A stretch of DNA of 64,000 nucleotides from Kiritimatiellia bacterium (GTDB lineage Bacteria > Verrucomicrobiota > Kiritimatiellia > RFP12 > JBMNHG01): the NCBI GenBank assembly GCA_050950285.1, contig JBMNHG010000002.1:504654-568653 (forward strand), in the 5' to 3' direction. The notes under the pieces were generated by a model. It ran no database searches, had not been told where the DNA came from, and was given only the letters and a program-made list of their open reading frames with translations. This document shows positions 1 through 64,000 of the stretch, piece by piece; positions within the stretch are counted from its first letter, which is position 1, and every line of letters starts with the position of its first letter. The translations under genes were made by a program, and so were the position numbers.

Positions 1-686
1 TCGCGGGCCATGCCGGGGAATTGCGCCTCTTCGAGCGCCACGGGTTGCGCGCGATGGCCTTCCAAGGCCGCCGGCACCGCTACGAAGGCGAAGGGTGGAC
101 CCCCGTGCTCGCGCCCGTGGAAATCGCCCGCAGGCTGGGCGCCCCCTCGCTTCTCCTCACGAACGCGGCGGGCGGCATCCGGGAGGATCTCTCGCCGGGG
201 CGTTTGATGGCCCTTCGCGACCATATAAACCTCACGGGGCTCAATCCGCTCCAGGGCCCGGTCGTGCCGGGATGGGGGCCGCGATTCCCCGACATGTCCG
301 AGGTGTACGACCCCGCCTTCCGCGCCGCCATGCGCGAACGGCTCCGGTCCGAAGGCGTCGAACTCTCCGAAGGCGTCTACGTCTACGTGGCGGGCCCGAG
401 CTTCGAAACGCCCGCCGAGATTCGCGCCTTCCGCCGGCTCGACGGCGACGCCGTGGGGATGTCCACGGTTCCCGAGGCCATCGTGGCGCACGCCATCGGC
501 ATGCGCGTGGCGGCCGTCAGCTGCATCACCAACTTCGCCGCCGGCCTGGGCGGATGCCGTCTCGGCCACGAGGACGTGCTCGAAACCTCGCGCGACAGCC
601 TGCCGCGCATGGGCGCCGTCCTGGACGCCTTCCTGCGCACGGTGGCGGAAAAAACGTGTCCAGCCGCAGAGGACGGAGTGCCATGA
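1..686 (+). CDS. Purine nucleoside phosphorylase (PNP/MTAP family), 5'-truncated by window edge
   Basis: Translation contains the PNP family-1 signature GPSFETPAEIRAFRRLDGDAVGMSTVPE, close to human/E. coli PunA-type PNP. The reading frame is open from the window start, so the N-terminus is missing. Confidence 0.85.
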   Translation, partial: AGHAGELRLFERHGLRAMAFQGRRHRYEGEGWTPVLAPVEIARRLGAPSLLLTNAAGGIREDLSPGRLMALRDHINLTGLNPLQGPVVPGWGPRFPDMSEVYDPAFRAAMRERLRSEGVELSEGVYVYVAGPSFETPAEIRAFRRLDGDAVGMSTVPEAIVAHAIGMRVAAVSCITNFAAGLGGCRLGHEDVLETSRDSLPRMGAVLDAFLRTVAEKTCPAAEDGVP

Positions 687-2800
687 GTTCGCCTGCCAAG
701 TTCGAAAAACGCTTCCTGCGCAAAGTGCGCGGCGAGGGGCGGCGCCGTCCGAAGAACCTCGTCTTCACCGCCCTGGGACGCGAGCGCACCTTCCAGGCCT
801 ACGACATCGAGGACGACACCTTCGTGCTCGAGAAGGACATCTGGCGTGCGCCGCATGACAACGCCCCCATCCTCGTGGTGGCCAAGTCCGTCCTCTCCCC
901 CTCCGCCCCCGGGCACATCTTCACCCTCACCTCCGGCAACCACAGCGTGGCCGCGCTCCCGCTTCTCTCCGGCAAGTTCTGGGACCTCGGCGGCCTGCCG
1001 CCCGAGAAGCGCAGCGAAGCGCTGAAGAATGCCGTCGTCTGCTCGAACCTCGTGGACGGCCGCATCGAAATCTCGCAGCGCGATGTTCCGATGGAGACCG
1101 TCGTGGACGCCGACTCCTGGTTGCGCTCCCACGGCTGGTCGCTCGCGGACGTGGTGCTGGCGGACCGCAAGGACGCCACTCTCGAACACTACCGCCGCCA
1201 AGGCCAGGAGTGGCGCATCAAGCCGCTTGCCTGGACGCGCAAGGAGATGGAGGCCGTGCTCGCCGCCGAACGCACCCGCATCCACTCCGCCCTCCGCTAC
1301 TACCGAAACGTGAAGGGCGTCCACTTCCTCACCTTCCCGGAATTCGCCCGCCTGCGCAGGATGGTTTCCGAAGATTTCGAAGCCTTCCGCGCCTGCCTCT
1401 CCGAAATCGCCGGCGTGCTCGAAGGCGCAAGCGTCTCGTTCCTGCGCGACCCGAAGCACTACGGCCACCACGAGGTGGAACTCTTCGGCGTGCGGCCCGC
1501 CTTCGCCCAGGAGGCCCTCGTCCCCGCCCTCGAGGAAATCGAGGCCGAATCCCGCGAAGGAAGCCTCTCCCCCGCCATGGCCGCCGTGCTCATGGACAAC
1601 GTCCTGCTCGCCTATCGCAACGCCCTCGAAACCCCTGCGCTGGCCGACGAATCCTCCGACGAATTCGTCGAAACGCTCTATCGGCACCTGACCGGCGAGG
1701 TCTACCTGAGCACCCCCGGCCAGGTGCTCCCCGCCTTCGACGGCCGCCTCTCCGCCCTCCCCGGCGCCACCTACAGCCACGGCCGCCCCGACTACCACCC
1801 CGGCGTCGACCCCCGCACGCTCGCCATCCTCAACTACATCGACTCGCTCCTCAGCCACAACGAGTCCATCGAGTACGCCAACGTCTACGAACTCCGCACC
1901 GACGACCCCCTCGCGATCGAACGCGGCCAGACGCGCGAAATCGTCTACAAGACCAATCGCGGCCCGCTCTGCAAGCGGCTCATCGAGAAGCGCCTCTCCC
2001 ACTCCGGCACGGGCTATGGATGCTACGTCCTCGCCCGCGTCCAGGCCTTCCAGGCCCTCGGCGTGGCCTACGGCGACCACCACCTGCTCTCCCGCCACGA
2101 CGGCCACATGGGCGACTTCCACTTCTACGTCCGCCAGCACTACCCCGGCGAAGCCTTCGGATCGCTTCCCCAGCAGCGCTTCCTCAAGAGCGGCGAGGTC
2201 GCCGACGGCGCCGAGGACCCCGAAATCGTCCTCGCCGTGGCGGCTCTCATGGGCACCGCGGCCGCACAGAACCTCGTCGTGAAACGCTACGTCTCCAAGG
2301 TCGGATCCGTCTGCTTCGGCGAAGGCAAGGAGATCATCGAATTCGCCTACGACGTGAACCAGGGGCGCGAAATGCCCGTGAGAGTCCGCCTCTGCTCCGT
2401 GCGCGGCACCCTCGGATGGCCCGACTTCGCGCAGACCGAGGAAAACCTCCAGACCTGCTTCGACATCTACATGACCTCCTTCGCGCGCGCCATGGTGAAC
2501 TACCTCGCCAAGCATCCCTCCGTGACGCTCCTGCAAATCGCCGACCGCTTCTGGGAAGGCTTCTCGCGAACCACCCGCGAACTCCACTTGAACTACACCT
2601 GCCAGTACGACCAGTTCGACCAGTTCGATCCCGGCACCCGGACGATCTTCAAGTTCAAGGAAAAATGGAGCTTCGCGCTCTGGGCCCTTGGACAACAGTT
2701 CCATCGCCTTCCCAAACTCCGGGAAATGTTCTACCTTCGCCTTCGCGCGCTCCTCGCCGCCGACCAGGCGCAGAAGACGCAAGCCGGAGAAACACGCTAA
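683..2800 (+). CDS. Hypothetical protein (~705 aa), no recognisable domain
   Basis: Long ORF with balanced, non-repetitive amino-acid composition. ATG at 683 overlaps the PNP stop codon (ATGA, translational coupling). The reverse-strand ORF 383..2953 is G/A/E/V-rich antisense noise. No signal peptide. Function not assignable from sequence. Confidence 0.6.
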   Translation: MSSPAKFEKRFLRKVRGEGRRRPKNLVFTALGRERTFQAYDIEDDTFVLEKDIWRAPHDNAPILVVAKSVLSPSAPGHIFTLTSGNHSVAALPLLSGKFWDLGGLPPEKRSEALKNAVVCSNLVDGRIEISQRDVPMETVVDADSWLRSHGWSLADVVLADRKDATLEHYRRQGQEWRIKPLAWTRKEMEAVLAAERTRIHSALRYYRNVKGVHFLTFPEFARLRRMVSEDFEAFRACLSEIAGVLEGASVSFLRDPKHYGHHEVELFGVRPAFAQEALVPALEEIEAESREGSLSPAMAAVLMDNVLLAYRNALETPALADESSDEFVETLYRHLTGEVYLSTPGQVLPAFDGRLSALPGATYSHGRPDYHPGVDPRTLAILNYIDSLLSHNESIEYANVYELRTDDPLAIERGQTREIVYKTNRGPLCKRLIEKRLSHSGTGYGCYVLARVQAFQALGVAYGDHHLLSRHDGHMGDFHFYVRQHYPGEAFGSLPQQRFLKSGEVADGAEDPEIVLAVAALMGTAAAQNLVVKRYVSKVGSVCFGEGKEIIEFAYDVNQGREMPVRVRLCSVRGTLGWPDFAQTEENLQTCFDIYMTSFARAMVNYLAKHPSVTLLQIADRFWEGFSRTTRELHLNYTCQYDQFDQFDPGTRTIFKFKEKWSFALWALGQQFHRLPKLREMFYLRLRALLAADQAQKTQAGETR

Positions 2801-2822
2801 CCCATCAGCCCCAAGGCATCGC

Positions 2823-4280
2823 ATGGCTGGAAACCGGAAACCCCCTATGGACGAAACCCACGCTCCCAAAGCCAAATCACGGCGGACGCCGAGCAAACAC
2901 GGCGGACGCTTCGCCCGAGTCACCGCCTGGCTGATCTTCCTGGGCGTTACCATCGGCTACCTCGTCCTGCGCACGAACGGGAAGTCGGACCTGGTGGACT
3001 TTGTCCACCGCTTCGTCCTCCGCGACATGCCCACGGTCCGCTTCGATCCGCCAAACCTCGACGCCTTCATGGAAGTTCGCGGCACCCATCTCGAAATCCT
3101 CTGGCACGGCGTCGCCGAGTTCGCCATCAAAAACTTCTCCGAACGCCGCGCGGACCGCTTGCTGAAAACCTTGAGCTGCGTCTGCGGCGGCCTCTCCGCC
3201 TCGTTGCTCTTCGCGTCGGTGCGTTGCATGATCCTGCTCTTCCTCCGCGGCACCTATCACAAAGCCAAGTCCCGCAAGGTCGCCGCATGGATCGGCGGCG
3301 TCGTGGCCGCCGGCGTCCTCGCCGTGAACCAGCCCGCGTGGATCGCCGTCGGCTGGCTGCGCCCCGAACTCTTCGACCTCGCCATCATGATGGTCGCCGT
3401 CTACTCGTTCGTCTACGCCGCCGCCACAGGGCGATCCCGCTATCTCTGCGTCTACGCATTCCTCTACGGGCTCATGCTCTTCGAGACCGGCGACCTCATC
3501 CGCCTGCTCCCGTTCTTCCTCGTCTTCACCCTCGTCCTCCTCGCCCGCATGGGCCAGGCGCACCTTCGTCAAGTGCTGATCCTCGGCGGCCTCTTCCTCC
3601 TCGGCGCCTGCCTCTACCTCGGACTCGTCTGGATCGAAGTCGAAAGCGGCCAAATCGACTTCACCACCGCCATGTCCGACACCAACCCCTGCTGGTTCGC
3701 CGTCGTGCGCCATGTGAAAAACCATGTCATCCGCTGGCCGAAACAGTCCGTTCACATGCTCTCCATCATGATGGCCATCGCCCCCTGGCTTGTGACCGTC
3801 GCCCTTGGCGCCTGGACGCTCGGCCGCCCGCCCCGCGAATCGGACATCCTCCTCCATCTCCTGCTCGCCGCCACCGTCGTAGTCGGCATTTCCGACTGGT
3901 CGATGTCCCCCTGGGGCATGATCGGCCCCATGATCAAGAAAGGCGAGGCCCTCCCCCTCCCCTGTCTCGCCCAGGCGCTCATGGCCTCGACCTGCGGCTA
4001 TCTCGTGGCCTGGGGCATCCTCCAGTCCGGAGGCAGCCTCATAAGCCGCGCCCCCGCCACCGAAGCCACCCGCGACGAGGCCGACGACGACCCCGACGCC
4101 TACTACCGCTCCCTCCACCTCCGCCTCGTCCATTATTTCGGCCGCCTCCTCGCCTGGGGCCTCCTGGCCTTCGTGGCCTACACCGGTCTCATGAACAGCC
4201 GCGGACGCGTCCGCTACGGCCTCATCGACGATCAGAAGGAGGACGCCATCAACATGAAGTTCTTCAGCCCCCGGACGTAA
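2823..4280 (+). CDS. Polytopic integral membrane protein (~485 aa), unknown function
   Basis: At least 9-10 hydrophobic helices (e.g. VTAWLIFLGVTIGYLVL, IGGVVAAGVLAV, LLPFFLVFTLVLLA, LILGGLFLLGACLYLGLVWI). Alternative start ATG at 2847. Lies directly downstream of the 705-aa hypothetical. Confidence 0.6.
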   Translation: MAGNRKPPMDETHAPKAKSRRTPSKHGGRFARVTAWLIFLGVTIGYLVLRTNGKSDLVDFVHRFVLRDMPTVRFDPPNLDAFMEVRGTHLEILWHGVAEFAIKNFSERRADRLLKTLSCVCGGLSASLLFASVRCMILLFLRGTYHKAKSRKVAAWIGGVVAAGVLAVNQPAWIAVGWLRPELFDLAIMMVAVYSFVYAAATGRSRYLCVYAFLYGLMLFETGDLIRLLPFFLVFTLVLLARMGQAHLRQVLILGGLFLLGACLYLGLVWIEVESGQIDFTTAMSDTNPCWFAVVRHVKNHVIRWPKQSVHMLSIMMAIAPWLVTVALGAWTLGRPPRESDILLHLLLAATVVVGISDWSMSPWGMIGPMIKKGEALPLPCLAQALMASTCGYLVAWGILQSGGSLISRAPATEATRDEADDDPDAYYRSLHLRLVHYFGRLLAWGLLAFVAYTGLMNSRGRVRYGLIDDQKEDAINMKFFSPRT

Positions 4281-4293
4281 CGAACCACGCTCC

Positions 4294-5040
4294 ATGCCGT
4301 CCTCCCCTGCCCTTTCCGACGCCCCCCCAAACGCACGGCGCTGGACGCTCGCCCTCGAACGCAGCTCGCGCCCCCCCTCCATGGCCCTCTTCCGCGGCCT
4401 GGAGTGCGTCGCCGGACGCGGCTTCCCGTCCATGGCGGCCCACGGCGCCACCGCCTGGGCCGGCGCCCTCCGCGACCTGCTCGACGAAACCGGCGTGCGC
4501 CCCTCGGAGCTCGCCCTCCTCGCCGTCGGGCTCGGCCCCGGCTCGTTCTCCGGCACCCGCTCCGCCATCGCCTTCCTCCACGGCGTCGGACTCCCCGCCC
4601 GCATCCCCCTCGCCGGCGTCGGCAGCGCCGCAGCCGCCGCCTTCGCAGCCGCACGCGCACTCCCCGCCGGACACACCGTGGCCGTCGCAGGAGACGCCCG
4701 CCGCAGCCGCTGGTGGCGCGCCACCTTCACCACCCTCGACGCGCCCGGCACCCCCTTCGGACGCCTCCTCCGCCGCGCACTCCCCGACCCCGTCCCGCCG
4801 TCGCACGACGCCTCGGACTTCTCGCTCGTCCACCCGGACGTCCCGTCGCTGCGCTCAGGCGTCCCCGACGGCGCCACGTGGCTCGAAATCGAAACCCTCG
4901 TCGCCCCCGCCCTCGCGTCGGCACTGACCGTCCCCACCGCCCGCCACGTCGGCGAGCTCGTCCTGTCCGAACCCGCCGCCGCGCTCCCCGCCCCCCTCCC
5001 CATCTACCTCCAGCCCGCCCTGCTCCCTCCCAAACGCTGA
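4294..5040 (+). CDS. tsaB: tRNA threonylcarbamoyladenosine biosynthesis protein TsaB (YeaZ-like)
   Basis: Motif LAVGLGPGSFSGTRSAIAFLHGV matches the TsaB/YeaZ GPGSFTGLRIG signature. Size ~248 aa. Confidence 0.75.
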   Translation: MPSSPALSDAPPNARRWTLALERSSRPPSMALFRGLECVAGRGFPSMAAHGATAWAGALRDLLDETGVRPSELALLAVGLGPGSFSGTRSAIAFLHGVGLPARIPLAGVGSAAAAAFAAARALPAGHTVAVAGDARRSRWWRATFTTLDAPGTPFGRLLRRALPDPVPPSHDASDFSLVHPDVPSLRSGVPDGATWLEIETLVAPALASALTVPTARHVGELVLSEPAAALPAPLPIYLQPALLPPKR

Positions 5041-5049
5041 TCCCGCCGC

Positions 5050-5075
5050 AAAAAAAACGGCGCGCCGTTTTTTTT
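5050..5075. terminator. Bidirectional rho-independent terminator (A8-CGGCGCGCCG-T8)
   Basis: Sequence GCAAAAAAAACGGCGCGCCGTTTTTTTTGC: a GC palindrome flanked by an A-run and a T-run, immediately after the tsaB stop. Confidence 0.8.
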
Positions 5076-5093
5076 GCCACCTTCGACCCGACC

Positions 5094-8000
5094 ATGACCA
5101 CCCTCCGGCGACATCCAGGAACTCGCGGGACGACGACGGCCCTCCTCCCGCTCGCCGTCGCCGCCGCCTGGTTTCTGGCGTCGCCCCGACCCCTTCCGGC
5201 CGCCGCCACCTACCAACCCTTCGCCCACCACGGCCTCGTGCGCGCCCGGGCCGACCTCTTCCCCGATGCCACGCGCTTCTCCGCCACGCTCCTCCCGACG
5301 GACGACGCCTCCCCCGAAGCCGCCGCGCCTGCCGCCTTCGCCGCCGCCACCCGGGACGCGGACACACTGACCCTCCTCGTCGGCGGATGGCCCATCCTCC
5401 CCCCGGGACGCTATGCCATCCAAATCCAGGGCTTTGCCGCCAACGGGGGCGAAGCCGGATCGCTCGTCGTCCCCGACGCCGTGGAACTCGCCCCGCGCCG
5501 CATCGACGTGGCCTTGGTGCTGGACGATTCCCACAGCATGCGCCACACCGACCCCTCCCGGCTCCGCATCGAGGCCGCGCGCGTCTTCGCCCGCATCGCC
5601 GCCACCCGCGGCGACGTCGCCACCCTCTCCATCGTCGGCTTCAGCCGCCGCCCCCGCCTGCTTCTCCCGCCCTCCCCGCCCGGCGATGCCGCCGCCCTCG
5701 ATGCCGCGCTCGCCAGGCTCTCCGCCAGCGGCAGCACGGACCTCGACGCCGCCCTCATCCTCGCCGCGTCGGAACTCGCCAGGCTTCCCGCCGATTCCCG
5801 CAAGGTGCTCGTCGTGCTCTCGGACGGCCGCGACGAACCCGGCGAGTACGCGAACGCCCACCTCCGCTGCGTCGCGCTCCGCTGGCCCATCTACACCGTC
5901 GGCTTCTCGGAGGACATCGACGAGGCCACGCTCCGCCGCATCGCCGACTCCACCGGCGGCACTTTCCATCGCGCCGACTCCTCCGGGCAACTCGCCGCCA
6001 TCTTCACGAAAATCGCCCGCGACCTCCACCGCAACGTCTCCCTCGGCGAATGGCCCGCCGGAGAAGGCACGTCCGTCACGATCCCCGTGGACGACACCGT
6101 CCGCTCGCTCTCCCTGACCCTGCTCGACCAGGAACCCGGCGCAGCCTGCTCCCTGATCGACCCTGTCGGCGTCTCCCGCGCCATGGCCTGTCTCCCCGGC
6201 GCCCGCGACGACGTCGCAGAGATCTTCGCCCCCGCCGCCGGCGAATGGACCCTCCGCGGCATCCATGGCCACGGCATCCTCTCCGTCCAGGCCGCAAGCG
6301 ACCTCGAACTCGTCGCCATCCCCCCCGCCGACACCCCCGTCCGACCCGGCGACCCCCTCGCCCTCTCGTGCGTGCTCCTCTCCGCCGACGGCCCCGTCCC
6401 CGGCGCCACCCTCGTCGCCCGCCTCGATCCGCACGCCACGGACTCCCGCCTCCCCGAATGGCCCGACACACCCTTCCCCCTCCGCGACGACGGACAGGAT
6501 GGAGACATCGCTCCATCCGACGGCGTCTATGCCCTCCGCCTCCCTGCCCCGGCCGCAGGCTCCGGCACCCTGCGCTTCCTCGCCACAGGCCATACCCAGG
6601 CGGGCTTCGCCTTCGAACGCCACGACTCGCTCCCCCTCTCCGTTCTCGACCCCGCTCCACCTCCCAACCTCCCCGGCATCGCCTGGCTCTCCCCGCGCCT
6701 CCCCGATCCCCTGCCCTCCCCGCGCGGCATCCGATCCACCCTCCCCGCCCCCCTTCCCGAAAGCCGCTTCCCGCCACGCGTCCTCTCCTCCCGCCTCGAC
6801 AACCCTTCCACCCCCCTCCCCGCCGCCCGGAACCTCCTGCCCCTCCCCGCCACGACGCCCCCTCCCCTCCACCTTTCGTTCCCGCCCCCCACGCCCATCG
6901 GAGAGCTCCTTCCTCCGCCCGAGTTCCTCCCCGTCGCCCCGGACCCGTCGTTCTTCGAACGCTACAACTGGCTCCACATCCTCCTGCTCGTCTGCCTGCT
7001 CGCCCTCATCGCCTTCTTCCTCGTCCACCGGATGACGAAGCTCAAGGGCCGGCACGGACGGATGCTCAAGTACTTCGTGGGTTCCGTCGCCGCACACGCC
7101 CTCCTGCTCCTGCTCACGCTGGACTTGCTCGTGCAAGTGCGCGCCGTCGAGCTCGAGGACATCTCGCCCGGACTCGCCGTCTCCCTCGAAGCCCTGGAAG
7201 GCGCCACCGGAGTGCGCCTCGCCCCGCCCGGCCCCATCGCCGGCATCCGGGAACAGGAGCGCCAAACCACGCTCGAACGCGTCGAGGCGCGCATCGCCCG
7301 GGAAAACGAACGCCGTCGCGCCACACGCCATCCCGACCTCCCCACGCCGGAAACCTCCCTCCCCGCCCCCCACCTCGAAAACGGGGAAGTGCCGTCCGGC
7401 ACCCTCGCGCATCTCGAATCGAAAATTCCAGACGTCCCGCCCGAATCGGACCTCCCCTCCCCGCACGAGACGTCCGCAACCATCGTCCCGCACCTCGCGG
7501 AACCTTCGGAGCCCGGCGATACGCCCGTGGCCCGTGCAACGGACTTCGCACGCCTCGAAGCCGCCCGCTCCGGCAACGACGTTCCCCACCCCTCTCCCAC
7601 CATCCTGCCCGACGCATCGGAAGCCTTGGACAACGCCGCGATCGAAGCCCCCACCTTCGACGTCGCACATCGCAACCCGGCCCCCCTCCAGCAACTCGGA
7701 CCCGCCGCTGCCGCAAAAGCCACGGACGTCGCATGGCTCGACCTCCCGGACGCACCCTCCCACACCCCCGCTTCCATCGCTCTCGCCTTGCACCGCGCCG
7801 ACCCCGGCGCGGACGGCGGCTCCGCCTCCATCCGCACAGCCAGCGTGGCACGCCGCGAAACACCCCGCTCCGCAGGCGGCGCCACACGCAACGCGCCGAA
7901 CTCCTCCCGCGCTTCCCTCCCGGACGCGCCGATCGCTCCGTCCGGAGGCGCTCCCGACGCCCCCGTCTTCGCCGACGCGGGCGACGCGCACGCCGCGCAC

Positions 8001-10544
8001 GCCAGCCTCCGCGCCATCGCGCCCGGCGGAGCCGCAGGCGTCCCGGACGTGGCACGGCTCGACCTTCCAGCCGCGCCAGCACACGCCGACACCTCCGCCG
8101 CACCCGCGCAACATCGCGCCGACCCCGGCGCGGACGGCGGCTCCGCCTCCATCCGCACAGCCAGCGTGGCACGCCGCGAAACACCCCGCTCCGCAGGCGG
8201 CGCCGCACGCAACGCGCCGAACTCCTCCCGCGCTTCCCTCCCGGACGCGCCGATCGCTCCGTCCGGAGGCGCTCCCGACGCCCCCGTCTTCGCCGACGCG
8301 GGCGACGCTCCCGCCGCGCACTCCAGCCTCCGAGCCATCGCGCCCGGCGGAGCCGCAGGCGTCCCGGACGTGGCACGGCTCGACCTTCCAGCCGCGCCAG
8401 CACACGCCGACACCTCCGCCGCACCCGCGCAACATCGCGCCGACCCCGGCGCGGACGGCGGCTCCGCCTCCATCCGAACCGCCAGCGTGGCACGCCGCGA
8501 AACACCCCGCTCCGCAGGCGGCGCCGCACGCAACGCGCCGAACTCCTCCCGCGCTTCCCTCCCGGACGCGCCGATCGCTCCGTCCGGAGGCGCTCCCGAC
8601 GCCCCCGTCTTCGCCGACGCGGGCGACGCTCCCGCCGCACACGCCAGCCTCCGAGCCATCGCGCCCGGCGGAGCCGCAGGCGTCCCGGACGTGGCACGGC
8701 TCGACCTTCCAGCCGCGCCAGCACACGCCGACACCTCCGCCGCACCCGCGCAACATCGCGCCGACCCCGGCGCGGACGGCGGCTCCGCCTCCATCCGAAC
8801 CGCCAGCGTGGCACGCCGCGAAACACCCCGCTCCGCAGGCGGCGCCGCACGCAACGCGCCGAACTCCTCCCGCGCTTCCCTCCCGGACGCGCCGATCGCT
8901 CCGTCCGGAGGCGCTCCCGACGCCCCCGTCTTCGCCGACGCGGGCGACGCTCCCGCCGCGCACTCCAGCCTCCGAGCCATCGCGCCCGGCGGAGCCGCGG
9001 GCGTCCCGGACGTCGCACGGCTCGACCTTCCAGCCGCGCCAGCACACGCCGCCACCTCCGTCGCACCCGCGCAACATCGCGCCGACCCCGGCGCGGACGG
9101 CGGCTCCGCCTCCATCCGCACAGCCAGCGTGGCACGCCGCGAAACACCCCGGCTCCGCAGCGGCACGCACGGCGCATCACGCCTCTCCCGCGCCGCCCTT
9201 CCGGAAGCGACGGCCGGCACCCTCGGCACGGCCCCCCCGCCGCCGCTCCCCGATGTCGAGGACGACGCCCCTCCCGCCCCAGGCCCGCTCCGGGAAATTG
9301 CCGGTGGCGATTTCGCGATATCCATCGGCGAAGGAGGGCGAGGCTCCGTCCGCACCACCATCGGAATGGCCCGCTATGGCGGGGACTGGGATTGCGCGCG
9401 TTCGGCGATGATGTTCCTCGGCCACCAACTCAAGGAACGAACCCGCCTCGCCTTCATCGCAAACGACTCCGTAATCGCCCTGGACAGTCCGGACCTCTCC
9501 AAACTGCCCTTCGTGTACCTCACCGGCCATAACGACTTCCGCTTCACCGACGCGGAAATCGCAAACCTCCGCGCCTACCTCCACGCCGGCGGCCACCTCT
9601 GGGCGGACGACTCCACCCACTTCAACGACGACTCTTTCGACACCGCCTTCCGCCGCGAAATCGCCCGCGTCCTCCCCGATGCGCCCCTCGTGCGGCTCGG
9701 CCCCGAATTCGCCGGCTTCCACACGGGCTACGACCTCTCCAACGGCTACAAAGGCTATGCCATCCCCCCCGGCGACAAGTACCGTCTCGACTACATCGAA
9801 GGCATCGCCATCGGCGGCCGTGTCGCAGTGGTCTACACCCGCAACGACTACGGCGACGGCCTCAACATCGACGCGCACACCCATCCGCTCAAGGTCTCCC
9901 TCACCGACCTCTCCCCCGCCGAAATGCAGGAAGGCGCCACGCGCATGGGCATCAACCTCGCCCTCTATTTCCTCACCTCCGCCGACACGCGCACCGCGAA
10001 GTTCGTCGACCGTACCTCCGCGACCCTGCGCAACGCGAAAGACCCCTCCCTGCCCGTCGCGCCAGAAGGCTCCGCACGGCCATGGGCGAACCTCGTCGAA
10101 GGCCCGTGGGAACACGAGCCCTGGAGCGATGCCGGAACCCGAAACGCGGGCGGTGGCGTGGCAACGCTCGACTTCACCCTCGGCAAGAACGAGAAGGTGG
10201 CGTTCTCCACCGTGTGCGAGCCCGCACTGGCCATCTCGACGCGTGACGCGCTCGTGGCCGACGTGACAAGCGACCTGCAGTGCGCGGCGCGCATCGCCGT
10301 CGGCCTCGAAATCGGCGGCCGATACTTCGAATCGACCCCCGCCTTCGTGAAGCCCGGAAGCAACGTCGTGGTCTTCCACTGCGGCGAAGCCACCTTCAAG
10401 AGCGAGGCGGGGAACTGGAATTACGCCGACCCTCTCCCCTCCCCCGCCTCCGTGTCGAAACTCACGCTGCTCGTCTACTCCCCCTCCTCCGGCCGCATCC
10501 ACCTCCGGAACGCCCGGATCATCGAGACCGCACGGGATCCCTGA
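5094..10544 (+). CDS. Giant VWA-domain / single-TM / tandem-repeat / DUF4159-domain protein (~1816 aa)
   Basis: N-terminal signal-like segment (LLPLAVAAAWFLA). VWA domain with a MIDAS-like DxSxS motif (IDVALVLDDSHSM ... VLVVLSDGRDE ... TVGF). Pro-rich linker, then TM helix WLHILLLVCLLALIAFFLVHRM. Then 4.5 copies of a 107-aa repeat. Then a DUF4159-like domain (FVYLTGHNDFRFTDAEIANLRAYLHAGGHLWADDSTHFNDDSFDTAFRREIARVLPD). The ORF upstream of ATG 5094 is R-rich out-of-frame noise overlapping tsaB. Confidence 0.75.
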   Translation: MTTLRRHPGTRGTTTALLPLAVAAAWFLASPRPLPAAATYQPFAHHGLVRARADLFPDATRFSATLLPTDDASPEAAAPAAFAAATRDADTLTLLVGGWPILPPGRYAIQIQGFAANGGEAGSLVVPDAVELAPRRIDVALVLDDSHSMRHTDPSRLRIEAARVFARIAATRGDVATLSIVGFSRRPRLLLPPSPPGDAAALDAALARLSASGSTDLDAALILAASELARLPADSRKVLVVLSDGRDEPGEYANAHLRCVALRWPIYTVGFSEDIDEATLRRIADSTGGTFHRADSSGQLAAIFTKIARDLHRNVSLGEWPAGEGTSVTIPVDDTVRSLSLTLLDQEPGAACSLIDPVGVSRAMACLPGARDDVAEIFAPAAGEWTLRGIHGHGILSVQAASDLELVAIPPADTPVRPGDPLALSCVLLSADGPVPGATLVARLDPHATDSRLPEWPDTPFPLRDDGQDGDIAPSDGVYALRLPAPAAGSGTLRFLATGHTQAGFAFERHDSLPLSVLDPAPPPNLPGIAWLSPRLPDPLPSPRGIRSTLPAPLPESRFPPRVLSSRLDNPSTPLPAARNLLPLPATTPPPLHLSFPPPTPIGELLPPPEFLPVAPDPSFFERYNWLHILLLVCLLALIAFFLVHRMTKLKGRHGRMLKYFVGSVAAHALLLLLTLDLLVQVRAVELEDISPGLAVSLEALEGATGVRLAPPGPIAGIREQERQTTLERVEARIARENERRRATRHPDLPTPETSLPAPHLENGEVPSGTLAHLESKIPDVPPESDLPSPHETSATIVPHLAEPSEPGDTPVARATDFARLEAARSGNDVPHPSPTILPDASEALDNAAIEAPTFDVAHRNPAPLQQLGPAAAAKATDVAWLDLPDAPSHTPASIALALHRADPGADGGSASIRTASVARRETPRSAGGATRNAPNSSRASLPDAPIAPSGGAPDAPVFADAGDAHAAHASLRAIAPGGAAGVPDVARLDLPAAPAHADTSAAPAQHRADPGADGGSASIRTASVARRETPRSAGGAARNAPNSSRASLPDAPIAPSGGAPDAPVFADAGDAPAAHSSLRAIAPGGAAGVPDVARLDLPAAPAHADTSAAPAQHRADPGADGGSASIRTASVARRETPRSAGGAARNAPNSSRASLPDAPIAPSGGAPDAPVFADAGDAPAAHASLRAIAPGGAAGVPDVARLDLPAAPAHADTSAAPAQHRADPGADGGSASIRTASVARRETPRSAGGAARNAPNSSRASLPDAPIAPSGGAPDAPVFADAGDAPAAHSSLRAIAPGGAAGVPDVARLDLPAAPAHAATSVAPAQHRADPGADGGSASIRTASVARRETPRLRSGTHGASRLSRAALPEATAGTLGTAPPPPLPDVEDDAPPAPGPLREIAGGDFAISIGEGGRGSVRTTIGMARYGGDWDCARSAMMFLGHQLKERTRLAFIANDSVIALDSPDLSKLPFVYLTGHNDFRFTDAEIANLRAYLHAGGHLWADDSTHFNDDSFDTAFRREIARVLPDAPLVRLGPEFAGFHTGYDLSNGYKGYAIPPGDKYRLDYIEGIAIGGRVAVVYTRNDYGDGLNIDAHTHPLKVSLTDLSPAEMQEGATRMGINLALYFLTSADTRTAKFVDRTSATLRNAKDPSLPVAPEGSARPWANLVEGPWEHEPWSDAGTRNAGGGVATLDFTLGKNEKVAFSTVCEPALAISTRDALVADVTSDLQCAARIAVGLEIGGRYFESTPAFVKPGSNVVVFHCGEATFKSEAGNWNYADPLPSPASVSKLTLLVYSPSSGRIHLRNARIIETARDP
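7730..9165 (+). repeat. In-frame tandem repeat, 321-bp unit x ~4.5, near-identical copies
   Basis: GCCGACCCCGGCGCGGACGGCGGCTCCGCCTCC recurs at 7797, 8118, 8439, 8760 and 9081 (period 321 bp, i.e. 107 aa: ADPGADGGSASIRTASVARRETPRSAGG...). Copies 2-4 differ by only a few bases. Confidence 0.9.
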
Positions 10545-10545
10545 T

Positions 10546-10569
10546 GGCCGGCGCACGATGCGCCGGCCT
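10546..10569. terminator. GC hairpin between convergent genes (GGCCGGCGCA-cgat-TGCGCCGGCC)
   Basis: Perfect 10-bp inverted repeat with a 4-nt loop, lying in the 57-bp spacer between the stop of the VWA gene (10544) and the stop of the minus-strand gene (10602). Confidence 0.6.
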
Positions 10570-10601
10570 CCGATTCTGCGGCGACGGAAGCGGAAGGCGG
10601 C

Positions 10602-11927
10602 TCAGGGGAAGACCACGTCGAGCGCGGCATCCGCAACCCGGATGTCGCATGCCGCGTCGGAGCCAGCCACCCGCACCGACGCAAAGGTTCCGCGAATCGC
10701 CGCGGCCTCGACCACGCGGAACGCGCCATGGGGCGCCATGCCCTCCGGCACGACGATTTCCAGCACGGTGGCGGCTTCGTCGTCGATGGAGAGGACGCCC
10801 GTCCCCTCCGTGGTTCCGGCGAGCTGCAAGAGGGCGGCATCCGCGTCCGTCCCAAGCGTCGCGCGCAAGACCGACTCCTTGCCTTCGCCCGCGTTGGCGA
10901 GGACGAGGTCGACGTCCGTCATCGCGGCGCCGCCCTCCACTTCGAGCCGGCCCGCGTTCCGGAAGAGAAGGCGGCGGCCTTCGGCGTTTCCGGTTGAATT
11001 GCGGTAGGCGAACGCGCCCGAGACCCTTGCGGTCGCACCCGGACGGTTCTCGATGCGCGAACTGGTCGCATCCGCCTTGTAGAAGCTGCCTTCCCCGGCG
11101 CTGTTCGGCAGGCGTTCCAGCACCGCGCCATCCGTGAGCCGAAGATCCCCGAAATTGTCGATGCCGGTGAACCCGCCGTGATTCCCTTGGACGGAGAGCC
11201 GCCCGCCGAGGATGAATTCGCCCTGGTTGGAGACCTTCGCTTCGCGGTTGTTGAAGGGATGGCCGGAGCCGTTGGTCGCAGGTGGCCACCTCGAGCGCGG
11301 CAATCGGATTGGACGCTGAAGACGGAGCCTGCGGCATTCTCGACCGTCGCCTGGCTGCCCACGAGGCGGAAGGCGCCGCCCGGCGTGATCGTGAACGAGG
11401 CGGCGGAGGTTCCGTCGCCGTTGACCAGGCGGCGCTTCCCGCATCCGTTGGGATGGGGTCCAGCCGAAGCGGACCGGCCTGGTGCTGTCGGAACCGGTCA
11501 CCGACAGGGTGCCGACGTTCGCCAGTTCGTCCTCCGATCCCCAGGCGGCGGCGTGGCCGATCTGCGACGGCGCCTCGAAGACCGCCTCGCCGGAGTTGCG
11601 GAAGCGCTGGAGCGCGAGGTGGCAGCCCTTGCCCAGCGAAAACGTCCCGGAGGTGATGAAGTGCGGAATCCAGAGGCCGCGGCCGGTGGAGGACATGAAG
11701 CCGATGATCGCACCGTCGCGCATCCGCCAGATGCCTCGGTTCCGGATCGCGCGGGAACCGACGTTGTTGCCGTCCGCCGCCCAGTCGAAGAGGATGGAGG
11801 CGCCGTCCTGGTCGACTTCGCCGTTCTCCGTGTTCTCGACCAGCGCATTGCCCTGGGCGGCCGCGATAGCGGAGGAGCGTCTCCTGCGAAACGGGCTGGA
11901 GGATGGCGTCCGGGACACCTTCGACGG
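10602..11927 (-). pseudogene. Frameshift-disrupted 3' portion of the upstream giant secreted-protein gene (or sequencing-error-riddled C-terminal region)
   Basis: Protein-like sequence continues from the 11928..14703 ORF, but only by hopping between all three minus-strand frames: near 11990 (GIVGVHV -> MPRVTVEGVPDAILQPVSQ), near 11870 (-> SAIAAAQGNALVENTENGEV...WTPSQ), near 11440 (-> LVNGDGTSAASFTITPGGAFRLVGSQATVENAAGSVFSVQS), and near 11300 (-> ATNGSGHPFNNREAKVSNQGEF...DVVFP). R-rich junk appears wherever a single frame is followed. Confidence 0.5.
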
Positions 11928-14703
11928 TCACGCGCGGCATGGAGGCGGTATCCGCGCCCGCCCTCGAGGGACGTGCACCCCCACGATGCCCATCCGGGCC
12001 TTGACCTCGGCGCCCGTGCCGGTGCCGACGAGACGGACGCGGGGAACGAAGGTGTAGCCCGAGCCGGAGGAATGGAGGACCAGGCGGCTCAAGGCGCCGC
12101 TCGCTTCGTCGATGAACGCCTGGGCCGCGGGCGGCGTGCCGCCGTAGAGATCCGGCGGATCGAATTCCACGCGCGGGGGCTCGGCGAAGCCGGAGCCGAG
12201 GCGGACGATTTCAAGCGACTCGACGCCGAGGATCGCCTCCGCCCGCGCACCTTCCCCGGCGCCACCTTCGAAGACAAGCTCCGGGCGGGAGGGAACGCCG
12301 GTGCCTCCCCGGACAACCGCCACGCCCGCGACCGCCCCCGAACCTCCAAGGCAAAGCGCGCGGTCGATGGCGAACTGGAACGAAAGGCTGTCGATCGCAA
12401 CCGGCTGCCCCGCCGTGTGGAGCCCGCCTGCGATGTCGGGCGAGAAGGGCTTCGGCTCGCGTTCGCCACGGATGCGAAGCGGCGCGGCGAGCACGGCGCC
12501 GTATCGGGGATTGCGGCCGCCCCGCACGAGTTGCCAGAGCGGCATGGCCGAGTCCGGCGCAGGCGCGGCGGGAAGCGCGATCGCCGGGGGCTGATAGTAG
12601 AACGGCATCTCGATGTCGACCTCGTCGCCCATCGTCATGCGCTCGGATTCCTGCTCGGGATGCGCCTCCCACGGCTCGAGGGAGAGGCGATAGGAGTTGC
12701 CGGGCTTGTAGTCGAGATAGGGCGCGAAGACCTCGCCATCGAGCACCGACCATTGCGCGACGTTGATGTCCCGGTCGTCCGTCCGCCCCTTGTGGACCTT
12801 GAGAATCCGGTAGTGGCGGACGGACAGGCAGCGCCGGTAGGGCGCGATGCCAAGCGGGTCGGCGGGCTCGCAATCGCCGACGAGGAGGGCTTCGACCTCG
12901 AGACGCTGCGCGGCGGGTTCGCGGGCGGCGGCGCGTTCGCGCCAGGCGGCAACGCGCAGGCGGGCGTCCGGAAGCGACAGGGTCCGCCCGAGGAAAGCGA
13001 TGGACTCCAGACGCCCCGGCCAATTCGCGCCACCGTCCGCGACATCGCCCAGCGTAAGCGGAGCGGGTTGCCAGGATCGCGGGGAGAGCGCGGACGAGGC
13101 CGCGCCGGAGCCACCTTCGGCATCGCGCTCCAAGCCCGCCGGGAGAAGCACGCGTTTCCCGTCCGCCGCGACACGGAGGCCCTCCGCGCCGGAAACGGAC
13201 ACCGCCAGATGCACCGGCCGGCCGGCCGAAAGCGCCACGGGGAGCTCGAACGGATCCGCATGGCCGCGAAGCGAAAGGCGGAGACGGTCGCCCAGTTGCA
13301 CAAGGCGCAGGTTTTCGCCGAAATCCAGGATCGCCCCGGGATGGGCGAGCGATGCGACGCTCGGCGCCAGCACGAGTTCGAACGAGGCGGCATCCGCCGC
13401 ATGCGCGGCTTCCAGCCAGCGCCCGGCGGCGCCGTCGGGGACAAAGGCCCCGTCGTCCAGGTCGAGCAGGAAGCCTTGCGCGAGGCAGGCCGACCGGAGA
13501 AAGCGCCCGCCGCACTGGGTCACGGCGCCGGAGCCGGGATCGACAAGCTGGTTGTCGGTGGTGCCGTCCGTCCAGGCATAGACCGTCCCCGTCCTGTCGG
13601 GACGGACCCCTTCGGGCGGTTCTTCGATTTCGGGAAGGGGGTCGGGCTCCTTCGCGAGCCAGGCGGGCGGACCGTCGGGCTGGACCCAGGCATCGGGCCA
13701 GTAATCGCCCCGCTCGTTGCGCGAGACCTTCACCCAGCGCTCGATGTCGCGGAAATCCCCGGTGAACTTGCCGAAGTAGACCTCGACGCCCGCCGCGACC
13801 TCGTTGGGAATCTTGCCCTCCTCCGCGCTCCAGCTCCAGCGGCTGAAGGGCGAGGAAAGGACCAGGAAGCGCGGATGATTGCTCCAGCGGGGATGATACA
13901 TCTCCTCGTTGCCCTTGAGTTCGAGGCCCGGCGACTTGTCGAAGCGGACGCCCCAGCTGCCGCCCTTCCCGGATCGATCGGTCGTGAAGCAGAAATGGAT
14001 GCTGCGGTGGTTGCCGGTGAAGACCCACGAGCGAAGCGAATCGTCGGGGCACATGGCAGGCCAGCACCCGCCGGCGCGCTGGGCGAAGTGCGAGTTCGGA
14101 AGGAAGAAGACGCCCTGGGGCGAATTGCCGCCGTCGCCGCCGCCGGAAGCCGCGCGACCGTCGCCGTTCAGCATGAAGTGATGGCATCCCGTCTTGTCCC
14201 AGACGAGCTCCGAAACGGTCGGATCGTCGAGGCGATGGCGCATGATGGCGAGGGCCTGACGGTCTCCCCGGGCGACCTTCTCGCGCACGTAGACCCACTC
14301 CACATGGTCGCGGGGATCTTCCCAGACATCCATGAATTCGACATCGCCGAGAATCTTCCGGGGAGTCCCGCCGGTGAAATCCACGATGAAAACCCCGCCC
14401 TTTTCCGCATCGCCGTAGACCACGCGCGTGCCGTCGTCGGTAAGGAGCGGCTTGATGTACCGCGACGGCTCCGCAAGAATCGTCCGTTCGCCGAGGCCGT
14501 CCTCGGTGTCGAAGCCCATGAGGACCATCGTGGGCTTTTCCGAATAGGGGCAGGCGGTCGGGCCGGCATCCTGGACCCAGACCACCTTCACCGGACGCCC
14601 CTCGGAGAGGGCCTTCAGGTCTTCCGCGACGGAAGCGGCATCCTGCGGGACGGCGGCAAGCGGCAGGACAAGACAAAGAAAAACCAGGGGGAAGACGTTC
14701 ATG
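11928..14703 (-). CDS. Large secreted hypothetical protein (~925 aa as annotated; true C-terminus probably continues to ~10602 via frameshifts)
   Basis: Signal peptide MNVFPLVFLCLVLPLAAVPQDAAS at ATG (complement) 14701-14703. Balanced composition. The overlapping plus-strand ORF 11178..14906 is G/A/R-rich antisense noise. Confidence 0.65.
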
Positions 14704-14772
14704 GGGGAAAAGAGAGCAAAAAGCATGCCCGCGACTTCGTGCCTGAGGAATCGGCAATCGTCCGTCTTATTA

Positions 14773-14922
14773 CTAACCCGGCCACAAATAGCGTTGCTCA
14801 CGGAGATTCAGGCATTGGGAGCTGGAATTTGGAGTTGGGAAAGGGGCATGGACATTCCTGTCCGTGTCACGGGTTGGAAAACCCGTGCCCCTGTTTTGCA
14901 GTATGAATTGTGGCCGAGTTAG
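14773..14922. mobile_element. MITE copy 1 (150 bp, TIR CTAACCCGGCCACAA / TTGTGGCCGAGTTAG, TA target-site duplication)
   Basis: Terminal inverted repeats with one mismatch, flanked by TA at 14771-14772 and 14923-14924. The same flanks occur uninterrupted at ~19927-19955 (GTCCGTCTTATTAC|TTCTTCCTTGTTTC), i.e. an empty site. A second copy lies inverted at 55516-55665. No ORF is encoded. An internal hairpin is CACGGGTTggaaAACCCGTG. Confidence 0.8.
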
Positions 14923-15135
14923 TACTTCTTCCTTGTTTCGTAATCGGTTAGCGGCAGGGGGTGAGGGGGCGATGCAATTCAAGTGCGAGGGGTAGCAAAA
15001 AAATCGTGTTTTTTGTGTTTGCACGAACGTTTGTAATATGATCCTGGCCAACTTTGTTCCGTTGACAACCTTCGCATAGGTTTGCAACAATCAGTTCCAC
15101 ATTCTTCACGTTGTTTGCCAGGGAGGCAGTTGTCC

Positions 15136-18100
15136 ATGAATTCGCGCCGTTTGTTCTCCAGGTTTGCCTGTTCGGTCATCGCGACAGCCGCATGCGTCGG
15201 CATCGCCAGCGCCGCTTCGCCCGTCGATGTGGACGGCCTCACGCTCTGGCTCGACGCCAATGACTTCGCAAAGTACCCAACCGGCACAAAGGTGCCTTCC
15301 TGGACGGACAAGGCGAGCAGCCTTCCTTTCACGCAGGGCACCGATTCCGTGCGACCGACCGTGAACAAGGAAGGTCCAAACAACAAGACGGTCGTCCACT
15401 TCGAGCGCCCGAACCCCGGCAACCCGAAGCAGACGCAGTATCTCGAGTGCCAGAACAATACCTTGAAGACCCTCTTCCAGGCACCCCACACATCGTTTGC
15501 AGTCGCGCGCGGCACGGCTGCCGGCGGCAACGGCGGCAAGGAGAACGCCACGTACGTCTACGCGTTGCCGGGCTACCACAGCGGCCTCCAGTTCTGGGCG
15601 GACGGCGGAAACAACCTGGTCCCACCCACGCAGGCTGGCGCAATCCGCTGGCTGTCCAACTCGTCGGGCGGCAATGTCGATGGGAACTTCGACCTCCGTG
15701 CGTCCTACACGGCAGGCGAGTACATCATGCTCTCGGCCGTCGTCAATGGCTATAGCTACAATACCCCCGGCGTATCGCTGGACGTCTTCATCAACAACGA
15801 GCCCGTCAATTCCGGCAGCAATGCCGGCAAGTACCTCTACAAGCAGACCAGCGAGTGCGCCCTCGTGCGCATCGGCGCTTCGAACAACAGCGCCGACTGG
15901 TCCGGCGGCCTGAACGGCGACATCGCCGAAATCCTCGTCTTCAACCGCGTGCTTTCCGAGGCGGAACAGAGAACCGTCTGGAAATACCTCGCCAACAAAT
16001 GGGGGCTCGTCGGCTTCGCGATCGGGAACCCCGTGACCCACAGCCCGCTTTACATTTCATCCGGCACGGTCTCCATCATCTCCCATCCCGAAATCGTCGA
16101 GGGCATGGAATACCAGCTCTCCCTCGAGGCAGAGGCAGACAATCTTTCAGAGGCAGACTGGATGGCGTCCTCCACCCCGTTCCCGGAAACCTACTCCTTC
16201 CCCACCCCGGCCGAGGATGGCGACGTGACCATCTATCTTTGGACGCGCACCACGGGCGAAAACGCCGGGACGAACTCCGCCCCCGCGACCATCGCATACA
16301 CCACGGTCGCCCCGACCGCCGTCGCCAAGGACATCTCGATCGCGATCGACAGCGTAACCGGATATCCGCTTTCCGCTTCCGAAATCGACAATGGCTCCTC
16401 CGACGCAACCGGCATCTATTCGCTCTCGGTTGATCCCGGCGTCATCCGCTTCGCGACCAACGTGACGCTCACCGTGATGAACAACGCGGGCCTCGCCTCC
16501 ACCGCGACCGCGCACGTGTCCATCTCCTCTCTCCTCGACATCCACGTGGAGACGGACGGCAATGACGGCCTTGGCGACGGTTCCGCAGGATCTCCCTTCG
16601 CCACCATCTCCCATGCGATCGACGTCGCGAACAACGCGAACGACGGCAACTTCCGCACGGTCTACGTCGGCGAAGGCACCTTCTCCGCCGCTTCCGGCGA
16701 AGTGTTCCCGTACACCGTCTCCAACAACGTGGCGATCGCCGGTTCCGGCATCGGGCGCACGATCGTCGATGGCAACCGCACCGGCAACTTCATGAACCTC
16801 GTCGCCTCCACGACACCATCCCGCATCGCCGGCCTCTCGCTCCGCCGCGCGCAGCGCTACGCGATCAACGCCGAGTCCTGGGGCGGCGTCATCGAGGACT
16901 GCGAGATCAGCGACATCTCGAACACCTACAATTTCATCTTCGTGAACGAAGCTTCCGCGCGCGACTTCACCCTGAGCGGACTCGTCGTGACCAACATCAC
17001 GGGCTCGACTTCATCGAAGCAGCTCATGGATCTGCGCGGCGCGACTGGCGGACTGCTCACGATCACGAACTGCTTCTTCGACAACATCTCCACGCCAAAC
17101 GCGGCGTGGCAGCATGGCGGCAACATCCGCATCATGGGTTCGATAAAAGTTCAAACCGCCGGCTGGAATTCGGAAGTTGTCGACACCGTCTTCGCGAATT
17201 TCACGGCCCCCGGCGGCAACCATGGGGAAGGTTCCTGCATCATGTACGGCAAGACGGCCGACTACGGCTACCATCGGATCGACCGTTGCGTCTTCCACGA
17301 CATCGACTTCACCAACAACGGCGAAGTGTTCATCGGCGGCGACAATGCGAACGCCACCGGCCAGACGCTGGAGATCTGCAACAGCCTCTTCTACAACATC
17401 CACTTCAAGAACAACGGGCCGAGCTACACGTCGAGCGCAGTCGGCGGATTCCGCGTCGCCCCGATCGTCTACAACTGCACCTTCCACAATGTCGACACCG
17501 TGGTGCGCCCGTTCACCGGTTCGGCCCTCAAGGTGTACAACTCCAGCATCAGCGACTGCGCCCACCTCGCGATGGCGAACAACCCCACGACGTACGTCTA
17601 CCTCAACAACGTGAACGTCTGCAACACGGGCGACGCCTCGAACTACAGCGCAGCGAACAGCTCGAACGTGACTTCGTACGACCCCTACTACAAGAACGCG
17701 TCTTCCGCGAACTTCAAGCTCAAGCCCCTGAGCCTGCTCGTCGACGCCGGCAACAACGCGAATGTCCAGGGTGCGAATGACCTCGCGCACGGCGTGCGTA
17801 TCGCCGACGGCAACGCGGATGGAACCGCGACCGTCGATATCGGAGCATACGAGTACGATCCCTCCGCCGCCGGCGCCCGCTTCGTCGCAGGCGCCGCAGT
17901 CTACGGCGTCTTCGAAGGCAAGAGCGTTGCAATCCCCGTCTGGATCGAACCCGCGATGGCACGTGATCCAATCACCGCCAATGTCGCCTGCCCCGCCGGC
18001 ATCACCGGCGCGGCGACGCTCTCCTTCACGACCGGCCTTGAGACGAACCACCTCGTCGTCACCGCCGCCGATCCGCTGGACGTCCCGAACGGCACGCTTC

Positions 18101-19815
18101 TCGAACTCGGCATTTCGGATGCCGACGAAGATCTCGATTCCACGTCGATCGGCCTCATGGTGAACACGCGCGAAGTCTCGATTCCCGGCCTCGCCCCGCG
18201 CGTCTTCCTCCGCGACGGCGAAAGCGCCTCGTTCACCCCGCAACTCCCGAACGAATTCTTCGCCGCGCCCGAAACCATCGCCATCACGGCGGGCTCGCAA
18301 GCGGGCGACATCGGCAACACGATTTCATGGAACGGCACGGGCATTGCGGCCGGAACCAACGCCGCAGACGGCACGCTCTCGCTCGTCAGCGGCGGAACGG
18401 GCCGCACCACGCTCGACCTCTGCCTTCCCAGCGGATGGACCTTCGCCGGATCCGGCGAGGACACCCTCGCCATCGAGGTGGTCGGCTTCGAGCCCCCGCT
18501 CTACATCTCGCCCGACGGCAGCGATGCGACAGGCGAAGGCACCGAGGACTCCCCGCTCCGCACGATGACCTACGCGACCCCGCTCCTCCGCGCGGGTGAA
18601 ACGCTCCGCCTCCTTCCCGGCGTCTATGGCCCGACAGACGCCGAAGTCTTCCCCGTGACCGTCCCGCCGGGCATCGCCCTCGTCGGCGAACGCGGCGCGG
18701 GCGACGCGCCTGAAACCACCGCGATCATCGATCCAGACGCCACCGGAAACGCCTTCGTCCTTGGCACGCTCGGCGCCGACCAGGGCAACATCCCGGGCGG
18801 CGCACTCCGTTCGCTCGTGATCCGCAATGCGGCAGGAACGGGCATCTACGGACGCTTCTGGGGTGGCGACATCACGGACTGCGCGCTGCGTGACTTTGCC
18901 CCGGGCACCTTCCTCGGCTCCTGCTCCGCGCTCTACATCAACCCGTCCCGCGGAAACGTGGTTCTCTCCGGCACGGAAATCGGCTGCATCACCTCGAGCA
19001 TGTCGGTGGTTGCCTACGTCGAATCGGGCAACGGCTCGCTGACCGTCACGAACTGCTGGTTCCACGACCTCAAAGGCACGGGCGAAACGGCTTGGGAACA
19101 CACGGGCGGCATGTTCAACTCGCGCGTGCCCGTCACGGTCATGGACTCCGTCTTCGAGGACATCGTGATGCCCGGAAACGGCGGAAGCGAATCCATGGGC
19201 GTGCTCCATGCGTACAATGTCCACGCCGAATACCACCGCAACATCTTCCGCCGCATCGCGATTCACGAATACCACTTCAACTACGCGCTCCTTGCCGGCA
19301 ACCGCGACACGCCGCTCGTCGCGAACTGCCTGTTCCACGACATTACAAGCGCCGGAACCCGTCAGGTCCTGGGCGGGTACAGCGCCACCTTCAACGTCGT
19401 GAACTGCACCTTCGACAACATCCCCGCGCTCTTCTCGAGCTACGACGTCAAAGGCCGCACCCTGAGAAACTCCTCCGTGAGCCACTGCGACGCAATCAAC
19501 CTCGGTGAACAGGGAACAACGCAAGTCGTGCTGAAGAACGTGAACCTCTACGACGTCGGCGAAGGCACGGGCTTCGCGACCAACTTGAGCGAGAACGTCA
19601 CGTTCGTCGATCCCGGCTACAAGAATCCCGGAGCAGGCAACTACCACCTGCGTTCCTCGAGCGCGCTCGTGAATGCCGGCGACAACACGCTCGTTGTCGG
19701 CACGACGGACCTCGACGGCAACGACCGCATCTTCCGCGCGGACAAGGGCGGCATCGTCGACCTCGGCTGCTACGAGAACTCGACCCTCGGCGGCACGGTC
19801 TTCCTGCTCCGCTAG
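15136..19815 (+). CDS. Giant secreted LamG-domain / 2x DUF1565-type parallel-beta-helix protein (~1559 aa) with C-terminal GTVFLLR tail
   Basis: Signal peptide MNSRRLFSRFACSVIATAACVGIASAASP. LamG/concanavalin-like module (DGLTLWLDANDF ... GDIAEILVFNRVLSEAEQRTVWKYLANKWGL). Two pectin-lyase-fold/DUF1565-like units (SPFATISHAIDVANNANDGNFRTVYVGEGTF and SPLRTMTYATPLLRAGETLRLLPGVYG). Ends ...GCYENSTLGGTVFLLR*. Confidence 0.8.
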   Translation: MNSRRLFSRFACSVIATAACVGIASAASPVDVDGLTLWLDANDFAKYPTGTKVPSWTDKASSLPFTQGTDSVRPTVNKEGPNNKTVVHFERPNPGNPKQTQYLECQNNTLKTLFQAPHTSFAVARGTAAGGNGGKENATYVYALPGYHSGLQFWADGGNNLVPPTQAGAIRWLSNSSGGNVDGNFDLRASYTAGEYIMLSAVVNGYSYNTPGVSLDVFINNEPVNSGSNAGKYLYKQTSECALVRIGASNNSADWSGGLNGDIAEILVFNRVLSEAEQRTVWKYLANKWGLVGFAIGNPVTHSPLYISSGTVSIISHPEIVEGMEYQLSLEAEADNLSEADWMASSTPFPETYSFPTPAEDGDVTIYLWTRTTGENAGTNSAPATIAYTTVAPTAVAKDISIAIDSVTGYPLSASEIDNGSSDATGIYSLSVDPGVIRFATNVTLTVMNNAGLASTATAHVSISSLLDIHVETDGNDGLGDGSAGSPFATISHAIDVANNANDGNFRTVYVGEGTFSAASGEVFPYTVSNNVAIAGSGIGRTIVDGNRTGNFMNLVASTTPSRIAGLSLRRAQRYAINAESWGGVIEDCEISDISNTYNFIFVNEASARDFTLSGLVVTNITGSTSSKQLMDLRGATGGLLTITNCFFDNISTPNAAWQHGGNIRIMGSIKVQTAGWNSEVVDTVFANFTAPGGNHGEGSCIMYGKTADYGYHRIDRCVFHDIDFTNNGEVFIGGDNANATGQTLEICNSLFYNIHFKNNGPSYTSSAVGGFRVAPIVYNCTFHNVDTVVRPFTGSALKVYNSSISDCAHLAMANNPTTYVYLNNVNVCNTGDASNYSAANSSNVTSYDPYYKNASSANFKLKPLSLLVDAGNNANVQGANDLAHGVRIADGNADGTATVDIGAYEYDPSAAGARFVAGAAVYGVFEGKSVAIPVWIEPAMARDPITANVACPAGITGAATLSFTTGLETNHLVVTAADPLDVPNGTLLELGISDADEDLDSTSIGLMVNTREVSIPGLAPRVFLRDGESASFTPQLPNEFFAAPETIAITAGSQAGDIGNTISWNGTGIAAGTNAADGTLSLVSGGTGRTTLDLCLPSGWTFAGSGEDTLAIEVVGFEPPLYISPDGSDATGEGTEDSPLRTMTYATPLLRAGETLRLLPGVYGPTDAEVFPVTVPPGIALVGERGAGDAPETTAIIDPDATGNAFVLGTLGADQGNIPGGALRSLVIRNAAGTGIYGRFWGGDITDCALRDFAPGTFLGSCSALYINPSRGNVVLSGTEIGCITSSMSVVAYVESGNGSLTVTNCWFHDLKGTGETAWEHTGGMFNSRVPVTVMDSVFEDIVMPGNGGSESMGVLHAYNVHAEYHRNIFRRIAIHEYHFNYALLAGNRDTPLVANCLFHDITSAGTRQVLGGYSATFNVVNCTFDNIPALFSSYDVKGRTLRNSSVSHCDAINLGEQGTTQVVLKNVNLYDVGEGTGFATNLSENVTFVDPGYKNPGAGNYHLRSSSALVNAGDNTLVVGTTDLDGNDRIFRADKGGIVDLGCYENSTLGGTVFLLR

Positions 19816-19944
19816 AGAAATTCTCAAAAAAAAAACGGCGCGCCGCGAAGTGGACCCCCATTTCGCGGCGCGCCGCTTTGCGGCGGCAGAGGAAGAAGCC
19901 AACGCGACCCGGCGGGCGGTCTCTTTGGCCGCCGCAGTCCGTCT
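19681..19944 (+). repeat. Direct repeat copy A (~260 bp, >97% identical to 25441..25704)
   Basis: Covers the last ~135 bp of CDS 15136..19815 plus ~130 bp downstream, including the terminator hairpin. Identical apart from single-base differences (e.g. GTTGTCGGC vs GTTGCCGGC). Confidence 0.85.
19826..19880. terminator. Palindromic terminator-like hairpin (A10-CGGCGCGCCGCGAA-12nt loop-TTCGCGGCGCGCCG)
   Basis: Perfect 14-bp stem. The A-run upstream gives a U-run for minus-strand transcripts; CTTT follows on the plus strand. Confidence 0.55.
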
Positions 19945-20022
19945 TATTACTTCTTCCTTGTTTCCATCGCAATGACTCTGTACATTTTTGTTTTCAATTC
20001 ACTCCCAAGGAGCATGTTGTTT

Positions 20023-23000
20023 ATGAAGAAATCGTGGAAGTCGGCGACTGTCGGCGCCATGGTGGCGCTGTTGTCCATTGGCGTGTTCGCGGCGTGTCCT
20101 GAAGGCCTGGATGGCATGGGGCTTACCATCTGGCTCGATGCGACCGACATCGATGGCCTGGGAGATGGCAACCCCGCGGAAAACACCGCGATCAACAGCT
20201 GGACGGACAAGGCAAGCGGACTCCAGTTCACACCGATCATCGGCGGCTATACTGCCGACCAGCATCTGCCGCACCTTTATTCGAACGGGCGCGCCGGCAA
20301 GGACGTCGTCTCGTTCGGTCGCGTGAACGCGATCAACCAGGCACAGTATCTTGGCGCAACCGATTCGCGCATCGCCACACTCTTCGACAACACGAACACG
20401 GCGTTCGTGGTCGCCCAGGCCACGCTGGGTGGCAGTGACAACAACACCCAGACGACAACCTACTTCTTCGCCCGCAAAGGCTGGCACTCCGGCTTTGGCT
20501 TTATGGGTTACCCGCTGGCGACAGCGTTGCAAAACACCCGCTGGTTCGGAGGTACGGCCGCTAACGCCAACAATAAAAACATGATGCCGGCAGCACCGTA
20601 CACGAACGGCACATGGATCGCCGCCTCGCGCATCATCCGCGGCGGCACGACGATCGTCGGGGCCTCGTCCGAAATCTTCATCAACAACCGTTTGAGGGCG
20701 GCATCGACCAATGCGACCGAATCTCTCTGGGGCCATGGAGGCAGCGCCAACACGATGTATGTCGGATGTTCGGGCACGCAAAATGGCACCTACTGCGGCG
20801 GCATGTCAGGCCACATCGCGGAAATGCTCATCTTCAACCGCGAGCTGACTGCGGAAGAGCATGCGAAGGTCTGGAAGTACCTGAACGCACGCTGGCAGCT
20901 CGCCGGTGACGACGAGTACACATACGATGACGGCGTCATCCGCTCGAATGACGGCACCGTCAAGCGCACCGTTCTCGGCGGCGGCAAGTTCTGCTACGAG
21001 TTCACCGTGCCACGCGGCGAAATCAAGGTCTCGCCCGTCAGCGCATCGGTTCTCGAGCGTGCGCTGCTCGTGGGTGCGGGTGGCGCGGGCGGCCTCACGC
21101 TCGGTGGCGGCGGCGCAGGTGGCGGCGTCGTGGAGTATGCCGACCTCGACGTGACTCTCCCCCAGGAATTCACCCTCTCCGTCGGCGAAGGCGGTGTTGG
21201 CTACCATCTTTGCAATCTCGCCAGCGCCTTTTGGGCGACCAAGGGCGGAAACGGCGGCAAGACCACGCTTCATGTCGATGGGAACGAATACGTCGCGTAC
21301 GGCGGTGGCGGAGGCGCTTCATGGAGCGCGACCGCTGCGGACTCGACGTCGGGTTCGACCCCGCTCGCCAATGCCGGCGGCGGCTCCGGCGCCGGCGGCA
21401 AGGGCGGCATCGGCATCGACCACAATGGCGCCGATGTCGTCGGTTTCGCCATCAGCCATGGAAACGGCGCCGGCGGCGGCGGCGGCGCCGGCGGCGACGG
21501 CCAGGCAGCTTGCCAGAGCGGGACTCTCTACTATGCCGGTACGGGCGGATGCGGCGTCACCAACAACACCACCGGCATCGAAGTCGAATACGGCGCCGGC
21601 GGCGGTGGCGGCGGCGGCAACGGCATCCATCGCGGCCTCGCGGGCGGCGTGTCGGCCGGCGACGGCGGCGAGGCCAGCCAATTTGGCGGCCCGCAAATTG
21701 GATTCGATGGTCTCGATGGCCGCGGTGGCGGCGGTGGCGGCGGCGGCTATGCCTATGCCTGCTCCGGAGGCCGCGGCGGTTCTGGCGCCGTGATCCTCGT
21801 CATCCAGAAGAAATCGTTCGCGATCGCGGATTCCTTCTCGCTTTTCCCCGAGGCTACGGCACGCGGTGAAATCGTCGCTACATACGTCGGGGAAGCCGAG
21901 GAAGGTTCAACCTATCTTGTCTCGCTCGAGGGCGATTCCACGCAGCTGCCCTCCGTGGGCTGGACGGCCTGCGGCGGCGACCTGCCGACGTTCCAGTTCC
22001 CAACCAACACACCATACGGCACCGTCACGGTCTACTACCACGTGAAGGATGTCGGCGGCGATATCGCGACGTATTCGGCGCAGATCGCATACGTCGATCC
22101 TGCCGATTGCGTTCCCATGGTCACCGTGAAGGACGCCATGGTCACGTATGACGAATCCATCGGCGGCGTGACGCCGATCACGGTCGACATGGTCAAGGTT
22201 TCCGTGGAAGACGACTACGGGATCTATTCCGAGACACTCGACGTGACGGGCATCTGCACGGCGTCCACGAACACGACCCTCACGGTCACGAACCGCCTTG
22301 GCATCGCGGCCGGCGCAACCGCGACGGTCACAGCCTCCACGCTTTTGTGCTTCGTCTCGCCCGATGGCGATGACGGGACCGGAACGGGCTGGAGCGATGC
22401 CCCCCTCAAGACGATCACGAACGCCCTCGCTCTCGCGGAAGCGGGATACACCTTCGACGGCCTGCAACGCACGGTCTACCTCATGGAGGGTACCTACAGT
22501 GCCTCCGACGGGCAATCCTTCCCCATCACCCTGGTGGAAGGCGTGAACTTCAAGGGCGCCGGAATGGGCAAGGCGATTGTCGACGCCGAAGGTGCTGCCA
22601 ACCATCTGGTCATTCCTTCATCGACCGTGCCGTTTGCAATCTCCGGTTTCTCGCTCCGTAACGCGCAAGCGCGTTTCCTCCAGGCGTCTGCGGCGAACTT
22701 CGCACTCAAAGACGTCGAGATGAGCGGCTGCGCCACCGGCAATGGCTGCATCTACATCTGTACCTACGCCAATGCTCGCACGGTTTCGTTCGAGAACCTG
22801 GTGATGACGAATATCGCCGTGACGGTGAACCAGGGCCAGCTGGTCCACGCCGGTGGCTCGGGTGCGCTGTCGTTCGACAAGTGCCGCTTCGCGGACATCG
22901 CCATTGCCTGGGCCGGCAATGGCACCGGTTTCAAGGTCTGCTATGCGCAGAACACGGGCGCCGACCATTTCTACGCGTCGGGCTGGCCGGCAACGGTCAC

Positions 23001-25575
23001 CGACTGCGTCTTCGAAGACTGGGAATACGCCGGCTACAACAACAGCCAGGAAATCGGCGTCCTGACCTTTGCGAATTCGACCAGCCCCCACATCTTTGAC
23101 CGCTGCGTCTTCCGCAATATGAAAGTCACGAACGGACAGCGCGGCGTGCTGATGTCGCCGAACCGCGGCTCCACCAATTACATCGTCAGGAACTGCCTCT
23201 TCGAGAGCATCGAGCGCGTGGTCTTCAATTCGTTCCAGACCTATCCGAGCATCTACAACTGCACGATCCACAATTGCGGAAGCGCCTTCTGGCCGCACTT
23301 CACGATCTACGCCTACAACTGCTCGGTCAGCTCCTGCACGGGCGTTGCCGAGGGCGGCTCCAGCAGTCTCTACCTCCGGAACACCAACATCTACGATACG
23401 CCGTACGAGAACCAGTACAATGCCGACAACAGCTTCGATCTGACCTTCTTCAACCCGTTCTACAAAAACGCGGACGCCGGCAACTTCGACCTGAAGGTGT
23501 TCAGCAAGCTCGTCGACCTCGGCAACAACTCGTACGTCTCCGGCGACAAGGATTTCGCGGGTACGACGCGCATCCTCGACGGCGGAAGCGGCACTGCGAC
23601 CGTCGATGTCGGCTGCTTCGAATACGATCCCGCCGCCTCCGGCGCCGGCATCAAGTTCGAGACGGCAAACTACGGTCTCTTCGAGGACCGCTCGCTTACG
23701 CTCCGCGCGAAGGTCGATCCTGCGCCAGAAGGCACCGTAACGGCGAACGTCGGCTATCCCGAGGGCGTCTTCGGTCCCGCGACGGTCACGCTCGGCGGCG
23801 ACTGGACCTCCTTCGTAGTCACCGCGACGAACGACTTCGAGCAAGCCGATGGCACCGTCGTCGAACTGACGCTCGCCGATGCTGCCGGCGAACTCGAGGA
23901 AGGCTCCGTCGGCCTCACCCTCTACAGCCGCATCGTCATGGTCCCCAATTACAAGGCCCGCGTCTTCCTCCGCCAGGGCGAAACCGCTTCGCTCGCCATG
24001 CAGCTGCCGTCGTTGGAATTCGGCGCGCCCGGTGCAATCGGCGTAACGGCCGATGAAATGGGCGGCACCGGCACGGGCTCGATCGTCTGGGCCGGCGATG
24101 GGTTTGCCGATGGCGCAAACGCCGCAGACCAGACTGTCGCTCTCGCCGGCGGACTCGGCTCGAACACCCTCACGCTCACACTGGGCAATGGCTTCACCTT
24201 CGCGGAGTCTGGAACCGACAAACTTGCGATCGAGGTCGTCGGCTTCGTTTCCCCGCTCGTCGTCGATCCCGCGAACGGAAGCGACGGGACCGGTCTTGGC
24301 ACGGCTGAAGCGCCGCTCGCCTCGCTCAACTACGCCCTCGGGCAGTTGCGCTCCGGCGAAGCGATCGCCGCCACGGCCGGCCGCTACACGACCGTCGCGA
24401 ACGGCGGCAACGAATCGGCGTTCCCGATCATCGTCGCGCCAGGCATCTCGATCATCGGCGTGCGCGGCGAAACGGACGACGAAACGGACTCGACCGTGGT
24501 CGATCCAAATCTCACTGCGGGCGCGTTCGTGCTCGGCACGCTGGGCGGCGATCCCGGCACCATTGCGGCGGGCGCACTCAGGAATGTCGTGATCCGCCGT
24601 TCGAACGGAGTCGCGGTCAACGGCCGCTACTGGATGGGCACCATCGAGAACTGCGCGTTCAAGGAACTCTCCGGTGCGGGCACCGACAGCACGGTCGCCG
24701 GCTTCTTCGACCTGACCAAGGGCGCCACCTCGCTCGTCGACGTCGATGTCTATGCCATTACCTCGACGGCCGCCCGCGTAATCTACATCAAGAACGGCAC
24801 CGGGAACGCGGCGTTCACGCGCTGCCACTTCCACGACCTCCAATTCACCCCGAACAACATCGGCATGGCTGGCCTTGTGGATTCACGGCAGTATATTTCG
24901 GTCGACGACTGTGTCTTCGAGGACATCGTCAACACCTTGACGGGCAATCAGGGCGAGTCGCTCGGCATGGTCCACAACTACTATTCCGGACTGGCGATCA
25001 ACCGCTGCCTCTTCCGCAACTTGACGCTCAATTATCCCACAGTCGGCGGCAACCGCGTGATGGTCTACATCGACAATTCGCTCTTCTACAACATCAAGGG
25101 CGGGGGGCCGGTCTTCCGCACCTTCCGCACGTCGATCAACGTTACGGGTTGCACGGTCGACGACGTCGACCTCGTGTTCATGAACGAGTCGGACGGCACC
25201 CATACCTACACGATGGCCAACTCGTCGCTCTCGCGCGCACGGTTGAACTCTTCCCCGCAGGTTTCTGGAGGCCGTATCCGCAATGTCGCACTGCGCAATA
25301 CGAACCTCTCCGACATCCTGGAGGGCACAGGCTATACGACGAACATGTCGGTGAACGTGACCCTTCTGGATCCTGGCTTCAAGAACATCGCGAACAGGGA
25401 CTACCATCTGAAGGGATCGAGCGCGCTGAGGGATATAGGCGACAACACGCTCGTTGCCGGCACGACGGACCTCGACGGCAACGACCGCATCTTCCGCGCG
25501 GACAAGGGCGGCATCGTCGACCTCGGCTGCTACGAGAACTCGACCCTCGGCGGCACGGTCTTCCTGCTCCGCTAG
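20023..25575 (+). CDS. Giant secreted LamG / Gly-rich-module / 2x parallel-beta-helix protein (~1850 aa) with C-terminal GTVFLLR tail
   Basis: Signal peptide MKKSWKSATVGAMVALLSIGVFAA. LamG module (GLTIWLDATDIDG ... GHIAEMLIFNRELTAEEHAKVWKYLNARWQL). Gly-rich module (ALLVGAGGAGGLTLGGGGAGGGVVEY ... YGAGGGGGGGNGIH ... GGRGGSGAVILVIQKK). Two DUF1565-like beta-helix units. C-terminal 45 aa identical to the preceding paralog. Alternative start ATG at 20014. Confidence 0.8.
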   Translation: MKKSWKSATVGAMVALLSIGVFAACPEGLDGMGLTIWLDATDIDGLGDGNPAENTAINSWTDKASGLQFTPIIGGYTADQHLPHLYSNGRAGKDVVSFGRVNAINQAQYLGATDSRIATLFDNTNTAFVVAQATLGGSDNNTQTTTYFFARKGWHSGFGFMGYPLATALQNTRWFGGTAANANNKNMMPAAPYTNGTWIAASRIIRGGTTIVGASSEIFINNRLRAASTNATESLWGHGGSANTMYVGCSGTQNGTYCGGMSGHIAEMLIFNRELTAEEHAKVWKYLNARWQLAGDDEYTYDDGVIRSNDGTVKRTVLGGGKFCYEFTVPRGEIKVSPVSASVLERALLVGAGGAGGLTLGGGGAGGGVVEYADLDVTLPQEFTLSVGEGGVGYHLCNLASAFWATKGGNGGKTTLHVDGNEYVAYGGGGGASWSATAADSTSGSTPLANAGGGSGAGGKGGIGIDHNGADVVGFAISHGNGAGGGGGAGGDGQAACQSGTLYYAGTGGCGVTNNTTGIEVEYGAGGGGGGGNGIHRGLAGGVSAGDGGEASQFGGPQIGFDGLDGRGGGGGGGGYAYACSGGRGGSGAVILVIQKKSFAIADSFSLFPEATARGEIVATYVGEAEEGSTYLVSLEGDSTQLPSVGWTACGGDLPTFQFPTNTPYGTVTVYYHVKDVGGDIATYSAQIAYVDPADCVPMVTVKDAMVTYDESIGGVTPITVDMVKVSVEDDYGIYSETLDVTGICTASTNTTLTVTNRLGIAAGATATVTASTLLCFVSPDGDDGTGTGWSDAPLKTITNALALAEAGYTFDGLQRTVYLMEGTYSASDGQSFPITLVEGVNFKGAGMGKAIVDAEGAANHLVIPSSTVPFAISGFSLRNAQARFLQASAANFALKDVEMSGCATGNGCIYICTYANARTVSFENLVMTNIAVTVNQGQLVHAGGSGALSFDKCRFADIAIAWAGNGTGFKVCYAQNTGADHFYASGWPATVTDCVFEDWEYAGYNNSQEIGVLTFANSTSPHIFDRCVFRNMKVTNGQRGVLMSPNRGSTNYIVRNCLFESIERVVFNSFQTYPSIYNCTIHNCGSAFWPHFTIYAYNCSVSSCTGVAEGGSSSLYLRNTNIYDTPYENQYNADNSFDLTFFNPFYKNADAGNFDLKVFSKLVDLGNNSYVSGDKDFAGTTRILDGGSGTATVDVGCFEYDPAASGAGIKFETANYGLFEDRSLTLRAKVDPAPEGTVTANVGYPEGVFGPATVTLGGDWTSFVVTATNDFEQADGTVVELTLADAAGELEEGSVGLTLYSRIVMVPNYKARVFLRQGETASLAMQLPSLEFGAPGAIGVTADEMGGTGTGSIVWAGDGFADGANAADQTVALAGGLGSNTLTLTLGNGFTFAESGTDKLAIEVVGFVSPLVVDPANGSDGTGLGTAEAPLASLNYALGQLRSGEAIAATAGRYTTVANGGNESAFPIIVAPGISIIGVRGETDDETDSTVVDPNLTAGAFVLGTLGGDPGTIAAGALRNVVIRRSNGVAVNGRYWMGTIENCAFKELSGAGTDSTVAGFFDLTKGATSLVDVDVYAITSTAARVIYIKNGTGNAAFTRCHFHDLQFTPNNIGMAGLVDSRQYISVDDCVFEDIVNTLTGNQGESLGMVHNYYSGLAINRCLFRNLTLNYPTVGGNRVMVYIDNSLFYNIKGGGPVFRTFRTSINVTGCTVDDVDLVFMNESDGTHTYTMANSSLSRARLNSSPQVSGGRIRNVALRNTNLSDILEGTGYTTNMSVNVTLLDPGFKNIANRDYHLKGSSALRDIGDNTLVAGTTDLDGNDRIFRADKGGIVDLGCYENSTLGGTVFLLR

Positions 25576-25704
25576 AGAAATTCTCAAAAAAAACGGCGCG
25601 CCGCGAAGTGGACCCCCATTTCGCGGCGCGCCGCTTTGCGGCGGCAGAGGAAGAAGCCAACGCGACCCGGCGGGCGGTCTCTTTGGCCGCCGCGGTCCGT
25701 CGCT
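25441..25704 (+). repeat. Direct repeat copy B (pairs with 19681..19944); partial third copy at 28725..28775
   Basis: Near-identical 3' CDS end plus downstream hairpin (hairpin at 25586-25640). A truncated version of the same hairpin follows the next gene (AAAAACGGCGCGCCGCGAAGTGGACCCCCATTTCGCGGCGCC). Confidence 0.85.
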
Positions 25705-25770
25705 CCCCCGCGCGATTGTTGACGAAGAAACGGCGTTTTGATACGGTGCCCGAATAACAAGGAGAGTTCC

Positions 25771-28713
25771 ATGATCAAGATGTTTCCGTCGTTCCGTGCC
25801 GCGGTCGTCGCCGCAGCGTGCGTGGGTGGGATTTCGTCCGTCGCGATCGGTTCGCCGCTGCGCGTCTCGGTGATGGGCGACAGCTATTCGTCGTGGAATC
25901 CGGCCGATCTTCCCGGCCACTATGCGGCGTCCTGCGCGGCCAACGGCACGGGATACGGCTTTGGCTTCGCCGGCATCACGGATGTCAACGAGACGTACTG
26001 GATGAAGTTCATCCACCACGTCGGCGGCACCCTCGAGATGAACAACTCGTGGGAGAGCTCGCGCGTGACGAACGGCGGCACGATGCGCAAGTCGTTCATC
26101 CATCCGGACCGCATCGACGACATCGGAAGCCCCGACATCCTGCTCGTCTGCGGCGGCATGAACGACGCGTGGGGCACGGACAACGGCGTCGCGCAGCTCG
26201 GCGACTTCAAGTATTCCGACTGGACGGCTGACGACCTGACGAAGTTCCGTCCCGCGCTCGCCTATCTGATCGACCATCAGAAGACGCAGCACCCGGACAT
26301 GGAGATCATCGTCGTCATCAACTCCTTCGACGACGCGGGCGGCGGCACCGGCGGAAGGCCCGGCCTCACGCGGGAGTGGTGCGCCTCGATGGCGCAGATC
26401 GCCGACCACTACGGCGTCCTTTCCGTGCAGTGCCACGACATCGAAAAGTACAGCGAACATCCGACGGCGACAGGCTTCACGGCCATGGCCAACCAGATCG
26501 CCGCGGCCTGGGACGCGGAACATCCCGCCGTTCCCCCGGCCACGTTCGAAGAGGCCGATCCGTCGGCGCGGAGTGTCGAGACGCCCGAGGGCATCGCCTA
26601 CGTGTTCACCAACGCGGCGCACGCCGTCCGGCTCACCACCGGCGTGGACCTGTGCCTCGTGCGCGCGCTCCTCGTGGGCGGCGGCGGCGAGGGCGGCCAC
26701 GTCATCGGCGGCGGGGGCGGCGGGGGCGCGGTCGTCGAGCGGACCGACATCCTGGACATTCCGGCCGGCAGCGAACTGCGGATCAAGGTCGGCGCGGGCG
26801 GCTCGACTCCCGGCAAGCCCGCGGACGGCCTGTACATGATGAACCAGGCCTCGTGGCACAGGCAGAGCGGCGCGAACGGCAGCGCTTCCGTCTTCAGCTT
26901 CAGCAACACCGTCTATTCGGCGGCGGGCGGCGGCGGCGGCGCTTCGTGGAACACGAACATCGGCGGCGCGGGCGCCAGCGGCGGCGGCGGTTCGGGCGAG
27001 AAGACGGACGGCCTGCCCGGTCTCGGCGGCGAGGCCTGGGACGGCAACAAGGGCGGCGACGTCAGCAAGGGCGGCGGTCCCTTCGACTACTTCGCGGGCG
27101 GCGGCGGCGGCGCAAGTGCGGCCGGCGAGGATGGCGGCACGGTCCCGTCGACTTCCGGCCGCGGCGGAGAAGGAAGGACGGTCGAGATCGCCGGCACGAA
27201 CGTCGTCTACGGTTCGGGCGGCGGCGGCGGCGGCGGCAACGCCGCAATTGCGGCGGCGGGCGGCACCAACGGCGGCGCGGGCGGCGCCGGAAATGCCGGC
27301 AACCCCCGATCGCCTCTCGGGCAGCCCGGCTTCCCGGGCGTCGACGGCGCGGGCGCGGGCGGCGGAGGCGGCGGCTTCGAGCTGTACAACCTCAATGGGG
27401 ACTATCCCTGCTACACGGGCGGAAACGGCGGTTCGGGCGCGATTATCCTTGTTTTCGCGCCGTCCAACCAACCCAGCCTGAGGGTCGCCGTCGCCGAAAA
27501 CCCGAAGACCGAGGCGACCATCAACTTCCGCCTGACATCGGTCGGCGAGGGTGCTGCGCAGGCCGAAATCTTCCTCGCATACGGAACGCCCGGCCATCTT
27601 GGCGAGTACGTTTCGGTCGGCACGCTCCCGGGGGGCGCGTCCGGCAGCCACAAGCTGACGGGTCTTGCGCGGGGCGCCGAATACGCCTACAGCGTGAAGG
27701 CGGTCACCGACGCCCAGCCGCCGGCCGAGGTCGTTGTCAACGGCTCGTTCGCCACGCTGCCTCCGTTCCAGGAAGTCACGATCGAGGAAGCCGATCCGTC
27801 CGCCCGGACAATCACGACGACGGAAGGAACGGCCTACGTCTTCACGAACACGGCCCAGTCGATTACCTTCGCCTACGCCAGGGGAAGAAAGCTCCTTCGC
27901 GCGCTCGTCGTGGGCGGCGGCGGAGAGGGCGGACACATCATCGCGGGCGGCGGAGGTGGCGGAGAGGTCGTCGAACTGGACGACGAACGGTTCATCCCGG
28001 CGGAAACCACGGTCACGATCAGGGTCGGAAAGGGCGGCTCGACGGTCGGGAAGCCGGGACGCTACGACATGAACGCCTGGTCCGGACACTACCTCGCCGG
28101 CGTGATGGGCGAAAGCTCCACGCTGACCATCGGCTCGACGTCCTGCACGGCTTTCGGCGGCGGTGGCGGCTGGTCGTGGGACTCGACCTCGGGCGGCGCC
28201 GGCGCCAACGGCGGCGGCGGCGCGGGCGAGAAGGTCGCAAACAGTTACGGCTACGGCTTGAACGGCGGACATGACGGCGGCAGGGGCGGCATCCTGCTCC
28301 AAAGCCCGTACGACATCGCCGCAGGCGGCGGCGCTGGCGCGGGTGAAGGCGGCGAGGACGGCGGCACGGTCGCCATGACCTCCGGACGCGGTGGCGAGGG
28401 CGTGACGAACTCGATCACCGGCGTGGCCGTCGTCTACGGTTCGGGCGGCGGCGGCGGCGGCGGCAACGGCATCCATCCTGCGGCAGGCGGCACGAACGGC
28501 GGCGACGGCGGCACCGGCAACCTGGCCGGCGACGTCCACGACATCGTCGGCCGGTGCGGTTATCCGGGCGTGGACGGCACCGGCTCGGGCGGCGGCGGCG
28601 GCGGCTTCAAGATGGACGGCCTCCACTGCTACACGGGCGGCAACGGCGGTTGCGGAACGGTCATCCTGGTTTTCAAGGAAGACTCCCCGGCCACCCTCAT
28701 CATGCTCCGGTAG
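25771..28713 (+). CDS. Secreted SGNH/GDSL-family hydrolase fused to 2x Gly-rich modules (~980 aa), C-terminal ATLIMLR tail
   Basis: RBS AAGGAGAG 5 nt upstream. Signal peptide MIKMFPSFRAAVVAAACVGGISSVAIG. SGNH blocks: VSVMGDSYSSWN (GDS-x), LLVCGGMNDAWG (GxND), SEHPTATGF (D/HxxH-like). Two ~300-aa Gly-rich repeats (RALLVGGGGEGGHVIGGGGGGGAVVE ... YGSGGGGGGGN ... YTGGNGGSGAIILVF and RALVVGGGGEGGHIIAGGGGGEVVE ... YGSGGGGGGGNGIH ... YTGGNGGCGTVILVF). Confidence 0.75.
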   Translation: MIKMFPSFRAAVVAAACVGGISSVAIGSPLRVSVMGDSYSSWNPADLPGHYAASCAANGTGYGFGFAGITDVNETYWMKFIHHVGGTLEMNNSWESSRVTNGGTMRKSFIHPDRIDDIGSPDILLVCGGMNDAWGTDNGVAQLGDFKYSDWTADDLTKFRPALAYLIDHQKTQHPDMEIIVVINSFDDAGGGTGGRPGLTREWCASMAQIADHYGVLSVQCHDIEKYSEHPTATGFTAMANQIAAAWDAEHPAVPPATFEEADPSARSVETPEGIAYVFTNAAHAVRLTTGVDLCLVRALLVGGGGEGGHVIGGGGGGGAVVERTDILDIPAGSELRIKVGAGGSTPGKPADGLYMMNQASWHRQSGANGSASVFSFSNTVYSAAGGGGGASWNTNIGGAGASGGGGSGEKTDGLPGLGGEAWDGNKGGDVSKGGGPFDYFAGGGGGASAAGEDGGTVPSTSGRGGEGRTVEIAGTNVVYGSGGGGGGGNAAIAAAGGTNGGAGGAGNAGNPRSPLGQPGFPGVDGAGAGGGGGGFELYNLNGDYPCYTGGNGGSGAIILVFAPSNQPSLRVAVAENPKTEATINFRLTSVGEGAAQAEIFLAYGTPGHLGEYVSVGTLPGGASGSHKLTGLARGAEYAYSVKAVTDAQPPAEVVVNGSFATLPPFQEVTIEEADPSARTITTTEGTAYVFTNTAQSITFAYARGRKLLRALVVGGGGEGGHIIAGGGGGGEVVELDDERFIPAETTVTIRVGKGGSTVGKPGRYDMNAWSGHYLAGVMGESSTLTIGSTSCTAFGGGGGWSWDSTSGGAGANGGGGAGEKVANSYGYGLNGGHDGGRGGILLQSPYDIAAGGGAGAGEGGEDGGTVAMTSGRGGEGVTNSITGVAVVYGSGGGGGGGNGIHPAAGGTNGGDGGTGNLAGDVHDIVGRCGYPGVDGTGSGGGGGGFKMDGLHCYTGGNGGCGTVILVFKEDSPATLIMLR

Positions 28714-28969
28714 GCGGCAGCCTGGAAAAACGGCGCGCCGCGAAGTGGACCCCCATTTCGCGGCGCCGGCAATTCTGGGACTGCAACGAGCGTGGGCGTC
28801 CCCGCCATCCCGTGGACAAGCAGGCGCTCATCCCTTGTCTCCCGGTCCCCTCCGGCGCCCCCTTCCCGGCCAGCCAAACATCCTGGAACTCCTGGTTTCT
28901 CTGGAACGAAGCGGGTGAAATATGCTACGGTGCGGAAAACATCATCCTGAAAGGCCGGCCAACGTGAAC

Positions 28970-31441
28970 ATGAAATCTTCCATTGCAATCGCGACGATGG
29001 CGCTGGGTGTTTTTGCATTTGCGGCGCATGCGGCGATTCCCGAGCCCGTTGTCTGGTTTGTGGGCGACAGGGGCGTCATCACCAACGCCAGCGGCAAGGT
29101 CACGGCCTGGCAGAACCAGGGTTCGCTCAAGTCCGGCGAACTTGTCGAGGTCGTGGCGAACTCGCAGGACTCGACGATCTCCATCGTCAACAACTCGTTT
29201 TTGAAGCACCGTCCGTGCATCCGCTTCCTTGGCGACGAGGTGTTCCTCCGCTCTGCGGGCGCGACCGATCTCGACCTCAATCAGTCCGATGGCCTGACCG
29301 TCTTTACGGTATCCTACTGCATGGACTTGTCCAAGTCCGGGGTCTACGCGCTCGACAGCGACCAAACCGGTGTCTGGCGCTTCGGCCGTGACATCCACCC
29401 GACGGCCAGGCTGCGCCGCGTCTTCTTCTTCGCGATGAACTATTCCCAGCCGAACACCGTATTCCCGGCGCTTACGCCGCTGCTCGACTCGACGTTCGCC
29501 TGCATCACAAGCGGTGGCACATTCCTCAACACCTTTACATCCGGCAAGCCCGAACCGCAGCGCCCGGGACTTCCCAAGGAATTCGGCACGGTCCGTTCCG
29601 CGACATTCAGCGTGGGCCGGAACCTCCTTTCCGAAACGGGGTTCCACGGCGACATCGCCGAGATCAGGATCTACAACCGGGTGCTGACTCCCGCCGAGCG
29701 ACTGACAGTCGATGGCGAACTTGCCGTGCGCTACGGGAACAAGCTGATGCTCGATGAAACCTCGACCCTGACGACCGACATGCTCGGGGATTGCGATCGC
29801 GATGTCGCGGTGATCGGCTATGCGCTGGAAGGCGGTCGCGATATCGGCGAACCTCCGGCGAGCGCCACAAGCGGAGCGCTGACGATCTCCCGCGAGGCCC
29901 CCGTCGACAAGAACCTCAACACCCTCGTCTGCGCCGTGCGCGACCACTATGCTGGAACCGACTGCACATGGTGCATCGGCGGTTCCGAAGCCGCGCGCCA
30001 GCTTCCGCTTGCGCTGGCGTTCACTGGAAGCGAGTTCGCCTCGACTCCGCATCTCAAACTCTTCTATCAAGCCGACAAGAACTCCAACGCCGAGAATACC
30101 GGCATCGAACCCGAGTATGCCGGGAACGGGCTCGTCTTCGCGCTGCCCGCAGGCTGGGCAAACGGCCGTTATTTCGTGCGGACGCGTGCCGACATCCTTC
30201 GTCCCGCCGTCTGGTTCAAGGCCGATGTCGGCGTGACGACCAACGCCGGCGGCGTTGTCACGAAGTGGGAGAATCAGGGAATGCTCGGCGATGTGCTCGA
30301 CATGACGCCTTCGGCCGCGACCGATGGCATCACCCTTGCAAGCAATGCATTCGGCACCAAGCCTGCCGTGCGCTTCGACGGAACGGATTACCTGAAGAGC
30401 GCTTCCGCGACGGATTTCGACCTTACGTCCCAGGGTGGCGCGTGGTTCATTGTCGCAAACGGCAATTTCAGCGACTATGACTCGAACCGTGGTTTCTTTG
30501 GATTGGACAATGGCGGATCGACAGCATGGCGCTTCGGACTTTTCTCCGTCAACCGCTGCCGTCTTTGCGCGGCATTTTTCGCGAAACCCGACAATGGCGG
30601 CGTTTCAAGTTTCGACTTCTGCGATGGGACAAAGGTCGGCGGTCCCGGCAATTTCGCGAAGACGCACAACGGCGAAATCCTTGGCAAGAACATCTGGGTG
30701 TCCACGGCCTATGTTTTCCAGCAACCCGCCGACATACGCCAATACGGCTTCGTCGCCGGCAAGAATTACGACGATATCGGCAGCGGCTATTCCTTCCCCG
30801 GCTGGTCGGCCTGGTCGGGCATAAAACGCAGCGGTGAATTCCGTCTTGGCCACAGTGGCATTTCCGGCACGGCATGGAACAACCTCGTCGGCGACATCGC
30901 GGAATTCCGCCTCTATAACCAGCCGTTGACATCGGCCGAGCGCGCGTCGATCGAACTCGAGCTGGCACTGGCATATGGCCTTCGTCTCGAGACGTTCGGC
31001 GGCGTCGATGTCGCGGACCATCCCGAAATTTCCGCGCATCGCATGGATTCGAATGTGTTCGGGACGCAGTACAACGGCGGCAGGCTGGCCGAACCCGGGA
31101 GTGCGTGGGCCGACGACATGCTCGAGATTTCGAAGACGTCGGCTTTTGATTTGATGATTTTGACCTGCGTCGGCTCTGACGGAGCGGAGAAGGAAGATCG
31201 CACGTGGCATGTCCTGACCACGGGAACGAACACGTGGAATTTCACCTTCACCCCGGGCGGCAGGACCGCAGGCAAGACATATGTCCTCCAATGCAAGGAA
31301 AAGGGTGCATCGGACTTCGCGGCACTCGACGTCGAACCGACGATCGGCGAGCATACCGTCTCGTTCGCCCTGGAATCCATGTCGACCGGAACCTACCGCC
31401 TCCGAACGCATCCCGCCGGAACCCTGTTCTTCTTGCGCTAG
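28970..31441 (+). CDS. Secreted double-LamG-domain protein (~823 aa), C-terminal GTLFFLR tail
   Basis: Signal peptide MKSSIAIATMALGVFAFAAHAA. Two concanavalin/LamG-like modules (...GDIAEIRIYNRVLTPAERLTVDGELAVRYG and ...GDIAEFRLYNQPLTSAERASIELELALAYGL). Ends PAGTLFFLR*. Confidence 0.75.
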   Translation: MKSSIAIATMALGVFAFAAHAAIPEPVVWFVGDRGVITNASGKVTAWQNQGSLKSGELVEVVANSQDSTISIVNNSFLKHRPCIRFLGDEVFLRSAGATDLDLNQSDGLTVFTVSYCMDLSKSGVYALDSDQTGVWRFGRDIHPTARLRRVFFFAMNYSQPNTVFPALTPLLDSTFACITSGGTFLNTFTSGKPEPQRPGLPKEFGTVRSATFSVGRNLLSETGFHGDIAEIRIYNRVLTPAERLTVDGELAVRYGNKLMLDETSTLTTDMLGDCDRDVAVIGYALEGGRDIGEPPASATSGALTISREAPVDKNLNTLVCAVRDHYAGTDCTWCIGGSEAARQLPLALAFTGSEFASTPHLKLFYQADKNSNAENTGIEPEYAGNGLVFALPAGWANGRYFVRTRADILRPAVWFKADVGVTTNAGGVVTKWENQGMLGDVLDMTPSAATDGITLASNAFGTKPAVRFDGTDYLKSASATDFDLTSQGGAWFIVANGNFSDYDSNRGFFGLDNGGSTAWRFGLFSVNRCRLCAAFFAKPDNGGVSSFDFCDGTKVGGPGNFAKTHNGEILGKNIWVSTAYVFQQPADIRQYGFVAGKNYDDIGSGYSFPGWSAWSGIKRSGEFRLGHSGISGTAWNNLVGDIAEFRLYNQPLTSAERASIELELALAYGLRLETFGGVDVADHPEISAHRMDSNVFGTQYNGGRLAEPGSAWADDMLEISKTSAFDLMILTCVGSDGAEKEDRTWHVLTTGTNTWNFTFTPGGRTAGKTYVLQCKEKGASDFAALDVEPTIGEHTVSFALESMSTGTYRLRTHPAGTLFFLR

Positions 31442-31491
31442 CCGCGGCGCGAAGCGGACAAGGCCCGGCGAACGGACCACAGGCACGTGCC

Positions 31492-34400
31492 ATGACGATA
31501 CGAACCACGATCCCCATCTTCTTCCTGCTCTGCGCATGCCTTCCCATCGCGCAGGCGGTTGATTTCGAATACACGCTCGAAGAGGACGCATCGGTCACGA
31601 TCGTCATCGAGGACGAAGAGGGATGCCGCGTGCGCAATCTCGTTTCGGAAGCGCAGCGCACGAAGGGGCTTGTCACGGAAACCTGGGACGGGCGCAACGA
31701 CATCGGGCAGTCCGTCGAACCCGGCGTCTATCGCTGGCGCGGAATCCGGCATGGCGGGATCAAGAGCCACTATATCGGCAACTTCTGTTCGCCGCACTCC
31801 GAAGGCGCGACTCCCTGGAAGCATCTCGACGCGGAGGGCATCCGCACGCAGGAGGGCGGCAATGGCGGCGGATGGCTTTCCGATCACGCCGCACCGTCGA
31901 TTGCGCTTGCGGTCGGCGATGAAATCCTGCTCGGTTGCAACCTCGCCGAGGAAGGCGATTCGATCATCCGCGTGACGCCCGAAGGCAGGAAGATCTGGGG
32001 TGCGCGCTGGCAGGCTCTCGTGTGCCCGGCCGCGATCGCGTTTGACCCGCGGGACGGCGCGCTCTATGTCGCCGGCGAAGGCGGCTGGATCGGCAAGGAC
32101 AGGCTGGTCGTCGTGCGCCGCCTCCTGAAGAATGGCAAGGTGACGAACTACCCCGTTCCAAAGGATGTCCGCGAACGCCTTGAAAAGCAGAATCCCGCCT
32201 TCGCGGACCAGCAACTCATCCGCCTGGCCCGCACGGAGTATTCGGGCCTTGTCGGCATGAGCGTCATCGGCGACTTCCTCGCGCTTGCGCTTACCGACAA
32301 AAACCGCATCGCGTTGTTCGATACCAGGACCGCGCTGCATGTCCGCGACATCCCGTTGCCGGAACCCGTGGCGCTTTGCGGGGATCACGCGATTTCGGGA
32401 AAGAACATCGTCCGGATCGATCCCGACAACGATGCCGTGATCGCCCTCTGCGAATGCGAGGAATTGCTTGAACCTCGCGGTCTCGCGATCGATGGCGAAG
32501 GCCACTTCCATGTCTCCGACGCCGCGCCCGGCGAAATGTGCGTGAAGGTCTTCAACGGGGAGGGACGCCTTGTGCGCACCATCGGCAAGAAGGGCGGGCG
32601 CAGAGAAGGGCGCTACGATCCGAAGGCGATGGATCGCCCTGCCGGCCTTGCCATCGATGCCAAGGGACAACTCTGGGTCACGGAGGACAGCCCGTACCCG
32701 CGGCGCGTATCGGTGTGGACGCCGGAAGGCAGGCTGGTGCGCGAGTTCGTCGGCGGCGCGCGCTATGGCGGCGGCGGTTCGATTTCCGGCGGCAAGGGCT
32801 ATTACGGCGGCATGCGCTTCAAACTGCACAAGGCTCCGCGGCAGGGCGAGCTCGAGGCGATCCTGTTCCGTCCCGAAGAGCATCCGGGGTTCCCGTTCGA
32901 CGTCGGCAAAAACTTTCTCGGCCCCGATCTCCATCAAACCGTCCTGTTCAACGGACGCCGCTATCTGATGGCGGACGATGGATGGGTGCGCTCCCTGACA
33001 ATCGTCGCGGAGGAAGTCGGCGATCGCGCCGTCCTGCGCGCCGCGTGGGGCGAAGCGAGCGAGCTCCGGAATGAGCAGCGGGCGGCAAACGGCGTCTTCC
33101 TCTGGAGCGACGCAAATGGCGATGGCCAGTATCAACCCGAGGAGCTTTCGGTTCATGGCGAGTATCACTTCAAGGCGCAGTGGGCGCTGAGGTCCGCGCC
33201 CGGCCTGGACGCGTTCTTCTACCATCGCGACGGGGACGGACGCCTTCGCATCGTGCGCATCCGGGCGCATGCGGACAGGAAATCGAAGGTGCCCCGGTGG
33301 GATTTCTCCACGCCGGTCGTCTATCCGATCGGCCGCACGCCGAACGACGAGATTATCGGCGCATCGCCGCTGGGGCACACCGACGACATCATCGTCAACT
33401 TGCGGGGATCCACGGGCGGAAGGTCGATGACCAACAACGTCCTCCTTTGCGCTTCGCCGGGCGGGCGGATCCGCTGGACCTATCCGAATCCATATCCGAC
33501 GAACGGAACCACGTCGCCCGTGCCGAAGCGCGGCGAGATCCGTCACACCCTCAATGCCGAAGGCTTCGCGGAGGCCGAAGGGTTCGGCATGGTCTGGCTG
33601 TTGAACGGCAATTTCGGGACGCGCTATCTTTTCTCGGAAGACGGACTTTTCATCACCGAGCTTTTCCGCGACCAGCGCGTGGCGGGAAGCTTCTACAACA
33701 TCCACGACGCGACGCCCGGACGCGTCCTGAGCGGGTATTCCGCTCTCGGCGAATGCTTCTACGGCTGGCTGGGCAATGGGGACGATGGCCGCGTCTTGCA
33801 GATCATCGGCAAGCAGACCTGCAACGTTTGCGAACTTTCGGGATTCGACACGTTGCGGCGTCTTCCGGGCGGGGAGGTCCATCTGGAAGAGCGCGCCGTG
33901 CCGCTCGGGGAACTGCCGCAACGCGAACGAAGCGCCATTCGGGCGATCGAGATGGAGGGCAACTGGATGCCGGGCGGAGAGCAGTGGTATCAAAACGCGC
34001 CCAACGTGATCGAGGCCGAAACACGCATTGCGGCATTCGCAGTGGGGTCGGGATACGGGGCGACGCTTGCGGTGCAGATTCGCGTGGAAGACGACTCCCC
34101 CTTCCTCAACAAGGGCGATGATTTCACCACGATGTTCCACACGGGCGATTGCGTGGACATCCGTTTTGCCGGCGATTCCAGCGCCGATCCGAAGCGAACC
34201 CGCGCGGTTGCCGGCGACGTGCGGTATCTCGTTGTTCCGGATGCGGAGGATCCGGGGAAGGCGCGCGTGATCCGCTACACGTACGTCGATCCGGAGGCGA
34301 AGGGCGAGCCCGTCGTGTTTGCGTCTCCTGTCGGAAGTTGCGAGATCGCGCGGGTCGAGGAGCTCAAGGGCTGCGGATCGCGGGTCGTGCGCGACAGGAA

Positions 34401-34629
34401 GGGCTATACGCTCTCCGTTACGATACCCGGCCACCATTTGCCGATTGAAAAGGGCAAGCGGCTTTCGGGCGCGACCTTGATGGATGTCGGCGTCATCTTC
34501 GGCAACGAGACGGGAAGCGAAGTAAAGCGCCGCGAATACTTCTTCGACGACGAAAGCCGCATCGTCCACGATATTCCGAGCGAAGCCGGCGTCAATCCTT
34601 CGCTGTGGGGAACGGTTCAATTCCGGTAG
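31492..34629 (+). CDS. Secreted NHL-repeat/beta-propeller-like protein (~1045 aa), C-terminal GTVQFR tail
   Basis: Signal peptide MTIRTTIPIFFLLCACLPIAQA. NHL-like repeats (GLAIDGEGHFHVSDAAPGEMCVKVFNGEGRLVRTIG ... GLAIDAKGQLWVTEDSPYPRRVSVWTPEGRLV). Ends WGTVQFR*. Confidence 0.7.
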   Translation: MTIRTTIPIFFLLCACLPIAQAVDFEYTLEEDASVTIVIEDEEGCRVRNLVSEAQRTKGLVTETWDGRNDIGQSVEPGVYRWRGIRHGGIKSHYIGNFCSPHSEGATPWKHLDAEGIRTQEGGNGGGWLSDHAAPSIALAVGDEILLGCNLAEEGDSIIRVTPEGRKIWGARWQALVCPAAIAFDPRDGALYVAGEGGWIGKDRLVVVRRLLKNGKVTNYPVPKDVRERLEKQNPAFADQQLIRLARTEYSGLVGMSVIGDFLALALTDKNRIALFDTRTALHVRDIPLPEPVALCGDHAISGKNIVRIDPDNDAVIALCECEELLEPRGLAIDGEGHFHVSDAAPGEMCVKVFNGEGRLVRTIGKKGGRREGRYDPKAMDRPAGLAIDAKGQLWVTEDSPYPRRVSVWTPEGRLVREFVGGARYGGGGSISGGKGYYGGMRFKLHKAPRQGELEAILFRPEEHPGFPFDVGKNFLGPDLHQTVLFNGRRYLMADDGWVRSLTIVAEEVGDRAVLRAAWGEASELRNEQRAANGVFLWSDANGDGQYQPEELSVHGEYHFKAQWALRSAPGLDAFFYHRDGDGRLRIVRIRAHADRKSKVPRWDFSTPVVYPIGRTPNDEIIGASPLGHTDDIIVNLRGSTGGRSMTNNVLLCASPGGRIRWTYPNPYPTNGTTSPVPKRGEIRHTLNAEGFAEAEGFGMVWLLNGNFGTRYLFSEDGLFITELFRDQRVAGSFYNIHDATPGRVLSGYSALGECFYGWLGNGDDGRVLQIIGKQTCNVCELSGFDTLRRLPGGEVHLEERAVPLGELPQRERSAIRAIEMEGNWMPGGEQWYQNAPNVIEAETRIAAFAVGSGYGATLAVQIRVEDDSPFLNKGDDFTTMFHTGDCVDIRFAGDSSADPKRTRAVAGDVRYLVVPDAEDPGKARVIRYTYVDPEAKGEPVVFASPVGSCEIARVEELKGCGSRVVRDRKGYTLSVTIPGHHLPIEKGKRLSGATLMDVGVIFGNETGSEVKRREYFFDDESRIVHDIPSEAGVNPSLWGTVQFR

Positions 34630-34754
34630 TACGCCGGAAGAAAGGGCCAAAAACAAAGGCGGGCCGTTTCCCCGGGAACCGGCGGAAGAAGGACACGGCG
34701 GGCGCACCGGATTTCCAGTGCGCCCGCCGTATCGCCAGGTTTGGGGATGGAATC

Positions 34755-37700
34755 CTAGCGGAGGAGGATCAGCGTGCCGGCTTCAGGCGGGATGCCAACG
34801 TAGGTGTCGCCCCGGAAGACGTACACCTTCACCTTCGAGATGTCCACGTCCTCGGCGGCGGTCACCGTGATCTTGTTGGCGGCGAGCAGCTCCTCCACGT
34901 ACGTTTCGCGGCTCCCTTCGAAGCAGATGCCCGAATAGGGTTTGGCCTGCATGGGGGCGGCGTAGTGGAGATGGAGGACGCCGTTGTTGCCGAAGGCGGG
35001 CGTGACATCCCCGGCGAAGCGGAGGCCGGCGGACGTGCCGTCGAGCACTGTCGTAACGGTTGCCGCATTGTCGCCGTTGCCGATTGCGGCGGCGGAATCC
35101 ACCTGCATTTCGGTGCCATGAAGGGTGAGGGTGGCCGCGCCGTTCTGGCCGATCTGGAAGATGTCGCAACGGACGCGGCCGGCGGGGAGCGTCGCTTCGC
35201 CGTAGGATCCGGAGAAGCCGCCCGTGCCGATGGTGAAGGTCTGGGCGTCGAGGTCGATTCCGTCCATCGCGGCGAGCCGCAGGTAGCCGGGCATGCCGTG
35301 TCCGACGACGAATTCGTCGAGCCAGCCGGCGAAGGTGCCGCCGGAGGAGGCTTCGAGAAGACCGCTGTCCCCACCCCAGTTGCTCCAGCCGACGTAGACG
35401 TTTCCGCGCGATTCGGCGGATGTGCCGATGTCGAACGAGACGTTTGCGGGAAGCTTCCAATCGGCGTCGGGGTCGCCGAAGCGGCAGTGGCCGATGCGGT
35501 GGCCGAAGCTCACGAGGAAGGTCCCGGGCACGACGATGTTCGTGACGCCCGTATCCGGCCCGAAGGCGAACTGGCCAACCGAGCGGGCCTGCGTCTCGTA
35601 GTGGCCGTAGCCGGCGAGCAGGTTCTCCGCGCGGAGGATGCCACCCTTCACGGTGGCGCCGCGGATGTCGAGCGTGGCGCAACCACCGGCGCCGCCCTGG
35701 CAGGTGGGGAGGCAGAGGGTGCCGAAATCGGCGTCGACGACCGTGTTGGTGAGGGTCAAACGGCTCCATCGCGAAGCGTCGCCAAGGGCTGCGGTCGGAC
35801 TGTCCACGAGAAGCCCGCCCTTGGCGAACTTCAGGGTGCCGCCGGCGACGATGGCGGAGGAGCTGGCATCCTTGCTGCCGACGGTGAAGTAGCCCTCGGA
35901 GGGAAGCGCCTCGTGGTACGTGTTGGCGAGCGCGGCCCAGTTGTTGGCGGCGAGCGTGGCCGAATAGGCATGATTCGTGACGGTGAGCGTCTTCCCGTCA
36001 AGGTCGAAGAGATACGTCCCGGAGGTGTTCTGCACGAAGATGCCACCCACCTGGCGATCGCGGTCGACGCGGTTCGTGGTCTGCGATGCGTCGGGGAAGA
36101 GAAGCGTGGCGGGCGTCTCGGCGGCCGGTCCGCCGGTGGCTGGCGACCAGTTGCCCGACCAGCGCCAATCCGGACGATAGTGATGGGCGAGCGAAGCGTC
36201 GCCGGTCCAGGAAAGCGCCGCGGTCGAACGCGGGCGGAGCGGCCTTACCGTGAGTTCCGACACCGCCTCGGTGGAACCCATGTCCTGCGAGGTGTAGGTG
36301 AGGGTGTTCGACACCAGGAGCGGAAGGTCGTCTGCGGCGAGGGTGATCGGGGGGAGCGTCACGATGGAGGGATTCCCCGGCGTCTGGTCCATGGGGCCGG
36401 TGAAGGTAATCGTCATGCCCTCCTGCTCGGGCGAGAGGTCGACATCCCGCACATCGATCGTGAACACGGTGGAGGTATCGGGATCGACCTCCACGTCGAG
36501 GGGGCGGGTCACGACGGTCGGCGCCCAAAGGCCGCTGGCGCGATGGGCGATGTAGGTGAAGCCGGCGTCCGCGTCGTAGTAGATGTTTGCGGAGCCGGGG
36601 ATTTGCGTGTCATCGATCACGATCTTGCCGGCCTGCCGGAGCTGGGCGAGGGAGACGCTGTGGTCGCCGGCGATGCGGAATCCCCAATAGACGCCGTTCG
36701 TGCCTTGGCTGGCGTCGGGTTGCGCGAAGACCACGTGCAACTTGCCCTGAAGGGTGAAGGGCGCGCCCTCGGCGATGTCGAGGCCGCAGGACGTGCCTTG
36801 GACCAGGTTCGAGACCACGCCGCAGCTGCCGACCGAAAGGGTGTTGTTGATGACGGCGATCGTTCCGTCCAGAAGCAGTTCGCCGGACCCGTAGTTGGAG
36901 CCGAGCGTGATGGGGCCGTTGAAGGTCGCGACACCGGGGGGCAGGGCGAGGCGGCCCGTGCCGACGCACGTGGAGCTGCCGCTGGAGCCGATGGTGACCG
37001 CGCCGGACACGTCCATCCAAACGCTGTCCAGGGTGTCCAGGTAGAGGGCGCCCCAGGCCGTGCCATCTGCGCCGCCAGGCTTGTTGCCGAGATGGATGCT
37101 GCTGACCCAGGCGGTGCAGTCGCCGCCGTCGCCGGCCGCAAAGTGCCCGTAGGTGGGCCAATAGCCGGCATGGCCGATGGAAATCGCGGCGCGCCGCGAA
37201 GCATCGACGCCAAACTTCACGTCGGTGCCTGCCGGGAGCGGCGCGGTGCCGTTGCCGTCGCGCTGGCCGATCCAGGATGTGTTCTGCTCGTTGTAGGCGA
37301 GCTGCAGGTTGTCGAGCGCCTCGAAGGAGGTCAATGCCGGACCGAAGAGGAGTTCGATGTTCGAGCGGAAGTGGCTGCCGTGGCCTTCGATGCCGAGCCG
37401 GACCTGATGGGCGCGGAAGACGCCGATCTCGTCGCCGCAACGCATCTGCGAAACGTTCCGGAAGTCAATCTGGCCCCAGCCGCCGCGGCCTTGCCCGAGA
37501 AGCAATTCGCCGATATGGCCGTCGAACACCGTGTTGGTGCCGAAGACGAGTCGAGCGTAGTAGTAATCGTCCCAGGAACGGCCGAAGAGAATCTCGGCGA
37601 CCGCATCGGCAGTGCCCACGCGGAAGGTGCCATTCGAGATGACGAGGGTGTTGAGACCGTGGTTGGCGTCACGCCCGGAACCGTCGGGAAGGTTCCAATA

Positions 37701-38030
37701 CTGTTGCATGTGCAACTGGGAGGCGACCGTGAGCGCATGGCCCCCCAAGTCGAGCGTATGCACATAGTCGTCGGTGCGCCCGACAATCGGATTGCGCGAG
37801 TAAAGGCCGGTGATGGTGCGATCCGTGTCGAGGACGATCAATCCTCCCTGGTCGTTGTCCTCGAAGAGGGCGATGTCGCCCGTGTAGCCGGGTGGAATGC
37901 CGCTGTCCCAGTTCGCACCGGTTGCCCAGGATGTCCCTGCACCTCCGATCCATTCGATTTCCCCCGCAAACGCGGCAGAAAGAGCCAGCGTACCCGCCAG
38001 CAACGACAGAGCCCATGGTTTCGATTTCAT
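34755..38030 (-). CDS. Secreted autotransporter-associated beta-strand-repeat protein (~1091 aa), C-terminal GTLILLR tail
   Basis: Signal peptide MKSKPWALSLLAGTLALSAAFA. PATR-type motifs (WIGGAGTSWATGANWDSGIPPG). Ends EAGTLILLR*. The antisense plus-strand ORF 34605..38054 is compositional noise. Confidence 0.75.
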   Translation of the reverse strand: MKSKPWALSLLAGTLALSAAFAGEIEWIGGAGTSWATGANWDSGIPPGYTGDIALFEDNDQGGLIVLDTDRTITGLYSRNPIVGRTDDYVHTLDLGGHALTVASQLHMQQYWNLPDGSGRDANHGLNTLVISNGTFRVGTADAVAEILFGRSWDDYYYARLVFGTNTVFDGHIGELLLGQGRGGWGQIDFRNVSQMRCGDEIGVFRAHQVRLGIEGHGSHFRSNIELLFGPALTSFEALDNLQLAYNEQNTSWIGQRDGNGTAPLPAGTDVKFGVDASRRAAISIGHAGYWPTYGHFAAGDGGDCTAWVSSIHLGNKPGGADGTAWGALYLDTLDSVWMDVSGAVTIGSSGSSTCVGTGRLALPPGVATFNGPITLGSNYGSGELLLDGTIAVINNTLSVGSCGVVSNLVQGTSCGLDIAEGAPFTLQGKLHVVFAQPDASQGTNGVYWGFRIAGDHSVSLAQLRQAGKIVIDDTQIPGSANIYYDADAGFTYIAHRASGLWAPTVVTRPLDVEVDPDTSTVFTIDVRDVDLSPEQEGMTITFTGPMDQTPGNPSIVTLPPITLAADDLPLLVSNTLTYTSQDMGSTEAVSELTVRPLRPRSTAALSWTGDASLAHHYRPDWRWSGNWSPATGGPAAETPATLLFPDASQTTNRVDRDRQVGGIFVQNTSGTYLFDLDGKTLTVTNHAYSATLAANNWAALANTYHEALPSEGYFTVGSKDASSSAIVAGGTLKFAKGGLLVDSPTAALGDASRWSRLTLTNTVVDADFGTLCLPTCQGGAGGCATLDIRGATVKGGILRAENLLAGYGHYETQARSVGQFAFGPDTGVTNIVVPGTFLVSFGHRIGHCRFGDPDADWKLPANVSFDIGTSAESRGNVYVGWSNWGGDSGLLEASSGGTFAGWLDEFVVGHGMPGYLRLAAMDGIDLDAQTFTIGTGGFSGSYGEATLPAGRVRCDIFQIGQNGAATLTLHGTEMQVDSAAAIGNGDNAATVTTVLDGTSAGLRFAGDVTPAFGNNGVLHLHYAAPMQAKPYSGICFEGSRETYVEELLAANKITVTAAEDVDISKVKVYVFRGDTYVGIPPEAGTLILLR

Positions 38031-38290
38031 CGGATCCTCTCCTCGCCATCGTAATTGCCGCATGCGCCGACACGCGACACGTCGTACGAATACAGCAACC
38101 ATAACAGAAGGAGAAATCGGAAGCAATCCCGAAATCGCGAAATCGCGAAATTTCCTGCGCCCCCTTTCCGTTGGACGATTTGGCGTTGATGACACCCCGA
38201 AAAGACGGTATGATCTCCTCATTGTCGAGTTTACGACCTGGCATCCACCGCCAGCCTGATTCATTCGTCTGATCTGAAAGGAACATCCCC

Positions 38291-39094
38291 ATGGCCCTGC
38301 CTCTCTCCGTCCAGCTCTACTCCGTCCGCGACTACTGCGAGAAGGATTTCATCGGAACCCTCAAGAAGATTGCCGACATCGGCTTCAAGGGCGTCGAACC
38401 CGCCGGCTTCTGGAACGTCCGCCCCTCCGAGCTGAAGAAGATCGTCGAAGATCTCGGAATGACGATCTGCTCCTCGCACTCTCCTTGGGCCAACCCCGGC
38501 AATCTCGGCGAGGCCATGGACATCGCCGCCACCCTCGGCCTCGACACCGTCACCTGCGGCTACGGCCCCGAGGCGTTCCAGGATCTCGATGCCATCCAGA
38601 AGACCGCCGAACAGGTCCGCTTCATGCAGGAGCTTCTCGCCCGCAACGGCTTCACGCTCTTCCAGCACAACCACTTCTGGGAGTTCGAACGCATCGACGG
38701 GAAGCTCAAATACGAGATCTACCGCGAACTCTGCCCCAACGTGAAGTTCGAGATGGACTGCTTCTGGTCCACCAACAAGGGCCAGGAGTGCGCGGTCGAG
38801 ATGCTCAAGACCTTCCTCGACAGCACCATCCTGCTTCACATGAAGGACGGCATCTGCCGCCAGCAGGCCTCGAACGAAGGCATGAAGCACGGCCTGATCG
38901 ACATGAAGATCGACCTTCTCCCGCTCGGCACGGGCGACCTTCCCATCCCCGAACTCATCGCCGTCGCTTCGACCCAACCGGCCATCCGGACCGTGATCGT
39001 CGAACTCGACTACTGCGAGATCGAGATGTTCGAGGCCCTCTCCCGCAGCTATGCGTACATGACCGAAAACGGTCTTGCCGTCGGCAACAAGTAG
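38291..39094 (+). CDS. Sugar phosphate isomerase/epimerase (xylose-isomerase-like TIM barrel)
   Basis: Typical family sequence features (MALPLSVQLYSVRD..., FKGVE..., internal His/Glu/Asp metal-ligand pattern). 267 aa. Confidence 0.7.
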   Translation: MALPLSVQLYSVRDYCEKDFIGTLKKIADIGFKGVEPAGFWNVRPSELKKIVEDLGMTICSSHSPWANPGNLGEAMDIAATLGLDTVTCGYGPEAFQDLDAIQKTAEQVRFMQELLARNGFTLFQHNHFWEFERIDGKLKYEIYRELCPNVKFEMDCFWSTNKGQECAVEMLKTFLDSTILLHMKDGICRQQASNEGMKHGLIDMKIDLLPLGTGDLPIPELIAVASTQPAIRTVIVELDYCEIEMFEALSRSYAYMTENGLAVGNK

Positions 39095-39190
39095 CCCCTT
39101 GCGCGGCGCGCCGGATTTTCCGGCGCCCGCGCTCCCGCCCGTCAACCGCCCCGTCGGTTCGCGATTCCACAGTCCATCACGGAGGATGTC

Positions 39191-39400
39191 ATGTCGGTAG
39201 GTTTCACGGAAGTTCTTTTGATCGTGATCGTCGTGCTGCTCCTCTTCGGCGCGAAACGCATCCCGGAAATCGCCAAGGCGATCGGCCGTGCGAGCGTCGA
39301 GTACAAGAAGGCGAAAAACGCGTTGCAGCAGGAGGGCAAGGAACTCCTCAAGGACGCCGAGAAGGCTGCCGAAGCCGAATCGGACCGCCGCGAGACCTGA
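39191..39400 (+). CDS. tatA: Twin-arginine translocase subunit TatA
   Basis: 69 aa. Single N-terminal TM + amphipathic helix. Motif LLIVIVVLLLFGAKRIPEIAKAIGRASVEYKKA (FG-KR-LPE ... KKA) is classic TatA/E. Confidence 0.9.
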   Translation: MSVGFTEVLLIVIVVLLLFGAKRIPEIAKAIGRASVEYKKAKNALQQEGKELLKDAEKAAEAESDRRET

Positions 39401-39510
39401 TGCTCCCCGGCGTTCGATGCATGGCGGGCCTGCCGTTGCGGGGCCTTCGCCCCACGCATGCCGTGCGGCATCGTTTCGCACCCCCGCCCCTGGAGGAACC
39501 GCATCGTCCC

Positions 39511-40248
39511 ATGTCCGACGACCGCGCAGTGGATTCGTCCGAGAGCTCCCTGCTCGCCCATCTGGAGGCGCTCCGCCGCGTGCTGTTGCGCATCCTGGCG
39601 GGCACGGCGATCCTCTATCCGTTCGCCTATCTCGCCGCCCCGCGCCTCATCCGCCTGATGGTGGGATGGTCGTTCCCGGACGGCGGCGGGGCCCTCTACT
39701 ACTTCGAGCCGATGGAGGTCTTCCTCATCCAGCTGAAACTCGCCTTTGCGGTATCGCTCGCCGCGGCCTTCCCGTGGAACATGGCGCAGATCTGGGGCTT
39801 CCTCGTGCCGGCGCTCTACCCCGGCGAACGGCGCGCCCTGGGCTGGTGGATCGTCTTCTCCTCGATCCTCTTCTTCGCCGGCGTGGTCTTCTGCGCACTG
39901 TTCGTGCTGCCGCTGCTCATGCGGTTTTCGATGAGCTTCTCCTCCGCGAGCGTGCGTCCGATGCTGGGACTGGGCGCCTTCCTGGGCCTCGCCGGATGGC
40001 TGTCGCTCTCCTTCGGCGTCGTCTTCCAGGCGCCTCTCGCCGTGATGCTCGCCGTGCGCTTCCACGTGGTGCGCGCCGCCACCCTCGCCCGCTCCCGCCC
40101 GTACGTGATGGTCGCCATCCTCGTGATCGCCGCCATCCTCACCCCGCCGGACGTCGTGAGCCAGCTCCTGCTCGCCGTCCCCACCTGGCTCCTCTTTGAA
40201 GTCGGACTCTTCTTCGCAACCCGCATCGAAAGGAACAACACACCATGA
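39511..40248 (+). CDS. tatC: Twin-arginine translocase subunit TatC
   Basis: Six TM helices. Conserved LTPPDVVSQ motif. RBS GGAGG 13 nt upstream. Stop overlaps the next gene's start. Confidence 0.85.
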   Translation: MSDDRAVDSSESSLLAHLEALRRVLLRILAGTAILYPFAYLAAPRLIRLMVGWSFPDGGGALYYFEPMEVFLIQLKLAFAVSLAAAFPWNMAQIWGFLVPALYPGERRALGWWIVFSSILFFAGVVFCALFVLPLLMRFSMSFSSASVRPMLGLGAFLGLAGWLSLSFGVVFQAPLAVMLAVRFHVVRAATLARSRPYVMVAILVIAAILTPPDVVSQLLLAVPTWLLFEVGLFFATRIERNNTP

Positions 40249-41510
40249 ACCGCCGTGAATTCATCAAAGGCGCCCTCGCCGTGGCCGCCCTTGCCCCCGT
40301 CACCCGCCTTTCCGCGGTAGCGGACGACGCCGCGGACGCCCCTGCGGACGCCCCCGCCGCGCCCGGTTCCGCGGAAAAGGTGACCCGCCGCCCCTTCCGC
40401 GACACCGGCATCACCCTCCCGCTCCTCGGCTTCGGCATGATGCGCCTCCCGCGCGTCAACCCCGGGTCGAAGGCCCCCGACATCGACTACGCCACCACGC
40501 AGAAGATGTTCGACCGCGCCATGGCCGCCGGCGTGAACTACTTCGACACCGCCTACTTCTACCACGGCGGCCTCAGCGAGAAGTGCGCGGGCGACCTCCT
40601 CGCCCGCTACCCGCGCGACTCGTACTTCCTCGCGGACAAGATGCCCATCGGCATCCCGAAGACGGAGGAGGACGTGGCCCGCATCTTCGAGGAACAGCTC
40701 GACCGCACAAAGGCCGGCCACTTCGACTTCTATCTCGTGCACGGCATCAACGGCCCGAAGTGGGAGGAGGCGAAGAAGCTCCGCGTGTACGAATTCATGG
40801 AGAAGATGCGCGACGCCGGAAAGATCCGCTTCCTCGGCTTCTCCTTCCATGGCTCGCCCGAGGAACTGCAGAAGATCGTCGATGAACGTCCCTGGGACTT
40901 CGTCCAGATCCAGCTCAACTACATCGACTGGGAGGCGCAGCGCGCCCGCGAGCAATACGGGATCCTCACCAAGGCCGACATCCCCGTCGTCGTGATGGAA
41001 CCCATCCGCGGCGGCGCCCTCGCCGGGCTCAACCCCCAGGCCGTCCAGACCCTGAAGAGCGCCAACCCCGACGCCTCCCCCGCCTCCTGGGCGTTGCGCT
41101 ACGTGGGATCGCTGCCCAACGTGGTGGTCATCCTGAGCGGGATGTCCCTCCCCGAACACGTCGAGGACAACATCCGCACCTTCTCGCCCTTCCAGCCGCT
41201 CACCGATGCCGAACGCAGGACGCTCGCCCTCGCCGCGGGCGCCTACCAGGGCAAGCTCGCCATCCCCTGCACCGGATGCCGCTACTGCATGCCCTGCGGC
41301 GCGGGCGTGGACATCCCCGCCATCTTCGCCCTCGCCAACGAAGCGAAGCTCACCGGCGACGCGGACGCCTTCCGCAAGGCCTACGCGGAACTGCCCGAGG
41401 AGGCCCGTGCCTCCGAGTGCGTGCGCTGCCACGGATGCGAGAGGAAGTGCCCGCAACAGATCGCCATCGTCGACGAACTCGCCAAGATCGCGAAGGAAGT
41501 CGAGCCCTAG
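40245..41510 (+). CDS. Tat-exported aldo/keto reductase with C-terminal 4Fe-4S ferredoxin-like domain
   Basis: Twin-arginine signal MNRREFIKGALAVAALAPV...AVADDA. AKR core (GVNYFDTAYFYHGG ... FLGFSFHG). C-terminal Cys clusters CTGCRYCMPCGAG ... CVRCHGCERKCPQQ. Confidence 0.8.
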   Translation: MNRREFIKGALAVAALAPVTRLSAVADDAADAPADAPAAPGSAEKVTRRPFRDTGITLPLLGFGMMRLPRVNPGSKAPDIDYATTQKMFDRAMAAGVNYFDTAYFYHGGLSEKCAGDLLARYPRDSYFLADKMPIGIPKTEEDVARIFEEQLDRTKAGHFDFYLVHGINGPKWEEAKKLRVYEFMEKMRDAGKIRFLGFSFHGSPEELQKIVDERPWDFVQIQLNYIDWEAQRAREQYGILTKADIPVVVMEPIRGGALAGLNPQAVQTLKSANPDASPASWALRYVGSLPNVVVILSGMSLPEHVEDNIRTFSPFQPLTDAERRTLALAAGAYQGKLAIPCTGCRYCMPCGAGVDIPAIFALANEAKLTGDADAFRKAYAELPEEARASECVRCHGCERKCPQQIAIVDELAKIAKEVEP

Positions 41511-41528
41511 CCGCCCGAAGCCGCCGCC

Positions 41529-43541
41529 ATGGAGAACGACCTTCCTCCCCTGGAGCAGATGCGCCGCTGGGTGGCGCGTCTGAACGAAGCCGCGGCCGCC
41601 TACTACGGCGGTCGCGGCGAACTCATGTCCGACTTCGAGTGGGACGCCCTCTTCGACCGTCTCAAGGAGCTCGAGGCCGCCACCGGCGTCGTGCTCCCCG
41701 ACAGCCCCACGAACTCCGTCTTCGGCGACGTCGACGCCGCCGCCGGGCAGAAGGAGCCGCACGAGTTCGCCGCGCTCTCGCTCGCCAAGACCAAAAGCGT
41801 CGATGCGGTCGCCACGTGGGCGGAAGGCCGCCCCGTCTGGATCTCCTGGAAGCTCGATGGCCTCACCCTCGTGGCCACCTACGACGGCGGAAAACTCTCG
41901 AAGCTCCTCACCCGGGGCGACGGCCACGTCGGCACGAACATCACCCGCCTCGCCCGGGGCATCCTCGGCATCCCGCCCACCGTGAAGGAGTCCGGCCACC
42001 TCGTGGTGCGCGGCGAGGCCGTGATCTCCTACGCCGACTTCGAGGCCTTCGTGGCCGGAAGCTCCGAGGACTACGCGAACCCGCGCAATCTCGCCTCCGG
42101 CTCGCTGTCGCTCAAGGATGTGGGCGAGCTGCGCCAGCGCCGCCTCCAATGGATCCCTTTCACCCTGGTGCACGCGGACCGCGACATCGCCTCGTGGGGC
42201 GAGCGCCTGGACTACCTGCGCGACATCGGCTTGAACCCCATCGAGCGCGAGCGCGTCGATTCGCCGGACGCCGCCACCCTCCGGAAGGCCATCGACCGCT
42301 GGACGGAGAAGGTCGCCGGGAAAACGAACCCCTTCCCCGTGGACGGCCTGGTGATCACCTACGACGATACGGCCTACGCCCGCACCGGAAGCGTTACCGG
42401 ACGCCATGCCACGCGCGCGGGCCTCGCCTTCAAGTGGCAGGACGAAACCGCCGCCACCGTCCTCGAACACATCGAATGGTCTTGCGCCGTCGCCTCCATC
42501 TCGCCCATCGCCGTCTTCCGCCCCGTGCAGCTCGAAGGCACCACCGTCCAGCGCGCCTCGCTTGTCAACATCTCGGAGTGCGAGCGCCTCGGCGTCGGCG
42601 GGCCCGGCACCGAACTCTCCGTCATCAAGTCGAACAAGATCATCCCGAAGGTCGTCGAGGTCACGAAGACCGTCGGAACGCTCGACATCCCCGAAGCCTG
42701 CCCTGTCTGCGAGGCGCCGACCGCGGTGAACGAAGCGGAGAGCGGCACGAAGACGCTCCGGTGCACCAACCCGCACTGCCCGGCCCGCGAACTGCGGAAG
42801 TTCATCCGCTTTGCCTCGAAGGACGGCATGGACATCGACGGCCTGGGCGGCGAGACGCTCGCGAAATTCGTGAACAAGGGCTGGATCCGGACCTTCGCGG
42901 ACATCTACCGCCTCGGAGCCCGCAGGGAGGAAATCGCCGCGATGGAGGGGTTCGGGGCGAAGTCCGCCCTCAACCTCGCCGAAGCCATCGAGGAGGCGCG
43001 CGCGCGGCCCGCCCCGCGCTTCCTCGTGGCCCTCTCCATCCCCCTCTGCGGCATCGACGTGGCCCAACGCCTGCTGGGCGCCTACGGCGACGTGGAGACG
43101 CTCTTCGCCAAGGCCGCCGACGCCGTGCGATCCGCCGACCTCTTCGATTCGGGCGAGGAGGTCTTTGCCGACATCGACGGCATCGGCCCCGGAAAGTCCG
43201 CCGCCTTCGTCCGCTGGTGCGCCGATCCGGCGAACCTCGCGCAAGTCGAGGATCTGCTGGGCGAGGTGACCCTCGAACCCTACACGCCCGCCACGACCGG
43301 AGGCGCGTGCGGCGGGCTCACCTTCGTGATCACGGGAGACGTCCGCCACTGGGCCAATCGCGCCGGACTCCAGGCCTACATCGAGCAGGCCGGCGGAAAG
43401 GTCGCGGGAAGCGTGTCCAAGTCCACGGACTTCCTGATCAACAACGACCTCGCGTCCACGTCGGGCAAGAACAAGAAGGCCCGGGAACTCGGCATCCCCG
43501 TCCTGTCCGAAGAGGACTTCCTCGCCCGCTTTGGCGGGTGA
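41529..43541 (+). CDS. ligA: NAD-dependent DNA ligase LigA
   Basis: Adenylation motif WKLDGL (KxDG). OB/Zn/HhH architecture. C-terminal BRCT (LTFVITGDV ... FLINNDLASTSGKNKKARELGIPVLSEEDFL). 670 aa. Confidence 0.9.
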   Translation: MENDLPPLEQMRRWVARLNEAAAAYYGGRGELMSDFEWDALFDRLKELEAATGVVLPDSPTNSVFGDVDAAAGQKEPHEFAALSLAKTKSVDAVATWAEGRPVWISWKLDGLTLVATYDGGKLSKLLTRGDGHVGTNITRLARGILGIPPTVKESGHLVVRGEAVISYADFEAFVAGSSEDYANPRNLASGSLSLKDVGELRQRRLQWIPFTLVHADRDIASWGERLDYLRDIGLNPIERERVDSPDAATLRKAIDRWTEKVAGKTNPFPVDGLVITYDDTAYARTGSVTGRHATRAGLAFKWQDETAATVLEHIEWSCAVASISPIAVFRPVQLEGTTVQRASLVNISECERLGVGGPGTELSVIKSNKIIPKVVEVTKTVGTLDIPEACPVCEAPTAVNEAESGTKTLRCTNPHCPARELRKFIRFASKDGMDIDGLGGETLAKFVNKGWIRTFADIYRLGARREEIAAMEGFGAKSALNLAEAIEEARARPAPRFLVALSIPLCGIDVAQRLLGAYGDVETLFAKAADAVRSADLFDSGEEVFADIDGIGPGKSAAFVRWCADPANLAQVEDLLGEVTLEPYTPATTGGACGGLTFVITGDVRHWANRAGLQAYIEQAGGKVAGSVSKSTDFLINNDLASTSGKNKKARELGIPVLSEEDFLARFGG

Positions 43542-43547
43542 GTCCGG

Positions 43548-44447
43548 CTAGACCATCCGCTGGAGGTTCTCGAGCGCGGCGATGCGGTCTTCCAGCGCAG
43601 GGTGCGACGCGAAGAGCGAGGTCTTGCGCTTCCCGCTGATGCCCATCGCCTTGAGCGAGTCGGGCAGGACGCCCGGCTGGAGGTTCCCGAGACGGCGCAG
43701 CGCCGCAATCATCGAACTGGGCGTGCCCAGCAATTTCGCGCTCCCCGCGTCGGCCGCATACTCGCGGTGACGGGAGAAGCCCATCGCGACAACCGACGCC
43801 AGGATGCCGAAGACCATCTGGCAGACGAATTTGGTGAGATAGAAGCCGATGCCGGACGACCGGCGGCGGTCTTTGCCGCCGGAAAGCGCATTGTCCACCA
43901 AAAATCCAACCACGTACGAGAGGAAGATCACGAACGCGTTCAGGACGCCTTGCAACAGGGACATGGTGACCATGTCGCCATTGACCACGTGGGAGATCTC
44001 ATGGCCGAGCACCGCGCGAAGCTCTTCGCGGTTCATTTGTTCCATGATGCCGGTGGAGACCGCCACAAGCGCGGAATTTTTGAAGGCCCCCGTGGCGAAG
44101 GCGTTGGGCGCGCCGGGGTAGACGGCCACCTCGGGCATCTTGATTCCGGAGCGTTCGGAGAGGTCGCGCACGGTCTGCACGAGCCAGGCGGTCGAAGCGT
44201 TTTCGGTCCCGTCCACGGTCTGCGCCCCGACGGAGAGCTTCGCCATCGGCTTCGAGACCAGGAGCGAGAAGATCGACCCGCCGATGCCGAAGACCAGCGC
44301 GAAGACGGCGAGCGATTGGTAGTTGATGCCATAGCGGCCCAGCGCGGCTTCGTTGATGCCGAAGAGGTGGCATATGACGGAAAAAGCCACCATCAGCACG
44401 ATCATCACGGCGAAGTTCGTGAGAAGGAAGAGGACGATGCGTTTCAT
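43548..44447 (-). CDS. htpX: Zinc metalloprotease HtpX
   Basis: HEISH zinc-binding motif (LGHEISHVVNGD). Four TM segments. ~299 aa. Family-typical N-terminus. Confidence 0.85.
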   Translation of the reverse strand: MKRIVLFLLTNFAVMIVLMVAFSVICHLFGINEAALGRYGINYQSLAVFALVFGIGGSIFSLLVSKPMAKLSVGAQTVDGTENASTAWLVQTVRDLSERSGIKMPEVAVYPGAPNAFATGAFKNSALVAVSTGIMEQMNREELRAVLGHEISHVVNGDMVTMSLLQGVLNAFVIFLSYVVGFLVDNALSGGKDRRRSSGIGFYLTKFVCQMVFGILASVVAMGFSRHREYAADAGSAKLLGTPSSMIAALRRLGNLQPGVLPDSLKAMGISGKRKTSLFASHPALEDRIAALENLQRMV

Positions 44448-44507
44448 GGGCGAGTCTCCGTTTTTTGGGGGGTGAATGAAGAAAAAAGGGTGGAGGCGGA
44501 GGGTGGG

Positions 44508-45410
44508 TCAGAAGTAGCCTTCGCGCTTCTTCTGCTCCATCGACGAGTCCTGGTCGTGATCGATGATGCGCGTGATGCGTTCGGAATCGCGCACGACCAT
44601 CATTTCCTGGAGGATGTCCTGCACGGTCTTCGCGGAAGAGCGGATGGCGCCGGTGCAAGGCCAGCAGCCGAGCGTGCGGAAGCGGCATTCGACCGTCTGG
44701 ATCTTCGAGGGGTCGGCGACGCGCGCGCGGTCGATCACGGGGATGAGCAGCCCGTCGCGCTCGATCACCTCGCGTTCGGCGGCGAAGTACATCGGGACCA
44801 CGGGAATCCTCTCGGCGAGGATGTAGTGCCACACGTCGAGTTCGGTCCAGTTCGAAAGCGGGAACACGCGGATCGACTCGCCGGGGTTCACGCGGGTGTT
44901 GTAGAGGTTCCAGAGTTCGGGGCGCTGGTTCTTGGGATCCCACTGCCCGTGGGCGTCGCGGAAGGAGAAGACGCGTTCCTTGGCCCGCGATTTCTCCTCG
45001 TCGCGGCGGGCGCCGCCGAAGGCCGCGTCGTGCTTCCCGGCGCGGAGGGCGTCGAGCAGCCCCTGGGTCTTCAGCTGGGCGCAGCACTTCACCGTGCCGA
45101 GACGCCACGGGTCGGCGCCGGCCGCGATGGACGCCTCGTTGCGGTACACGACGAGTTCCGCGCCGATCGACTTGCAGTAGGAGTCGCGGAACTCGTACAT
45201 CTCCGGGAATTTCAGGCCGGTATCGACATGCAGGAGCGGAAAGGGGATGGGCGCGGGATGGAAGGCCTTGCGCGCAAGATGCACCATCGCCGACGAGTCC
45301 TTGCCGATGGAATAGAGCATCACGGGCCGCTCGAATTCGGCGGCGACCTCGCGGAGGATGTGGATGCTCTCGGCTTCGAGGGCCTGGAGGTTGGTCATCG
45401 AATAGTTCAT
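44508..45410 (-). CDS. cysD: Sulfate adenylyltransferase subunit 2 (CysD)
   Basis: Near colinear match to E. coli CysD ([40 protein letters not shown] ... [22 protein letters not shown] ... [12 protein letters not shown] ... [10 protein letters not shown]). Start is MNYSMTNLQ (complement 45408-45410). The longer ORF listed to 45506 is upstream extension. Confidence 0.9.
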
Positions 45411-46312
45411 GGTTCCGGCGAAAGGAGAAGAGGGGGGAGGCTTGCCACCGCCGCCGCGACGGCGTCGGGCGAAGGCAGCGGCATCGGGCGCCGGACGGGG
45501 CCGCACGGCACGCCGCGCCGCGTGAGAAGCTGCTTCAGCAGCAGGATCATCGGCACGCCGCGCGCGCCCGCCATCCGGTCGATGGCGCGCATCGATTCAA
45601 GCTGGAGCGAACGCGCGGCATCCAGGTCGCCCGCGTCGAAGGCCGCGACGAGCCGGTTGTAGAGCGGCGCCATCACGTTGTAGGTGGAGCCGACCGCCCC
45701 GCGCGCCCCCATCACGAGGGCGGAGAGAAGCATCTCGTCGCGGCCGAAGAGGACGTCGAAACCCGCATCGAGCGCGAGCGCGTAGTCCATGACGTTCTCG
45801 AAGGTGAATTTCGCGCCGGCGGTGTTGGCGGCGCGCTCCCGGAGTTTGGGGAGGAAGAGGCGCATCGGCGCCTCCTGCACGGTCATCGACGGCATGTGGT
45901 AGTAGTAGAACGGAAGATCCGGGCACCCCCCTGCGACCTCCGCCATGGCGTCGGCCAGGGCGTCCGGTCCCGCCGCGCGGAAGAAGACCGGCGGCATCGC
46001 CCCCACCGCCGCCGCGCCGATGCGCTGGGCATGCGCCGCGAGCTCCCGCGCATCCGCGAGCGATTCGCATCCGGCGTGCACCACGACCCGGAGCGGCGTG
46101 CCGCTTGCCGCGGCCACCCAGGCTTCCGCCATCGCCAAACGCTCGTCTTTCGCGAGGGAGAGGCTTTCGCCCGTGGTACCGTTCACGAACACGCCGGCCA
46201 CGCCATCCTGGACCAGCCGTTCCGCATAGGCCGGGACGACCTCCGGCGCAATGGAGCCGTCGTCGTGGAAGGGCGTCACAGGCGCCGCGATCAATCCCGT
46301 CAAACGTTGCAT
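45407..46312 (-). CDS. DapA/NAL-family lyase (dihydrodipicolinate synthase / N-acetylneuraminate lyase family)
   Basis: Family N-terminus [21 protein letters not shown] ... [14 protein letters not shown] and overall ~300 aa TIM-barrel pattern. Stop overlaps the cysD start by 4 bp. The listed ORF start at 46480 is unlikely (R/P-rich extension). Confidence 0.7.
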
Positions 46313-46533
46313 GGCACGGAAATCCCCTTGCTCGACCCAAGGCCCGCCCCGCCGGGACGGGGTCGGATCGGACGGCTGGAACGCCGGCCTATGGTGGCAG
46401 AACGATGTGGAGTCATGGCGGTCCCCGAAACAGGTGGGGGGTGAAACGTCCATGATATCCGATCCCCCCTCCCGAATCAATCGCGAGAAAGCAAAACGCG
46501 CGACCGCCGCGCCGGACAGGACGGGCGGGAGCG

Positions 46534-46573
46534 AAAAAAACGGCGCGCCGCGAAAAAAGCGGCGCGCCGTTTC
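46534..46573. terminator. Bidirectional terminator A7-CGGCGCGCCGC-gaaaaaa-GCGGCGCGCCG-TTT
   Basis: 11-bp perfect stem with a 7-nt A-rich loop. The upstream A-run gives a U-tract for minus-strand transcripts leaving the GH71 operon (stop at 46667). Confidence 0.75.
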
Positions 46574-46666
46574 CGGCCGGGTTCGAGGGGGCCGCCTGCC
46601 TCACGGGGAGGAGGGCGCCCGGAAGCGGGGCTTCTCGCGGCAACTCCCGCCGGCCGGCCTCCCGGT

Positions 46667-49264
46667 TCATCGCGGGCCAGGCCGGACCACCCGGAAGCCG
46701 ATGTAGATGTAGCCGCCATACACCGGCGAGTTGAATTCGCGCTGGGTGGCCGTGTGGGTGTGCCCGTAGTACCCGAAGCTGCCCCCGCGGATCGAGACGA
46801 AGGTGCAGCGGGCCGATTTCGCCGGACGCAGGTCGATCGGATCTTTCCCCTCGCGGATGTTGTCGTAGTGGAAATTGTCGTTGCACCATTCGCAGACGTT
46901 GCCCGCCATGTCGTGCACTCCGTCCCTCGAGACGTCGCCCGCGAAACTCCCGACGGTCGCGGTTCTTCCGATCGGGCGGACGGTCTCCAGATCCGCGGCC
47001 TGCAGTTCGTCTTCCAGCGGCGACATGTTGCATCGGCCTTCGGGCGATTCCTCGCCCCAGGGATAGGTGCGGCCCTCGCCGCGGCCCGACGCCACGTATT
47101 CCCACTCCGCTTCGGTGGGCAGGCGGTAGCCGCTTGCTCCGGCGATCCGCCGGAAGTTGTCGGCCTCGTCGTAGGCGGGTTCGAGTCCCTCCCGTTTCGA
47201 GAGGAAATTGCAGTAGGACGCGGCCTGCCGCCAGGAGACATAGATGACGGGCTCGTCGTCGCGCCACGAGGTCTCGCAGCGGTGGTGGCGGTGCCGCGGC
47301 ATGAATTCCTCGAATTCGCGGTTGGTCACTTCGTATTTCCCGATGGCGAACGGCGAGATCTCGATGGTTCTGCCATCCATTTCAAACGAGCCGCCGGGGA
47401 TGTCGACCATCACCGGATACGGCGCCTTCGGCGCGTCCGCCCGCCGGGCGATTTCGTTCTTCACGAGCGCCACCGACAGCACCCTGGCGTCGCCATAGTC
47501 GGAGTAGTCGTATTGGACCGGCACGCGCTTGCCGTCCTGCCAGCGCGTTTCCCGTCCTGTCGTTTTATCGACGGAAATCCGGATCGCGCTGGAGCCGGGG
47601 AGGACCGACCAGAGGAAGTGCAGCTCTTTGACTTCGCCGCCGGTGGGCGGGAGGTAGAGGGGCATGCGGTGGGCGTGGAAGGTGTCGGCCATGCCGGGCA
47701 TGTCGACATAGAACGTATAGCGCGACTCCTCGTCGCCGGCATTCGAGTATGCCACGCGGAAGGCATACGAGCCGGGTTCGAAGCCGTCGGGGAGGGGCCA
47801 CTCCATGCCGTCCGCCGCGTCGAGGACGAGACAGGGCTCTCCGGCGACCGCGCACGACGTCCACTGGCGCTGCGTGCCGTTGTAGTCGTATGCCACGGAG
47901 TTCCGAACCGTCTCCTTCGCGGCGATCTGGCGGCGGCCCAGGAAATCGAGGAGGGTTTCCCCGTCGCGGCGGACGATGATCTCCGGCGTCGCGCCGGGCA
48001 CCATCGGGACTTCCAGCGTTGTGAAGCCGGCGCCGCAGATCTTCGTCGTGACGGTGCTCGCGCCGGCGGATTGCTGCCGGACGGCGACCTCTGCCGGAGC
48101 GGTGAGCGCGACGGTCACGTAGACGTTGTCGCGGACGTCGTCGTGGATCTGCAGGAAGGTGTCGCGGAAGTCGCGCCAGGTCCCGGTCTCGCCGTTGTAG
48201 AGCATCGTGAGATTCTTCGAGCGCGGGCGATAGACGACATACGCCTTGTCCTGTTTGATTCCGGGATAGATGCCGCGGTCTTTGTAGGCCGCCGCGAAAT
48301 AGGCGGTGAGGTCGAGGAACGATTCGTCGCGGCAGGTCCAGAACCGGTTCGCGAGATCGTGCGGGAGTCCTTCGCTGGTCCAGCCGTCGGCGAAGATCCC
48401 GGAGTCTTCGCCGTTGTCGTTCCAGGTGACGATCTCGACGAGTTCGGGCTGGTCGCGGACGATGCCGCGCCAGAGTTCCGCGTATCCCTGCACGCCGTGG
48501 TAGTCGCGGAGGTTGGAGCTGTTGTAGGCGGGGCAGGGGCCGGCCATGTAGATCCCGCCGCGCTTGAGCGCCGCGAGGCGTCCGTTCGCGAGCCGGTCGC
48601 GGAGTTCGCGCACCGTGTTGTCGCAGCCGAAGGTGAAGACGCCGTCGCAGACGAAGTTCGTCGCGCCCCACAGGTCGTCGTCGACGAGGTCGAACGATTC
48701 GTACATGGTGTGCTGGGAGCATCCCATCGCCGGGACAATCAGGTAGTCGCCGACGCCGAGGCGCTCGAACTCGGCCTTCATCCACGGGTATTTCGTGGAG
48801 TCGCGGTTGCCGCCGGCCCAGCCGGACATGAAGGGGCGTCCGTCGTAGCGGAAAAGATTCGGATGGTCGTGGTAGCGCACGCCCATGTCGGTGAAGTTGT
48901 TCCGCTGCGCGGCTTCCAGCGAGCCGTCGGGCGAGAAGAAAAGCTTGAAGCCCGTCCCCAGCTCCTTCGCGGCGGCGAATATCCGTTCCGAGGCCCCCAC
49001 ATAGCCCTCGAAGGGCTTCCACTCGCCGTTTTCGTCCTTGCGCTGCCAGTTGCCGCAGTTCAGCGCCCAGCCTTCGACGCCGTACAGCTGCGCGAGCCGG
49101 ATTTCCTTCTTGTAGGTATCGACATCCTTGTAGAAGCACGTCATGTAGTGCGCGAAGACGGTATGCCTGCCCTCGACGGGCGCGCTGTCCGCATGGGGGA
49201 GCAGGGCGGCGGTCGCCGCAAGCGCCGTTACAATGCCTTTTCCGGTGTTCATGTCAGTTTCCAT
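46667..49264 (-). CDS. GH71-family glycoside hydrolase (alpha-1,3-glucanase-like) fused to a C-terminal FGE/SUMF1-type (formylglycine-generating-enzyme-fold) domain
   Basis: GH71 hallmarks VFAHYMTCF, GVEGWALNCG, EIVTWNDNGEDSG. C-terminal ~250 aa carries FGE-sulfatase-domain motifs (GGSFEMDG ... GKYEVTNREFEEF ... YRLPTEAEWEYVASG ... HDMAGNVCEWCND ... RGGSF). Signal peptide after Met at 49252 (MNTGKGIVTALAATAALLP); true start is 49264 or 49252. Confidence 0.75.
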   Translation of the reverse strand: METDMNTGKGIVTALAATAALLPHADSAPVEGRHTVFAHYMTCFYKDVDTYKKEIRLAQLYGVEGWALNCGNWQRKDENGEWKPFEGYVGASERIFAAAKELGTGFKLFFSPDGSLEAAQRNNFTDMGVRYHDHPNLFRYDGRPFMSGWAGGNRDSTKYPWMKAEFERLGVGDYLIVPAMGCSQHTMYESFDLVDDDLWGATNFVCDGVFTFGCDNTVRELRDRLANGRLAALKRGGIYMAGPCPAYNSSNLRDYHGVQGYAELWRGIVRDQPELVEIVTWNDNGEDSGIFADGWTSEGLPHDLANRFWTCRDESFLDLTAYFAAAYKDRGIYPGIKQDKAYVVYRPRSKNLTMLYNGETGTWRDFRDTFLQIHDDVRDNVYVTVALTAPAEVAVRQQSAGASTVTTKICGAGFTTLEVPMVPGATPEIIVRRDGETLLDFLGRRQIAAKETVRNSVAYDYNGTQRQWTSCAVAGEPCLVLDAADGMEWPLPDGFEPGSYAFRVAYSNAGDEESRYTFYVDMPGMADTFHAHRMPLYLPPTGGEVKELHFLWSVLPGSSAIRISVDKTTGRETRWQDGKRVPVQYDYSDYGDARVLSVALVKNEIARRADAPKAPYPVMVDIPGGSFEMDGRTIEISPFAIGKYEVTNREFEEFMPRHRHHRCETSWRDDEPVIYVSWRQAASYCNFLSKREGLEPAYDEADNFRRIAGASGYRLPTEAEWEYVASGRGEGRTYPWGEESPEGRCNMSPLEDELQAADLETVRPIGRTATVGSFAGDVSRDGVHDMAGNVCEWCNDNFHYDNIREGKDPIDLRPAKSARCTFVSIRGGSFGYYGHTHTATQREFNSPVYGGYIYIGFRVVRPGPR

Positions 49265-51389
49265 TTCTGCGAACTCTGAGTTCCTGGATTTCGAGCGGGC
49301 CGACGCCCCACATGTCGCGAAGGTCGGAGACGAGCTTTACCATGTCGCCGGCCTGGAGCCGCACGGGCGGGAGCGTGATCGTCTCGTGCGATCCCTTGCC
49401 GAGTCGGACCTCCCGGCTTTCCGTTGCGGCCTCCAGGCGGGCCCAGATCTCCCCGCCTCCGGCGGCCTCGGGAGAGACCGACACGTCGGCCGCGATCTCG
49501 TACGTTCCGCCGGCGGGGGCCTTCCAGCCGAGCGCATAGGTGTCGCCGCGTCTCCCGGCGATCGTGACCGTGCCGTTCGTGGTGAAATGGAAATTCCCGT
49601 CGTAGAACCAGCGGGCGGTCATCTGGCCGCCTTCCACGGTGGCGCGCCGGCCGTCGGGACGCAGGGCGTACCAGACGTCGTTCCCGCGGCTGTCCCGCAT
49701 CGGATTCCAGGTATGCGCTTTCCGGGCGATGTCGGCCGACGACCAGGTTTCGGTGGCGGAATACGGTTCGTCCGCGACGAGCGGATTCGTCCTGCGGCGG
49801 TATTCCTCGAGGTTGTCCGCGCCGTCTCCGTCGGGGTCGGCCGCCGGGTCGGCGCAGGAGGCGGTGGACATGTCGTGGAAGCGTCCGAAGAAGAGCATCT
49901 CGAACCAGTTCGGCATGCCGTCGTTGTCCTCGTCGGCCTGGTAGGCCCACTTTACGGGCGGGACGCCGGGGAAGTCCTTCTCCCATTCGGAATCGTAGTT
50001 CGAGCCGATGGCGTACATCATGAAATCCTCGCGGAAGGGGGCGTCGGCCACCTTTTCGGGCGCGGTGATCCCGCAGACGGTTTTAGTCCCGAGAAGCCTC
50101 GTCCGGCGGGCGCGGGCGCGGACGGTGCCGGCCTTCAGCGGGAACTGCTTCCGGAAGAGCCCGGCCGGGGCCTTGTATCCGCCATAGCCGTCGACTTCGA
50201 CCGTCGCCGGCTTCTTGAGCAGCGTGACGACCTCGAGGACGGGGGGCGGCAGGGTGTTCCGGTTGCGCGAGGAGAACGGCCAGGAAGGCGTGTCCCAGTT
50301 GTCCGTGCGGCGGAAGACGAGGTGGATCTCGTCCTCCGCCACCTTGGGCGGCTTGCCGTTTTTCCACCAGTCGGACCAGTATTTGCAGAGGCGCGTGAGA
50401 GTGTAGGACCACGACACGTTCGGGGCGAGCGACGTCTCTTCGCCATAGTCGTTCCAGGTCACGAACTGGATGAGCCGCGAATCGGTCTGGATCGCGTTCT
50501 CCCAGCAGGCCGCGAGACGGTCAAGCCCCGGATAGGTGATGATGCTGCCGCGCGGGTTCTGGTACTGGCAGATCATCGGCTGGCTCCAGATCTTCCCGCA
50601 CGCCTTCACGGTGTCCGGGACCAGCGGGTCGAGGCCCCAGTTCCCCTGTTCGCCGATGAAGCCGCCGAGCGCGTCGAAGAGCCCCGCCGCGAAACGCACG
50701 GCGCCGACCTTGTCCGCCTCGGGGTCGTCCCACTTGACCAGATAGTCGATGTCGCCGTGGAGAAACACGTCGCGGGAAATCGCCTTTCGGAAGCTCTTCC
50801 ACTGCTCCTCGATTTCGGGGAAGGGCCCCCATCCGGCGACGAAGCGCATGTGATAGGTGAAGATGAGGGGGCGTCCATCGAAGGTCGCGAAGGCGGGGGA
50901 GTCGGCGAACCGCAGGACGTCGTTCACGGAATCGGCGAAACGCCGCCACATCGGAACGCTGTCGTCATAGCCGTGGCGGTGGCAGGCGGGGTCGAGACAG
51001 ATCGTGACCTGGAACTTCCCGTCGTATTTCTCCGCCGCCTTGAGCAGGGCCTCGAAGGTCCGCTTGGCGCCGTCCCGTCCGGCCCAGGCATCGACGGCGA
51101 ATCCGTCGAGTCCGGCACGCATCGCGCGGCGGATCTCGAAATCGGCGTTCTCCGCCTCGCCCTGCTGGAAGCCCCACGGCTGGAGCGGCCGGTCCAGCCA
51201 GCCGGCGCCGCCCGGTTCCTCGAACGCGGCGCCGGAGCGGATCTTCTCGAACCCGTTCGTCAGCGACACGGGCAGCCACCCGCTGGAGACGGGGAAGCAG
51301 CCCATGTAGTGCGCGAAGAACTTCCGTTCGACGGCCTCGGACCGGGAGACGAGGGCGAGCAGGCAGGCGAGCAGGCAGATCTTCTTCAT
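49254..51389 (-). CDS. GH71-family glycoside hydrolase (secreted)
   Basis: Signal peptide MKKICLLACLLALVSRSEA. GH71 hallmarks KFFAHYMGCF, GLDGFAVDAW, IQFVTWNDYGEETS. Confidence 0.75.
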   Translation of the reverse strand: MKKICLLACLLALVSRSEAVERKFFAHYMGCFPVSSGWLPVSLTNGFEKIRSGAAFEEPGGAGWLDRPLQPWGFQQGEAENADFEIRRAMRAGLDGFAVDAWAGRDGAKRTFEALLKAAEKYDGKFQVTICLDPACHRHGYDDSVPMWRRFADSVNDVLRFADSPAFATFDGRPLIFTYHMRFVAGWGPFPEIEEQWKSFRKAISRDVFLHGDIDYLVKWDDPEADKVGAVRFAAGLFDALGGFIGEQGNWGLDPLVPDTVKACGKIWSQPMICQYQNPRGSIITYPGLDRLAACWENAIQTDSRLIQFVTWNDYGEETSLAPNVSWSYTLTRLCKYWSDWWKNGKPPKVAEDEIHLVFRRTDNWDTPSWPFSSRNRNTLPPPVLEVVTLLKKPATVEVDGYGGYKAPAGLFRKQFPLKAGTVRARARRTRLLGTKTVCGITAPEKVADAPFREDFMMYAIGSNYDSEWEKDFPGVPPVKWAYQADEDNDGMPNWFEMLFFGRFHDMSTASCADPAADPDGDGADNLEEYRRRTNPLVADEPYSATETWSSADIARKAHTWNPMRDSRGNDVWYALRPDGRRATVEGGQMTARWFYDGNFHFTTNGTVTIAGRRGDTYALGWKAPAGGTYEIAADVSVSPEAAGGGEIWARLEAATESREVRLGKGSHETITLPPVRLQAGDMVKLVSDLRDMWGVGPLEIQELRVRRNGN

Positions 51390-51416
51390 GGAAGAATTCG
51401 GGCGGCAGGGGCCCGA

Positions 51417-53372
51417 TTATCCGAGTGCGTAGACGGTCTTGCCCTTGCGAAGGATTTGGAGCGACATCGGCTTCAGGCTTCCGACCTTCCTGCCGGTCGC
51501 GTTCACGAACATCTCGATGCCGTTGTCGAAGGTCCAGTGGACGGCGTCGGGAGCCAGCTCCTCAAAGGCGGTCGTGACGCCGTTCTTGAGTTCCGGCACG
51601 AGCTCGTAGATCACGCGATAGGGCTCGACGATGTCGGCCAGCGACTTCCGCCAGTCGTCGCCGATGACGCCGTCTTCCGCGTGTTCCACGACCTCCATCC
51701 AGGGCACGCCGCCGTCGGCGTACATGCCGAGGATGCCTTCGGGACGGCCGCGGTAGCCGTGGATGACGTTCGGGTGGTACTGGATGATGCCGTGGACCGC
51801 GATATTCCAGAAGGGGACGTAGCGGTCGAGCAGTTCCAGCGTGTCGCCGGTGAGGCGGCGCTTCGACCAGACGCGCGGACCGCTCGCCCCGTTTCCGGCG
51901 AAGTCGATGTACTTGAGCGTGTAGACGGCGGGCGTCTCCGTCGCGCTCGTGCCGAAGAGCGCACGCACCCAGCCGAGAAGTTTCAGCTGCCCGAGGGCGA
52001 ACTCCTTCTCGTTCGCCGGATGGTCTTTGTCGCGGCAGCGGAAGAGGCCGGTCCCGAGGGCGTCGATGTAGTACACGCCGTCGAAGCCGAGTTCGCGGAT
52101 GCGGCTGAAATCGCCGCCGTAACGGTGGATCCACACCTGCGGGCACGCCATGTAGGTAAGCCCGCCCGACCATACGCCCATGGGCTGGTATTCGCCGCAT
52201 TCGTCCCGGCTGACGACCGACATGTCGCGGTCGGTCGAGCGCATGTAGATGGAATGGATGTTGTCGTGGGGCGTGACGGCCCAGCCGTATGACTTGATCT
52301 TCGCGATCAGCTTCCGGAGACCTTCTTCGCCGCCGGCGGCGGGGTTGACGGGGAAGTGCGAGGGGTAGACGCCGTCGTGGCCTTCGTTGATCCAGCCGAC
52401 GAGCGTGAACCACGCCTTGCGGATGCCGGCCGCGTGGATGGCGTCGACGATCTTCTCCGCCTCGGCGAACGTGGTCGAGGAGAAATACGGGCTGGTGCCG
52501 TCGGTGCGGAACGGCGGACGCTTCATGCCGATGAAGAGGTTGATGCGCATGGCGTCGGTCATGGCGTCCATCTGCGGTGCCGACTTGCGGCGCTCGACGA
52601 TCGGCTCGAGGCCGCGCTCGTTCCGAAGGTATTCGCCGAAGGCTAGCGCGAGTGGCGCATAGTCCTTCGCCTCGGAGACGGCGCGGAACAGCACTTCCTT
52701 CTCCTCGAACTCCAGCGGATCGCCGACGAGGTCGCGGATGCCGATGACCGCGCGCTGCGAGGCGCGTTCCGGACCGCAGGCGGTCTCGATCCACGCGCGG
52801 AATTCGCCGCCATGGACGATGCCGAGGATGCCGCCTTTCGGGCCAAAGATGCCGAAGGCGTTGAGCAGCCCCATCTTCTCCCATTCGCTCTGCTGCATGT
52901 ACACGCGGTCGACGGAGACGAGCTCCTTTTCCTGCTGGAAGCGCGCGATCGAGCCGGTGAACAGCGGCGTGACGTATCCGCCTTTCTCGGAAGCGCGGGC
53001 GTCCAGGAGGGAGGGCAGGATCTCCACCTTCATCAGCCGCCAGCAGGAGCCGAGCGGCTCGACGATGTCGCCGGCGAGGAATTTCACCCGGAGATACGTG
53101 CCGTCCAGAACCAGCTCCAGCGGCACGTACGTCTGGGACACCGGCTCGAAGCAGTCGAGGATCACGCGGGAATCCGTCCGGCGCCGCACGGTGGCGGCGA
53201 CGCCCTTCGCCGGCAGATATTTCTGCTCGGGGCGGTTGTAGAGCCGGAGCGCGATGACTTCGTTCCAGGCGATGGGTCCGCGCGGGGTCTGTATGCCGGA
53301 TTCGCCGAAGGAAAAGCCGGAAACCGCAGAAGGGCCTGCGGTCCTGGCACGGGAGGCGGTGCTTTTTCTCAT
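51417..53372 (-). CDS. Putative glycoside hydrolase (TIM-barrel-like, family unassigned)
   Basis: ~650 aa. The segment AWFTLVGWINEGHDGVYPSHFP ... WAVTPHDNIH resembles catalytic-barrel regions of several GH families. Same strand and tight spacing with the GH71 genes. Start taken at MRKSTAS (complement 53370-53372); the listed longer N-terminus is R/P-rich. Confidence 0.4.
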   Translation of the reverse strand: MRKSTASRARTAGPSAVSGFSFGESGIQTPRGPIAWNEVIALRLYNRPEQKYLPAKGVAATVRRRTDSRVILDCFEPVSQTYVPLELVLDGTYLRVKFLAGDIVEPLGSCWRLMKVEILPSLLDARASEKGGYVTPLFTGSIARFQQEKELVSVDRVYMQQSEWEKMGLLNAFGIFGPKGGILGIVHGGEFRAWIETACGPERASQRAVIGIRDLVGDPLEFEEKEVLFRAVSEAKDYAPLALAFGEYLRNERGLEPIVERRKSAPQMDAMTDAMRINLFIGMKRPPFRTDGTSPYFSSTTFAEAEKIVDAIHAAGIRKAWFTLVGWINEGHDGVYPSHFPVNPAAGGEEGLRKLIAKIKSYGWAVTPHDNIHSIYMRSTDRDMSVVSRDECGEYQPMGVWSGGLTYMACPQVWIHRYGGDFSRIRELGFDGVYYIDALGTGLFRCRDKDHPANEKEFALGQLKLLGWVRALFGTSATETPAVYTLKYIDFAGNGASGPRVWSKRRLTGDTLELLDRYVPFWNIAVHGIIQYHPNVIHGYRGRPEGILGMYADGGVPWMEVVEHAEDGVIGDDWRKSLADIVEPYRVIYELVPELKNGVTTAFEELAPDAVHWTFDNGIEMFVNATGRKVGSLKPMSLQILRKGKTVYALG

Positions 53373-53380
53373 GGCGGCAG

Positions 53381-55015
53381 TTACCGGACGAACAGGATGG
53401 TGCCGGGGATGCTGGCGGAGGTATACACCAGCTTCCGGGAATCGACGATGGAAAGGGTCCCGTGCCAGTTGGGGTTGTCGACCCACGTGACGTTGTCGAT
53501 GAGGCGTCCGAAGAACGCGGCGGTGTCGTAGCCGTTGGCGGTGGACGCCGTCGAGGCTTCCATCAGGGTGACGCTGGTCTTGATATTGGCCTTGTCGAAC
53601 TCGCGGGTGGAGAGTTTCAGCGCCGGAGGCGCGGCGCTTCCGTCGGTCCCGTCGATGCAGCCGACGGCATAGACCGGGGCGCGCGCGGCGCCGGTTCCAT
53701 CATGGTATCCCTCCACCGGGAGCTCGAACTCGATCGTGGTGCCGTAGTTGAAGGCCATCGGGCGCTGCTGTCCCCATTCCGTGCCCTGGGTCTGCTTGAA
53801 GAGACTGGTCGGACCTTTGATGCGGAGCGTGTTGTTCGAATTGGCGGCCTGTGAGCCGAAACGGATCCACGGGTAGATGAGCGAACCGTTGTCGATTTCA
53901 ATCACGGAGTCGCCCGTCGTGGCGCCCGTCGCGAGGTATCCGACATGGAATGCCGTGTTTCCGCCTTCGCGCGGCGTCGTGAGCAAACTGCCATCGCAGA
54001 TCCGGAGGAAGCTTCCGTTGTTGATGCTGACGCCGCGGTTGGCCGCGCACAGACCGGCTGCCACGGACGCGCCGTTGGTGAGGAGGAGCGTATGCGAACC
54101 GCTGCAGAGGAGGGAGAAGACATCGCCCCAGTTGTTCACGCCGTGGAGGCTGTGCGAACCCCCGTTGAAGACGGTGCGTCCGGACCCCCGGCACGTGATC
54201 AGGGCGGCTTCCAGTTCCGCGCCGTCGGTGAAGAGCAGTTCGGAGTCGTCGTCAAGTTTGGCGACGACGACGCCGAGACCCGAGACGCTCACGTTGCCGT
54301 TGTAGACGGAAAGCCGGGTGCCTTCGCCGGTAAAGGTGATGCGGACGGAACCGTCGACCGGGGATGCGTCGAATTGCAGGTTAGTGCACGACAGGGACGA
54401 CCCGTTTTCGAAGGTGAGATGGTGGTTCCGGCCCTGGAGCGAAAACCAGGCCATATAGGGTCTCATGCCCGATCCGATCTCGATGTCGACATTGTCGAAG
54501 ACGACGTTGGCGCCGGCGTTCTGCCATCCGGAGCGGTTGATGTAGAAGCCGTCACTGTCCTCGGTGGGCCATCCCCAGACAAGCTTTCCGCGGTGGTCCC
54601 CGATCTGGCGGATCGTGCCGTTGTGAAAGCGCAGGTCGCTGTTCGAGGCGTAGCAGCGGGTGACGATCTGGAAACTGTTCGAGACTTCCAGGCAGTGGCC
54701 GTCGAGGTCGAAATCGAGGATGCCGGAGTCGGATTCGACCCTGTACTCGAAGTTGGAGACGACGACGTCGGCATGCAGCTGGACAAAATACTCGGACTGC
54801 TCCGAAGTGTTTGCCTTGTGAAGGAAGCGAACGGTGTCGGGGTAGACGGGGGAGAAGGCGATGGGCGTGGTGTCGTCCTCGAGCCAGTTGTCGACATGGG
54901 CGAAATCGGCGAGACCGGGGGAATACTGCCAGAACAGGTTGCGGGCGGCGGCGGCGCAGGTGGCGCAGAGCGAAAGAACGGCGAGAACGGCAAGGGGGAA
55001 CGGGGTGGTCTTCAT
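53381..55015 (-). CDS. Secreted hypothetical protein (~544 aa), C-terminal GTILFVR tail
   Basis: Signal peptide MKTTPFPLAVLAVLSLCATCAAAA. Asn/Gly/Ser/Thr-rich beta-rich composition. Ends SASIPGTILFVR*. Eight bp downstream lies the start of the putative GH gene. Confidence 0.7.
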   Translation of the reverse strand: MKTTPFPLAVLAVLSLCATCAAAARNLFWQYSPGLADFAHVDNWLEDDTTPIAFSPVYPDTVRFLHKANTSEQSEYFVQLHADVVVSNFEYRVESDSGILDFDLDGHCLEVSNSFQIVTRCYASNSDLRFHNGTIRQIGDHRGKLVWGWPTEDSDGFYINRSGWQNAGANVVFDNVDIEIGSGMRPYMAWFSLQGRNHHLTFENGSSLSCTNLQFDASPVDGSVRITFTGEGTRLSVYNGNVSVSGLGVVVAKLDDDSELLFTDGAELEAALITCRGSGRTVFNGGSHSLHGVNNWGDVFSLLCSGSHTLLLTNGASVAAGLCAANRGVSINNGSFLRICDGSLLTTPREGGNTAFHVGYLATGATTGDSVIEIDNGSLIYPWIRFGSQAANSNNTLRIKGPTSLFKQTQGTEWGQQRPMAFNYGTTIEFELPVEGYHDGTGAARAPVYAVGCIDGTDGSAAPPALKLSTREFDKANIKTSVTLMEASTASTANGYDTAAFFGRLIDNVTWVDNPNWHGTLSIVDSRKLVYTSASIPGTILFVR

Positions 55016-55168
55016 GATCGCAGTCTCCTGAACGGTGTGAACGGTGTGTAATGCATTGAACCAGATGCAAATTGTGATGTCAAAAAAAAATTCCAAACAA
55101 AATTCCACGAAGCCGGGAAGACCGCGTTCGACAGGGTTGTCGATACACATTCGGACGTCATCGGCGCG

Positions 55169-55381
55169 ATGGAAAGGGACGCGATAGGCAAGATTGACTT
55201 TATCTGGGGCGACAACACCGAGGGAATCTGCCACATAATGGACAAGCATAGGTCGGATGCCGGCATGATTCCTGGAGTCATTGCGTACGGCGATGTCTTC
55301 GAGGACAAGGCCAATGGCAAGTATTACATCATAAAAAGGAAAACTGGGTATGCAGTTGACTCAACCTGCCACAACCTGTAG
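55169..55381 (+). CDS. Small ORF / gene remnant in low-GC island (70 aa; frame stays open upstream of the Met)
   Basis: GC ~48% versus 68% for the window. Protein-like sequence GKIDFIWGDNTEGICHIMDKHRSDAGMIPGVIAYGDVFEDKANGKYYIIKRKTGY. Its 3' end overlaps the left 32-bp IR (55336-55367). Probably a C-terminal fragment of a foreign gene. Confidence 0.3.
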   Translation: MERDAIGKIDFIWGDNTEGICHIMDKHRSDAGMIPGVIAYGDVFEDKANGKYYIIKRKTGYAVDSTCHNL

Positions 55382-55765
55382 TATGACCATCCATAAACGA
55401 CTATCCGACCAGCATGGCCGAATTGGACCGCAGGTTTGCGACGCAGGACGCCTGTCTGGCTTATTTGGCGACGCTGGGAACCACGAAGAGCCGCGTTCTG
55501 CTGTTTGACAAGCTACTAACTCGGCCACAATTCATACTGCAAAACAGGGGAACGGGTTTTCCAACCCGTGACACGGACAGGAATGTCCGTGCCCCTTTCC
55601 CAACTCCAAATTCCAGCTCCTCATGCCTGAATCTCCGTGAGCAGCGCTATTTGTGGCCGGGTTAGTAGCATTATTGGCGGTCGTCACAGCCCCCAACCCG
55701 CGATCAAAAATCGTGCCGCCACAAGATGTTGTGTCTGGTTGAGCCAACTGCATACCCAGTAAAGG
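55336..55765. repeat. 32-bp inverted repeats (AAAGGAAAACTGGGTATGCAGTTGACTCAACC / GGTTGAGCCAACTGCATACCCAGTAAAGGAAA) bracketing a ~430-bp segment that contains MITE copy 2
   Basis: Left IR at 55336-55367; right IR at 55734-55765 as the reverse complement with 2 mismatches. The interior holds a short ORF (MAELDRRFATQDACLAYLATL...) interrupted by the MITE. Confidence 0.6.
55516..55665. mobile_element. MITE copy 2 (150 bp, inverted relative to copy 1, TA TSD)
   Basis: CTAACTCGGCCACAA ... TTGTGGCCGGGTTAG flanked by TA (55514-55515 and 55666-55667). ~95% identical to the reverse complement of 14773-14922. Confidence 0.8.
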
Positions 55766-56446
55766 AAAAACATCGTAGTCCTGCGCAAGGGGAATGGCAC
55801 GATTCACTGCCTTGTCACCGGCTATAAATAAAGACGATGCACACGCAAGCGCAAAAATACGCAGGAACAATCAGCTCGTCGAAAAGGGAGCATAGAAATG
55901 TCGGAGGGTGTCTGGTCCGCTTTGCTAACCCGGCGGCACTTGCCGCCGAAACGGCGGACTGGCCCCAGCTACTTCCCCGTGCCTCAGCTTTGTACTTCCG
56001 GGGTGTTGCCTCGCGACGGATACGGATGTATCACTCTCCTCCCATGGAGTCAACCGTGAAACAGGAAACAGGAAAAGCAGGAGAACTCTCGACAGGGTGT
56101 TCAATGCTGGTTCCGGCTCAATTTGCCTCGAGCTCGACTCCATGGCCGGCGACATCTTCCGAATGATTGTCCATGTGGCGAAAGGACACCCCAGGATGCA
56201 GACCTTACCATTGCACATCCAAGCCGTTCCTGGGAAAGAAATGAAAAACCAGCACATCCACTCGGATTGGCCGGAAGCAAACTTCCCCATCTTACGGACT
56301 GCGCTGGAAAGACCGTGGAGGCTCTATCCCCTGCCCAAAGGCGATTCCGAGGAAGTGCACCTCCACGGTTTGACGCAAACGTAGCACCCCACACCCGACA
56401 CCGCAACCCCAAAATCAAGCGACCGCAAGCCTCGGGCAACCACAAA

Positions 56447-56493
56447 ACCACCTCACTTGTCAAAGTGAATGCGACTGGGGTGGTCGCATTTAC
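56447..56493. promoter_or_regulatory. 20-bp near-perfect palindrome CTTGTCAAAGTGAATGCGAC-tggggtg-GTCGCATTTACTTTGACAAG upstream of the 56596 gene
   Basis: One mismatch in 20 bp. Lies ~100 bp upstream of the RBS/ATG of the discoidin-PATR gene. Contains TTGACA on both arms. Confidence 0.45.
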
Positions 56494-56595
56494 TTTGACA
56501 AGGGGCGTTTTCCCTTGCCGTGTTCCCGGGAACTTGGCTATGATACGTACGCAAGTGTATTCTGTATCTTGTTCGACGCAAGGAGGTATTCTGTG

Positions 56596-59072
56596 ATGAA
56601 CCGCTCTTGTTCCCTTGTCTGGATTGCCGCATCGCTGATGGTCGCCTTGCCGGCATCGACGCATGCCGTCGAGTATGTCCAGATCGACCTTGCCGCAATC
56701 GGCGCGACGGCCGATGCCACGCATTACTACTACAACAACCCGCCCTCCAGCGGAATCGACGGGACGGTGACGACGCACTGGATGGGGAACGGAGGCGCGC
56801 CGGTCTGGTACCGCGTCGACCTGAAGTCCCCTTACACGATCGGCAAGTTCCTGTACACCACTGCGCAGGACAAGCTCCGTCAATTGCAGAATTGCAGCGT
56901 ATTCGTCACCGGAAGCTCCTCCACTGCGCCGGCGGATTGGGGGGATCCCGTGCTGACCGGCTTCAACTTCGGCACGGTCAAGACACCGCAGGAGTACATC
57001 ATCGATCCTCCCGCCACGGGGCGCTACCTCATCCTCTATGCCGAAGCATTTATCGGTCGTGGCAGCGTGGCAGAACTCGATATTTTCAAGGTTGCACCCC
57101 CCTTTGTCGCGGCGAATCCGGTCACCGGAAGCTCCACCTACCTCTCCGGAAACCAAGTGGCCGCCGACCGCATGCCCCTTGTGGAGGGCTACGACCGCTG
57201 CTGCATCACCGATTCGGCGACCCTGCCGGCGACGCCGATCGCGGATTGGACGCCCTACTCCACCAACATGGCGCCGTCGTCCGTGTCCGGAACCATCGCG
57301 CCCCCCGTCGGCAACGCCGAACTCTCGGTCTACTTCTGGCTTGCCGACTCCACCGGAACGCTTCCGCCCATGTCGGAGGTGGACACCATCACCTACACCA
57401 CCAACGCCCCCGTTCTGGTCGTGCGCGACGTCTTCAAGTCGTGCGTCACCAACGGCACCATGGCGATCACGGTGGACGACGTCGACGCCGGCACCACGGG
57501 CGGCAGCTATGGCGAGTTCCCGATGGCCGTCTTCTCCCGCACCCTCGCCTGCCCGCAGGACCTCGAGGATCCCGACGCAACGACAAGCGTCAGCCTCCAA
57601 GACGCCGCCACGGACTACACCCTGACCTTCACCGCGATGAACGTGGCGGGCGTCACCGCGACGACCACCGTGGTCGCGACCGTCCAGGGGCCGCTCTACT
57701 GGAACCCTGCGAACGCGGGCGGCGGGGCGGGAACTTGGGGCACGGAGTCGTGGAGCGACGCGCAGAACTATCCTGGCGGCGACCTCGTCGCCGGCTTCTG
57801 GACCGCCGACAAACCCTCCCCCGCAATTTTCGGCGGAGAGGCGGGCGGAAGAGTGACGATGGGGAACCTGTCCCGCTATGTCTCCCGTCTCACCGTCACC
57901 ACGCCCGGCTACAACCTGGACTACGGGCAGGTGTGGTTCGCAGACAACGGCGACGCCATCCTCGACTGCGACGTCACCATCCGTTCGCTGTGCGCGGCCA
58001 AGAACCGCACCATCACGAAGACGGGCCCCGGAACGCTCACGACGGTGGACTACATCGGCGGCAACAACGGGCGTATCGACCTCCGCGAAGGGGAAATCGT
58101 CGCCGCCACCCTGGGCATGGAAGGCGTGATCTCCGCCTATTCCAACAGCGTCATCCGCGCCGCCAAGGCCGGAATTTGCGGCGCCATGAAGAACAAGATC
58201 TACCTGTACGACGAAACGCTCTTCGACCTCGCCGGATACAACTGCGGCAACCAGATGGCCGTCCTCCAGGTCGAGAAGAACGCACGCGTCCGCGGCCAGG
58301 GCGGCACCGTTGGCGTCTACGGCTGGAACCAGAACGTCGGCGAACTGACCCTCCGCGGCAGAATCGAAATGGAGGGAGGCTCGCTTCTCCTGTGCCGCAG
58401 CGGGACTTCCCCGTGACCATGACCATCGCCGACGGCGGCCTCCTCGACCTTGGAGACGGCGGACTCCTGGCCATCGACGACGGTGCCGGCAGACTCCCGG
58501 CCTTCGCCTTCTCCGGCGACGGCGTCATCACCAACGGCTCCATCCGCCTGTGCGGAGAGATGGCGGCCGCCGCCCGAACGCAGACCTTCACGGTGGCGGA
58601 CGACACCGACGCCGTCGACTTCGCGATCTACTCCGACATCATCGACGGACTCCAGCCCGGTTGCGGCCTGACCAAGGATGGCGCGGGTGCGCTCCTGCTG
58701 GCGGGCGGCAACTCCTACACGGGCGCGACGACGGTCGCGGCGGGCGCGCTGCAACTCTCCGGCTCGCTCGCGAACGCGAAGCTTCGTGTCGACGCCGGCG
58801 CATCGTTCGAAACGCTCCCCGGCGCGATTCTCCCCGTGAACGAGGGCGACGCGATCTCCGTCTCCGGAACGCTCGATCTCGCGGGAACCACGCTCGACGT
58901 GCGGCTCGAAGACAAGGCGCCGGTCGTGCTGGTCGACTACGCCGACGACGGTGCGACGGTCGAAGGCATCGAGGATGTGACCCTCCAGGGCGGATGGTAT
59001 CTTGCCAACGACACCGACAACCGCGTCGTCCACCTCCGCCCGTTGCTGGGCACCCTTCTCCTTCTCCGCTAG
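56596..59072 (+). CDS. Secreted F5/8-type-C (discoidin) domain / autotransporter-associated beta-strand-repeat protein, C-terminal GTLLLLR tail; requires a -1 frameshift near 58395-58410
   Basis: RBS AGGAGG 9 nt upstream. Signal peptide MNRSCSLVWIAASLMVALPASTHA. Discoidin-like module (VEYVQIDLAAIGATADATHYYYNNPPSSGIDGTVTTHWMGNGGAPVWYRVDL ... YLILYAEAFIGRGSVAELDIFK). PATR motifs (WNPANAGGGAGTWGTESWSDAQNYPGG). Frame 0 stops at 58416 (...LLLCRSGTSP*), but the -1 frame continues seamlessly (DFPVTMTIADGGLLDLGDGG ...) to ...LLGTLLLLR* at 59072. Confidence 0.6.
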
Positions 59073-59167
59073 CCCTCCGCGACGGGCAGGCCCGCTCGCC
59101 TGCGGTTCGGTATTTCCCTTCGTTTTTTGTGTCCACGCCCGGCGGAGGCGTGGTACGATGGACTTTC

Positions 59168-59980
59168 ATGAAACGAGGAGTCCTTCTCTTGTCCTGGGCC
59201 GCCGTGCTGGCCGTTCCGTCCTTGCGCGCCGCGAGCATGACGCCGGAGGCGGCACTGGGCGCACTGCTCTCCCGGCATGCCTCGCAGCTCGGGGCGGACG
59301 ATGCCGCCGGCGCCGCCGAAAGTTGCAGGCTGGTCCTGGACTCCGGCGCACTCGGCCGCTTCACCCCCGTGGCCGAATCGCTGCTGGGCGCGGATCTCCT
59401 CGCCCTGGGCCATGCCGAGGAGGGCGCGAAACGCCTCGGGCGGCTGCTGGTCCCCAACAGCGCGAACGCGGATGCCATCGTCCGCCTGGCGGACATCCAG
59501 GCGCGCCGCTGGCTGTCGCGCCTCGACCGGGAGGAGGTCGTGGCGGCGCTCAAGGCCTACTACGCCGCCAACGTCCGCTATCCCGACACGCTCGAACCCC
59601 TCCGCTCCCTCCGGCCGCCGCCCCCGCTCCGCGACCGCTGGGGCGAGCCGTGGAACTACCGGCTCGCGAACTTCCGGGCGTTGAAGGGCGTCTCCGCGCA
59701 GCGCTACACGCTCGAATCCCGCAACACGGGGCGCCTCTCCGACCTCGCCAAAGCGCTCCAGGCGCGCGCCACCTCCCCTGGGCCGGAAGGCTGGAGGGTC
59801 TCGCGCAGCCGCGAGGCCGGCGCCATCCTGGTCGAAACCGCCGAAGGGCGCAACTCCATCGTCCGCGAGGGCGACCTCCACGCCGGCTTCCGCTTCGCCG
59901 GATTCGCAGGAAGGTCCGCACTCTTCTCCTCGGGCGACGCCTGGTTCCTTCTCCCCCTCGCCCCCGGAGGCACGCCATGA
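59168..59980 (+). CDS. Secreted hypothetical protein (~270 aa)
   Basis: Signal peptide MKRGVLLLSWAAVLAVPSLRAAS. Stop overlaps the start of the DUF58 gene (ATGA). Confidence 0.55.
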   Translation: MKRGVLLLSWAAVLAVPSLRAASMTPEAALGALLSRHASQLGADDAAGAAESCRLVLDSGALGRFTPVAESLLGADLLALGHAEEGAKRLGRLLVPNSANADAIVRLADIQARRWLSRLDREEVVAALKAYYAANVRYPDTLEPLRSLRPPPPLRDRWGEPWNYRLANFRALKGVSAQRYTLESRNTGRLSDLAKALQARATSPGPEGWRVSRSREAGAILVETAEGRNSIVREGDLHAGFRFAGFAGRSALFSSGDAWFLLPLAPGGTP

Positions 59981-60891
59981 ACGAAGGCGACAGCGGCCTG
60001 GACTTCTTCCTGAACGCCGCCCAGCGCCGCAGGCTGGCGCGCCTTGCCCTGCAGTCGCGCGACGTGGTCGAAGGCAACCTCGCCGGACGCCACCGGAGCC
60101 CTTCGCGCGGCCAGAGCACCGAATTCGCCGACCATCGCCCCTACATCGCCGGCGACGACCTCAAGCGCCTCGACTGGAAGGTCCTCGGGCGCACCGAGCG
60201 CTACTACATCCGCCGCTACCAGGACGAGACGAACCTGCGCGTGTACCTGCTGGTGGACCGCAGCGCGTCGATGGGATACGCCTCCGACCCCTCGCTCCCC
60301 ACCAAGTTCCACTATGCCTGCCAACTCGCCGCCGCCCTGGGCTACGTGGTGGTGCGCGGGCGCGACGCCGTGGGATGGCAGGTCTTTTCCGACAAGCTCG
60401 ACGTCTCCCTCCCCGCGCGCAACTCGCTGCTCGAACTCAACAATGCGCTGAAGACGCTTCGCGCCCTCGAACCCGCCGGCGCCACCTCCACCGCGATGGC
60501 GCTGAACCTCGTGGCCGAATCCATCCAGCGCCGCGCGCTGGTGGTCGTCATCTCCGACCTGCTGGACGACGCCGCCGAGGTCACGAAGGCCCTCGCGCAC
60601 TTCCGCAAGAAGCACCACGACGTGATCGTCTTCCAGGTGCTGGACCCCCGGGAGCTCGACCTCGACTTCCGCCGCGGCGGCGAATTCGAGGACCTGGAGA
60701 CCGGCGAAACGATCACCGCCGACCCCCGTTCCGTGGCGGACGCCTACCAGGAGATCTTCGGCGAATTCCGCGAACGCTACCGCAAGGCCTGCTCCGAAAT
60801 GCGGATCGACTACTGCCTCGCCCCCACCAGCGAACCCCTCGACACCTTCGCCCGCGCCTACCTCGAGGATCGCAGGAGGCGATCGCGCTGA
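59977..60891 (+). CDS. DUF58-domain protein (MoxR/Bat-operon-type VWA-like)
   Basis: Characteristic DUF58 motif GRHRSPSRGQSTEFADHRPYIAGDDLKRLDWKVLGRTERYYIRRYQDE and a VWA-like remainder (LLVDRSASM ...). Confidence 0.75.
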   Translation: MNEGDSGLDFFLNAAQRRRLARLALQSRDVVEGNLAGRHRSPSRGQSTEFADHRPYIAGDDLKRLDWKVLGRTERYYIRRYQDETNLRVYLLVDRSASMGYASDPSLPTKFHYACQLAAALGYVVVRGRDAVGWQVFSDKLDVSLPARNSLLELNNALKTLRALEPAGATSTAMALNLVAESIQRRALVVVISDLLDDAAEVTKALAHFRKKHHDVIVFQVLDPRELDLDFRRGGEFEDLETGETITADPRSVADAYQEIFGEFRERYRKACSEMRIDYCLAPTSEPLDTFARAYLEDRRRRSR

Positions 60892-60913
60892 TCCCTCCCC
60901 CAACCCCCAATGG

Positions 60914-60952
60914 AAAAACGGCGCGCCGCCAAAAAAGCGGCGCGCCGTTTTT
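60914..60952. terminator. Bidirectional terminator A5-CGGCGCGCCGC-caaaaaa-GCGGCGCGCCG-T5
   Basis: Same palindrome family as 46534. Lies between the convergent DUF58 gene (stop 60891) and fba (stop 61085). Confidence 0.8.
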
Positions 60953-61084
60953 GCAATCCCTGCGCGGGATGGTTTTCCGCGCAAAGCCGCAAGGGACCGC
61001 AAAGGACCACGGGCGTCCGGCAAGCCGCGAACGACTCGCCCGAATCCGCAACACTTCGCGTCCGTTGCGCCTTGGCGAGAGCAA

Positions 61085-62023
61085 CTAAAGGGTCTTGCGG
61101 ACTTCGTCGGCCTGGTAGACGGAGCCGAGCAGGCAGTTCTTCTCGTAGATGAAGTCGGCGTATTCCTTCATGAAGATCTTGCCCGGATCGCGGAGGTCGA
61201 ACTTCGCGGGCTGGTCGCGGAAGAATTCGCGGTGGACGCGGCACCAGACCAGACGGCCGTCGGTGTCGATGTTGATCTTCGTGACGCCGAGCTTGGCGGC
61301 CCGGAGGAACTGCGTGGCGTCGACGCCCCTGGCGCCCTTGATCTCGCCGCCGGCGGCGTTGATGCGGGCGACTTCGCCCTGGGGGACGGAGGAGGAGCCG
61401 TGCATCACCAGCGGGAAGCCGGGAAGCTTCTTCTGGACCTCTTCGAGGATGTCGAAGCGCAGCTTCTGGTCGCCGGAGAACTTGAAGGCGCCGTGGGAGG
61501 TGCCGATCGCGCACGCGAGCGAGTCGCAGCCGGTCTTCGAGACGAAGTCGATCACTTCCTCGGGCTTGGTGTAGATGTGCTCGGCGGCGGCGACGTCTTC
61601 CTCGACACCCTTGAGCTGGCCGAGTTCGGCTTCGACCACGATGCCCTTGGCGTGGGCGGCATCGACCACGCGCCTGGTGATTTCGACGTTCTGCTCGTAC
61701 GGGAAGGCGGAGGCGTCAATCATCACGGAGGAGTACACGCCGGAGGCAATGCAGTCCATGCAGGTCTCTTCGTCGCCATGGTCCAGGTGCACGGCGAAGA
61801 TCGCTTCCGGGAAGATCTCCGCGGCGGTGGTCATCATCGCCTCGAGCATCTTCTTGTGGGTGTACTTGCGCGCGCCCTTGGAGAGCTGCACGATGAAGGG
61901 GGCCTTGCTGCGGACGTTGCCCTCGAAAAGACCCATGGTCTGCTCGAGGTTGTTGATGTTGTAGGCGCCGATGGCGTATTTGCCGTATGCGTGCTGGAAC
62001 AGTTGCTTGGTGGTGACAATCAT
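61085..62023 (-). CDS. fba: Class II fructose-bisphosphate aldolase
   Basis: MIVTTKQLFQHAYGKYAIGAYNINNLEQ ... AVHLDHG ... GTSHGAFKF ... LVMHGSSSVP: canonical FbaA/Fba class II motifs. 312 aa. The listed longer ORF to 62257 is 5' extension. Confidence 0.9.
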   Translation of the reverse strand: MIVTTKQLFQHAYGKYAIGAYNINNLEQTMGLFEGNVRSKAPFIVQLSKGARKYTHKKMLEAMMTTAAEIFPEAIFAVHLDHGDEETCMDCIASGVYSSVMIDASAFPYEQNVEITRRVVDAAHAKGIVVEAELGQLKGVEEDVAAAEHIYTKPEEVIDFVSKTGCDSLACAIGTSHGAFKFSGDQKLRFDILEEVQKKLPGFPLVMHGSSSVPQGEVARINAAGGEIKGARGVDATQFLRAAKLGVTKINIDTDGRLVWCRVHREFFRDQPAKFDLRDPGKIFMKEYADFIYEKNCLLGSVYQADEVRKTL

Positions 62024-62284
62024 GGATTTCGGACTCCTGTGGCGGGGACGCGGCCTCTCGGACAAGGCGAACCTGCCCCGGCTGGTTTGAGTGAAGATAA
62101 AGTGTAGCACACCCCCCGCCGTCCCTACAAAGCCTTTTTCGGGCCCGCGATCGGCGTCGGCGCCTCGCTTGTCAAAGGAGGCGCTTGCAAAACCCCTTGC
62201 CGGTCGGGACAGAGCCCGACCCTCCAGATGCGACCAGTGGCGATCGGCCGCCCCCATCGAGGGGCGGGCGAAGACGCGTGCGCG

Positions 62285-63649
62285 TTACAAGCCCAGCAGC
62301 AGCTTGGCCGTCATGAAATAGACCACCAGGCCCAACGCGTCCACCACGGTCGTGATCAGCGGGGCGGCCATGAGCGCGGGATCCATGCGCAGCTTGTCGG
62401 CCAGCAGCGGGAGCAGCCCGCCCAGCAGCTTGCTGAGCACCACGATGGCCGAGAGCGCCACCACCACGGTAATGGCCAGCAGCAGGCCGCCGTCCTGCAT
62501 GGTGATCACGCGGCCGAAGGTGAGCAGCCCAAGCCCTATGCTGACCAGCAGGCTCACGCCCAGCTCCTTCCACAGCACCTTGCCGGCGTCCCGGATCGCG
62601 ATGTCGCCCATGGCCAGGCCTCGGATGATCAGCGTGCTGGACTGCGAGCCGGCGTTGCCGCCGGTGTCGGTCAGCATCGGGATGAAGGTGACCAGCAGCG
62701 GAACGGCCATGAAAATCTTCTCGAACCCGCCCAGGATCACGCCGTTGATCATGCCGGATACCAGCAGCAGCAGGAGCCAGGGCAGCCGGTTGCGCGCATG
62801 GCGGGCGACCGGCGTCTCCATGTAGGACGCCTCGCTGGGGTGCATGGCGGCCATCAGTTCCACGTCCTGGGTGGCCTGCCGGTCGGCCAGATCGAGCACG
62901 TCCTCCAGCGTCACCACGCCCACCAGGCGGTTTTCGGTGTCCACCACTGGCATGGCGTGCAAGTCGTAGTGGCGGAAGAGCGCGATGACCTCGTCGGTGT
63001 TCTCGTCCGTGTTCACCTTGGGCGTGGTCTTGCCGATCAGTTCCTGCAGCAACAGGCCGTCGTCCGCCGTCAGCAGGTCGTACAGGCTGGCGTCGCCCAG
63101 GAGGCGGCGCTGCCGGTCGGTGATGTAGAGCACATGGTCCATCGCCAGCTTGCGCGGCGCGGCACGGATGGCGGCGACGGTTTCTCCCACGGTGCTGTCG
63201 TAGGGGAAGTGCATCAGCTCCGTGGTCATCACGGATCCGGCCGAACCGTCCTTGAACTGCAAGAAGCGGTTCAGCTGCGCGCGCATGTCCGGCGTGCTGT
63301 TCTGCAGGATGTGCTTGACGGCGTTGGCGGGCAGCTCCTCCAGAAAGTCGACCGCCTCGTCCACGTAGAGCGACTCCAGCAGCGCCACCGTTTCCGCATC
63401 CGAAAACGACTGGACCAGCGTCTGTTGCGCCGAGCTTCCCAGCAGTGCGAAGGTCTCGGCGGCCTCGTCCTTGGGCAGCAGCCGGAAGAGCAGCGCCGCA
63501 TCCCCGGCGTCCAGATTCCGCAGCAGCTGCGAGATGTCCGCCGGATGCATCTCCTGCAGCATGTCGCGCAGCGACTTGAAATCACGGGAAGCCAGGGCCG
63601 CATGCGTGCGCTCCAGCCACAGCTGTTTGTTGATTTCCCAGGTATACAT
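62285..63649 (-). CDS. mgtE: Magnesium transporter MgtE
   Basis: N-terminal MgtE-N domain + 2x CBS + C-terminal 5-TM MgtE domain (PMLTDTGGNAGSQSSTLIIRGLAMGDI). Start MYTWEINKQ (complement 63647-63649). Confidence 0.85.
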   Translation of the reverse strand: MYTWEINKQLWLERTHAALASRDFKSLRDMLQEMHPADISQLLRNLDAGDAALLFRLLPKDEAAETFALLGSSAQQTLVQSFSDAETVALLESLYVDEAVDFLEELPANAVKHILQNSTPDMRAQLNRFLQFKDGSAGSVMTTELMHFPYDSTVGETVAAIRAAPRKLAMDHVLYITDRQRRLLGDASLYDLLTADDGLLLQELIGKTTPKVNTDENTDEVIALFRHYDLHAMPVVDTENRLVGVVTLEDVLDLADRQATQDVELMAAMHPSEASYMETPVARHARNRLPWLLLLLVSGMINGVILGGFEKIFMAVPLLVTFIPMLTDTGGNAGSQSSTLIIRGLAMGDIAIRDAGKVLWKELGVSLLVSIGLGLLTFGRVITMQDGGLLLAITVVVALSAIVVLSKLLGGLLPLLADKLRMDPALMAAPLITTVVDALGLVVYFMTAKLLLGL

Positions 63650-63820
63650 GGTGATCCGAAGAAGGTATGCAACCCGCCGCCACGCGTGAAGGATAGCGTT
63701 GGGACGGAGTTTGCCGGGGTTGTTGGTGAAGTGCGGTTTCGGTTCCGACACGCCTTGGCGCGAAACCCGAATCGTGTGAGACGCAGGAGAAAGATTTTCC
63801 GGAAAAGGGGCCGATCGCCC

Positions 63821-63840
63821 GGACGGACGGACGGACGGAC
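63821..63840. repeat. (GGAC)5 tetranucleotide microsatellite in the mgtE upstream region
   Basis: GGACGGACGGACGGACGGAC, ~170 bp upstream of the mgtE start codon. Confidence 0.9.
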
Positions 63841-64000
63841 GCCGCTGTCCGCCCTGGCGCGGATGCCCTCGACCCCTGTCGGCAACCGGCGCCAGGACGC
63901 GGGCCGACACCTCGATGCAACCCGGCGTGCCGTGCGTATGCGGCGGAAAAACGGCATGCCGCGCGATCGCCTCGCCACCGCCGCCGGCGAGCCTGCCGGA

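What the first reader, a model, noticed from the sequence alone, without database searches (positions are those of the whole stretch)
5094..10544. Unusual fusion: VWA domain + TM + 4.5 near-identical 107-aa tandem repeats + DUF4159 domain in one 1.8-kaa protein
VWA and DUF4159 domains normally occur as separate proteins in MoxR/Bat-type (aerotolerance-like) operons. Here they are fused in a single polypeptide with a Pro-rich linker, one TM helix and a long Ala/Pro/Gly/Arg-rich repeat region. Repeat copies 2-4 are almost base-identical (period 321 bp), implying recent expansion and likely copy-number variability (slipped-strand or recombinational). The repeat region is also an obvious site for assembly collapse. 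A DUF58 (Bat-operon) gene is present elsewhere (59977..60891) without an adjacent MoxR ATPase, so the canonical module appears dispersed or remodelled in this genome.
Basis: partly seen in the sequence, partly recalled or inferred. Interest (0 to 1): 0.6.

Follow-up and report, generated by a model that had tools for sequence, protein, structure and literature searches.

The report
Giant TonB-like envelope tether protein
The 1,816-residue VWA–repeat–DUF4159 protein is real, but it belongs to a conserved family of giant inner-membrane proteins of the Planctomycetes–Verrucomicrobia–Chlamydiae (PVC) group that usually sit behind an ExbB–ExbD proton motor, so it looks like an unusual TonB/TolA-type periplasm-spanning tether rather than a remodelled MoxR/Bat aerotolerance module.

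Summary
Window 5094..10544 (+) encodes one 1,816-aa protein with a VWA domain, a DUF4159 domain and a 321-bp tandem array of 4.3 copies that are 96–99% identical.

- There is a signal peptide and two transmembrane helices forming a hairpin, not one helix.
- A CBM-like β-jelly-roll domain follows DUF4159.
- The fusion is not unique. More than 100 clusters (at 50% identity), 1.2–2.9 kaa long, share it, all from PVC metagenome-assembled genomes (MAGs).

The MoxR/Bat interpretation is not supported. None of 58 related loci carries DUF58, and the window has no MoxR.

Instead, about 23 of 31 loci with upstream sequence show the order (TPR)–ExbB–ExbD–this gene. TM2 carries a near-invariant S-x3-H motif, as in TonB/TolA, followed by a conserved strand-like segment and then a long disordered spacer. 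The spacer varies from 369 to 1,295 aa and often contains about 100-aa repeats.

I read the protein as a motor-coupled, periplasm-spanning transducer. Its head is DUF4159 plus the CBM-like domain instead of a TonB C-terminal domain, and it carries an extra periplasmic VWA adhesin arm.

In this window's subclade the gene is uncoupled from ExbBD. A 2025 paper describes different, smaller "vWA force transducers" in the same operon context, so this is a new variant of a known kind.

The parts
5048..5077 (.). Perfect 30-nt palindrome GCAAAAAAAACGGCGCGCCGTTTTTTTTGC. It lies between the TsaB-like gene (4294..5040) and the big gene, and looks like a bidirectional terminator that isolates the gene from upstream transcription.
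   Evidence: Read directly. The consensus terminator scan did not call it. The upstream gene matches TsaD/TsaB (E 1.5e-8).
5094..5207 (+). Signal peptide (aa 1-38; the hydrophobic core is ALLPLAVAAAWFLA, followed by AAA|TY).
   Evidence: Sequence. Homologues have classical AXA signal peptides at the same place. Export itself is inferred.
5205..5489 (+). N-terminal β-sandwich domain (aa ~38-132).
   Evidence: AlphaFold model mb24b72c6265c, pLDDT 82, strands E3-E97.
5502..6026 (+). VWA domain (aa ~137-311). It has a complete MIDAS motif: D144-x-S146-x-S148, T215 and D244, all invariant in the family.
   Evidence: Pfam. Invariant columns. Fold matches to VWA adhesins, integrin I-domains and BatA/BatB VWA domains.
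6036..6644 (+). Two Ig-like β-sandwich domains (aa ~315-517). The first includes a 'choice-of-anchor X' motif at aa 461-490.
   Evidence: Model. NCBIfam NF041940, E 2.2e-7.
6654..6968 (+). Pro-rich disordered linker (aa ~521-625).
   Evidence: pLDDT below 50. Sequence.
6969..7028 (+). TM1 (aa 626-645), predicted to run from outside to inside.
   Evidence: Hydropathy 2.9. Conserved across the family.
7029..7070 (+). Short basic cytoplasmic loop HRMTKLKGRHGRMLKY (aa 646-659).
   Evidence: Sequence. The topology follows from the positive-inside rule and is inferred.
7071..7133 (+). TM2 (aa 660-680). It carries S664-x3-H668, a TonB/TolA-like motor-docking motif.
   Evidence: S664 is invariant and H668 is conserved in at least 90% of 17 sequences. 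H, or N, is retained in distant Verrucomicrobia and Planctomycetota members. hhalign against TonB/TolA N-termini gives probability 85%, E 6e-6 over 18 columns; the earlier cruder alignment gave 54%.
7134..7238 (+). Conserved juxtamembrane segment (aa 681-715, VQVRAVELEDISPGLAVSLEALEGATGVRLAPPGP). It is a candidate 'motor box' strand for ExbD contact.
   Evidence: Conservation. A second subgroup has P-V-T-V-M-T-V here, which resembles E. coli TonB P-I-S-V-T-M-V. The functional reading is inferred.
7239..9353 (+). Ala/Pro/Gly/Ser/Arg/Asp-rich spacer (aa ~716-1420), about 700 aa.
   Evidence: Composition is A 24%, P 13%, G 9%. Spacer length in homologues ranges from 369 to 1,295 aa.
7791..9152 (+). 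Tandem array within the spacer: four 321-bp (107-aa) units plus a 78-bp partial unit.
   Evidence: The same copy number is seen in L003.
9348..9977 (+). DUF4159 α/β domain (aa ~1419-1628). It has an invariant DDSTH at aa 1505-1509, where ordinary DUF4159 proteins have ACCG.
   Evidence: Pfam E 1.7e-38. Foldseek to PDB 4i66 (Hoch_4089) gives E 3.6e-12, TM-score 0.82. Comparison with P0212-P0214.
10071..10526 (+). C-terminal β-jelly-roll domain (aa ~1660-1811) resembling carbohydrate-binding modules.
   Evidence: Model pLDDT 80-93. Foldseek hits to CBM11, CBM29, CBM16, CBM22 and the GH50 N-terminal domain at E 1e-6 to 1e-4.

Best explanation
The gene encodes a member of a conserved PVC-superphylum family of giant inner-membrane proteins. 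I interpret the family as TonB/TolA-like periplasmic force transducers or tethers.

Shown:
- The N-terminal region looks like a signal peptide.
- It is followed by a β-sandwich, a MIDAS-competent VWA domain and two Ig-like domains.
- Two hydrophobic helices are joined by a basic loop.
- The C-terminal 1,130 residues comprise the spacer, DUF4159 and a CBM-like domain.

Inferred topology: both large arms are periplasmic, and the two helices form a hairpin in the inner membrane.

Inferred mechanism:
- TM2, through its S664-x3-H668 face, docks on the periphery of an ExbB5-ExbD2-type proton motor, as TonB His20 and TolA His22 do.
- The conserved segment just after TM2 contacts the ExbD periplasmic domain.
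- Proton-motive force is converted into pulling or rotation, which the ~700-aa disordered spacer passes to the C-terminal head.
- The head (DUF4159 plus a CBM-like β-jelly-roll) engages a target at or near the outer membrane. That target is probably a glycan or the co-encoded ~1,000-aa TPR protein.
- The VWA arm, held at the inner membrane by TM1, binds a second ligand through its metal site.
- The 107-aa tandem repeats set spacer length. They expand and contract by unequal recombination.

In this genome's subclade the gene has become monocistronic, so any motor must be supplied from elsewhere in the genome.
For: Synteny. ExbB (PF01618) and ExbD (PF02472) lie immediately upstream on the same strand in L001, L002 and L005. 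An HMM tally finds the same in about 23 of 31 distinct loci that have upstream sequence, and a ~1,000-aa TPR gene often precedes them. In L001 the ExbD gene overlaps the start of this gene by 4 nt. The ExbD proteins keep the transmembrane Asp (PLIDVVFLLLIFF).

Motif. S664 is invariant and H668 at least 90% conserved. H or N is kept in distant members. From my own knowledge, Asn can replace His20 in E. coli TonB. Profile-profile alignment places this S-x3-H on that of TonB/TolA (probability 85%, E 6e-6).

Juxtamembrane segment. It is conserved, and a second subgroup has a TonB-like PVTVMTV strand there.

Spacer. It is a low-complexity Ala/Pro-rich stretch of highly variable length (369-1,295 aa), analogous to domain II of TonB/TolA.

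Head. It is a globular C-terminal module with many invariant residues, with folds assigned.

Precedent. PMC12204202 (2025) proposes non-TonB heads (vWA) on SHLS-bearing anchors downstream of TPR-tolQ-tolR in PVC. It also reports 'tolQ-tolR-???- No TolA found' in a Lentisphaerae genome.
Against: - The window's own copy, and its nearest relatives P0001, P0002 and P0003, have no ExbB/ExbD next to them. No motor gene is present in the 64-kb window.
- The TonB/TolA similarity is a short motif. An HMM of the hairpin finds no TonB or TolA chain in the PDB.
- The anchor is a hairpin rather than an N-terminal single helix.
- The spacer is 3-10 times longer than in known transducers.
- No TonB_C or TolA_C domain is present.
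- No complex model or experiment was possible.
- ExbB/ExbD genes are common, and adjacency does not prove physical coupling.
Confidence: 0.55

Rival explanations
1. Passive envelope tether or adhesin. The protein is simply anchored in the inner membrane by a hairpin. It displays a VWA adhesin arm and a long flexible stalk with a glycan-binding head, for example to organise exopolysaccharide, peptidoglycan or outer-membrane contacts, with no energy input. The ExbB/ExbD neighbourhood would then reflect co-regulation or another partner.
For: The window subclade lacks adjacent motor genes and has a different neighbour in each genome. The VWA-plus-Ig arrangement resembles pilus-tip adhesins PitA, SpaC and Mfa5. 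The head has a CBM-like fold. The spacer is far longer than a force-transmitting linker needs to be.
Against: This reading does not explain why an S-x3-H(N) face in TM2 and the juxtamembrane segment are kept across phyla, including in the uncoupled subclade. It also does not explain the tight, same-strand, sometimes overlapping ExbD-gene junction in about three quarters of loci.
Confidence: 0.27
2. One reading: a remodelled MoxR/Bat (aerotolerance-type) module. VWA and DUF4159 components that normally act with a MoxR AAA+ ATPase and DUF58 have been fused, and the partners are dispersed in the genome.
For: The VWA domain is structurally close to BatA/BatB VWA domains 4jdu and 3ibs and weakly matches BatA-type NCBIfam models. 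A DUF58 gene exists at 59977..60891. A standalone DUF4159 gene sits next to a GATase1_like membrane protein in one metagenomic contig.
Against: No DUF58 is found in any of 58 related loci. No MoxR or AAA_3 is found in the window. No BatA_N domain is present. The conserved neighbours are ExbB/ExbD/TPR. The VWA here is exported behind a signal peptide, not preceded by the Bat double-TM anchor.
Confidence: 0.06
3. Assembly or annotation artefact. The long ORF or its repeat number would be produced by misassembly or by high-GC ORF inflation.
For: The region is 72-74% GC and has several overlapping long ORFs. Repeats this similar are prone to collapse, and many relatives are fragments.
Against: Full-length orthologues with the same domain order exist in dozens of independent assemblies. 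Codon-position GC fits the + frame. A second contig has the same copy number.
Confidence: 0.03

Closest known systems
TonB and TolA periplasmic force transducers (with ExbB-ExbD / TolQ-TolR motors)
   Same: - A membrane helix oriented N-in, C-out carries S-x3-H.
- A conserved segment follows the helix.
- A long low-complexity spacer leads to a globular C-terminal head.
- At family level the gene sits directly after exbB-exbD, often with a TPR gene. This recalls CpoB in tol-pal and TtpD in the Vibrio TonB2 system (the latter two from my own knowledge).
   Different: - The helix is the second limb of a hairpin, preceded by a 590-aa exported VWA/Ig arm.
- The spacer is 370-1,300 aa rather than about 100-260 aa.
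- The head is DUF4159 plus a CBM-like domain, not TonB_C or TolA domain III.
- There is no detectable global sequence homology.
- The window's copy is not linked to a motor.
'vWA force transducers' of PVC bacteria (Tichowtungia aerotolerans type; Mol Biol Evol 2025, PMC12204202)
   Same: Both occur in PVC bacteria. Both have the TPR-tolQ-tolR operon context, an SHLS-type His in the anchor helix, a VWA domain in the protein, and a proposed third class of motor-driven transducers.
   Different: - The published proteins are about 475 aa with an N-terminal helix, a ~100-aa linker and a C-terminal vWA, and they come in pairs with two TolR-like genes.
- Here the VWA lies on the other side of the membrane hairpin and the transduced head is DUF4159 plus a CBM-like domain.
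- There is no sequence similarity.
- This architecture is not mentioned in the paper or its supplement (no occurrence of DUF4159).
BatA/BatB VWA proteins of MoxR-DUF58-Bat operons
   Same: A MIDAS-type VWA domain with a similar fold, in a membrane-anchored envelope protein.
   Different: No MoxR, DUF58 or BatA_N is present. The topology and neighbours are different.
Ordinary DUF4159 proteins (PF13709; structure 4i66, Hoch_4089)
   Same: The same α/β fold (TM-score 0.82). Long identical stretches are shared, for example FDTAFRREIARVLPD.
   Different: Ordinary members are 230-260-aa or ~500-aa (tandem) secreted proteins with an ACCG motif. Here the domain is the tip of a 1.8-kaa membrane protein, carries DDSTH instead, and is followed by a CBM-like domain.

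Membership tests
TonB/TolA-type force transducers | Anchor helix with the S-x3-H (SHLS) motor-docking motif | tested here: met
   S664 is invariant and H668 at least 90% conserved. H or N is retained in distant members. hhalign places it on the TonB/TolA motif at probability 85%, E 6e-6 over 18 columns. The L and S of the full SHLS motif are not conserved.
TonB/TolA-type force transducers | Conserved β-strand ('motor box') in the disordered stretch after the helix | tested here: inconclusive
   A conserved segment ISPxLAVxxxA lies after TM2, and a subgroup has PVTVMTV, similar to TonB PISVTMV. No structural or complex test was possible.
TonB/TolA-type force transducers | Genetic linkage to ExbB/ExbD or TolQ/TolR | tested here: met
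   Met at family level: about 23 of 31 loci. Not met for the window's own copy or for P0001, P0002 and P0003.
TonB/TolA-type force transducers | C-terminal TonB_C (PF03544) or TolA domain III | tested here: not met
   No such Pfam hit at E up to 1. The head is DUF4159 plus a CBM-like domain.
TonB/TolA-type force transducers | Single N-terminal TM helix with a short cytoplasmic N-terminus | tested here: not met
   The motif helix is TM2 of a hairpin that follows a 625-aa exported region.
MoxR/DUF58/Bat VWA system | Adjacent MoxR (AAA_3) and DUF58 genes | tested here: not met
   No DUF58 in 58 related loci. None is listed in the Pfam contexts. The window has no MoxR.
MoxR/DUF58/Bat VWA system | BatA_N double-TM N-terminal domain before the VWA | tested here: not met
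   No PF07584 hit. The N-terminus is a signal peptide followed by a β-sandwich.
PVC 'vWA force transducers' (PMC12204202) | N-terminal SHLS helix, ~100-aa linker and C-terminal vWA domain; homology to the Tichowtungia transducers | tested here: not met
   The domain order is different, and BLAST of Tichowtungia transducer 1 against the protein and all loci finds nothing.
DUF4159 (PF13709) | Match to the family HMM above the gathering score, with the fold of 4i66 | tested here: met
   132.6 bits against a cut-off of 25.9. Foldseek E 3.6e-12.
VWA domain with MIDAS | DxSxS...T...D metal-site residues | tested here: met
   D144, S146, S148, T215 and D244 are invariant in 17 sequences.

The most novel reading that the evidence does not exclude
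This family is a third, undescribed architecture of proton-motor-driven envelope force transducer in PVC bacteria, and possibly the functional stand-in for the TolA that could not be found next to tolQ-tolR in Lentisphaerae and Kiritimatiellota. On this reading DUF4159, a domain matched by more than 4,600 representative sequences and with no known role, is the force-receiving head. A CBM-like tip grips an envelope glycan. A second, VWA/MIDAS arm on the same polypeptide makes it a two-armed device. Recombining ~100-aa repeats tune the reach of the tether.
Probability: 0.3. Interest if true: 0.8.

Novelty: new variant of a known kind. Interest (0 to 1): 0.6.

Why it matters
- DUF4159 has a solved structure (4i66) and thousands of members but no function. 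The only paper that mentions it is a Pfam database paper. Finding it as the distal head of an ExbBD-linked, S-x3-H-anchored giant protein gives it a first testable context.
- It widens the newly proposed set of non-TonB, non-TolA clients of 5:2 proton motors.
- It offers a candidate for the unidentified gene after tolQ-tolR in Lentisphaerae that is noted in PMC12204202.
- It provides a natural series of spacer lengths (370-1,300 aa, changing by whole repeat units) with which to ask how tether length relates to envelope geometry.
- For annotation, it shows that 'VWA + DUF4159' should not automatically be read as a Bat/MoxR system.

Tried and rejected
- ExbB, ExbD and the TPR gene in the window: tblastn with three operon sets found nothing, and Pfam scans of essentially all large ORFs found none.
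- MoxR next to DUF58: three frames or strands of 58.4-60.0 kb gave no Pfam family.
- HMM of the hairpin region against all PDB sequences: only chance transmembrane matches, with no TonB or TolA.
- Homology to the published Tichowtungia vWA transducers: none.
- Homology of repeat units across subclades: only marginal (z 2.4-2.8), against z 15-35 within one subclade. A common ancestral unit is therefore not shown, although periods cluster at 97-108 aa.
- DUF4159 literature: only a Pfam database paper.
- Context of standalone DUF4159 genes: uninformative.
- The consensus promoter/terminator scan found nothing useful.
- I asked whether the ~500-aa DUF4159 proteins carry a TonB-like anchor. They do not. 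They are secreted tandem DUF4159 proteins.
Full report
**1. What is in the sequence**

Window 5094..10544 (+) is a single ORF of 1,816 codons. Its frame has the codon-position GC pattern of the real genes in this ~66% GC window (GC3 0.82). The long antisense and out-of-frame ORFs over it are high-GC shadows.

Pfam confirms VWA at aa 138-305 (E 1.6e-13; VWA_2 5.7e-14) and DUF4159 at aa 1425-1627 (E 1.7e-38, 132.6 bits against a cut-off of 25.9).

Tandem Repeats Finder reports 7794..9171, period 321, 4.3 copies, 98% matches. Read in frame, there are four full 107-aa units (7791..9074), 96.3-98.8% identical at the DNA level, followed by a 26-aa partial unit. The stretch before the array is only a faint relative.

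A JGI metagenome contig (L003) is 99.88% identical to window 1..11223. It differs by 3 mismatches and 9 small indels and has the same number of units. Whether it is a fully independent assembly is unknown.

**2. Corrections to the anatomy**

- Hydropathy shows two helices, aa 626-645 and 660-680, joined by the basic loop HRMTKLKGRHGRMLKY. There is also an N-terminal signal-peptide-like segment. Homologues have textbook AXA signal peptides at the same place.
- An AlphaFold model of aa 36-575 (pLDDT 82, pTM 0.76) gives a β-sandwich, a VWA domain, two Ig-like β-sandwiches and a disordered Pro-rich tail.
- Its nearest solved folds are a bacterial VWA protein (4fx5), pilus-tip adhesins (PitA, SpaC, Mfa5), integrin I-domains, ANTXR2 and the BatA/BatB VWA domains.
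- The MIDAS residues D144, S146, S148, T215 and D244 are invariant in the family.
- A model of aa 1395-1816 (pLDDT 75) shows the DUF4159 α/β domain. It superposes on PDB 4i66 (Hoch_4089; E 3.6e-12, TM-score 0.82). A helical connector and a well-predicted β-jelly-roll follow. The jelly-roll's best matches are carbohydrate-binding modules CBM11, 29, 16, 22 and 28 and the N-terminal domain of GH50 agarases.
- The inferred topology puts both large arms in the periplasm, with a hairpin in the inner membrane.

**3. The fusion is a family, not an oddity**

- A search of 5.8 billion proteins returned 17 full-length proteins (1,476-2,645 aa) with VWA plus DUF4159.
- A scan of one genome per species found 53 loci. 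All are MAGs labelled Lentisphaerae, Victivallales, Kiritimatiellia, Verrucomicrobia or Planctomycetota.
- An exhaustive profile search of 1.84 billion representatives found 191 hits at E below 1e-30. About 110 of them cover the whole DUF4159 plus jelly-roll module, and the complete ones are 1,190-2,914 aa long.
- No cultured organism appeared.

**4. Genomic context**

Precomputed Pfam annotation of three homologous loci instead shows MotA_ExbB and ExbD immediately upstream on the same strand. A ~1,000-aa TPR protein lies before them in two of the three, and in L001 the ExbD gene overlaps the start of this gene by 4 nt.

I built HMMs from these neighbours and searched all ORFs of 58 loci.

- About 23 of 31 distinct loci that have upstream sequence carry ExbB-ExbD directly upstream.
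- One locus has the cluster 7 kb away on the other strand.
- Seven loci lack it.
- No locus contains a DUF58 homologue.

The ExbD proteins keep the transmembrane Asp.

The window itself is one of the exceptions. Its upstream gene is TsaB-like, followed by a perfect 30-nt palindrome. No ExbB, ExbD, TPR partner or MoxR is detectable anywhere in the 64 kb. Its closest relatives P0001, P0002 and P0003 are likewise uncoupled, each with different neighbours.

**5. TonB/TolA-like features**

- In the 17-sequence alignment S664 is invariant and H668 nearly so. Both lie in TM2, within the pattern K-Y-F-x-x-S-x-x-x-H.
- In distant Verrucomicrobia and Planctomycetota members the hairpin and basic loop persist. 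The His is kept or replaced by Asn, and the Ser is sometimes Ala or Thr. From my own knowledge, His20 is the one essential side chain of the E. coli TonB anchor and Asn can substitute for it.
- A profile of TM2 and its downstream segment aligns its S-x3-H onto that of a TonB/TolA N-terminal profile. That profile used E. coli sequences from memory and sequences printed in the supplement of PMC12204202. The result was probability 85%, E 6e-6 over 18 columns. A cruder first attempt gave 54%. This is a motif-level match only: an HMM of the hairpin finds no TonB or TolA chain in the PDB.
- After TM2 there is a conserved segment (VVxLExISPxLAVxxxA). In a second subgroup it reads PVTVMTV or IVTIMTV, reminiscent of E. 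coli TonB PISVTMV, the strand now called the motor box (PMC12204202).
- Then comes an Ala/Pro/Gly-rich spacer of 369-1,295 aa, and then the globular head.

**6. The repeats**

Most family members have their own tandem units in the spacer, with periods of 97-108 aa (or 185-196 aa) and 85-100% internal identity.

P0006 and P0007 have near-identical flanks and differ by exactly one 101-aa unit. This shows copy-number change between near-identical strains, or collapse in one assembly.

Units are clearly homologous within one subclade (z 15-35) but only marginally between the window, P0003 and P0002 (z 2.4-2.8). Why the periods cluster near 100 aa is therefore unexplained.

As a rough estimate of my own, a random coil of about 700 residues has an end-to-end distance of roughly 20-25 nm. 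That is about the width of a periplasm, so the length is not absurd for a spanning tether.

**7. Literature**

DUF4159 appears in only one paper of the library, a Pfam database paper.

[quoted passage not shown] These have an SHLS helix, a ~100-aa linker and a C-terminal vWA domain. In PVC bacteria they lie downstream of a TPR gene, tolQ and two tolR-like genes. The study noted 'tolQ-tolR-???- No TolA found' for a Lentisphaerae genome.

The published Tichowtungia proteins are ~475 aa and share no sequence similarity with this protein. The paper's supplement does not mention DUF4159. The present family therefore shares the operon logic but has a different architecture.

**8. Interpretation**

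Best-supported reading (about 0.55): a TonB/TolA-like, ExbBD-coupled tether. Its transduced head is DUF4159 plus a CBM-like domain, and it carries an additional periplasmic VWA adhesin arm.

- Shown: domain content, conservation, synteny and the motif.
- Inferred: topology, motor docking, force transmission and glycan binding.

Main rival (about 0.27): a passive tether or adhesin. The uncoupled state in this window's subclade and the extreme spacer length favour it. It does not explain why the His face is kept.

The Bat/MoxR reading (about 0.06) fails its context tests. An artefact (about 0.03) is excluded for the gene, though not strictly for the exact copy number.

**9. Verdict**

The finding is a new variant of a known kind. 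It is of moderate to high interest to people who work on Ton/Tol-type motors and PVC envelopes, and it gives DUF4159 its first functional context.

Noticed in passing
window 5048-5077: A perfect 30-nt palindrome GCAAAAAAAACGGCGCGCCGTTTTTTTTGC lies between the TsaB-like gene and the big gene. It looks like a bidirectional terminator, but the consensus scan did not call it.
   Followed up: partly
window 58417-59976: About 1.5 kb directly upstream of the DUF58 gene (59977..60891) has long ORFs in several frames. None has a Pfam family, and there is no MoxR where one would be expected.
   Followed up: partly
window 9606-9620 (aa 1505-1509) compared with P0212-P0214: Ordinary secreted DUF4159 proteins are tandem double domains with an ACCG (Cys-Cys) motif after a β-strand. 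The giant family has an invariant DDSTH at that position, although the flanking sequence (FDTAFRREIARVLPD) is identical. This suggests a changed or lost active site.
   Followed up: partly
P0006 vs P0007; P0182-P0208: Two near-identical orthologues differ by exactly one 101-aa repeat unit. Most database relatives of the C-terminal module are truncated ORFs on 1-5 kb contigs, which suggests assemblies routinely break in the spacer.
   Followed up: partly
spacers of P0002, P0003, P0006-P0012 and the window (7239-9353): Repeat periods cluster at 97-108 aa in different subclades, even though unit sequences are not demonstrably homologous across subclades. This is unexplained.
   Followed up: partly
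L003 14231-15440: The 99.9%-identical JGI contig carries small indels that frameshift the DUF4159 region of its gene call (P0001, 1,720 aa). This is probably sequencing error rather than a pseudogene.
   Followed up: partly
window 4001-10000: GC skew is strongly negative here (-0.25 to -0.35). I attribute this to the Ala/Pro-rich coding of the + strand (an inference, not tested). A 1,388-aa antisense shadow ORF lies at 5004..9170.
   Followed up: no
window 15037-31441 and 46667-55249: The first stretch is a run of giant secreted proteins (1,593, 1,920, 997 and 841 aa) with DUF1565, Laminin_G_3, Gly_rich_2 and GDSL-like domains. The second is a cluster of GH71, DUF5696/GH101-like and FGE-sulfatase genes. 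Together they suggest a polysaccharide-degrading lifestyle.
   Followed up: no
L031 1-5981; L044 22235-24973: L031 has TPR-ExbB-ExbD followed by a shorter protein in which no VWA was detected before DUF4159. L044 has the TPR-ExbB-ExbD cluster 7 kb downstream on the opposite strand. These are variants of the operon that I did not examine further.
   Followed up: no

Follow-up and report, generated by a model that had tools for sequence, protein, structure and literature searches.

What is the 150-bp sequence that stands twice, in opposite orientations, in this stretch of Kiritimatiellia DNA, and how did it come to occupy its two sites? A first-pass annotation had taken it for a MITE, and both positions that it gave, as well as the inverted arrangement, hold within the window, that is, the whole 64-kb stretch analysed here (Table 1). 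A repeat search returned one inverted pair, 14771-14924 and 55514-55667, of 154 nt and 97% complementary with both flanking TAs included, and BLASTN with the 150-bp element gave an identity of 96.7% between copy 1 and copy 2 (145/150). As such, the copies are near-identical, as had been claimed, and only the earlier figure of about 95% needs replacing by the measured one. The terminal inverted repeats (TIRs) CTAACCCGGCCACAA and CTAACTCGGCCACAA, which had been described as 15 bp long in both copies, are indeed 15 nt and agree at 14/15 positions within each copy; their four exact sites are the sole exact matches to the TIR pattern within the 64 kb, and the reported TA flanks were recovered at 4/4 ends in the window. 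No further or degenerate copies were found in the 64-kb window beyond these two with an nhmmer profile built from five copies. In addition, the element had been said to encode no protein and to contain internal hairpins. The only ORFs that overlap it are read-throughs from the flanks, leaving it with no coding capacity of its own and, at 150 bp, well below the 300 bp that bound a bacterial MITE, and the hairpins are real, with RNA folding z-scores of -3.6 and -4.6 on the two strands.

Table 1. Positions of the 150-bp element, of its parts and surroundings in the window, and of its copies in the sister genome.
Feature	Position	Strand	Basis or description
MITE copy 1, 150 bp	14773..14922	+	alignment, inverted-repeat pair, BLASTN, nhmmer
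MITE copy 2, 150 bp, inverted relative to copy 1	55516..55665	-	alignment, BLASTN, nhmmer
TA target-site duplication, left of copy 1	14771..14772	.	single TA in unfilled site
TA target-site duplication, right of copy 1 (partner of left TA)	14923..14924	.	single TA in unfilled site
TA flanks of copy 2	55514-55515 and 55666-55667		
Left TIR of copy 1, CTAACCCGGCCACAA	14773..14787	+	exact matches, IS-end alignment
Right TIR of copy 1, CTAACTCGGCCACAA as minus-strand reading	14908..14922	-	exact matches, IS-end alignment
Core double-hairpin module	14842..14891	+	CA(T/C)GGACA-TTCC-TGTCCGTG and CACGGGTT-GGAA-AACCCGTG, closed by GGGG/CCCC
Unfilled paralogous site	19937..19964	+	exact 28-mer equal to the copy-1 flanks over one TA (TA 19948-19949)
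Outer TIR element hosting copy 2	55343..55760	.	418 bp; 40-nt inverted ends (85%); 8-bp direct repeats AAAGGAAA
Full MITE copies in JBMNOD01	L014 1421-1568; L055 649-802; L063 3725-3878		
MITE copies in JBMNOD01 cut by contig ends	L024; L084		

When the two copies are aligned, their homology breaks off precisely at the flanking TA on each of the four sides, and the flanks beyond are unrelated. For copy 1, the window itself offers a comparison of a filled with an unfilled site. The first-pass annotation had placed the empty site at about 19927-19955; the exact match it had noticed is real, but the coordinates were 10 nt too low, the true site being 19937-19964. There, GTCCGTCTTAT-TA-CTTCTTCCTTGTTTC stands as an uninterrupted 28-mer (0 matches in 100 shuffles; local BLAST E = 6e-11), and the alignment of filled and empty sites that had been proposed as a check sets TA-element-TA at 14771-14924 against a single TA. 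In local alignment the likeness between the two sites is limited to the 28 nt, with flanking homology absent: what the window offers is a paralogous island of 28 nt, neither an allelic nor an orthologous empty site. A single TA within an exact 28-mer suffices to show that insertion added the element and one TA. The first 7 nt of the 28-mer (GTCCGTC) also form the end of a 116-nt segment found in duplicate 3' of two tandem giant genes (19828-19943 = 25586-25701, 99%), and because of this overlap the 28-mer appears to be left over from past tandem duplication in the giant-gene cluster. As a separate observation on this cluster, the 3' ends of the tandem giant genes and their downstream terminator-like palindromes AAAACGGCGCGCCGCGAAGTGGACCCCCATTTCGCGGCGCGCCGCTTT are 92-99% identical between 19640-19943 and 25400-25701 (also 28727-28766) while the gene bodies have diverged, which suggests gene conversion or a recent partial duplication.

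Copies of the element were then sought outside the window. A scan for the 15-mer TIR in one genome per species returned at least 111 stretches, mostly chance or coding matches, and BLAST against the fetched loci identified real MITE copies, among the matches listed, in Kiritimatiellia alone. Matches in Bacteroidota (e.g. L032 3161-3185) were discarded because they encode (Y)PNPATN, the C-terminal sorting motif of T9SS; the overlap between the TIR 15-mer and the sorting motif is a trap for pattern-based searches, which will meet many false matches in Bacteroidota. Inverted TIR pairs 60-3500 bp apart, again among the matches listed, were MITEs only, with no IS. A sister MAG, 'Kiritimatiellia bacterium SBF912SR1HQ0027' (JBMNOD01, a GTDB representative), holds at least five MITE copies (at least seven ends or copies) at unrelated loci, in addition to the two sites in the window. 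The JBMNOD01 copies are 89-93% identical to those of the window and have unrelated flanks, the TIRs are conserved in five of them, and they fall into two subfamilies of 148-150 bp and 154 bp. TA is present at 7/8 visible ends, the exception being L014, where TG takes its place on one side, and the copies appear to be intergenic. L063 was considered as an orthologous site of copy 1 and rejected: a TTATTA beside the MITE is common to both, and the remaining flanks are unrelated.

These copies bear on the proposal that the repeat is no transposable element at all, but the product of segmental duplication or gene conversion, or a structured-RNA gene present twice, with TA flanks that are coincidental. 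Local duplication between the tandem giant genes is indeed extensive (19640-19943 vs 25400-25701, 92-99%), and the RNA folds better than its shuffles. However, a segmental duplication would have to account for homology that ends at TA on all four sides between unrelated flanks, for the single TA of the unfilled site, for at least five more copies with unrelated flanks in another genome and for termini identical to those of IS630-family elements, as detailed below, while a structured-RNA gene finds no Rfam family. We regard either origin as extremely improbable.

When metagenomes were scanned for the TIR together with its TA, 33 loci were returned, and at L121 two TIR sites lie inverted, 1106 bp apart. 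L121 851-1956 and L131 124-1230 are one TA-flanked element of 1106/1107 bp, 99.8% identical between the two, with the termini CTAACCCGGCCACAAATAGTCTTGCA (left) and CTAACCCGGCCACAAATTATGCTGCA (right). Compared with these ends, the MITE is identical over 19 nt on the left (23/25 overall) and matches at 22/26 on the right; nhmmer aligns MITE positions 1-26 to the left and 115-150 to the right end of the IS, the likeness extending to about nt 25 at the left end and to about nt 34-36 at the right. L131 has an intact 344-aa ORF, which scores 225 bits on NF033545 'IS630 family transposase' (NCBIfam; cut-off 100) and matches DDE_3 (115 bits), HTH_33 and HTH_29 in Pfam; the L121 copy is frameshifted. 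Related Kiritimatiellia contigs therefore do contain a TA-flanked IS630-family IS with TIRs that match those of the MITE.

This IS belongs to a larger set. P0002, P0003 and P0123 are relatives of the L131 transposase with 80-83% amino-acid identity (80% for P0003 and P0123), and the relatives' elements are TA-flanked, end in CTAACCCGGCCA(A/T/C)AA and occupy several different sites. The elements of the P0003/P0123 type, L145, L161 and L162, lie at three different sites, are flanked by TA and have the ends CTAACCCGGCCAAAAATAGTGTTGCA / CTAACCCGGCCATAAT, and a third IS type (P0002; L146-L148) has the ends CCAACCCGGACACAAATAGTCTTGCA / CTAACCCGGCCACAAA. We also considered whether the MITE is a simple internal-deletion derivative of an IS. 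Its alignment with each of the three IS types is confined to the terminal 25-36 nt and its interior is without a match, which argues that the MITE is no simple deletion derivative of any IS type found. Two further candidates were set aside: L004 and L069 of MAG JBMNFY01 are not IS but solo ends, lacking a partner TIR or a transposase, and the 446-aa ORF that neighbours the solo end of L112/L114 resembles a glycosyltransferase gene and is not a transposase. Such solo ends, consisting of the first 25-27 nt of one IS end only, were also seen at L116, L120, L134 and about 10 sibling metagenome loci in addition to L004 and L069, and the same 8 nt, TGATCCTA, precede the end in two solo-end locus types that are unrelated to each other, as they do in the complete IS of L121.

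Together, the anatomy, the TA duplication, the multiple unrelated insertion sites and the IS630-identical termini are direct observations, and the last three support the original assignment to the IS630/Tc1-mariner-type MITEs. The points by which the first-pass annotation could have been refuted were all decided in its favour: further copies stand in a sister genome, an IS with matching TIRs exists, and the empty site is statistically secure. We conclude, with high confidence, that the 150-bp unit is a non-autonomous MITE of the IS630/Tc1-mariner type which is moved in trans, or formerly was, by a transposase of a Kiritimatiellia IS630 clade. According to this model, the MITE would retain the terminal sequences recognised by the transposase of the 1.1-kb Kiritimatiellia IS630-family clade, and the transposase would act on it in trans by cut-and-paste, inserting it into TA, often within C-TA-G, with duplication of the TA. 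On this view, the clade transposase would bind the MITE and mobilise it. For ISY100, the transposase alone has been shown experimentally to excise the element by double-strand cuts, to insert it at TA and to duplicate the TA (PMC2170065), and the anatomy of the MITE fits an ISY100-type mechanism in all respects that a sequence can test. In addition, C-TA-G was found in 6/10 of the complete sites for which targets were reconstructed, a frequency that agrees with the CTAG preference of IS630 announced in the title of Tenzen & Ohtsubo 1991 (cited in PMC2170065).

Whether the family can still move is a separate matter. The 64-kb window has no gene for an IS630-type transposase. Two of its proteins are identical to NCBI entries labelled 'MAG: ... 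[Kiritimatiellia bacterium]' (MGI6494891.1 and MGI6494897.1), and none of the NCBI-sourced homologues among the best 120 could be assigned to this MAG of the window, with its MGI6494xxx proteins. In the sister MAG, P0003, P0123 and P0124 carry the NCBI annotation 'IS630 family transposase [Kiritimatiellia bacterium]', with accessions that lie close together (MGI5869421, MGI5869555, MGI5869991), and P0124 is a truncated member of the P0003/P0123 90% cluster. MITE copy L024 lies on JBMNOD010000050, and the P0124 transposase gene is probably on the same contig, alongside it. From this contig placement and the close accessions of the three proteins we infer that JBMNOD01 holds both IS630-family transposase genes and MITEs.

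The copies in the window might accordingly be read as dead relics of a family that is immobile here, its cognate transposase gone from the genome. The 64 kb without a transposase, the lack of an assignable homologue among the best 120 and a second Kiritimatiellia MAG, JBMNFY01, with solo IS ends only (L004, L069) would all be consistent with such a loss. However, the two copies differ at just 5/150 positions and have intact TIRs, and intact 344-aa transposases of the clade are present in metagenome sample 3300062814 alongside contigs that are 100% identical to the window. We consider immobility here a serious possibility, albeit a somewhat doubtful one, and favour the view that the MITE, served in trans by a clade transposase, is presumably still active in the window's genome.

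The two copies sit in quite different surroundings. Copy 1 occupies a divergent intergenic region between a minus-strand gene of 924 aa (ATG 14702), from whose start codon it begins at a distance of 70 nt, and a plus-strand giant gene (ATG 15136), whose 1559-aa product contains DUF1565 and matches Laminin_G_3 weakly. The end of the copy was measured at 213 nt before the latter ATG, in agreement with the roughly 210 bp upstream of a giant LamG gene that had been estimated. Exact-protein look-ups with the ORFs starting at 15136, 14702, 14726 and 20023 and with 61085-62257 gave no match. Two other features of the window's large genes may be mentioned here. Between 7696 and 9279, within a 2046-aa ORF (4404-10544), five tandem 321-bp repeats with 64-88% identity to the first copy correspond to a repeated 107-aa domain in the giant protein. 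In addition, a palindrome containing GGCGCGCC, with A and T runs on its sides (AAAAACGGCGCGCCG...GCGGCGCGCCGTTT), recurs at 5034-5070, 46517-46572 and 60914-60950, at several gene ends, and is probably a shared bidirectional terminator motif.

Copy 2 is placed between a minus-strand gene and a plus-strand gene, in what had been called a low-GC island; the GC content there is 50-55%, against 65.8% across the window, which bears out the description. It is nested inside another TIR element, which is unrelated to the MITE and would measure 266 bp once the nested MITE and one TA are taken out. The 8-bp duplication and the TIRs of this outer element are compatible with several IS families. Its conceptual 68-aa peptide bears what we take to be a resemblance to the fused N- and C-termini of an IS1595 transposase. 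An assignment to IS1595 was nevertheless rejected, the 68-aa peptide having no match in Pfam / NCBIfam at E <= 10 and none by tblastn against plasmids. Contigs that are 100% identical to the window are present in several JGI samples, and short-read contigs of this kind break off within the outer element, at 55370, 55440 and 55473, short of the copy-2 site. Since this is what is expected of a multi-copy repeat, it suggests that the outer element has several copies. In the same low-GC island (55000-56650, 50-55% GC), a 70-aa ORF at 55169-55381 matches the N-terminal two thirds of PBECR1, a phage barnase/EndoU/colicin-like nuclease (29.8 bits, cut-off 27.6). Since the ORF runs into the outer TIR element with its last 12 codons and its stop, the PBECR1-like gene appears to have been truncated by the insertion of that element.

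At MITE positions of about 66-125 lies a module of roughly 55 nt that is composed of two 8-bp hairpins (CACGGACA/TGTCCGTG and CACGGGTT/AACCCGTG) and a G/C closing stem. Related Kiritimatiellia have the same module between genes, free of TIRs (L069 3173-3235, L014 5667-5729, L055 7137-7190 and L112 2099-2156 / L114), and 6827-7116 of L055 is a tandem array of the second hairpin (29 bp x 10, 97%). A search of Rfam at E <= 1 over 14500-15200 gave no match. Between its ends, the MITE bears no relation to the IS and carries a separate sequence, organised around a module that is also free-standing in these genomes. One might speculate that the double-hairpin core is an independent functional or self-propagating unit of Kiritimatiellia which was captured by IS630 termini. 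We think this unlikely; if true, the MITE would be a vehicle that spreads a structured regulatory or protein-binding module beside giant surface-protein genes. The free-standing double-hairpin module is the sole thread of this analysis with some novelty.

A related proposal is that of exaptation, in which the main role of the element would now be in cis, its conserved core terminating or insulating transcription, affecting RNA stability or binding protein, and the MITE would be a mere delivery vehicle that brought the core to the giant secreted-protein genes. The core is about 90% conserved, occurs without TIRs between genes of related genomes and folds well (z -3.5 to -6.4), and a simple terminator pattern fits the + strand of copy 1, where CCCCTGTTTT comes after the second hairpin. 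However, the terminator scan around copy 1 gave 2 sites against a chance expectation of 1.2, and in copy 2, whose hairpin has a mismatch, no terminator was called. The core varies by single substitutions only, without covariation, and has no Rfam match. The promoter scan gave no promoter-like site within the MITE; 5' of the giant gene it gave a single sigma-70-like match, 15062-15091, which falls between MITE and gene. The suggestion of the first-pass annotation that the element could supply promoter or terminator activity thus goes unsupported, apart from the one consensus terminator-like hairpin in copy 1. We judge a role of the core in cis to be quite improbable, and effects of the MITE on neighbouring genes are speculative.

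The mobile DNA of Kiritimatiellota is poorly catalogued, and the present analysis adds to it an IS630-type MITE and the clade of its partner IS, with ends that read TA followed by CTAACCCGGCCACAA; a full-text literature search found no paper on MITEs in Kiritimatiellota. It also accounts for short-read assembly breaks at MITE loci in the window's population, and the two recent insertions beside large secreted-protein genes could be useful as strain markers. As such, its value is mainly practical, and it poses no challenge to the current understanding of transposition.

Among known systems, the closest parallel may be drawn with RUP of Streptococcus pneumoniae, a 107-bp element that is thought to be mobilised by IS630-Spn1 and is often inserted inside other IS elements (PMC2229807). 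Like RUP (PMC2229807), the Kiritimatiellia MITE is small and non-coding, has TIRs similar to the ends of IS630-family IS and inserts at TA, and the nesting of copy 2 inside another TIR element recalls the insertion of RUP inside other IS elements. The two differ in that their sequences are unrelated, in that the host here is a member of Kiritimatiellota with 66% GC, and in that the MITE measures 150 bp with 15-nt TIRs and is G+C-rich, whereas RUP has TIRs of 9 bp and is A+T-rich. On sequence grounds, the MITE would work like RUP with IS630-Spn1, and it passes as an IS630-type MITE on every point that can be judged in this way. Its partner IS (L121/L131, L145, L161/L162, L146) resembles IS630 of Shigella sonnei and ISY100 of Synechocystis in anatomy, being about 1.1 kb long with a single transposase ORF that combines HTH and DDE_3, and shares with them TIRs, TA duplication and a frequent C-TA-G target. 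In contrast to these, the MITE of the window is without a transposase, and the TIR CTAACCCGGCCACAA is specific to the Kiritimatiellia clade as far as sampled.

Correia or NEMIS elements of Neisseria are 107-155 bp long, with TIRs, a terminal TA, target duplication and stable stem-loop transcripts, and their ends have been defined by comparing filled with empty sites, while their cognate transposase is not known (PMC2229807). By description, the size, TIRs, terminal TA and target duplication agree with those of the Kiritimatiellia MITE. Unlike Correia, however, the latter has a matching IS630-family IS, and no IHF site or promoter motifs were identified in it. REP and BIME sequences are short, G+C-rich, intergenic repeated hairpin units that can form tandem arrays, and REPs lack TIRs and a target-site duplication. 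The inner double-hairpin module alone resembles them, being a short, G+C-rich, intergenic repeated hairpin with a tandem array in L055, whereas the whole MITE has both TIRs and a target-site duplication. Set against these systems, the MITE is an ordinary example of a well-documented kind of selfish DNA, and what is new is its host phylum and its particular TIR family.

Follow-up and report, generated by a model that had tools for sequence, protein, structure and literature searches.

Unrelated exported proteins of Kiritimatiellia share a G-T-Φ4-R/K C-terminal tail, a candidate sorting tag

The stretch of DNA analysed here, 64,000 nt long and referred to as the window, encodes eight proteins (p1 to p8) whose translations end in [G/A]-T-hydrophobic(3-4)-R (Table 1). 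An initial annotation had described these tails on eight giant secreted proteins. The translations agreed exactly with the claimed tails, and an end of the form T-hydrophobic(3-5)-R was found in exactly eight of the 452 stop-to-stop ORFs of at least 60 aa in six frames, namely p1 to p8. A broader pattern, [GA][TFLAVSI]Φ3-5[RKQ]$, applied to six-frame ORFs of at least 40 aa, again retrieved only these proteins. Three to five hydrophobic residues separate G-T from the last residue, which is a single R or K, occasionally Q; there is no basic cluster. The term giant does not apply to p7 with its 544 aa, and p8, previously given as one ORF, is split by a frameshift.

Sec-type signal peptides were predicted on all eight proteins. 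The domains ahead of the tails are unlike each other, as had been claimed, with unrelated Pfam/NCBIfam assignments (LamG, DUF1565 beta-helix, Gly_rich_2, GDSL-like, FlgD_ig/NHL, F5/8 type C, PATR). The window comes from the MAG of an uncultured Kiritimatiellia bacterium, for which NCBI has a protein 100% identical to p1. With a score of 39.9 bits against a cut-off of 25, p1 belongs to the choice-of-anchor Q model NF041518. A 957-aa signal-peptide protein at 11931-14801 (minus strand) does not carry the tail. Two GH71 proteins with signal peptides also end without it; that GH71 and housekeeping proteins of the window lack the motif had been stated correctly.

Table 1. Tail-bearing genes of the window and the positions of their tails
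Feature	Position	Strand	Content	C-terminus and stop
p1, 1559 aa	15136..19815	+	signal peptide, LamG, DUF1565 beta-helix, choice-of-anchor-Q-type DxGCYE cap	GGTVFLLR, stop 19815
p1 C-terminus	codons 19792-19812	+	5-aa linker after cap, GTVFLLR	TAG
p2, 1850 aa	20023..25575	+	p1 paralogue; signal peptide (possible lipobox), Gly_rich_2, DUF1565	GGTVFLLR, stop 25575
p2 tail	25552-25572	+	GTVFLLR (translation)	
p3, 980 aa	25771..28713	+	signal peptide, GDSL-like lipase, Gly_rich_2	PATLIMLR, stop 28713
p3 tail	28690-28710	+	ATLIMLR (translation)	
p4, 823 aa	28970..31441	+	signal peptide, two LamG-plus-Ig-like units	AGTLFFLR, stop 31441
p4 tail	31418-31438	+	GTLFFLR (translation)	
p5, 1045 aa	31492..34629	+	signal peptide, FlgD_ig, NHL/SGL beta-propeller	WGTVQFR, stop 34629
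p5 tail	34609-34626	+	(W)GTVQFR, one residue shorter (translation)	
p6, 1091 aa	34755..38030	-	signal peptide, no Pfam family	AGTLILLR, stop 34755-34757
p6 tail	codons 34758-34778	-	GTLILLR (translation)	TAG 34755-34757
p7, 544 aa	53381..55015	-	signal peptide, no Pfam family	PGTILFVR, stop 53381-53383
p7 tail	codons 53384-53404	-	GTILFVR (translation)	TAA
p8, frameshift-split near 58,400	56596..59072	+	two reading frames	LGTLLLLR, stop 59072
p8 first part	frame of 56596-58416	+	signal peptide, F5/8 type C domain	
p8 second part	frame ending 59072; tail 59049-59069	+	PATR repeat	GTLLLLR

The strict motif occurs eight times in the approximately 21,000 residues of predicted window proteins, seven times at a C-terminus and once internally. 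For at least eight of 27 C-termini carrying it in the predicted proteome of the window, the binomial probability is ~6e-29. At the DNA level, the pattern G-T-h-h-h-h-R-TAG is present four times in the window and was absent from 100 shuffles. Because p1 and p2 are paralogous and do not differ in their last 45 residues, the number of independent tails is seven.

Outside the window a ninth example was found elsewhere on the same MAG contig (P0010, ending QGTMLLLR). A metagenome scan with one codon version of the tail matched at least 120 loci. Among the 120 matches listed, 46 terminate ORFs of 300 to ~2900 aa, whereas 2.4% of the TAG triplets of these loci overall end ORFs of at least 300 aa (P ~4e-42). 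Most of the complete tail-bearing ORFs among the matches listed have a signal peptide, and their domains are unrelated. All named lineages with the tail are Kiritimatiellia; taxonomic names were available for few lineages only. The tail is kept in orthologues at 28-74% identity with swaps between R, K and Q and between T and F, which gives the consensus G-[T>F,L]-Φ4-[R>K>Q]-COOH; the orthologue of p5, for example, ends WGTVLFR (locus L010). In relatives the Thr can be replaced by F, L, A or S and the last residue is sometimes Q. Thus no single residue of the tail is chemically essential. None of the housekeeping or cytoplasmic proteins of the window and of related Kiritimatiellia loci carries the tail. 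It is also missing from the secreted glycoside hydrolases in tail-bearing loci, which fits a surface-display subset.

Chance, composition or an event at the DNA level (a terminator or repeat, a recombined 3' cassette, read-through of TAG) could in principle produce similar ends. Such an origin might be suspected from the 3' ends of p1 and p2, which are identical, from the TAG stop in seven of the eight genes (p7 has TAA), and from a 35-nt palindrome common to p1, p2 and p3 about 20 nt past the stop. However, the palindrome lies outside the coding sequence, p3 has it and still uses different tail codons, and relatives stop with TGA, TAA or TAG. The DNA around the stops is alike only among p1, p2 and p3, and no similarity was found for the other five. 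Identical tail residues are encoded by differing codons (ACG/ACC; CTC/CTG/TTG/CTT; CGC/CGG), and these synonymous differences indicate selection on the tail at the protein level. Together with the chance probabilities of ~1e-28 (window) and ~1e-42 (metagenomes), this refutes an artefact as far as sequence analysis reaches, and we consider such an origin practically out of the question. Judged from the sequences, the data show the tail to be real, position-specific, under protein-level selection, confined in the window to proteins with signal peptides, and widespread.

The tail is also independent of the domain preceding it. BLAST of the last 130 aa across the window tail proteins detected the p1/p2 paralogy only, and Pfam found no family common to the last 200 aa of 42 tail proteins. 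In AlphaFold2 models of p1 and p4 the tail has a pLDDT below 50 and no secondary structure. The Ig-like domain ahead of it in p4 reaches a pLDDT of 71-90, and the cap ahead of it in p1 was moderately modelled (mean pLDDT 69). Both models were built on shallow or moderate alignments (mean pLDDT 60-69). Behind the choice-of-anchor-Q-type DxGAYE cap, relatives have no further element, a dockerin-like module, a T9SS C-terminal domain (CTD) or the tail, which is then joined by a linker of 3-7 aa. A profile of DxGAYE cap plus tail matched 152,762 proteins at E<=0.001 in a search of 1.84 billion proteins. The tail was present in none of the best 150 of these 152,762 matches, the search being swamped by multi-repeat giants; it shows the diversity of anchors, not the frequency of the tail. 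The homologue search with the cap profile yielded only proteins of up to 160 aa, mostly apparent partial genes from short contigs. With the p4 family, a contig-level genome scan returned two loci only, and the Opitutaceae homologue has no tail.

The initial annotation had interpreted the tail as a sorting or processing tag, which would fail if the motif were not enriched, were equally common on cytoplasmic proteins or were part of a shared C-terminal domain. None of this was the case: the enrichment held in the window and in the metagenomes, the tail was seen on no cytoplasmic protein of the window or the related loci, and neither BLAST nor Pfam revealed a common domain. The interpretation is thus supported and not refuted, with the function itself being inferred from sequence patterns.

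Tripartite sorting signals (PEP-CTERM/exosortase, LPXTG/sortase, GlyGly-CTERM/rhombosortase, MYXO-CTERM) resemble the tail in their order of motif, hydrophobic run and basic end. They likewise occur many times per genome on unrelated surface proteins, and the gene for their processing enzyme usually lies apart from those of the substrates. In contrast to them, the tail has a hydrophobic run of only 3-5 residues, which forms no TM helix, a single basic residue, and no PEP, LPXTG, GG or Cys motif. It therefore falls short of the tripartite signals in all three respects: it has no signature motif recognised by NCBIfam, no hydrophobic segment of the TM-helix length that defines these signals (10.1101/2023.06.07.544157), and no basic cluster. 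No sorting-signal model of NCBIfam or Pfam matched the full tail proteins, and ten isolated tails gave no NCBIfam sorting-signal match even at E<=10, in line with the earlier view that the tail is too short for a TM anchor and is not a catalogued signal. Nor does the tail fit the LPXTG/sortase pattern of motif, spacer, TM helix and basic tail in a monoderm host: there is no LPXTG motif and no NCBIfam match, and Kiritimatiellia are diderm PVC bacteria. The beta-signal read by BAM (ζ-x-G-x-x-Φ-x-Φ) likewise lies at the extreme C-terminus, as a strand in which hydrophobic residues come after a Gly and which is read through its free end. Yet it alternates and ends in Phe or Trp, whereas the tail is uniformly hydrophobic, ends in Arg or Lys and follows no beta-barrel; Pfam found no barrel or autotransporter domain in the window tail proteins, p8 having only a passenger-type PATR. 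The peroxisomal PTS1 (-SKL) and the ER signal -KDEL are also very short, located at the extreme C-terminus and found on unrelated proteins. They are eukaryotic signals of another sequence, recognised by soluble TPR or membrane receptors, and are a conceptual analogy only. A resemblance to the prepilin site G|FTLIE was dropped, because that site lies at the wrong protein end and requires a TM helix. A search of the accessible literature, which included Kiritimatiellia sorting, T9SS and proteome as well as choice-of-anchor, found no description of the heptad.

The most similar ends were those of T9SS type B CTDs (CHU_C, PF13585/TIGR04131), and the claim that the tail has no CTD-like features was not quite accurate. 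Type B carriers are Sec-exported, often giant and adhesin-like, and in the three found here the extreme C-terminus G-T-V-Φ-L-L-R-COOH equals the heptad GT[VLI]ΦΦΦR of the window; a terminal strand G-x-Φ-x-Φ-Φ-R is thus present in the window tails. Three CHU_C proteins among the metagenome matches listed (L040, L059 and L128, from low-GC loci) end in RGTVLLLR, SGTVLLLR and RGTVMLLR. In these the CHU_C profile reaches position 83-84 of 86 and stops five residues short of the end. The type B signal folds into a domain of ~86-100 aa that contains five conserved motifs, in contrast to the window, where only the last seven residues are shared and follow unrelated domains; CHU_C was absent from all window proteins, whether the full proteins or their last 200 aa were searched with Pfam. 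One of these, motif E, is located on a beta strand of the domain, and secretion in F. johnsoniae depends on it (PMC12618676). We take motif E, by analogy, to be the last strand of the domain, i. e. the counterpart of the heptad, which would make this strand the closest functional analogue of the tail.

Type B CTDs are recognised by PorP/SprF-type shuttles. Their hosts encode SprA/Sov, PorV and PorP/SprF, often with the cognate PorP/SprF gene next to the substrate gene; the PorP/SprF family was found neither in the window nor among 39 genes flanking high-GC tail genes. The hosts differ as well, the tail occurring in PVC bacteria (Kiritimatiellia) and T9SS in the FCB group. T9SS is regarded as confined to Bacteroidota/FCB (PMC7463736, PMC12398890). 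Given this restriction, the parallel may be convergence only. The type A CTD (Por_Secre_tail, PF18962/TIGR04183) is also a C-terminal signal on signal-peptide proteins and appears interchangeable with the tail behind the same choice-of-anchor domains: P0011 (Dokdonia) ends ...STIKRVIKQ, and L076 ends KGTLFILR. It is, however, an Ig-like domain of ~75 aa, which PorU cleaves and which becomes joined to A-LPS, and the window proteins contain no domain of this kind.

All-versus-all clustering of 641 predicted proteins from tail loci revealed no recurrent neighbour family; clusters that seemed to be candidates contained short-chain dehydrogenases and the like on inspection. Pfam on the 39 flanking genes detected no recurrent family and nothing that could serve as receptor or processing enzyme. 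The membrane protein at 2823-4280, named earlier as an unlinked candidate for the enzyme, was rejected: it has a sub-threshold TMEM260-like match, no NCBIfam match, and no linkage to the tail in the window or elsewhere.

In our interpretation, to which we assign a probability of roughly 0.55, the tail is a self-contained C-terminal tag, most likely a sorting or anchoring signal acting after Sec export. Function, recognition and cleavage are inferred. The tag consists of a short linker rich in Pro, Gly and Ser followed by G-[T>F,L]-Φ-Φ-Φ-Φ-[R>K>Q]-COOH, and in Kiritimatiellia it has been added to numerous adhesin-like proteins that are Sec-exported but not related to each other (beta-helix, LamG and PATR types). 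The free terminal strand, fully hydrophobic up to the basic last residue and its carboxylate, could be bound by one common receptor in the periplasm or outer membrane; beta-strand augmentation in a hydrophobic groove is the probable mode. This receptor could then guide the protein through the outer membrane or retain it at the cell surface. Many substrates would thereby converge on one machine, as in PEP-CTERM/exosortase or T9SS. Against this reading, four to five hydrophobic residues are an unusually small signal, in which moreover no single residue is essential, there are no functional data, and no receptor or processing enzyme was found near the tail genes.

The tail could also be a miniature signal of the sortase/exosortase type; Verrucomicrobiota proteins of the PATR, beta-helix and choice-of-anchor types usually carry PEP-CTERM. 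P-x-G-T would then be the motif, and the hydrophobic run and Arg would be what is left of a TM helix and a basic cluster. An endopeptidase or transpeptidase embedded in the membrane would cleave at or near G-T and attach the protein to a surface polymer or lipid. The order of the elements mirrors the tripartite design of Haft (10.1101/2023.06.07.544157), and Pro precedes the Gly by 1-3 residues in about half of the examples. But the run of 4-5 residues is far from the TM length demanded, the shortest catalogued signal, CGP-CTERM, having 20 aa (10.1101/2023.06.07.544157). The single basic residue and the failure of NCBIfam sorting models also speak against this reading, as does the absence of an exosortase, rhombosortase or CPBP-like gene adjoining any of the ~40 tail genes, and we regard it as unlikely. 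Equally unlikely in our view is a structural role, in which the tail would be the final strand or hairpin capping the last domain, or a strand donated to another subunit (donor-strand exchange, head-to-tail polymerisation) in surface fibres or a coat. This would agree with a hairpin-like pattern, in which positions -11 to -14 are enriched in hydrophobic residues and followed by a P/G/S turn at -8 to -10, with the counterpart in the T9SS CTD being a genuine strand of a folded domain, and with N-terminal LamG strands of p1, p2 and p4 that are loosely tail-like (GLTLWLDA, PVVWFVGD). Yet AlphaFold2 leaves the tail unpacked on two different preceding domains, the run does not alternate like an edge strand, the same heptad stands behind unrelated folds (beta-helix cap, Ig-like, Gly-rich, PATR), and an N-terminal LamG is missing from five of the eight window proteins.

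Two further ideas were dropped: pairing of the tail with an N-terminal LamG strand, which exists in only three of the eight window proteins, and an oligomeric beta-barrel of C-terminal hairpins, which would need longer strands. Short hydrophobic C-termini with a free carboxylate are the targets of PDZ and tail-specific proteases. The tail might be a periplasmic quality-control or turnover signal, read by such a protease or chaperone (Prc/Ctp, DegS/DegP-like) and governing the stability of very large exported proteins or envelope-stress signalling. The size of the signal would be right, and unlinked housekeeping machinery would match the absence of a linked gene. Known Prc and DegS ligands, however, have a hydrophobic or aromatic last residue and not Arg or Lys; dozens of large, costly proteins would hardly be expected to keep a degradation tag at 28-74% identity, and secreted enzymes in the same loci do without it. 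We give this reading very little weight.

A bolder form of the sorting-tag reading, which we put forward only tentatively and would not call probable, is that Kiritimatiellia, and possibly other uncultured high-GC lineages, have an unknown sorting system whose whole signal is the seven-residue G-T-Φ4-R/K-COOH. Dozens of giant surface proteins would then be exported or anchored by a dedicated machine of the outer membrane or periplasm that has yet to be identified. If true, this would be a new class of bacterial sorting signal, neither transmembrane tripartite nor a folded CTD. The heptad might even be the minimal core that T9SS-type CTD recognition started from or evolved towards, and its identity with the last type B strand raises a testable question, namely how much CTD recognition needs. 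LPXTG, PEP-CTERM and the T9SS CTD each founded a field of surface-protein research and provided annotation tools for thousands of proteins; a tag of seven residues is too short for HMM libraries and would therefore have escaped detection there. As an address label, the tail would offer a tiny portable tag for surface display, would delimit the surface proteome across a whole class of PVC bacteria that degrade polysaccharides in guts, digesters and sediments, and would predict an unknown export or anchoring machine in a lineage regarded as lacking T9SS.

Translation of the eight genes returned exactly the C-terminal tails ([G/A]-T-hydrophobic(3-4)-Arg-COOH) that the initial annotation had given (see table). 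All eight are present, but two of them, the paralogues p1 and p2, share one and the same end. Among the 452 stop-to-stop ORFs of at least 60 aa in the six frames of the window, T-hydrophobic(3-5)-R is the end of these eight and no others, and a much looser pattern applied to ORFs of at least 40 aa again retrieved them alone. The supposed enrichment at C-termini was borne out: across the predicted proteins of the window, about 21,000 residues in all, the strict motif occurred seven times C-terminally and once internally (that at least 8 of 27 C-termini carry it by chance has P about 6e-29). The corresponding DNA pattern was found four times in the window versus never in 100 shuffles. The tail codons vary synonymously among the genes (ACG/ACC, CTC/CTG/TTG/CTT, CGC/CGG), and no DNA similarity was seen around the eight stops except for p1, p2 and p3. 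Thus the tail is conserved at the protein level.

All eight proteins begin with a Sec-type signal peptide. As had been expected, the tail is absent from cytoplasmic proteins and from the co-located secreted glycoside hydrolases, including both exported GH71 enzymes of the window. The statement that every large multidomain protein with a signal peptide in the two surface-protein clusters carries it holds for the eight, but a 957-aa exported protein has no tail. Nor is p8 the single gene it was taken for: a frameshift near 58,400 interrupts it. The part with the signal peptide and the F5/8 type C domain stops at 58416, and the part with PATR and the tail continues in a different frame; either p8 is a pseudogene or the assembly is in error here.

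TAG is the stop codon in 7/8 tail genes versus 4/18 other genes of the window (Fisher p = 0.003). In other MAGs the relatives stop with TGA, TAA or TAG, so the bias is local (and unexplained). p1, p2 and p3 are each followed, about 20 nt past the stop, by a perfect copy of one GC-rich palindrome of 35 nt, CGGCGCGCCGCGAAGTGGACCCCCATTTCGCGGCG. Its fold is an 18-bp stem (-47.6 kcal/mol, z = -5.4) with an A-run before and just a weak U-run after it; by its appearance the three genes share a terminator-like or REP-like element.

Coordinates and C-terminal residues of the features (positions are those of the window unless a locus is named)
Feature	Position	Strand	C-terminal residues
p1	15136..19815	+	GGTVFLLR
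p2	20023..25575	+	GGTVFLLR
p3	25771..28713	+	PATLIMLR
p4	28970..31441	+	AGTLFFLR
p5	31492..34629	+	WGTVQFR
p6	34755..38030	-	AGTLILLR
p7	53381..55015	-	PGTILFVR
p8	56596..59072	+	LGTLLLLR
Frameshift in p8	58380-58420		
Palindrome copies	19836-19870, 25594-25628, 28731-28765		
Membrane protein	2823-4280		
VWA/DUF4159 ORF	4404-10544	+	
ORF with adhesin-like ends	10602-11927	-	
957-aa exported protein	11931-14801	-	
tatA and aldo-keto reductase	39095-41507	+	
Tandem GH71 proteins	46670-49264, 49257-51389	-	
DUF58/VWA protein	59155-60888		
p1 orthologue, 74% identity	P0008		GGTIFLLK
p1 relative, 28%	P0009		FGTVLMLK
p4 orthologue, 72%	P0002		PGTILYLQ
p4 relative, 30%	P0003		RGFLLLLR
p4 relative, 30%	P0004		AGFGISIR
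p5 orthologue	L010		WGTVLFR
p5-family relative	L139 1-425		WGDITIAK
LamG neighbour	L002		LGTAVLLK
Another Kiritimatiellia MAG	L136		PGAWLLLR, QGFLLLVR
Beta-helix protein	L138		SGSLYMLR
Stand-alone cap and tail ORFs	L140 10001-10114; L139 10001-10255; L134 10001-10360; L138 10001-10483		
Two recurrent families outside the finding, listed together	L016, L037, L043, L057, L058, L061, L107 and L022, L042, L044, L050, L098, L103		

Several other genes of the window deserve mention. One of the tandem GH71 proteins is fused to an FGE-sulfatase (SUMF1-like) domain, and a DUF5696 protein is encoded downstream. tatA is followed by an aldo-keto reductase with a twin-arginine signal peptide and a C-terminal 4Fe-4S dicluster domain. 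A 2046-aa ORF of about 72% GC has VWA and DUF4159 domains and a choice-of-anchor X match; its N-terminal third is Arg/Pro-rich and of low complexity, so its true start is uncertain. Together with the DUF58/VWA gene, this ORF flanks the surface-protein clusters, and both resemble Bat-like aerotolerance-type genes. The ORF with adhesin-like ends has an Arg-rich middle resembling a wrong frame, and may represent a tailless surface-protein gene that has decayed or been frameshifted.

The domains ahead of the tail are as diverse as initially described: LamG with a DUF1565 beta-helix, Gly_rich_2, GDSL-like, LamG with an Ig-like unit, FlgD_ig with NHL, and F5/8 type C with PATR; two proteins have no Pfam family. 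A common C-terminal domain was not found by BLAST of the last 130 residues, which shows just the p1/p2 paralogy. In p1, p2 and their relatives a well-defined terminal cap is followed by a linker of 3-7 residues and then the tail. The aligned cap has the consensus DPxF...SPxIdaG...DldGxxR...vDxGAYE and is of the choice-of-anchor-Q type (39.9 bits for p1, cut-off 25). Database proteins with this DxGAYE cap have four endings, namely the cap itself, a dockerin-like DLLxLLAxWGPC module, a T9SS CTD or the present tail, which is the classic choice-of-anchor situation. Small stand-alone ORFs (37-160 aa) with the cap and the tail alone and no signal peptide lie amid unrelated genes on long contigs, one of them adjoining rve/HTH transposase-like genes. 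Each is probably what survives of the 3' end of a larger gene.

p1 and p4 match proteins of an NCBI Kiritimatiellia MAG at 100% identity, and P0010, a protein from the same MAG contig but outside the window, ends QGTMLLLR. Relatives retain the tail, with variation. Position frequencies were taken from 19 examples, none of which was found via the tail itself: G at -7 (16/19), T (13/19) or F (3/19) at -6, L, I, V, F or M at -5 to -2, and R (14), K (4) or Q (1) at -1. The p5-family relative on L139 (1260 aa, FlgD_ig) has a degenerate tail, which keeps W-G and the terminal basic residue and nothing else.

Metagenomes were scanned with one codon version of the tail (GGN ACS NTS NTS NTS CTS CGS TAG), which matched at least 120 loci. 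Of the 120 matches listed, 46 end ORFs of at least 300 codons, the longest about 2,900 aa (the protein collection gives 2,919 aa), whereas 2.4% of all TAG triplets there do so (P about 4e-42). Most complete tail proteins among the matches listed start with a signal peptide. Seventeen of 20 predicted proteins looked up are exact members of a public protein collection, several in clusters with hundreds of members; just one cluster has organism names, again Kiritimatiellia. Pfam found PATR (6), Beta_helix (3), Gly_rich_2, PA14, PKD, LRR_5, Peptidase_C10 and others in the last 200 aa of 42 tail proteins, and no family common to all. Two further recurrent families were caught by the scan but do not belong to the finding, a 120-220-aa protein ending AEPFLPEIFRDxSNIGTLLFLR and a conserved 20-codon ORF, ...TGWLRRSHVGTFIMLR.

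The initial annotation saw no CTD-like features in the tail. This holds insofar as CHU_C (PF13585), the T9SS type B CTD, matches no window protein by Pfam, on full proteins or their last 200 aa, but it misses that the tail equals the terminal strand of this very domain. Four of the 46 long-ORF matches listed (three distinct proteins) are of low-GC Bacteroidota type and have CHU_C. Their last ~90 residues match it at E 1e-15 to 1e-23, the profile reaches nearly the last residue, and they end RGTVLLLR, SGTVLLLR and RGTVMLLR. A fifth CTD-type match has a FlgD_ig/Por_Secre_tail-like CTD ending KGTLFILR. In F. johnsoniae each of the five conserved type B CTD motifs is needed for secretion, including motif E on a beta strand (PMC12618676). 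So the Kiritimatiellia heptad equals the strand that closes an established secretion signal, with the remainder of that CTD missing. The T9SS is regarded as confined to Bacteroidota/FCB (PMC7463736, PMC12398890).

The tail is modular, strictly C-terminal and under selection at the protein level, and limited to Sec-exported, mostly very large adhesin-like proteins (8/8 in the window and most complete metagenomic ones); beside this, an artefact is barely conceivable. That it is unlike catalogued signals was confirmed, as NCBIfam release 20 gave no sorting-signal match on the full proteins, nor with ten isolated tails at E<=10; seven residues are below what HMM libraries can score. Tripartite signals are defined by a signature motif, a hydrophobic segment of TM-helix length and an Arg cluster, and the shortest catalogued one has 20 aa (Haft, 10.1101/2023.06.07.544157). 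The tail fails on TM length and basic cluster, and with no model match it therefore falls outside the sortase/exosortase-type families, the T9SS CTD families and the BAM beta-signal. It resembles a miniature of the sortase/exosortase-type signals and a fragment of the T9SS CTD, and no curated model or literature searched describes it. We consider it unlikely that it is a vestigial tripartite signal cleaved near G-T. A structural or donor strand seems similarly improbable. P, S, G and A abound at -8 to -10 and hydrophobic residues are enriched at -11 to -14, a hairpin-like pattern; AlphaFold2, run on the last 150 aa of two unlike contexts, p1 (60 aligned sequences, mean pLDDT 69) and p4 (4 sequences), modelled the preceding domain in both and left the tail without secondary structure (pLDDT <50). 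The p4 Ig-like domain reached pLDDT 71-90, with GTYRLRTH as its last strand. The models suggest a tail hanging free of the preceding domain, but not conclusively, because the alignments are shallow to moderate.

Clustering of 641 predicted proteins from the loci examined gave no recurrent non-tail neighbour. By Pfam, the 39 flanking genes encode glycoside hydrolases, regulators and housekeeping enzymes, and no PorP/SprF, sortase, exosortase or protease family recurs among them. Less likely still than a vestigial tripartite signal or a structural strand is a role in quality control, with the tail read by a PDZ or tail-specific protease. The membrane protein initially put forward as a candidate processing enzyme has just a sub-threshold TMEM260-like match and no NCBIfam match. 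An unlinked machine serving many substrates is normal for PEP-CTERM and T9SS type A, so the absence of linked genes neither supports nor refutes a sorting role. A new sorting system, with machinery of its own and the tail as its mark, is possible but remains doubtful.

Our preferred interpretation, with a probability of roughly 0.55, is that the tail is a post-Sec address for surface export or retention, inferred without functional data. Once a protein has passed Sec, a shared receptor at or close to the outer membrane would bind its free hydrophobic strand, together with the basic residue and carboxylate at the very end, and would export the protein or retain it on the surface, in much the way that T9SS CTDs are read through their last strand. 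With its function inferred in this way, the tail would be a bacterial C-terminal sorting signal of undescribed form.

Follow-up and report, generated by a model that had tools for sequence, protein, structure and literature searches.

Five large genes lie one after another on the + strand at positions 15136-34629 of the window, the 64-kb stretch of DNA from a Kiritimatiellia bacterium that was analysed here as a whole. The first two of these genes have diverged over most of their length and end in almost the same sequence. Two questions follow: how a row of giant exported proteins came to be built from recurring parts, and why two members should be near-identical over their extreme 3' ends. 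Here we present an analysis of module composition, of the 3' ends and their rival explanations, and of related genomes. We consider it probable that the locus is a chromosomal four-gene cluster of modular exported proteins (g1-g4) in which the 3' ends of g1 and g2 were recently homogenised by gene conversion. As such, the array would be an ordinary but clean example of the evolution of giant modular exported proteins in a poorly studied, glycan-degrading phylum. A short C-terminal tag that its products share with other exported proteins matters more than the array itself.

Organization of the array

The five consecutive + strand open reading frames have exactly the lengths originally predicted, 1559, 1850, 980, 823 and 1045 aa, and the reading frames of all five are backed by GC3. 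The first gene, g1 (15136..19815), encodes a Sec signal peptide, a LamG region (aa 26-293, nt 15211-16014), a beta-helix unit A (aa 350-906, nt 16183-17853), a beta-helix unit B with a choice-of-anchor Q end (aa 1045-1547, nt 18268-19776) and the C-terminal tag GGTVFLLR. Its product is 100% identical to the NCBI entry 'MAG: DUF1565 domain-containing protein [Kiritimatiellia bacterium]'. The second gene, g2 (20023..25575), has a signal peptide and the same tag, GGTVFLLR; between them lie a LamG region (aa 23-295, nt 20089-20907), a Gly_rich_2 module (aa 315-652, nt 20965-21978) and beta-helix units A (aa 707-1200, nt 22141-23622) and B (aa 1341-1838, nt 24043-25536). Save for the Gly-rich insert in g2, the two proteins are collinear, at 37-39% amino acid identity.

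The product of g3 (25771..28713), which carries a signal peptide and the tag PATLIMLR, contains neither LamG nor beta-helix. It has a GDSL-like esterase domain (aa 32-245, nt 25864-26505) matching PDB 4nrd/4m8k at 1.5e-28, a domain absent from the original prediction, followed by Gly_rich_2 units A (aa 240-570) and B (aa 639-976), which are 49-57% identical to one another with a repeat spacing of ~1230 nt. The Gly-rich module of g2 is 40% identical to those of g3. The fourth gene, g4 (28970..31441), encodes a signal peptide, a pair of units that each contain LamG (aa 8-334 and 394-746; 34-44% identity to each other), and the tag AGTLFFLR. Finally, g5 (31492..34629) encodes a signal peptide, FlgD_ig and an NHL/SGL beta-propeller, and ends in a shortened tag, WGTVQFR, for which the sister species has WGTVLFR.

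The locus had been described as five modular paralogues. For g1-g4 (15136-31441), which share modules, that description stands; the number five is wrong because g5 is unrelated. BLAST gives no similarity between g5 and g1-g4, and all that they have in common is their export features and the shortened tag. The data support the view that g1-g4 are exported, modular proteins of one paralogous family.

Domain composition and predicted function

Profile searches substantiated the three kinds of module that had been proposed. Against the Laminin_G_3 or LamG jelly-roll model (PF13385, gathering score 27.6 bits), g4 scored 32.4 bits and g1 22.7 bits, the latter under the cut-off. The g1 region (aa 26-293) is 35% identical to the N-terminus of g2 (E 1e-41) and has the GDIAE...N..L..AE motif in common with g4. 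The LamG signature was found in g1 (GDIAEILVFNRVLSEAE), in g2 (GHIAEMLIFNRELTAEE) and twice in g4 (GDIAEIRIYNRVLTPAE and GDIAEFRLYNQPLTSAE); it is generic to Laminin_G_3 and occurs also in unrelated low-GC proteins (P0006-P0011). Membership of DUF1565 was defined by a PF07602 threshold of 20.3 bits together with a right-handed parallel beta-helix fold, and both g1 (68.9 bits over two stretches) and g2 (55.5 bits) belong, with the helix doubled inside each as had been claimed (g1 350-906 vs 1045-1547; g2 707-1200 vs 1341-1838). The four beta-helix units are so divergent that their mutual alignment could not serve for a locus search. Gly_rich_2 (PF21722, cut-off 24.3 bits) is present once in g2 (35.8 bits) and twice in g3 (66.3 bits over two stretches). 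Additionally, g1 matched the choice-of-anchor Q model (NF041518, cut-off 25 bits) at 39.9 bits, and at 26 bits on its last 100 aa alone.

In their PF07602 scores of 55-69 bits, g1 and g2 resemble the DUF1565 and LIC10774-type proteins of Leptospira. They differ from LIC10774 itself, since the LIC10774/LIC10365 equivalog model NF047854 gave 64.9 and 56.1 bits against the 380 required, with the overlap confined to the DUF1565 N-terminal part. The AF2 model of the g1 beta-helix core consists of regular beta coils (pLDDT 70-86), and Foldseek matched the g1 model to beta-helix adhesins, lyases and tailspikes with probability 1.0 and TM-scores of 0.3-0.4; a search of the PDB gave no sequence relative. 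The likeness to PfbA, to the PL6/PL9 lyases and to phage tailspikes is one of fold. Unlike all of these relatives, DUF1565 proteins included, g1 and g2 have two helices apiece and join them to LamG and, in g2, to a Gly-rich module.

The four proteins are built from folds of carbohydrate recognition and processing, namely LamG, right-handed beta-helix, Gly-rich and GDSL esterase, and from these we infer that they bind or cleave glycans. The folds likewise suggest an adhesin or glycan-binding role, and the sequences point to a location at the surface or outside the cell. The window as a whole holds exported glycan enzymes, comprising two GH71 proteins, a DUF5696/GH101-like protein and an F5/8 type C protein.

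The near-identical 3' ends

Comparison of 19681-19944 with 25441-25704 (both on the + strand) confirmed the near-identity that had been noticed at the 3' termini of g1 and g2, with matches in 260 of 266 aligned columns (97.7%). In the first copy of this block, 132 nt from the 3' end of g1 and the stop codon are followed by an A10 run and two hairpins, the first with an 18-bp stem and the second long. Each copy spans 262-264 nt (45 codons, stop and two terminator-type hairpins, with 129 nt non-coding), and the two form direct repeats 5.76 kb apart. Copy 1 has T at 19697, an A-run of 10 and A at 19936, where copy 2 has C, a run of 8 and G. The boundary of the block is sharp, DNA identity between g1 and g2 being 49-68% in the 1.2 kb upstream.

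Within the block, the A-run and GC-rich hairpin at 19831..19871 (+; stem GGCGCGCCGCGAAxTGG) constitute a terminator-type element of 41 nt, with identical copies at 25589-25629 and 28726-28766 (+), the last of them 13 nt past the g3 stop codon. This is the origin of the truncated third copy of the block that had been reported after g3: the 41 nt are indeed 100% identical, but they amount to the first hairpin only, without coding sequence. The 35-nt core of the element has three matches in the window, whereas shuffles give an expectation of 0. Folding energies of the hairpins range from -35 to -44 kcal/mol (z -3.7 to -8.0, and -5.8 to -5.9 for the 41-nt copies), with an A-run upstream and a short UUU downstream. 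A simple terminator scan passed over the + strand hairpins because this U-tract is short, and Rfam found no family in the whole window. The hairpins are candidate terminators. Since g1, g2 and g3 each have their own A-run and hairpin, the three genes are probably separate transcription units.

Probable gene conversion between g1 and g2

The original prediction had called the 3' ends gene-conversion-like. Conversion should be visible in two ways, and both were found: the identity breaks off abruptly at synonymous and non-coding sites, and paralogues exceed orthologues only inside the tract. Over the last ~130 nt of coding sequence g1 and g2 are 99% identical, against 84% for g1 and its orthologue g1' and 81% for g2 and g2', and at 140-300 nt upstream of the stop the order is reversed, with orthologues at 81% and paralogues at 54-69%, a comparison made with one sister genome that is itself fragmented at these intergenic regions. 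Furthermore, the sister MAG contains an equivalent of its own, in which g1' and a paralogue from a different locus (P0013, L037) have been homogenised. That pair, on contigs 18 and 55, is 91% identical in the CDS end and 100% identical over 46 nt downstream. Short 3' gene-conversion tracts recur independently in two species.

On the sequence evidence, lineage-specific gene conversion best explains the g1/g2 identity; either gene may have been the donor. The history that we propose begins with growth of the cluster by tandem duplication of genes, by copying of modules within them and by module transfer, of which the Gly-rich module common to g2 and g3 would be an example. The array predates the split from the sister species and is under purifying selection. 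In a recent event of non-reciprocal recombination, the last 45 codons, stop and terminator of one gene would have been replaced by those of the other, with the homology that seeded the exchange probably supplied by the conserved end of the choice-of-anchor Q domain. The same process would be active elsewhere in the family.

Alternative explanations of the repeats

Three 100% identical 41-nt hairpins directly after three stop codons, the third of them without adjoining coding homology, could also have been left behind if a small element, mobile or REP-like, had recently spread by insertion behind g1, g2 and g3. We regard this as unlikely, as the g1/g2 tract reaches 132 nt into the coding sequence, in frame, and neither terminal inverted repeats nor target-site duplications were seen. 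No other copy was found in the 64-kb window, and the exact 35-nt hairpin had 0 matches in the metagenome contig collection. The stem by itself is a generic terminator type: a similar one lies at 46533-46570 in this genome, and a stem-only pattern was matched by generic terminators on three unrelated metagenome contigs of ~55-61% GC.

It could also be argued that purifying selection, without any recombination, holds the tag-coding end and the terminator identical, in that many homologues conserve the protein sequence of both the choice-of-anchor Q end and the tag, and the hairpin stem is found again at other loci. Synonymous sites, however, are identical as well, and so are 130 non-coding nt that take in the loop of the hairpin and the second hairpin; the boundary of the identity is abrupt. 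Moreover, block identity falls to 81-84% in orthologues and to only 77% in a fourth paralogue from the same genome as g1 and g2 (P0160, L042). Conservation alone therefore does not account for 99%, and we judge this explanation quite improbable.

A mis-joined or collapsed repeat would make the identical 3' segments an assembly artefact. Short-read metagenome contigs do end inside the repeats (at 25572, 25622 and 28737), the sister MAG is broken at the same intergenic regions, and in one metagenome contig, L001, the variants of copy 1 resemble those of copy 2. Contig breaks inside repeats are, however, what real repeats predict, and the repeats account for the breaking of short-read assemblies of these genomes at these genes. 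The two block copies have distinct unique flanks on each side and can be told apart at 3 sites. No reading frame is broken, and a like pattern of other sequence links contigs 18 and 55 of the sister genome. L001, which comes from another sample and an independent assembly and matches 19570-41441 at 99.95%, extends from sequence specific to g1 across g2, the second block copy and g3. An artefact is very unlikely. At both of the distinguishing sites that it covers, the g1 copy in L001 has the g2-type variant, which could reflect homogenisation in the population or ambiguity of the assembler at the contig end.

Conservation of the array in related genomes

The genes had been presented as a diversifying adhesin family, to be checked for polymorphism in copy number or module order, and this part of the original prediction found no support. 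Contigs of five metagenome samples are 99.9-100% identical to the array, and no variant of either kind appeared in them. The sister-MAG orthologues found are collinear with the source genes, with conserved lengths and the same module order: g1' has 1564 aa (74-75% identity to g1), g2' 1854 aa (67%) and g4' 831 aa (72-73%), and g5', of 1044 aa, is close to g5 in length. No g3 orthologue was found, the best match having 37% identity. The dN/dS ratios are 0.22 for g1, 0.30 for g2, 0.14 for g4 and 0.11 for g5, and no 150-codon window exceeds 0.52. A scan of genome contigs returned only the sister MAG and distant LamG proteins (Opitutales, Rickettsiales and others).

Programmed diversification or phase variation of surface adhesins through the direct repeats, to which 262-nt repeats 5.76 kb apart, modular proteins and the A10 vs A8 difference might point, is hardly credible given five samples with no structural variant or rearrangement, a sister species that keeps module order and lengths, dN/dS values of 0.11-0.30 that argue against diversification, a sole variable homopolymer that sits after the stop codon, outside promoter and CDS, and the fact that neither silent cassettes nor invertible segments were seen.

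Concerted evolution occurs in tandem surface-protein families such as the beta-helix pmp paralogues of Chlamydia and the opa genes of Neisseria. The array is like them in consisting of neighbouring large exported paralogues of beta-helix or lectin type with a short tract homogenised and the rest diverged. It is unlike them in that the tract is the extreme 3' end plus terminator instead of the variable exposed parts, and in having stable orthologues and neither a sign of antigenic or phase variation nor an autotransporter barrel.

A C-terminal tag on exported proteins

The codons for the seven-residue tag of g1, GTVFLLR, occupy 19792..19812 (+), and the corresponding positions are 25552-25572 in g2, 28690-28710 in g3 and 31418-31438 in g4. 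The tag follows the pattern G-[TLFM]-four hydrophobics-[RK]-COOH, or more widely [P/A/S]-x-x-G-[T/L/F/M]-four hydrophobics-[R/K]-COOH. Six of the 24 proteins of the window carry it, against a rate of 7.4e-4 at internal positions (P about 2e-14), and all tagged window proteins have a signal peptide. Besides g1-g4, the tagged proteins are the convergent neighbour of the array (34755..38030, -; 1091 aa; AGTLILLR) and an unrelated protein of ~545 aa at 53381..55015 (-; start approximate), which has the signal peptide MKTTPFPLAVLAVLSLCATCAAAA and ends in PGTILFVR; both have no Pfam match. The GH71 enzymes of the window are exported yet have no tag.

Of 226 homologues collected, 86 end in the tag, and these trace back to three query families with no relation to one another, namely the beta-helix unit, Gly_rich_2 and LamG. 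The Gly at -7 is 81% conserved, though it was not a criterion in selecting the tails. Homologues from other lineages have at this position a T9SS-like ...KIIKE, a dockerin-like ...NKLNTSCP or ...FYRVGVQ. None of the 80 long ORFs at the distant LamG loci of the genome-contig scan is convincingly tagged. Cluster look-up named almost no taxa for the tagged homologues, and the range of the tag takes in at least two Kiritimatiellia MAG species. In the last 100 aa of the six tagged proteins no Pfam or NCBIfam sorting domain (T9SS CTD, PEP-CTERM, LPXTG, GlyGly-CTERM and others) was matched at E<=10, and our literature search found no description of the tag or of this gene family. The AF2 models, built on shallow alignments, gave pLDDT <50 for the C-terminal 68 residues of g1 unit B and a mean of 49 for g4, in which the last 8 residues are unstructured and of low confidence.

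Like the signals of the LPXTG/sortase, PEP-CTERM/exosortase, GlyGly-CTERM/rhombosortase and T9SS CTD systems, the tag stands at the extreme C-terminus of proteins with signal peptides, is found on many unrelated passengers and has the order G-T, hydrophobic run, basic residue. It departs from the tripartite signals in its hydrophobic run of 4-5 residues, which is below membrane-span length, and its single basic residue, and from the T9SS CTD in having no ~80-aa beta-sandwich. There is a parallel, too, in Haft's 'choice-of-anchor' proteins, as g1 matches NF041518 and its homologues pair a passenger with alternative C-terminal ends; the difference is that the Kiritimatiellia tag of 7 residues matches no sorting-domain model in Pfam or NCBIfam.

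We tentatively suggest, as a possibility short of a likelihood, that the tag is an undescribed miniature protein-sorting signal for a subset of Sec-exported giant proteins. Such a signal may be used by Kiritimatiellia, and possibly by related PVC bacteria of gut and rumen, as a route to the surface or the outside. The g1/g2 tract may then be a 'tag plus terminator' cassette whose uniformity across the family is maintained by recombination. If the tag does serve in sorting, it would allow the surface and secreted proteome of Kiritimatiellia to be defined from sequence alone, and it would imply a recognition or processing machinery in PVC bacteria.

Lipoprotein candidates

Some of the N-termini raise the separate matter of lipid modification. 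A lipoprotein reading of g1 (AAC) was set aside, as its orthologue P0002 is without the Cys. Candidate lipoprotein sites are present in g2 (FAAC) and g3 (AAC), and the g2 orthologue, P0014, keeps the Cys.

Genes and genomic setting

The DNA of the window is chromosomal and comes from an uncultured Kiritimatiellia bacterium. The protein encoded by g1, the first gene of the array, shows 100% identity to the NCBI entry 'MAG: DUF1565 domain-containing protein [Kiritimatiellia bacterium]' from a 1.08-Mb contig, and the region is bordered by housekeeping genes, including those for NAD-ligase, TatA/C and fructose-bisphosphate aldolase. At a GC content of 60-74%, many long ORFs here are spurious. GC3 filtering retained g1 (15136-19815), g2 (20023-25575), g3 (25771-28713), g4 (28970-31441) and g5 (31492-34629), all on the + strand, matching exactly the five consecutive genes of 1559, 1850, 980, 823 and 1045 aa originally predicted. 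Upstream, a long VWA/DUF4159 ORF (4404-10544, +) contains a 321-nt (107-codon) tandem repeat of 4.3 copies at 98% identity (7794-9171). In the sister species (locus L007, 1180-9806), ~8.7 kb with five extra genes (SASA esterase, GT2, UbiA, DUF1638/hydantoinase and a 791-aa protein) lies between the orthologues of g1 and of the gene upstream of it (11928-14801, -); the matching interval in the window is 335 nt only (14802-15135).

Module architecture

The product of g1 consists of a signal peptide, a LamG domain and a pair of DUF1565-type beta-helix units that share 26-41% identity; a choice-of-anchor Q domain closes the second unit. Collinear with g1 at 37-39% aa identity, g2 has the same module order apart from a Gly_rich_2 insertion behind LamG. 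In g3, a signal peptide is followed by a GDSL-like esterase domain, matching PDB 4nrd/4m8k (E 1.5e-28), and two Gly_rich_2 units, which share 49-57% identity with one another and about 40% with the unit in g2. The g4 protein carries a signal peptide and two LamG-containing units with 34-44% mutual identity. FlgD_ig and an NHL/SGL propeller make up g5, for which no similarity to g1-g4 was detectable; the array thus comprises four modular relatives rather than five paralogues, and each of the four contains an internal duplication.

The motif GDIAE..[FY]N..L..AE, put forward as the signature ending the LamG jelly-roll, is real. It is also the general Laminin_G_3 signature, present again in LamG repeat proteins that are unrelated and low in GC. 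The Ser/Thr/Asn-rich metagenomic proteins P0006-P0011, far in composition from Kiritimatiellia, carry the N- and C-terminal LamG motifs LWLDA.D...W.DKSG and G.I.E...YN..L...QRQ.[VI]E.YL..KWG in long tandem arrays. The AF2 model of the second beta-helix unit of g1 (unit B) has a beta-helix core with pLDDT 70-86, and among PDB structures it most resembles the PfbA adhesin, DFA-IIIase, PL6/PL9 lyases, GH87 and phage tailspikes, a likeness at the level of the fold.

The repeat block and its hairpins

The 3' ends of g1 (copy 1, 19681-19944) and g2 (copy 2, 25441-25704) match in 260 of 266 alignment columns. The change at the block is abrupt, DNA identity over the 1.2 kb upstream being 49-68%, and the copies differ in only three features: T/C at 19697, A10 versus A8, and A/G at 19936. 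The coding part comprises 132 nt (44 sense codons, or 45 codons counting the stop); the non-coding part after the stop contains an A-run, a hairpin with an 18-bp stem and a second long hairpin, the two hairpins together folding at -77.5 kcal/mol (z -6.5). A 41-nt A-run/hairpin segment recurs, 100% identical, 13 nt past the g3 stop codon. The stem, CGGCGCGCCGCG, belongs to a terminator-like type that is generic in this genome, with an unrelated copy bearing a different loop at 46533-46570; the loop sequence is common only to the g1, g2 and g3 copies. The same design of A-run, palindromic CGGCGCGCCGCG stem with an AscI site, variable loop and T-run, which looks bidirectional, is found at that site, at L042 14822-14870 and at L037 6360-6415, the stem being conserved across loci and species and the loop not.

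The repeat was also recovered in an independent assembly. JGI contig L001 matches 19570-41441 at 99.95% and therefore contains g1-specific sequence, copy 1, the whole of g2, copy 2 and g3. Other metagenome contigs begin within repeats, at 25572, 25622 and 28737, as short-read assemblers do at genuine repeats. At the start of L001 (1-375, window 19570-19944), the g1 copy has the copy-2 variants at both distinguishing sites that the contig covers (C at 19697 and an A-run 2 nt shorter), which could reflect homogenisation in that population or assembly ambiguity at the contig end.

Probable gene conversion and no sign of diversification

The sister-species MAG GCA_045627705.1 encodes orthologues of g1 (P0002, 74-75% aa identity), g2 (P0014, 67%), g4 (P0177, 72-73%) and g5, each on a contig ending in intergenic repeats. 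Over the last ~130 nt of coding sequence, g1 and g2 are 99% identical in DNA, compared with 84% for g1 and its orthologue g1' and 81% for g2 and g2'; 140-300 nt upstream of the stop, g1 and g1' are 81% identical and the paralogues 54-69%. The sister genome shows another pairing: there g1' has been homogenised with P0013, a paralogue encoded elsewhere (L037), and the two agree at 91% in the CDS end and at 100% over the following 46 nt. P0160 (L042), a fourth paralogue from the genome of the window itself, has only 77% identity to the block and differs in the hairpin loop. Taken together, these comparisons bear the usual hallmark of lineage-specific gene conversion, supporting the conversion suggested by the original prediction, and they rule out simple conservation as the cause of the identical block.

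For the further proposal of a diversifying adhesin family we found no evidence. Module order and protein lengths are kept between the two species; dN/dS amounts to 0.22 for g1, 0.30 for g2, 0.14 for g4 and 0.11 for g5, no 150-codon window of these genes exceeding 0.52; and no structural variants were found in metagenome contigs 99.9-100% identical to the window. For g3, the best match in the protein collection has 37% identity and no orthologue was identified; the gene may vary in presence between genomes, or the fragmented sister MAG may have a gap here. The array is a fresh example of an already known genomic phenomenon, and it matters chiefly for a candidate new C-terminal tag that came to light in it.

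A shared C-terminal tag

The last residues are common to g1-g4: GGTVFLLR in g1 (19792-19812, +) and g2 (25552-25572, +), PATLIMLR in g3 (28690-28710, +) and AGTLFFLR in g4 (31418-31438, +). Similar tails end g5 (WGTVQFR, 34609-34626, +) and two proteins unrelated to g1-g4 and to one another, encoded at 34755-38030 (-; AGTLILLR, 34758-34778) and 53381-55015 (-; PGTILFVR, 53384-53404). Under a rule omitting the Gly, the tag is C-terminal in 6 of 24 window proteins, compared with a rate of 7.4e-4 at internal positions (binomial P about 2e-14). All seven tagged proteins, g5 included, have signal peptides and are unrelated in domain content; the exported GH71 enzymes of the window are without the tag.

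Among the collected homologues, 86 of 226 are tagged, including about 50 of the best 150 beta-helix relatives, always 5-10 residues past the domain end '...VDLGCYE', and about 28 of 55 Gly_rich_2 relatives; g4 relatives have it too. Across 72 unique tails, Gly occupies position -7 in 81%, T/L/F/M stand at -6 and hydrophobic residues at -5 to -2, and the final residue (-1) is R in 78% and K in 22%, with -10/-9 rich in P/A/S. The hydrophobic run, only 4-5 residues, is too short for a membrane anchor, and AF2 models of tagged proteins are too poor to show whether the tail is free. None of the Pfam/NCBIfam sorting-domain models matches the tails, and the literature searched contained no description of them. 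From these sequence patterns, we propose the tag as a candidate new sorting or recognition tag.

Homologues from other lineages have T9SS-type CTDs or other C-terminal motifs in the tag's position, and such alternative ends at the same position fit the 'choice-of-anchor' concept. Recurrent short motifs, which may be further lineage-specific sorting signals, end beta-helix homologues from other lineages: …DLIFVRN[KR]LN…CP (P0016, P0019, P0021, P0028, P0036), …FYRVGVQ (P0074, P0092, P0108, P0109, P0111, P0155) and …NRFLRLR[VI]…P (P0088, P0102, P0110, P0133).
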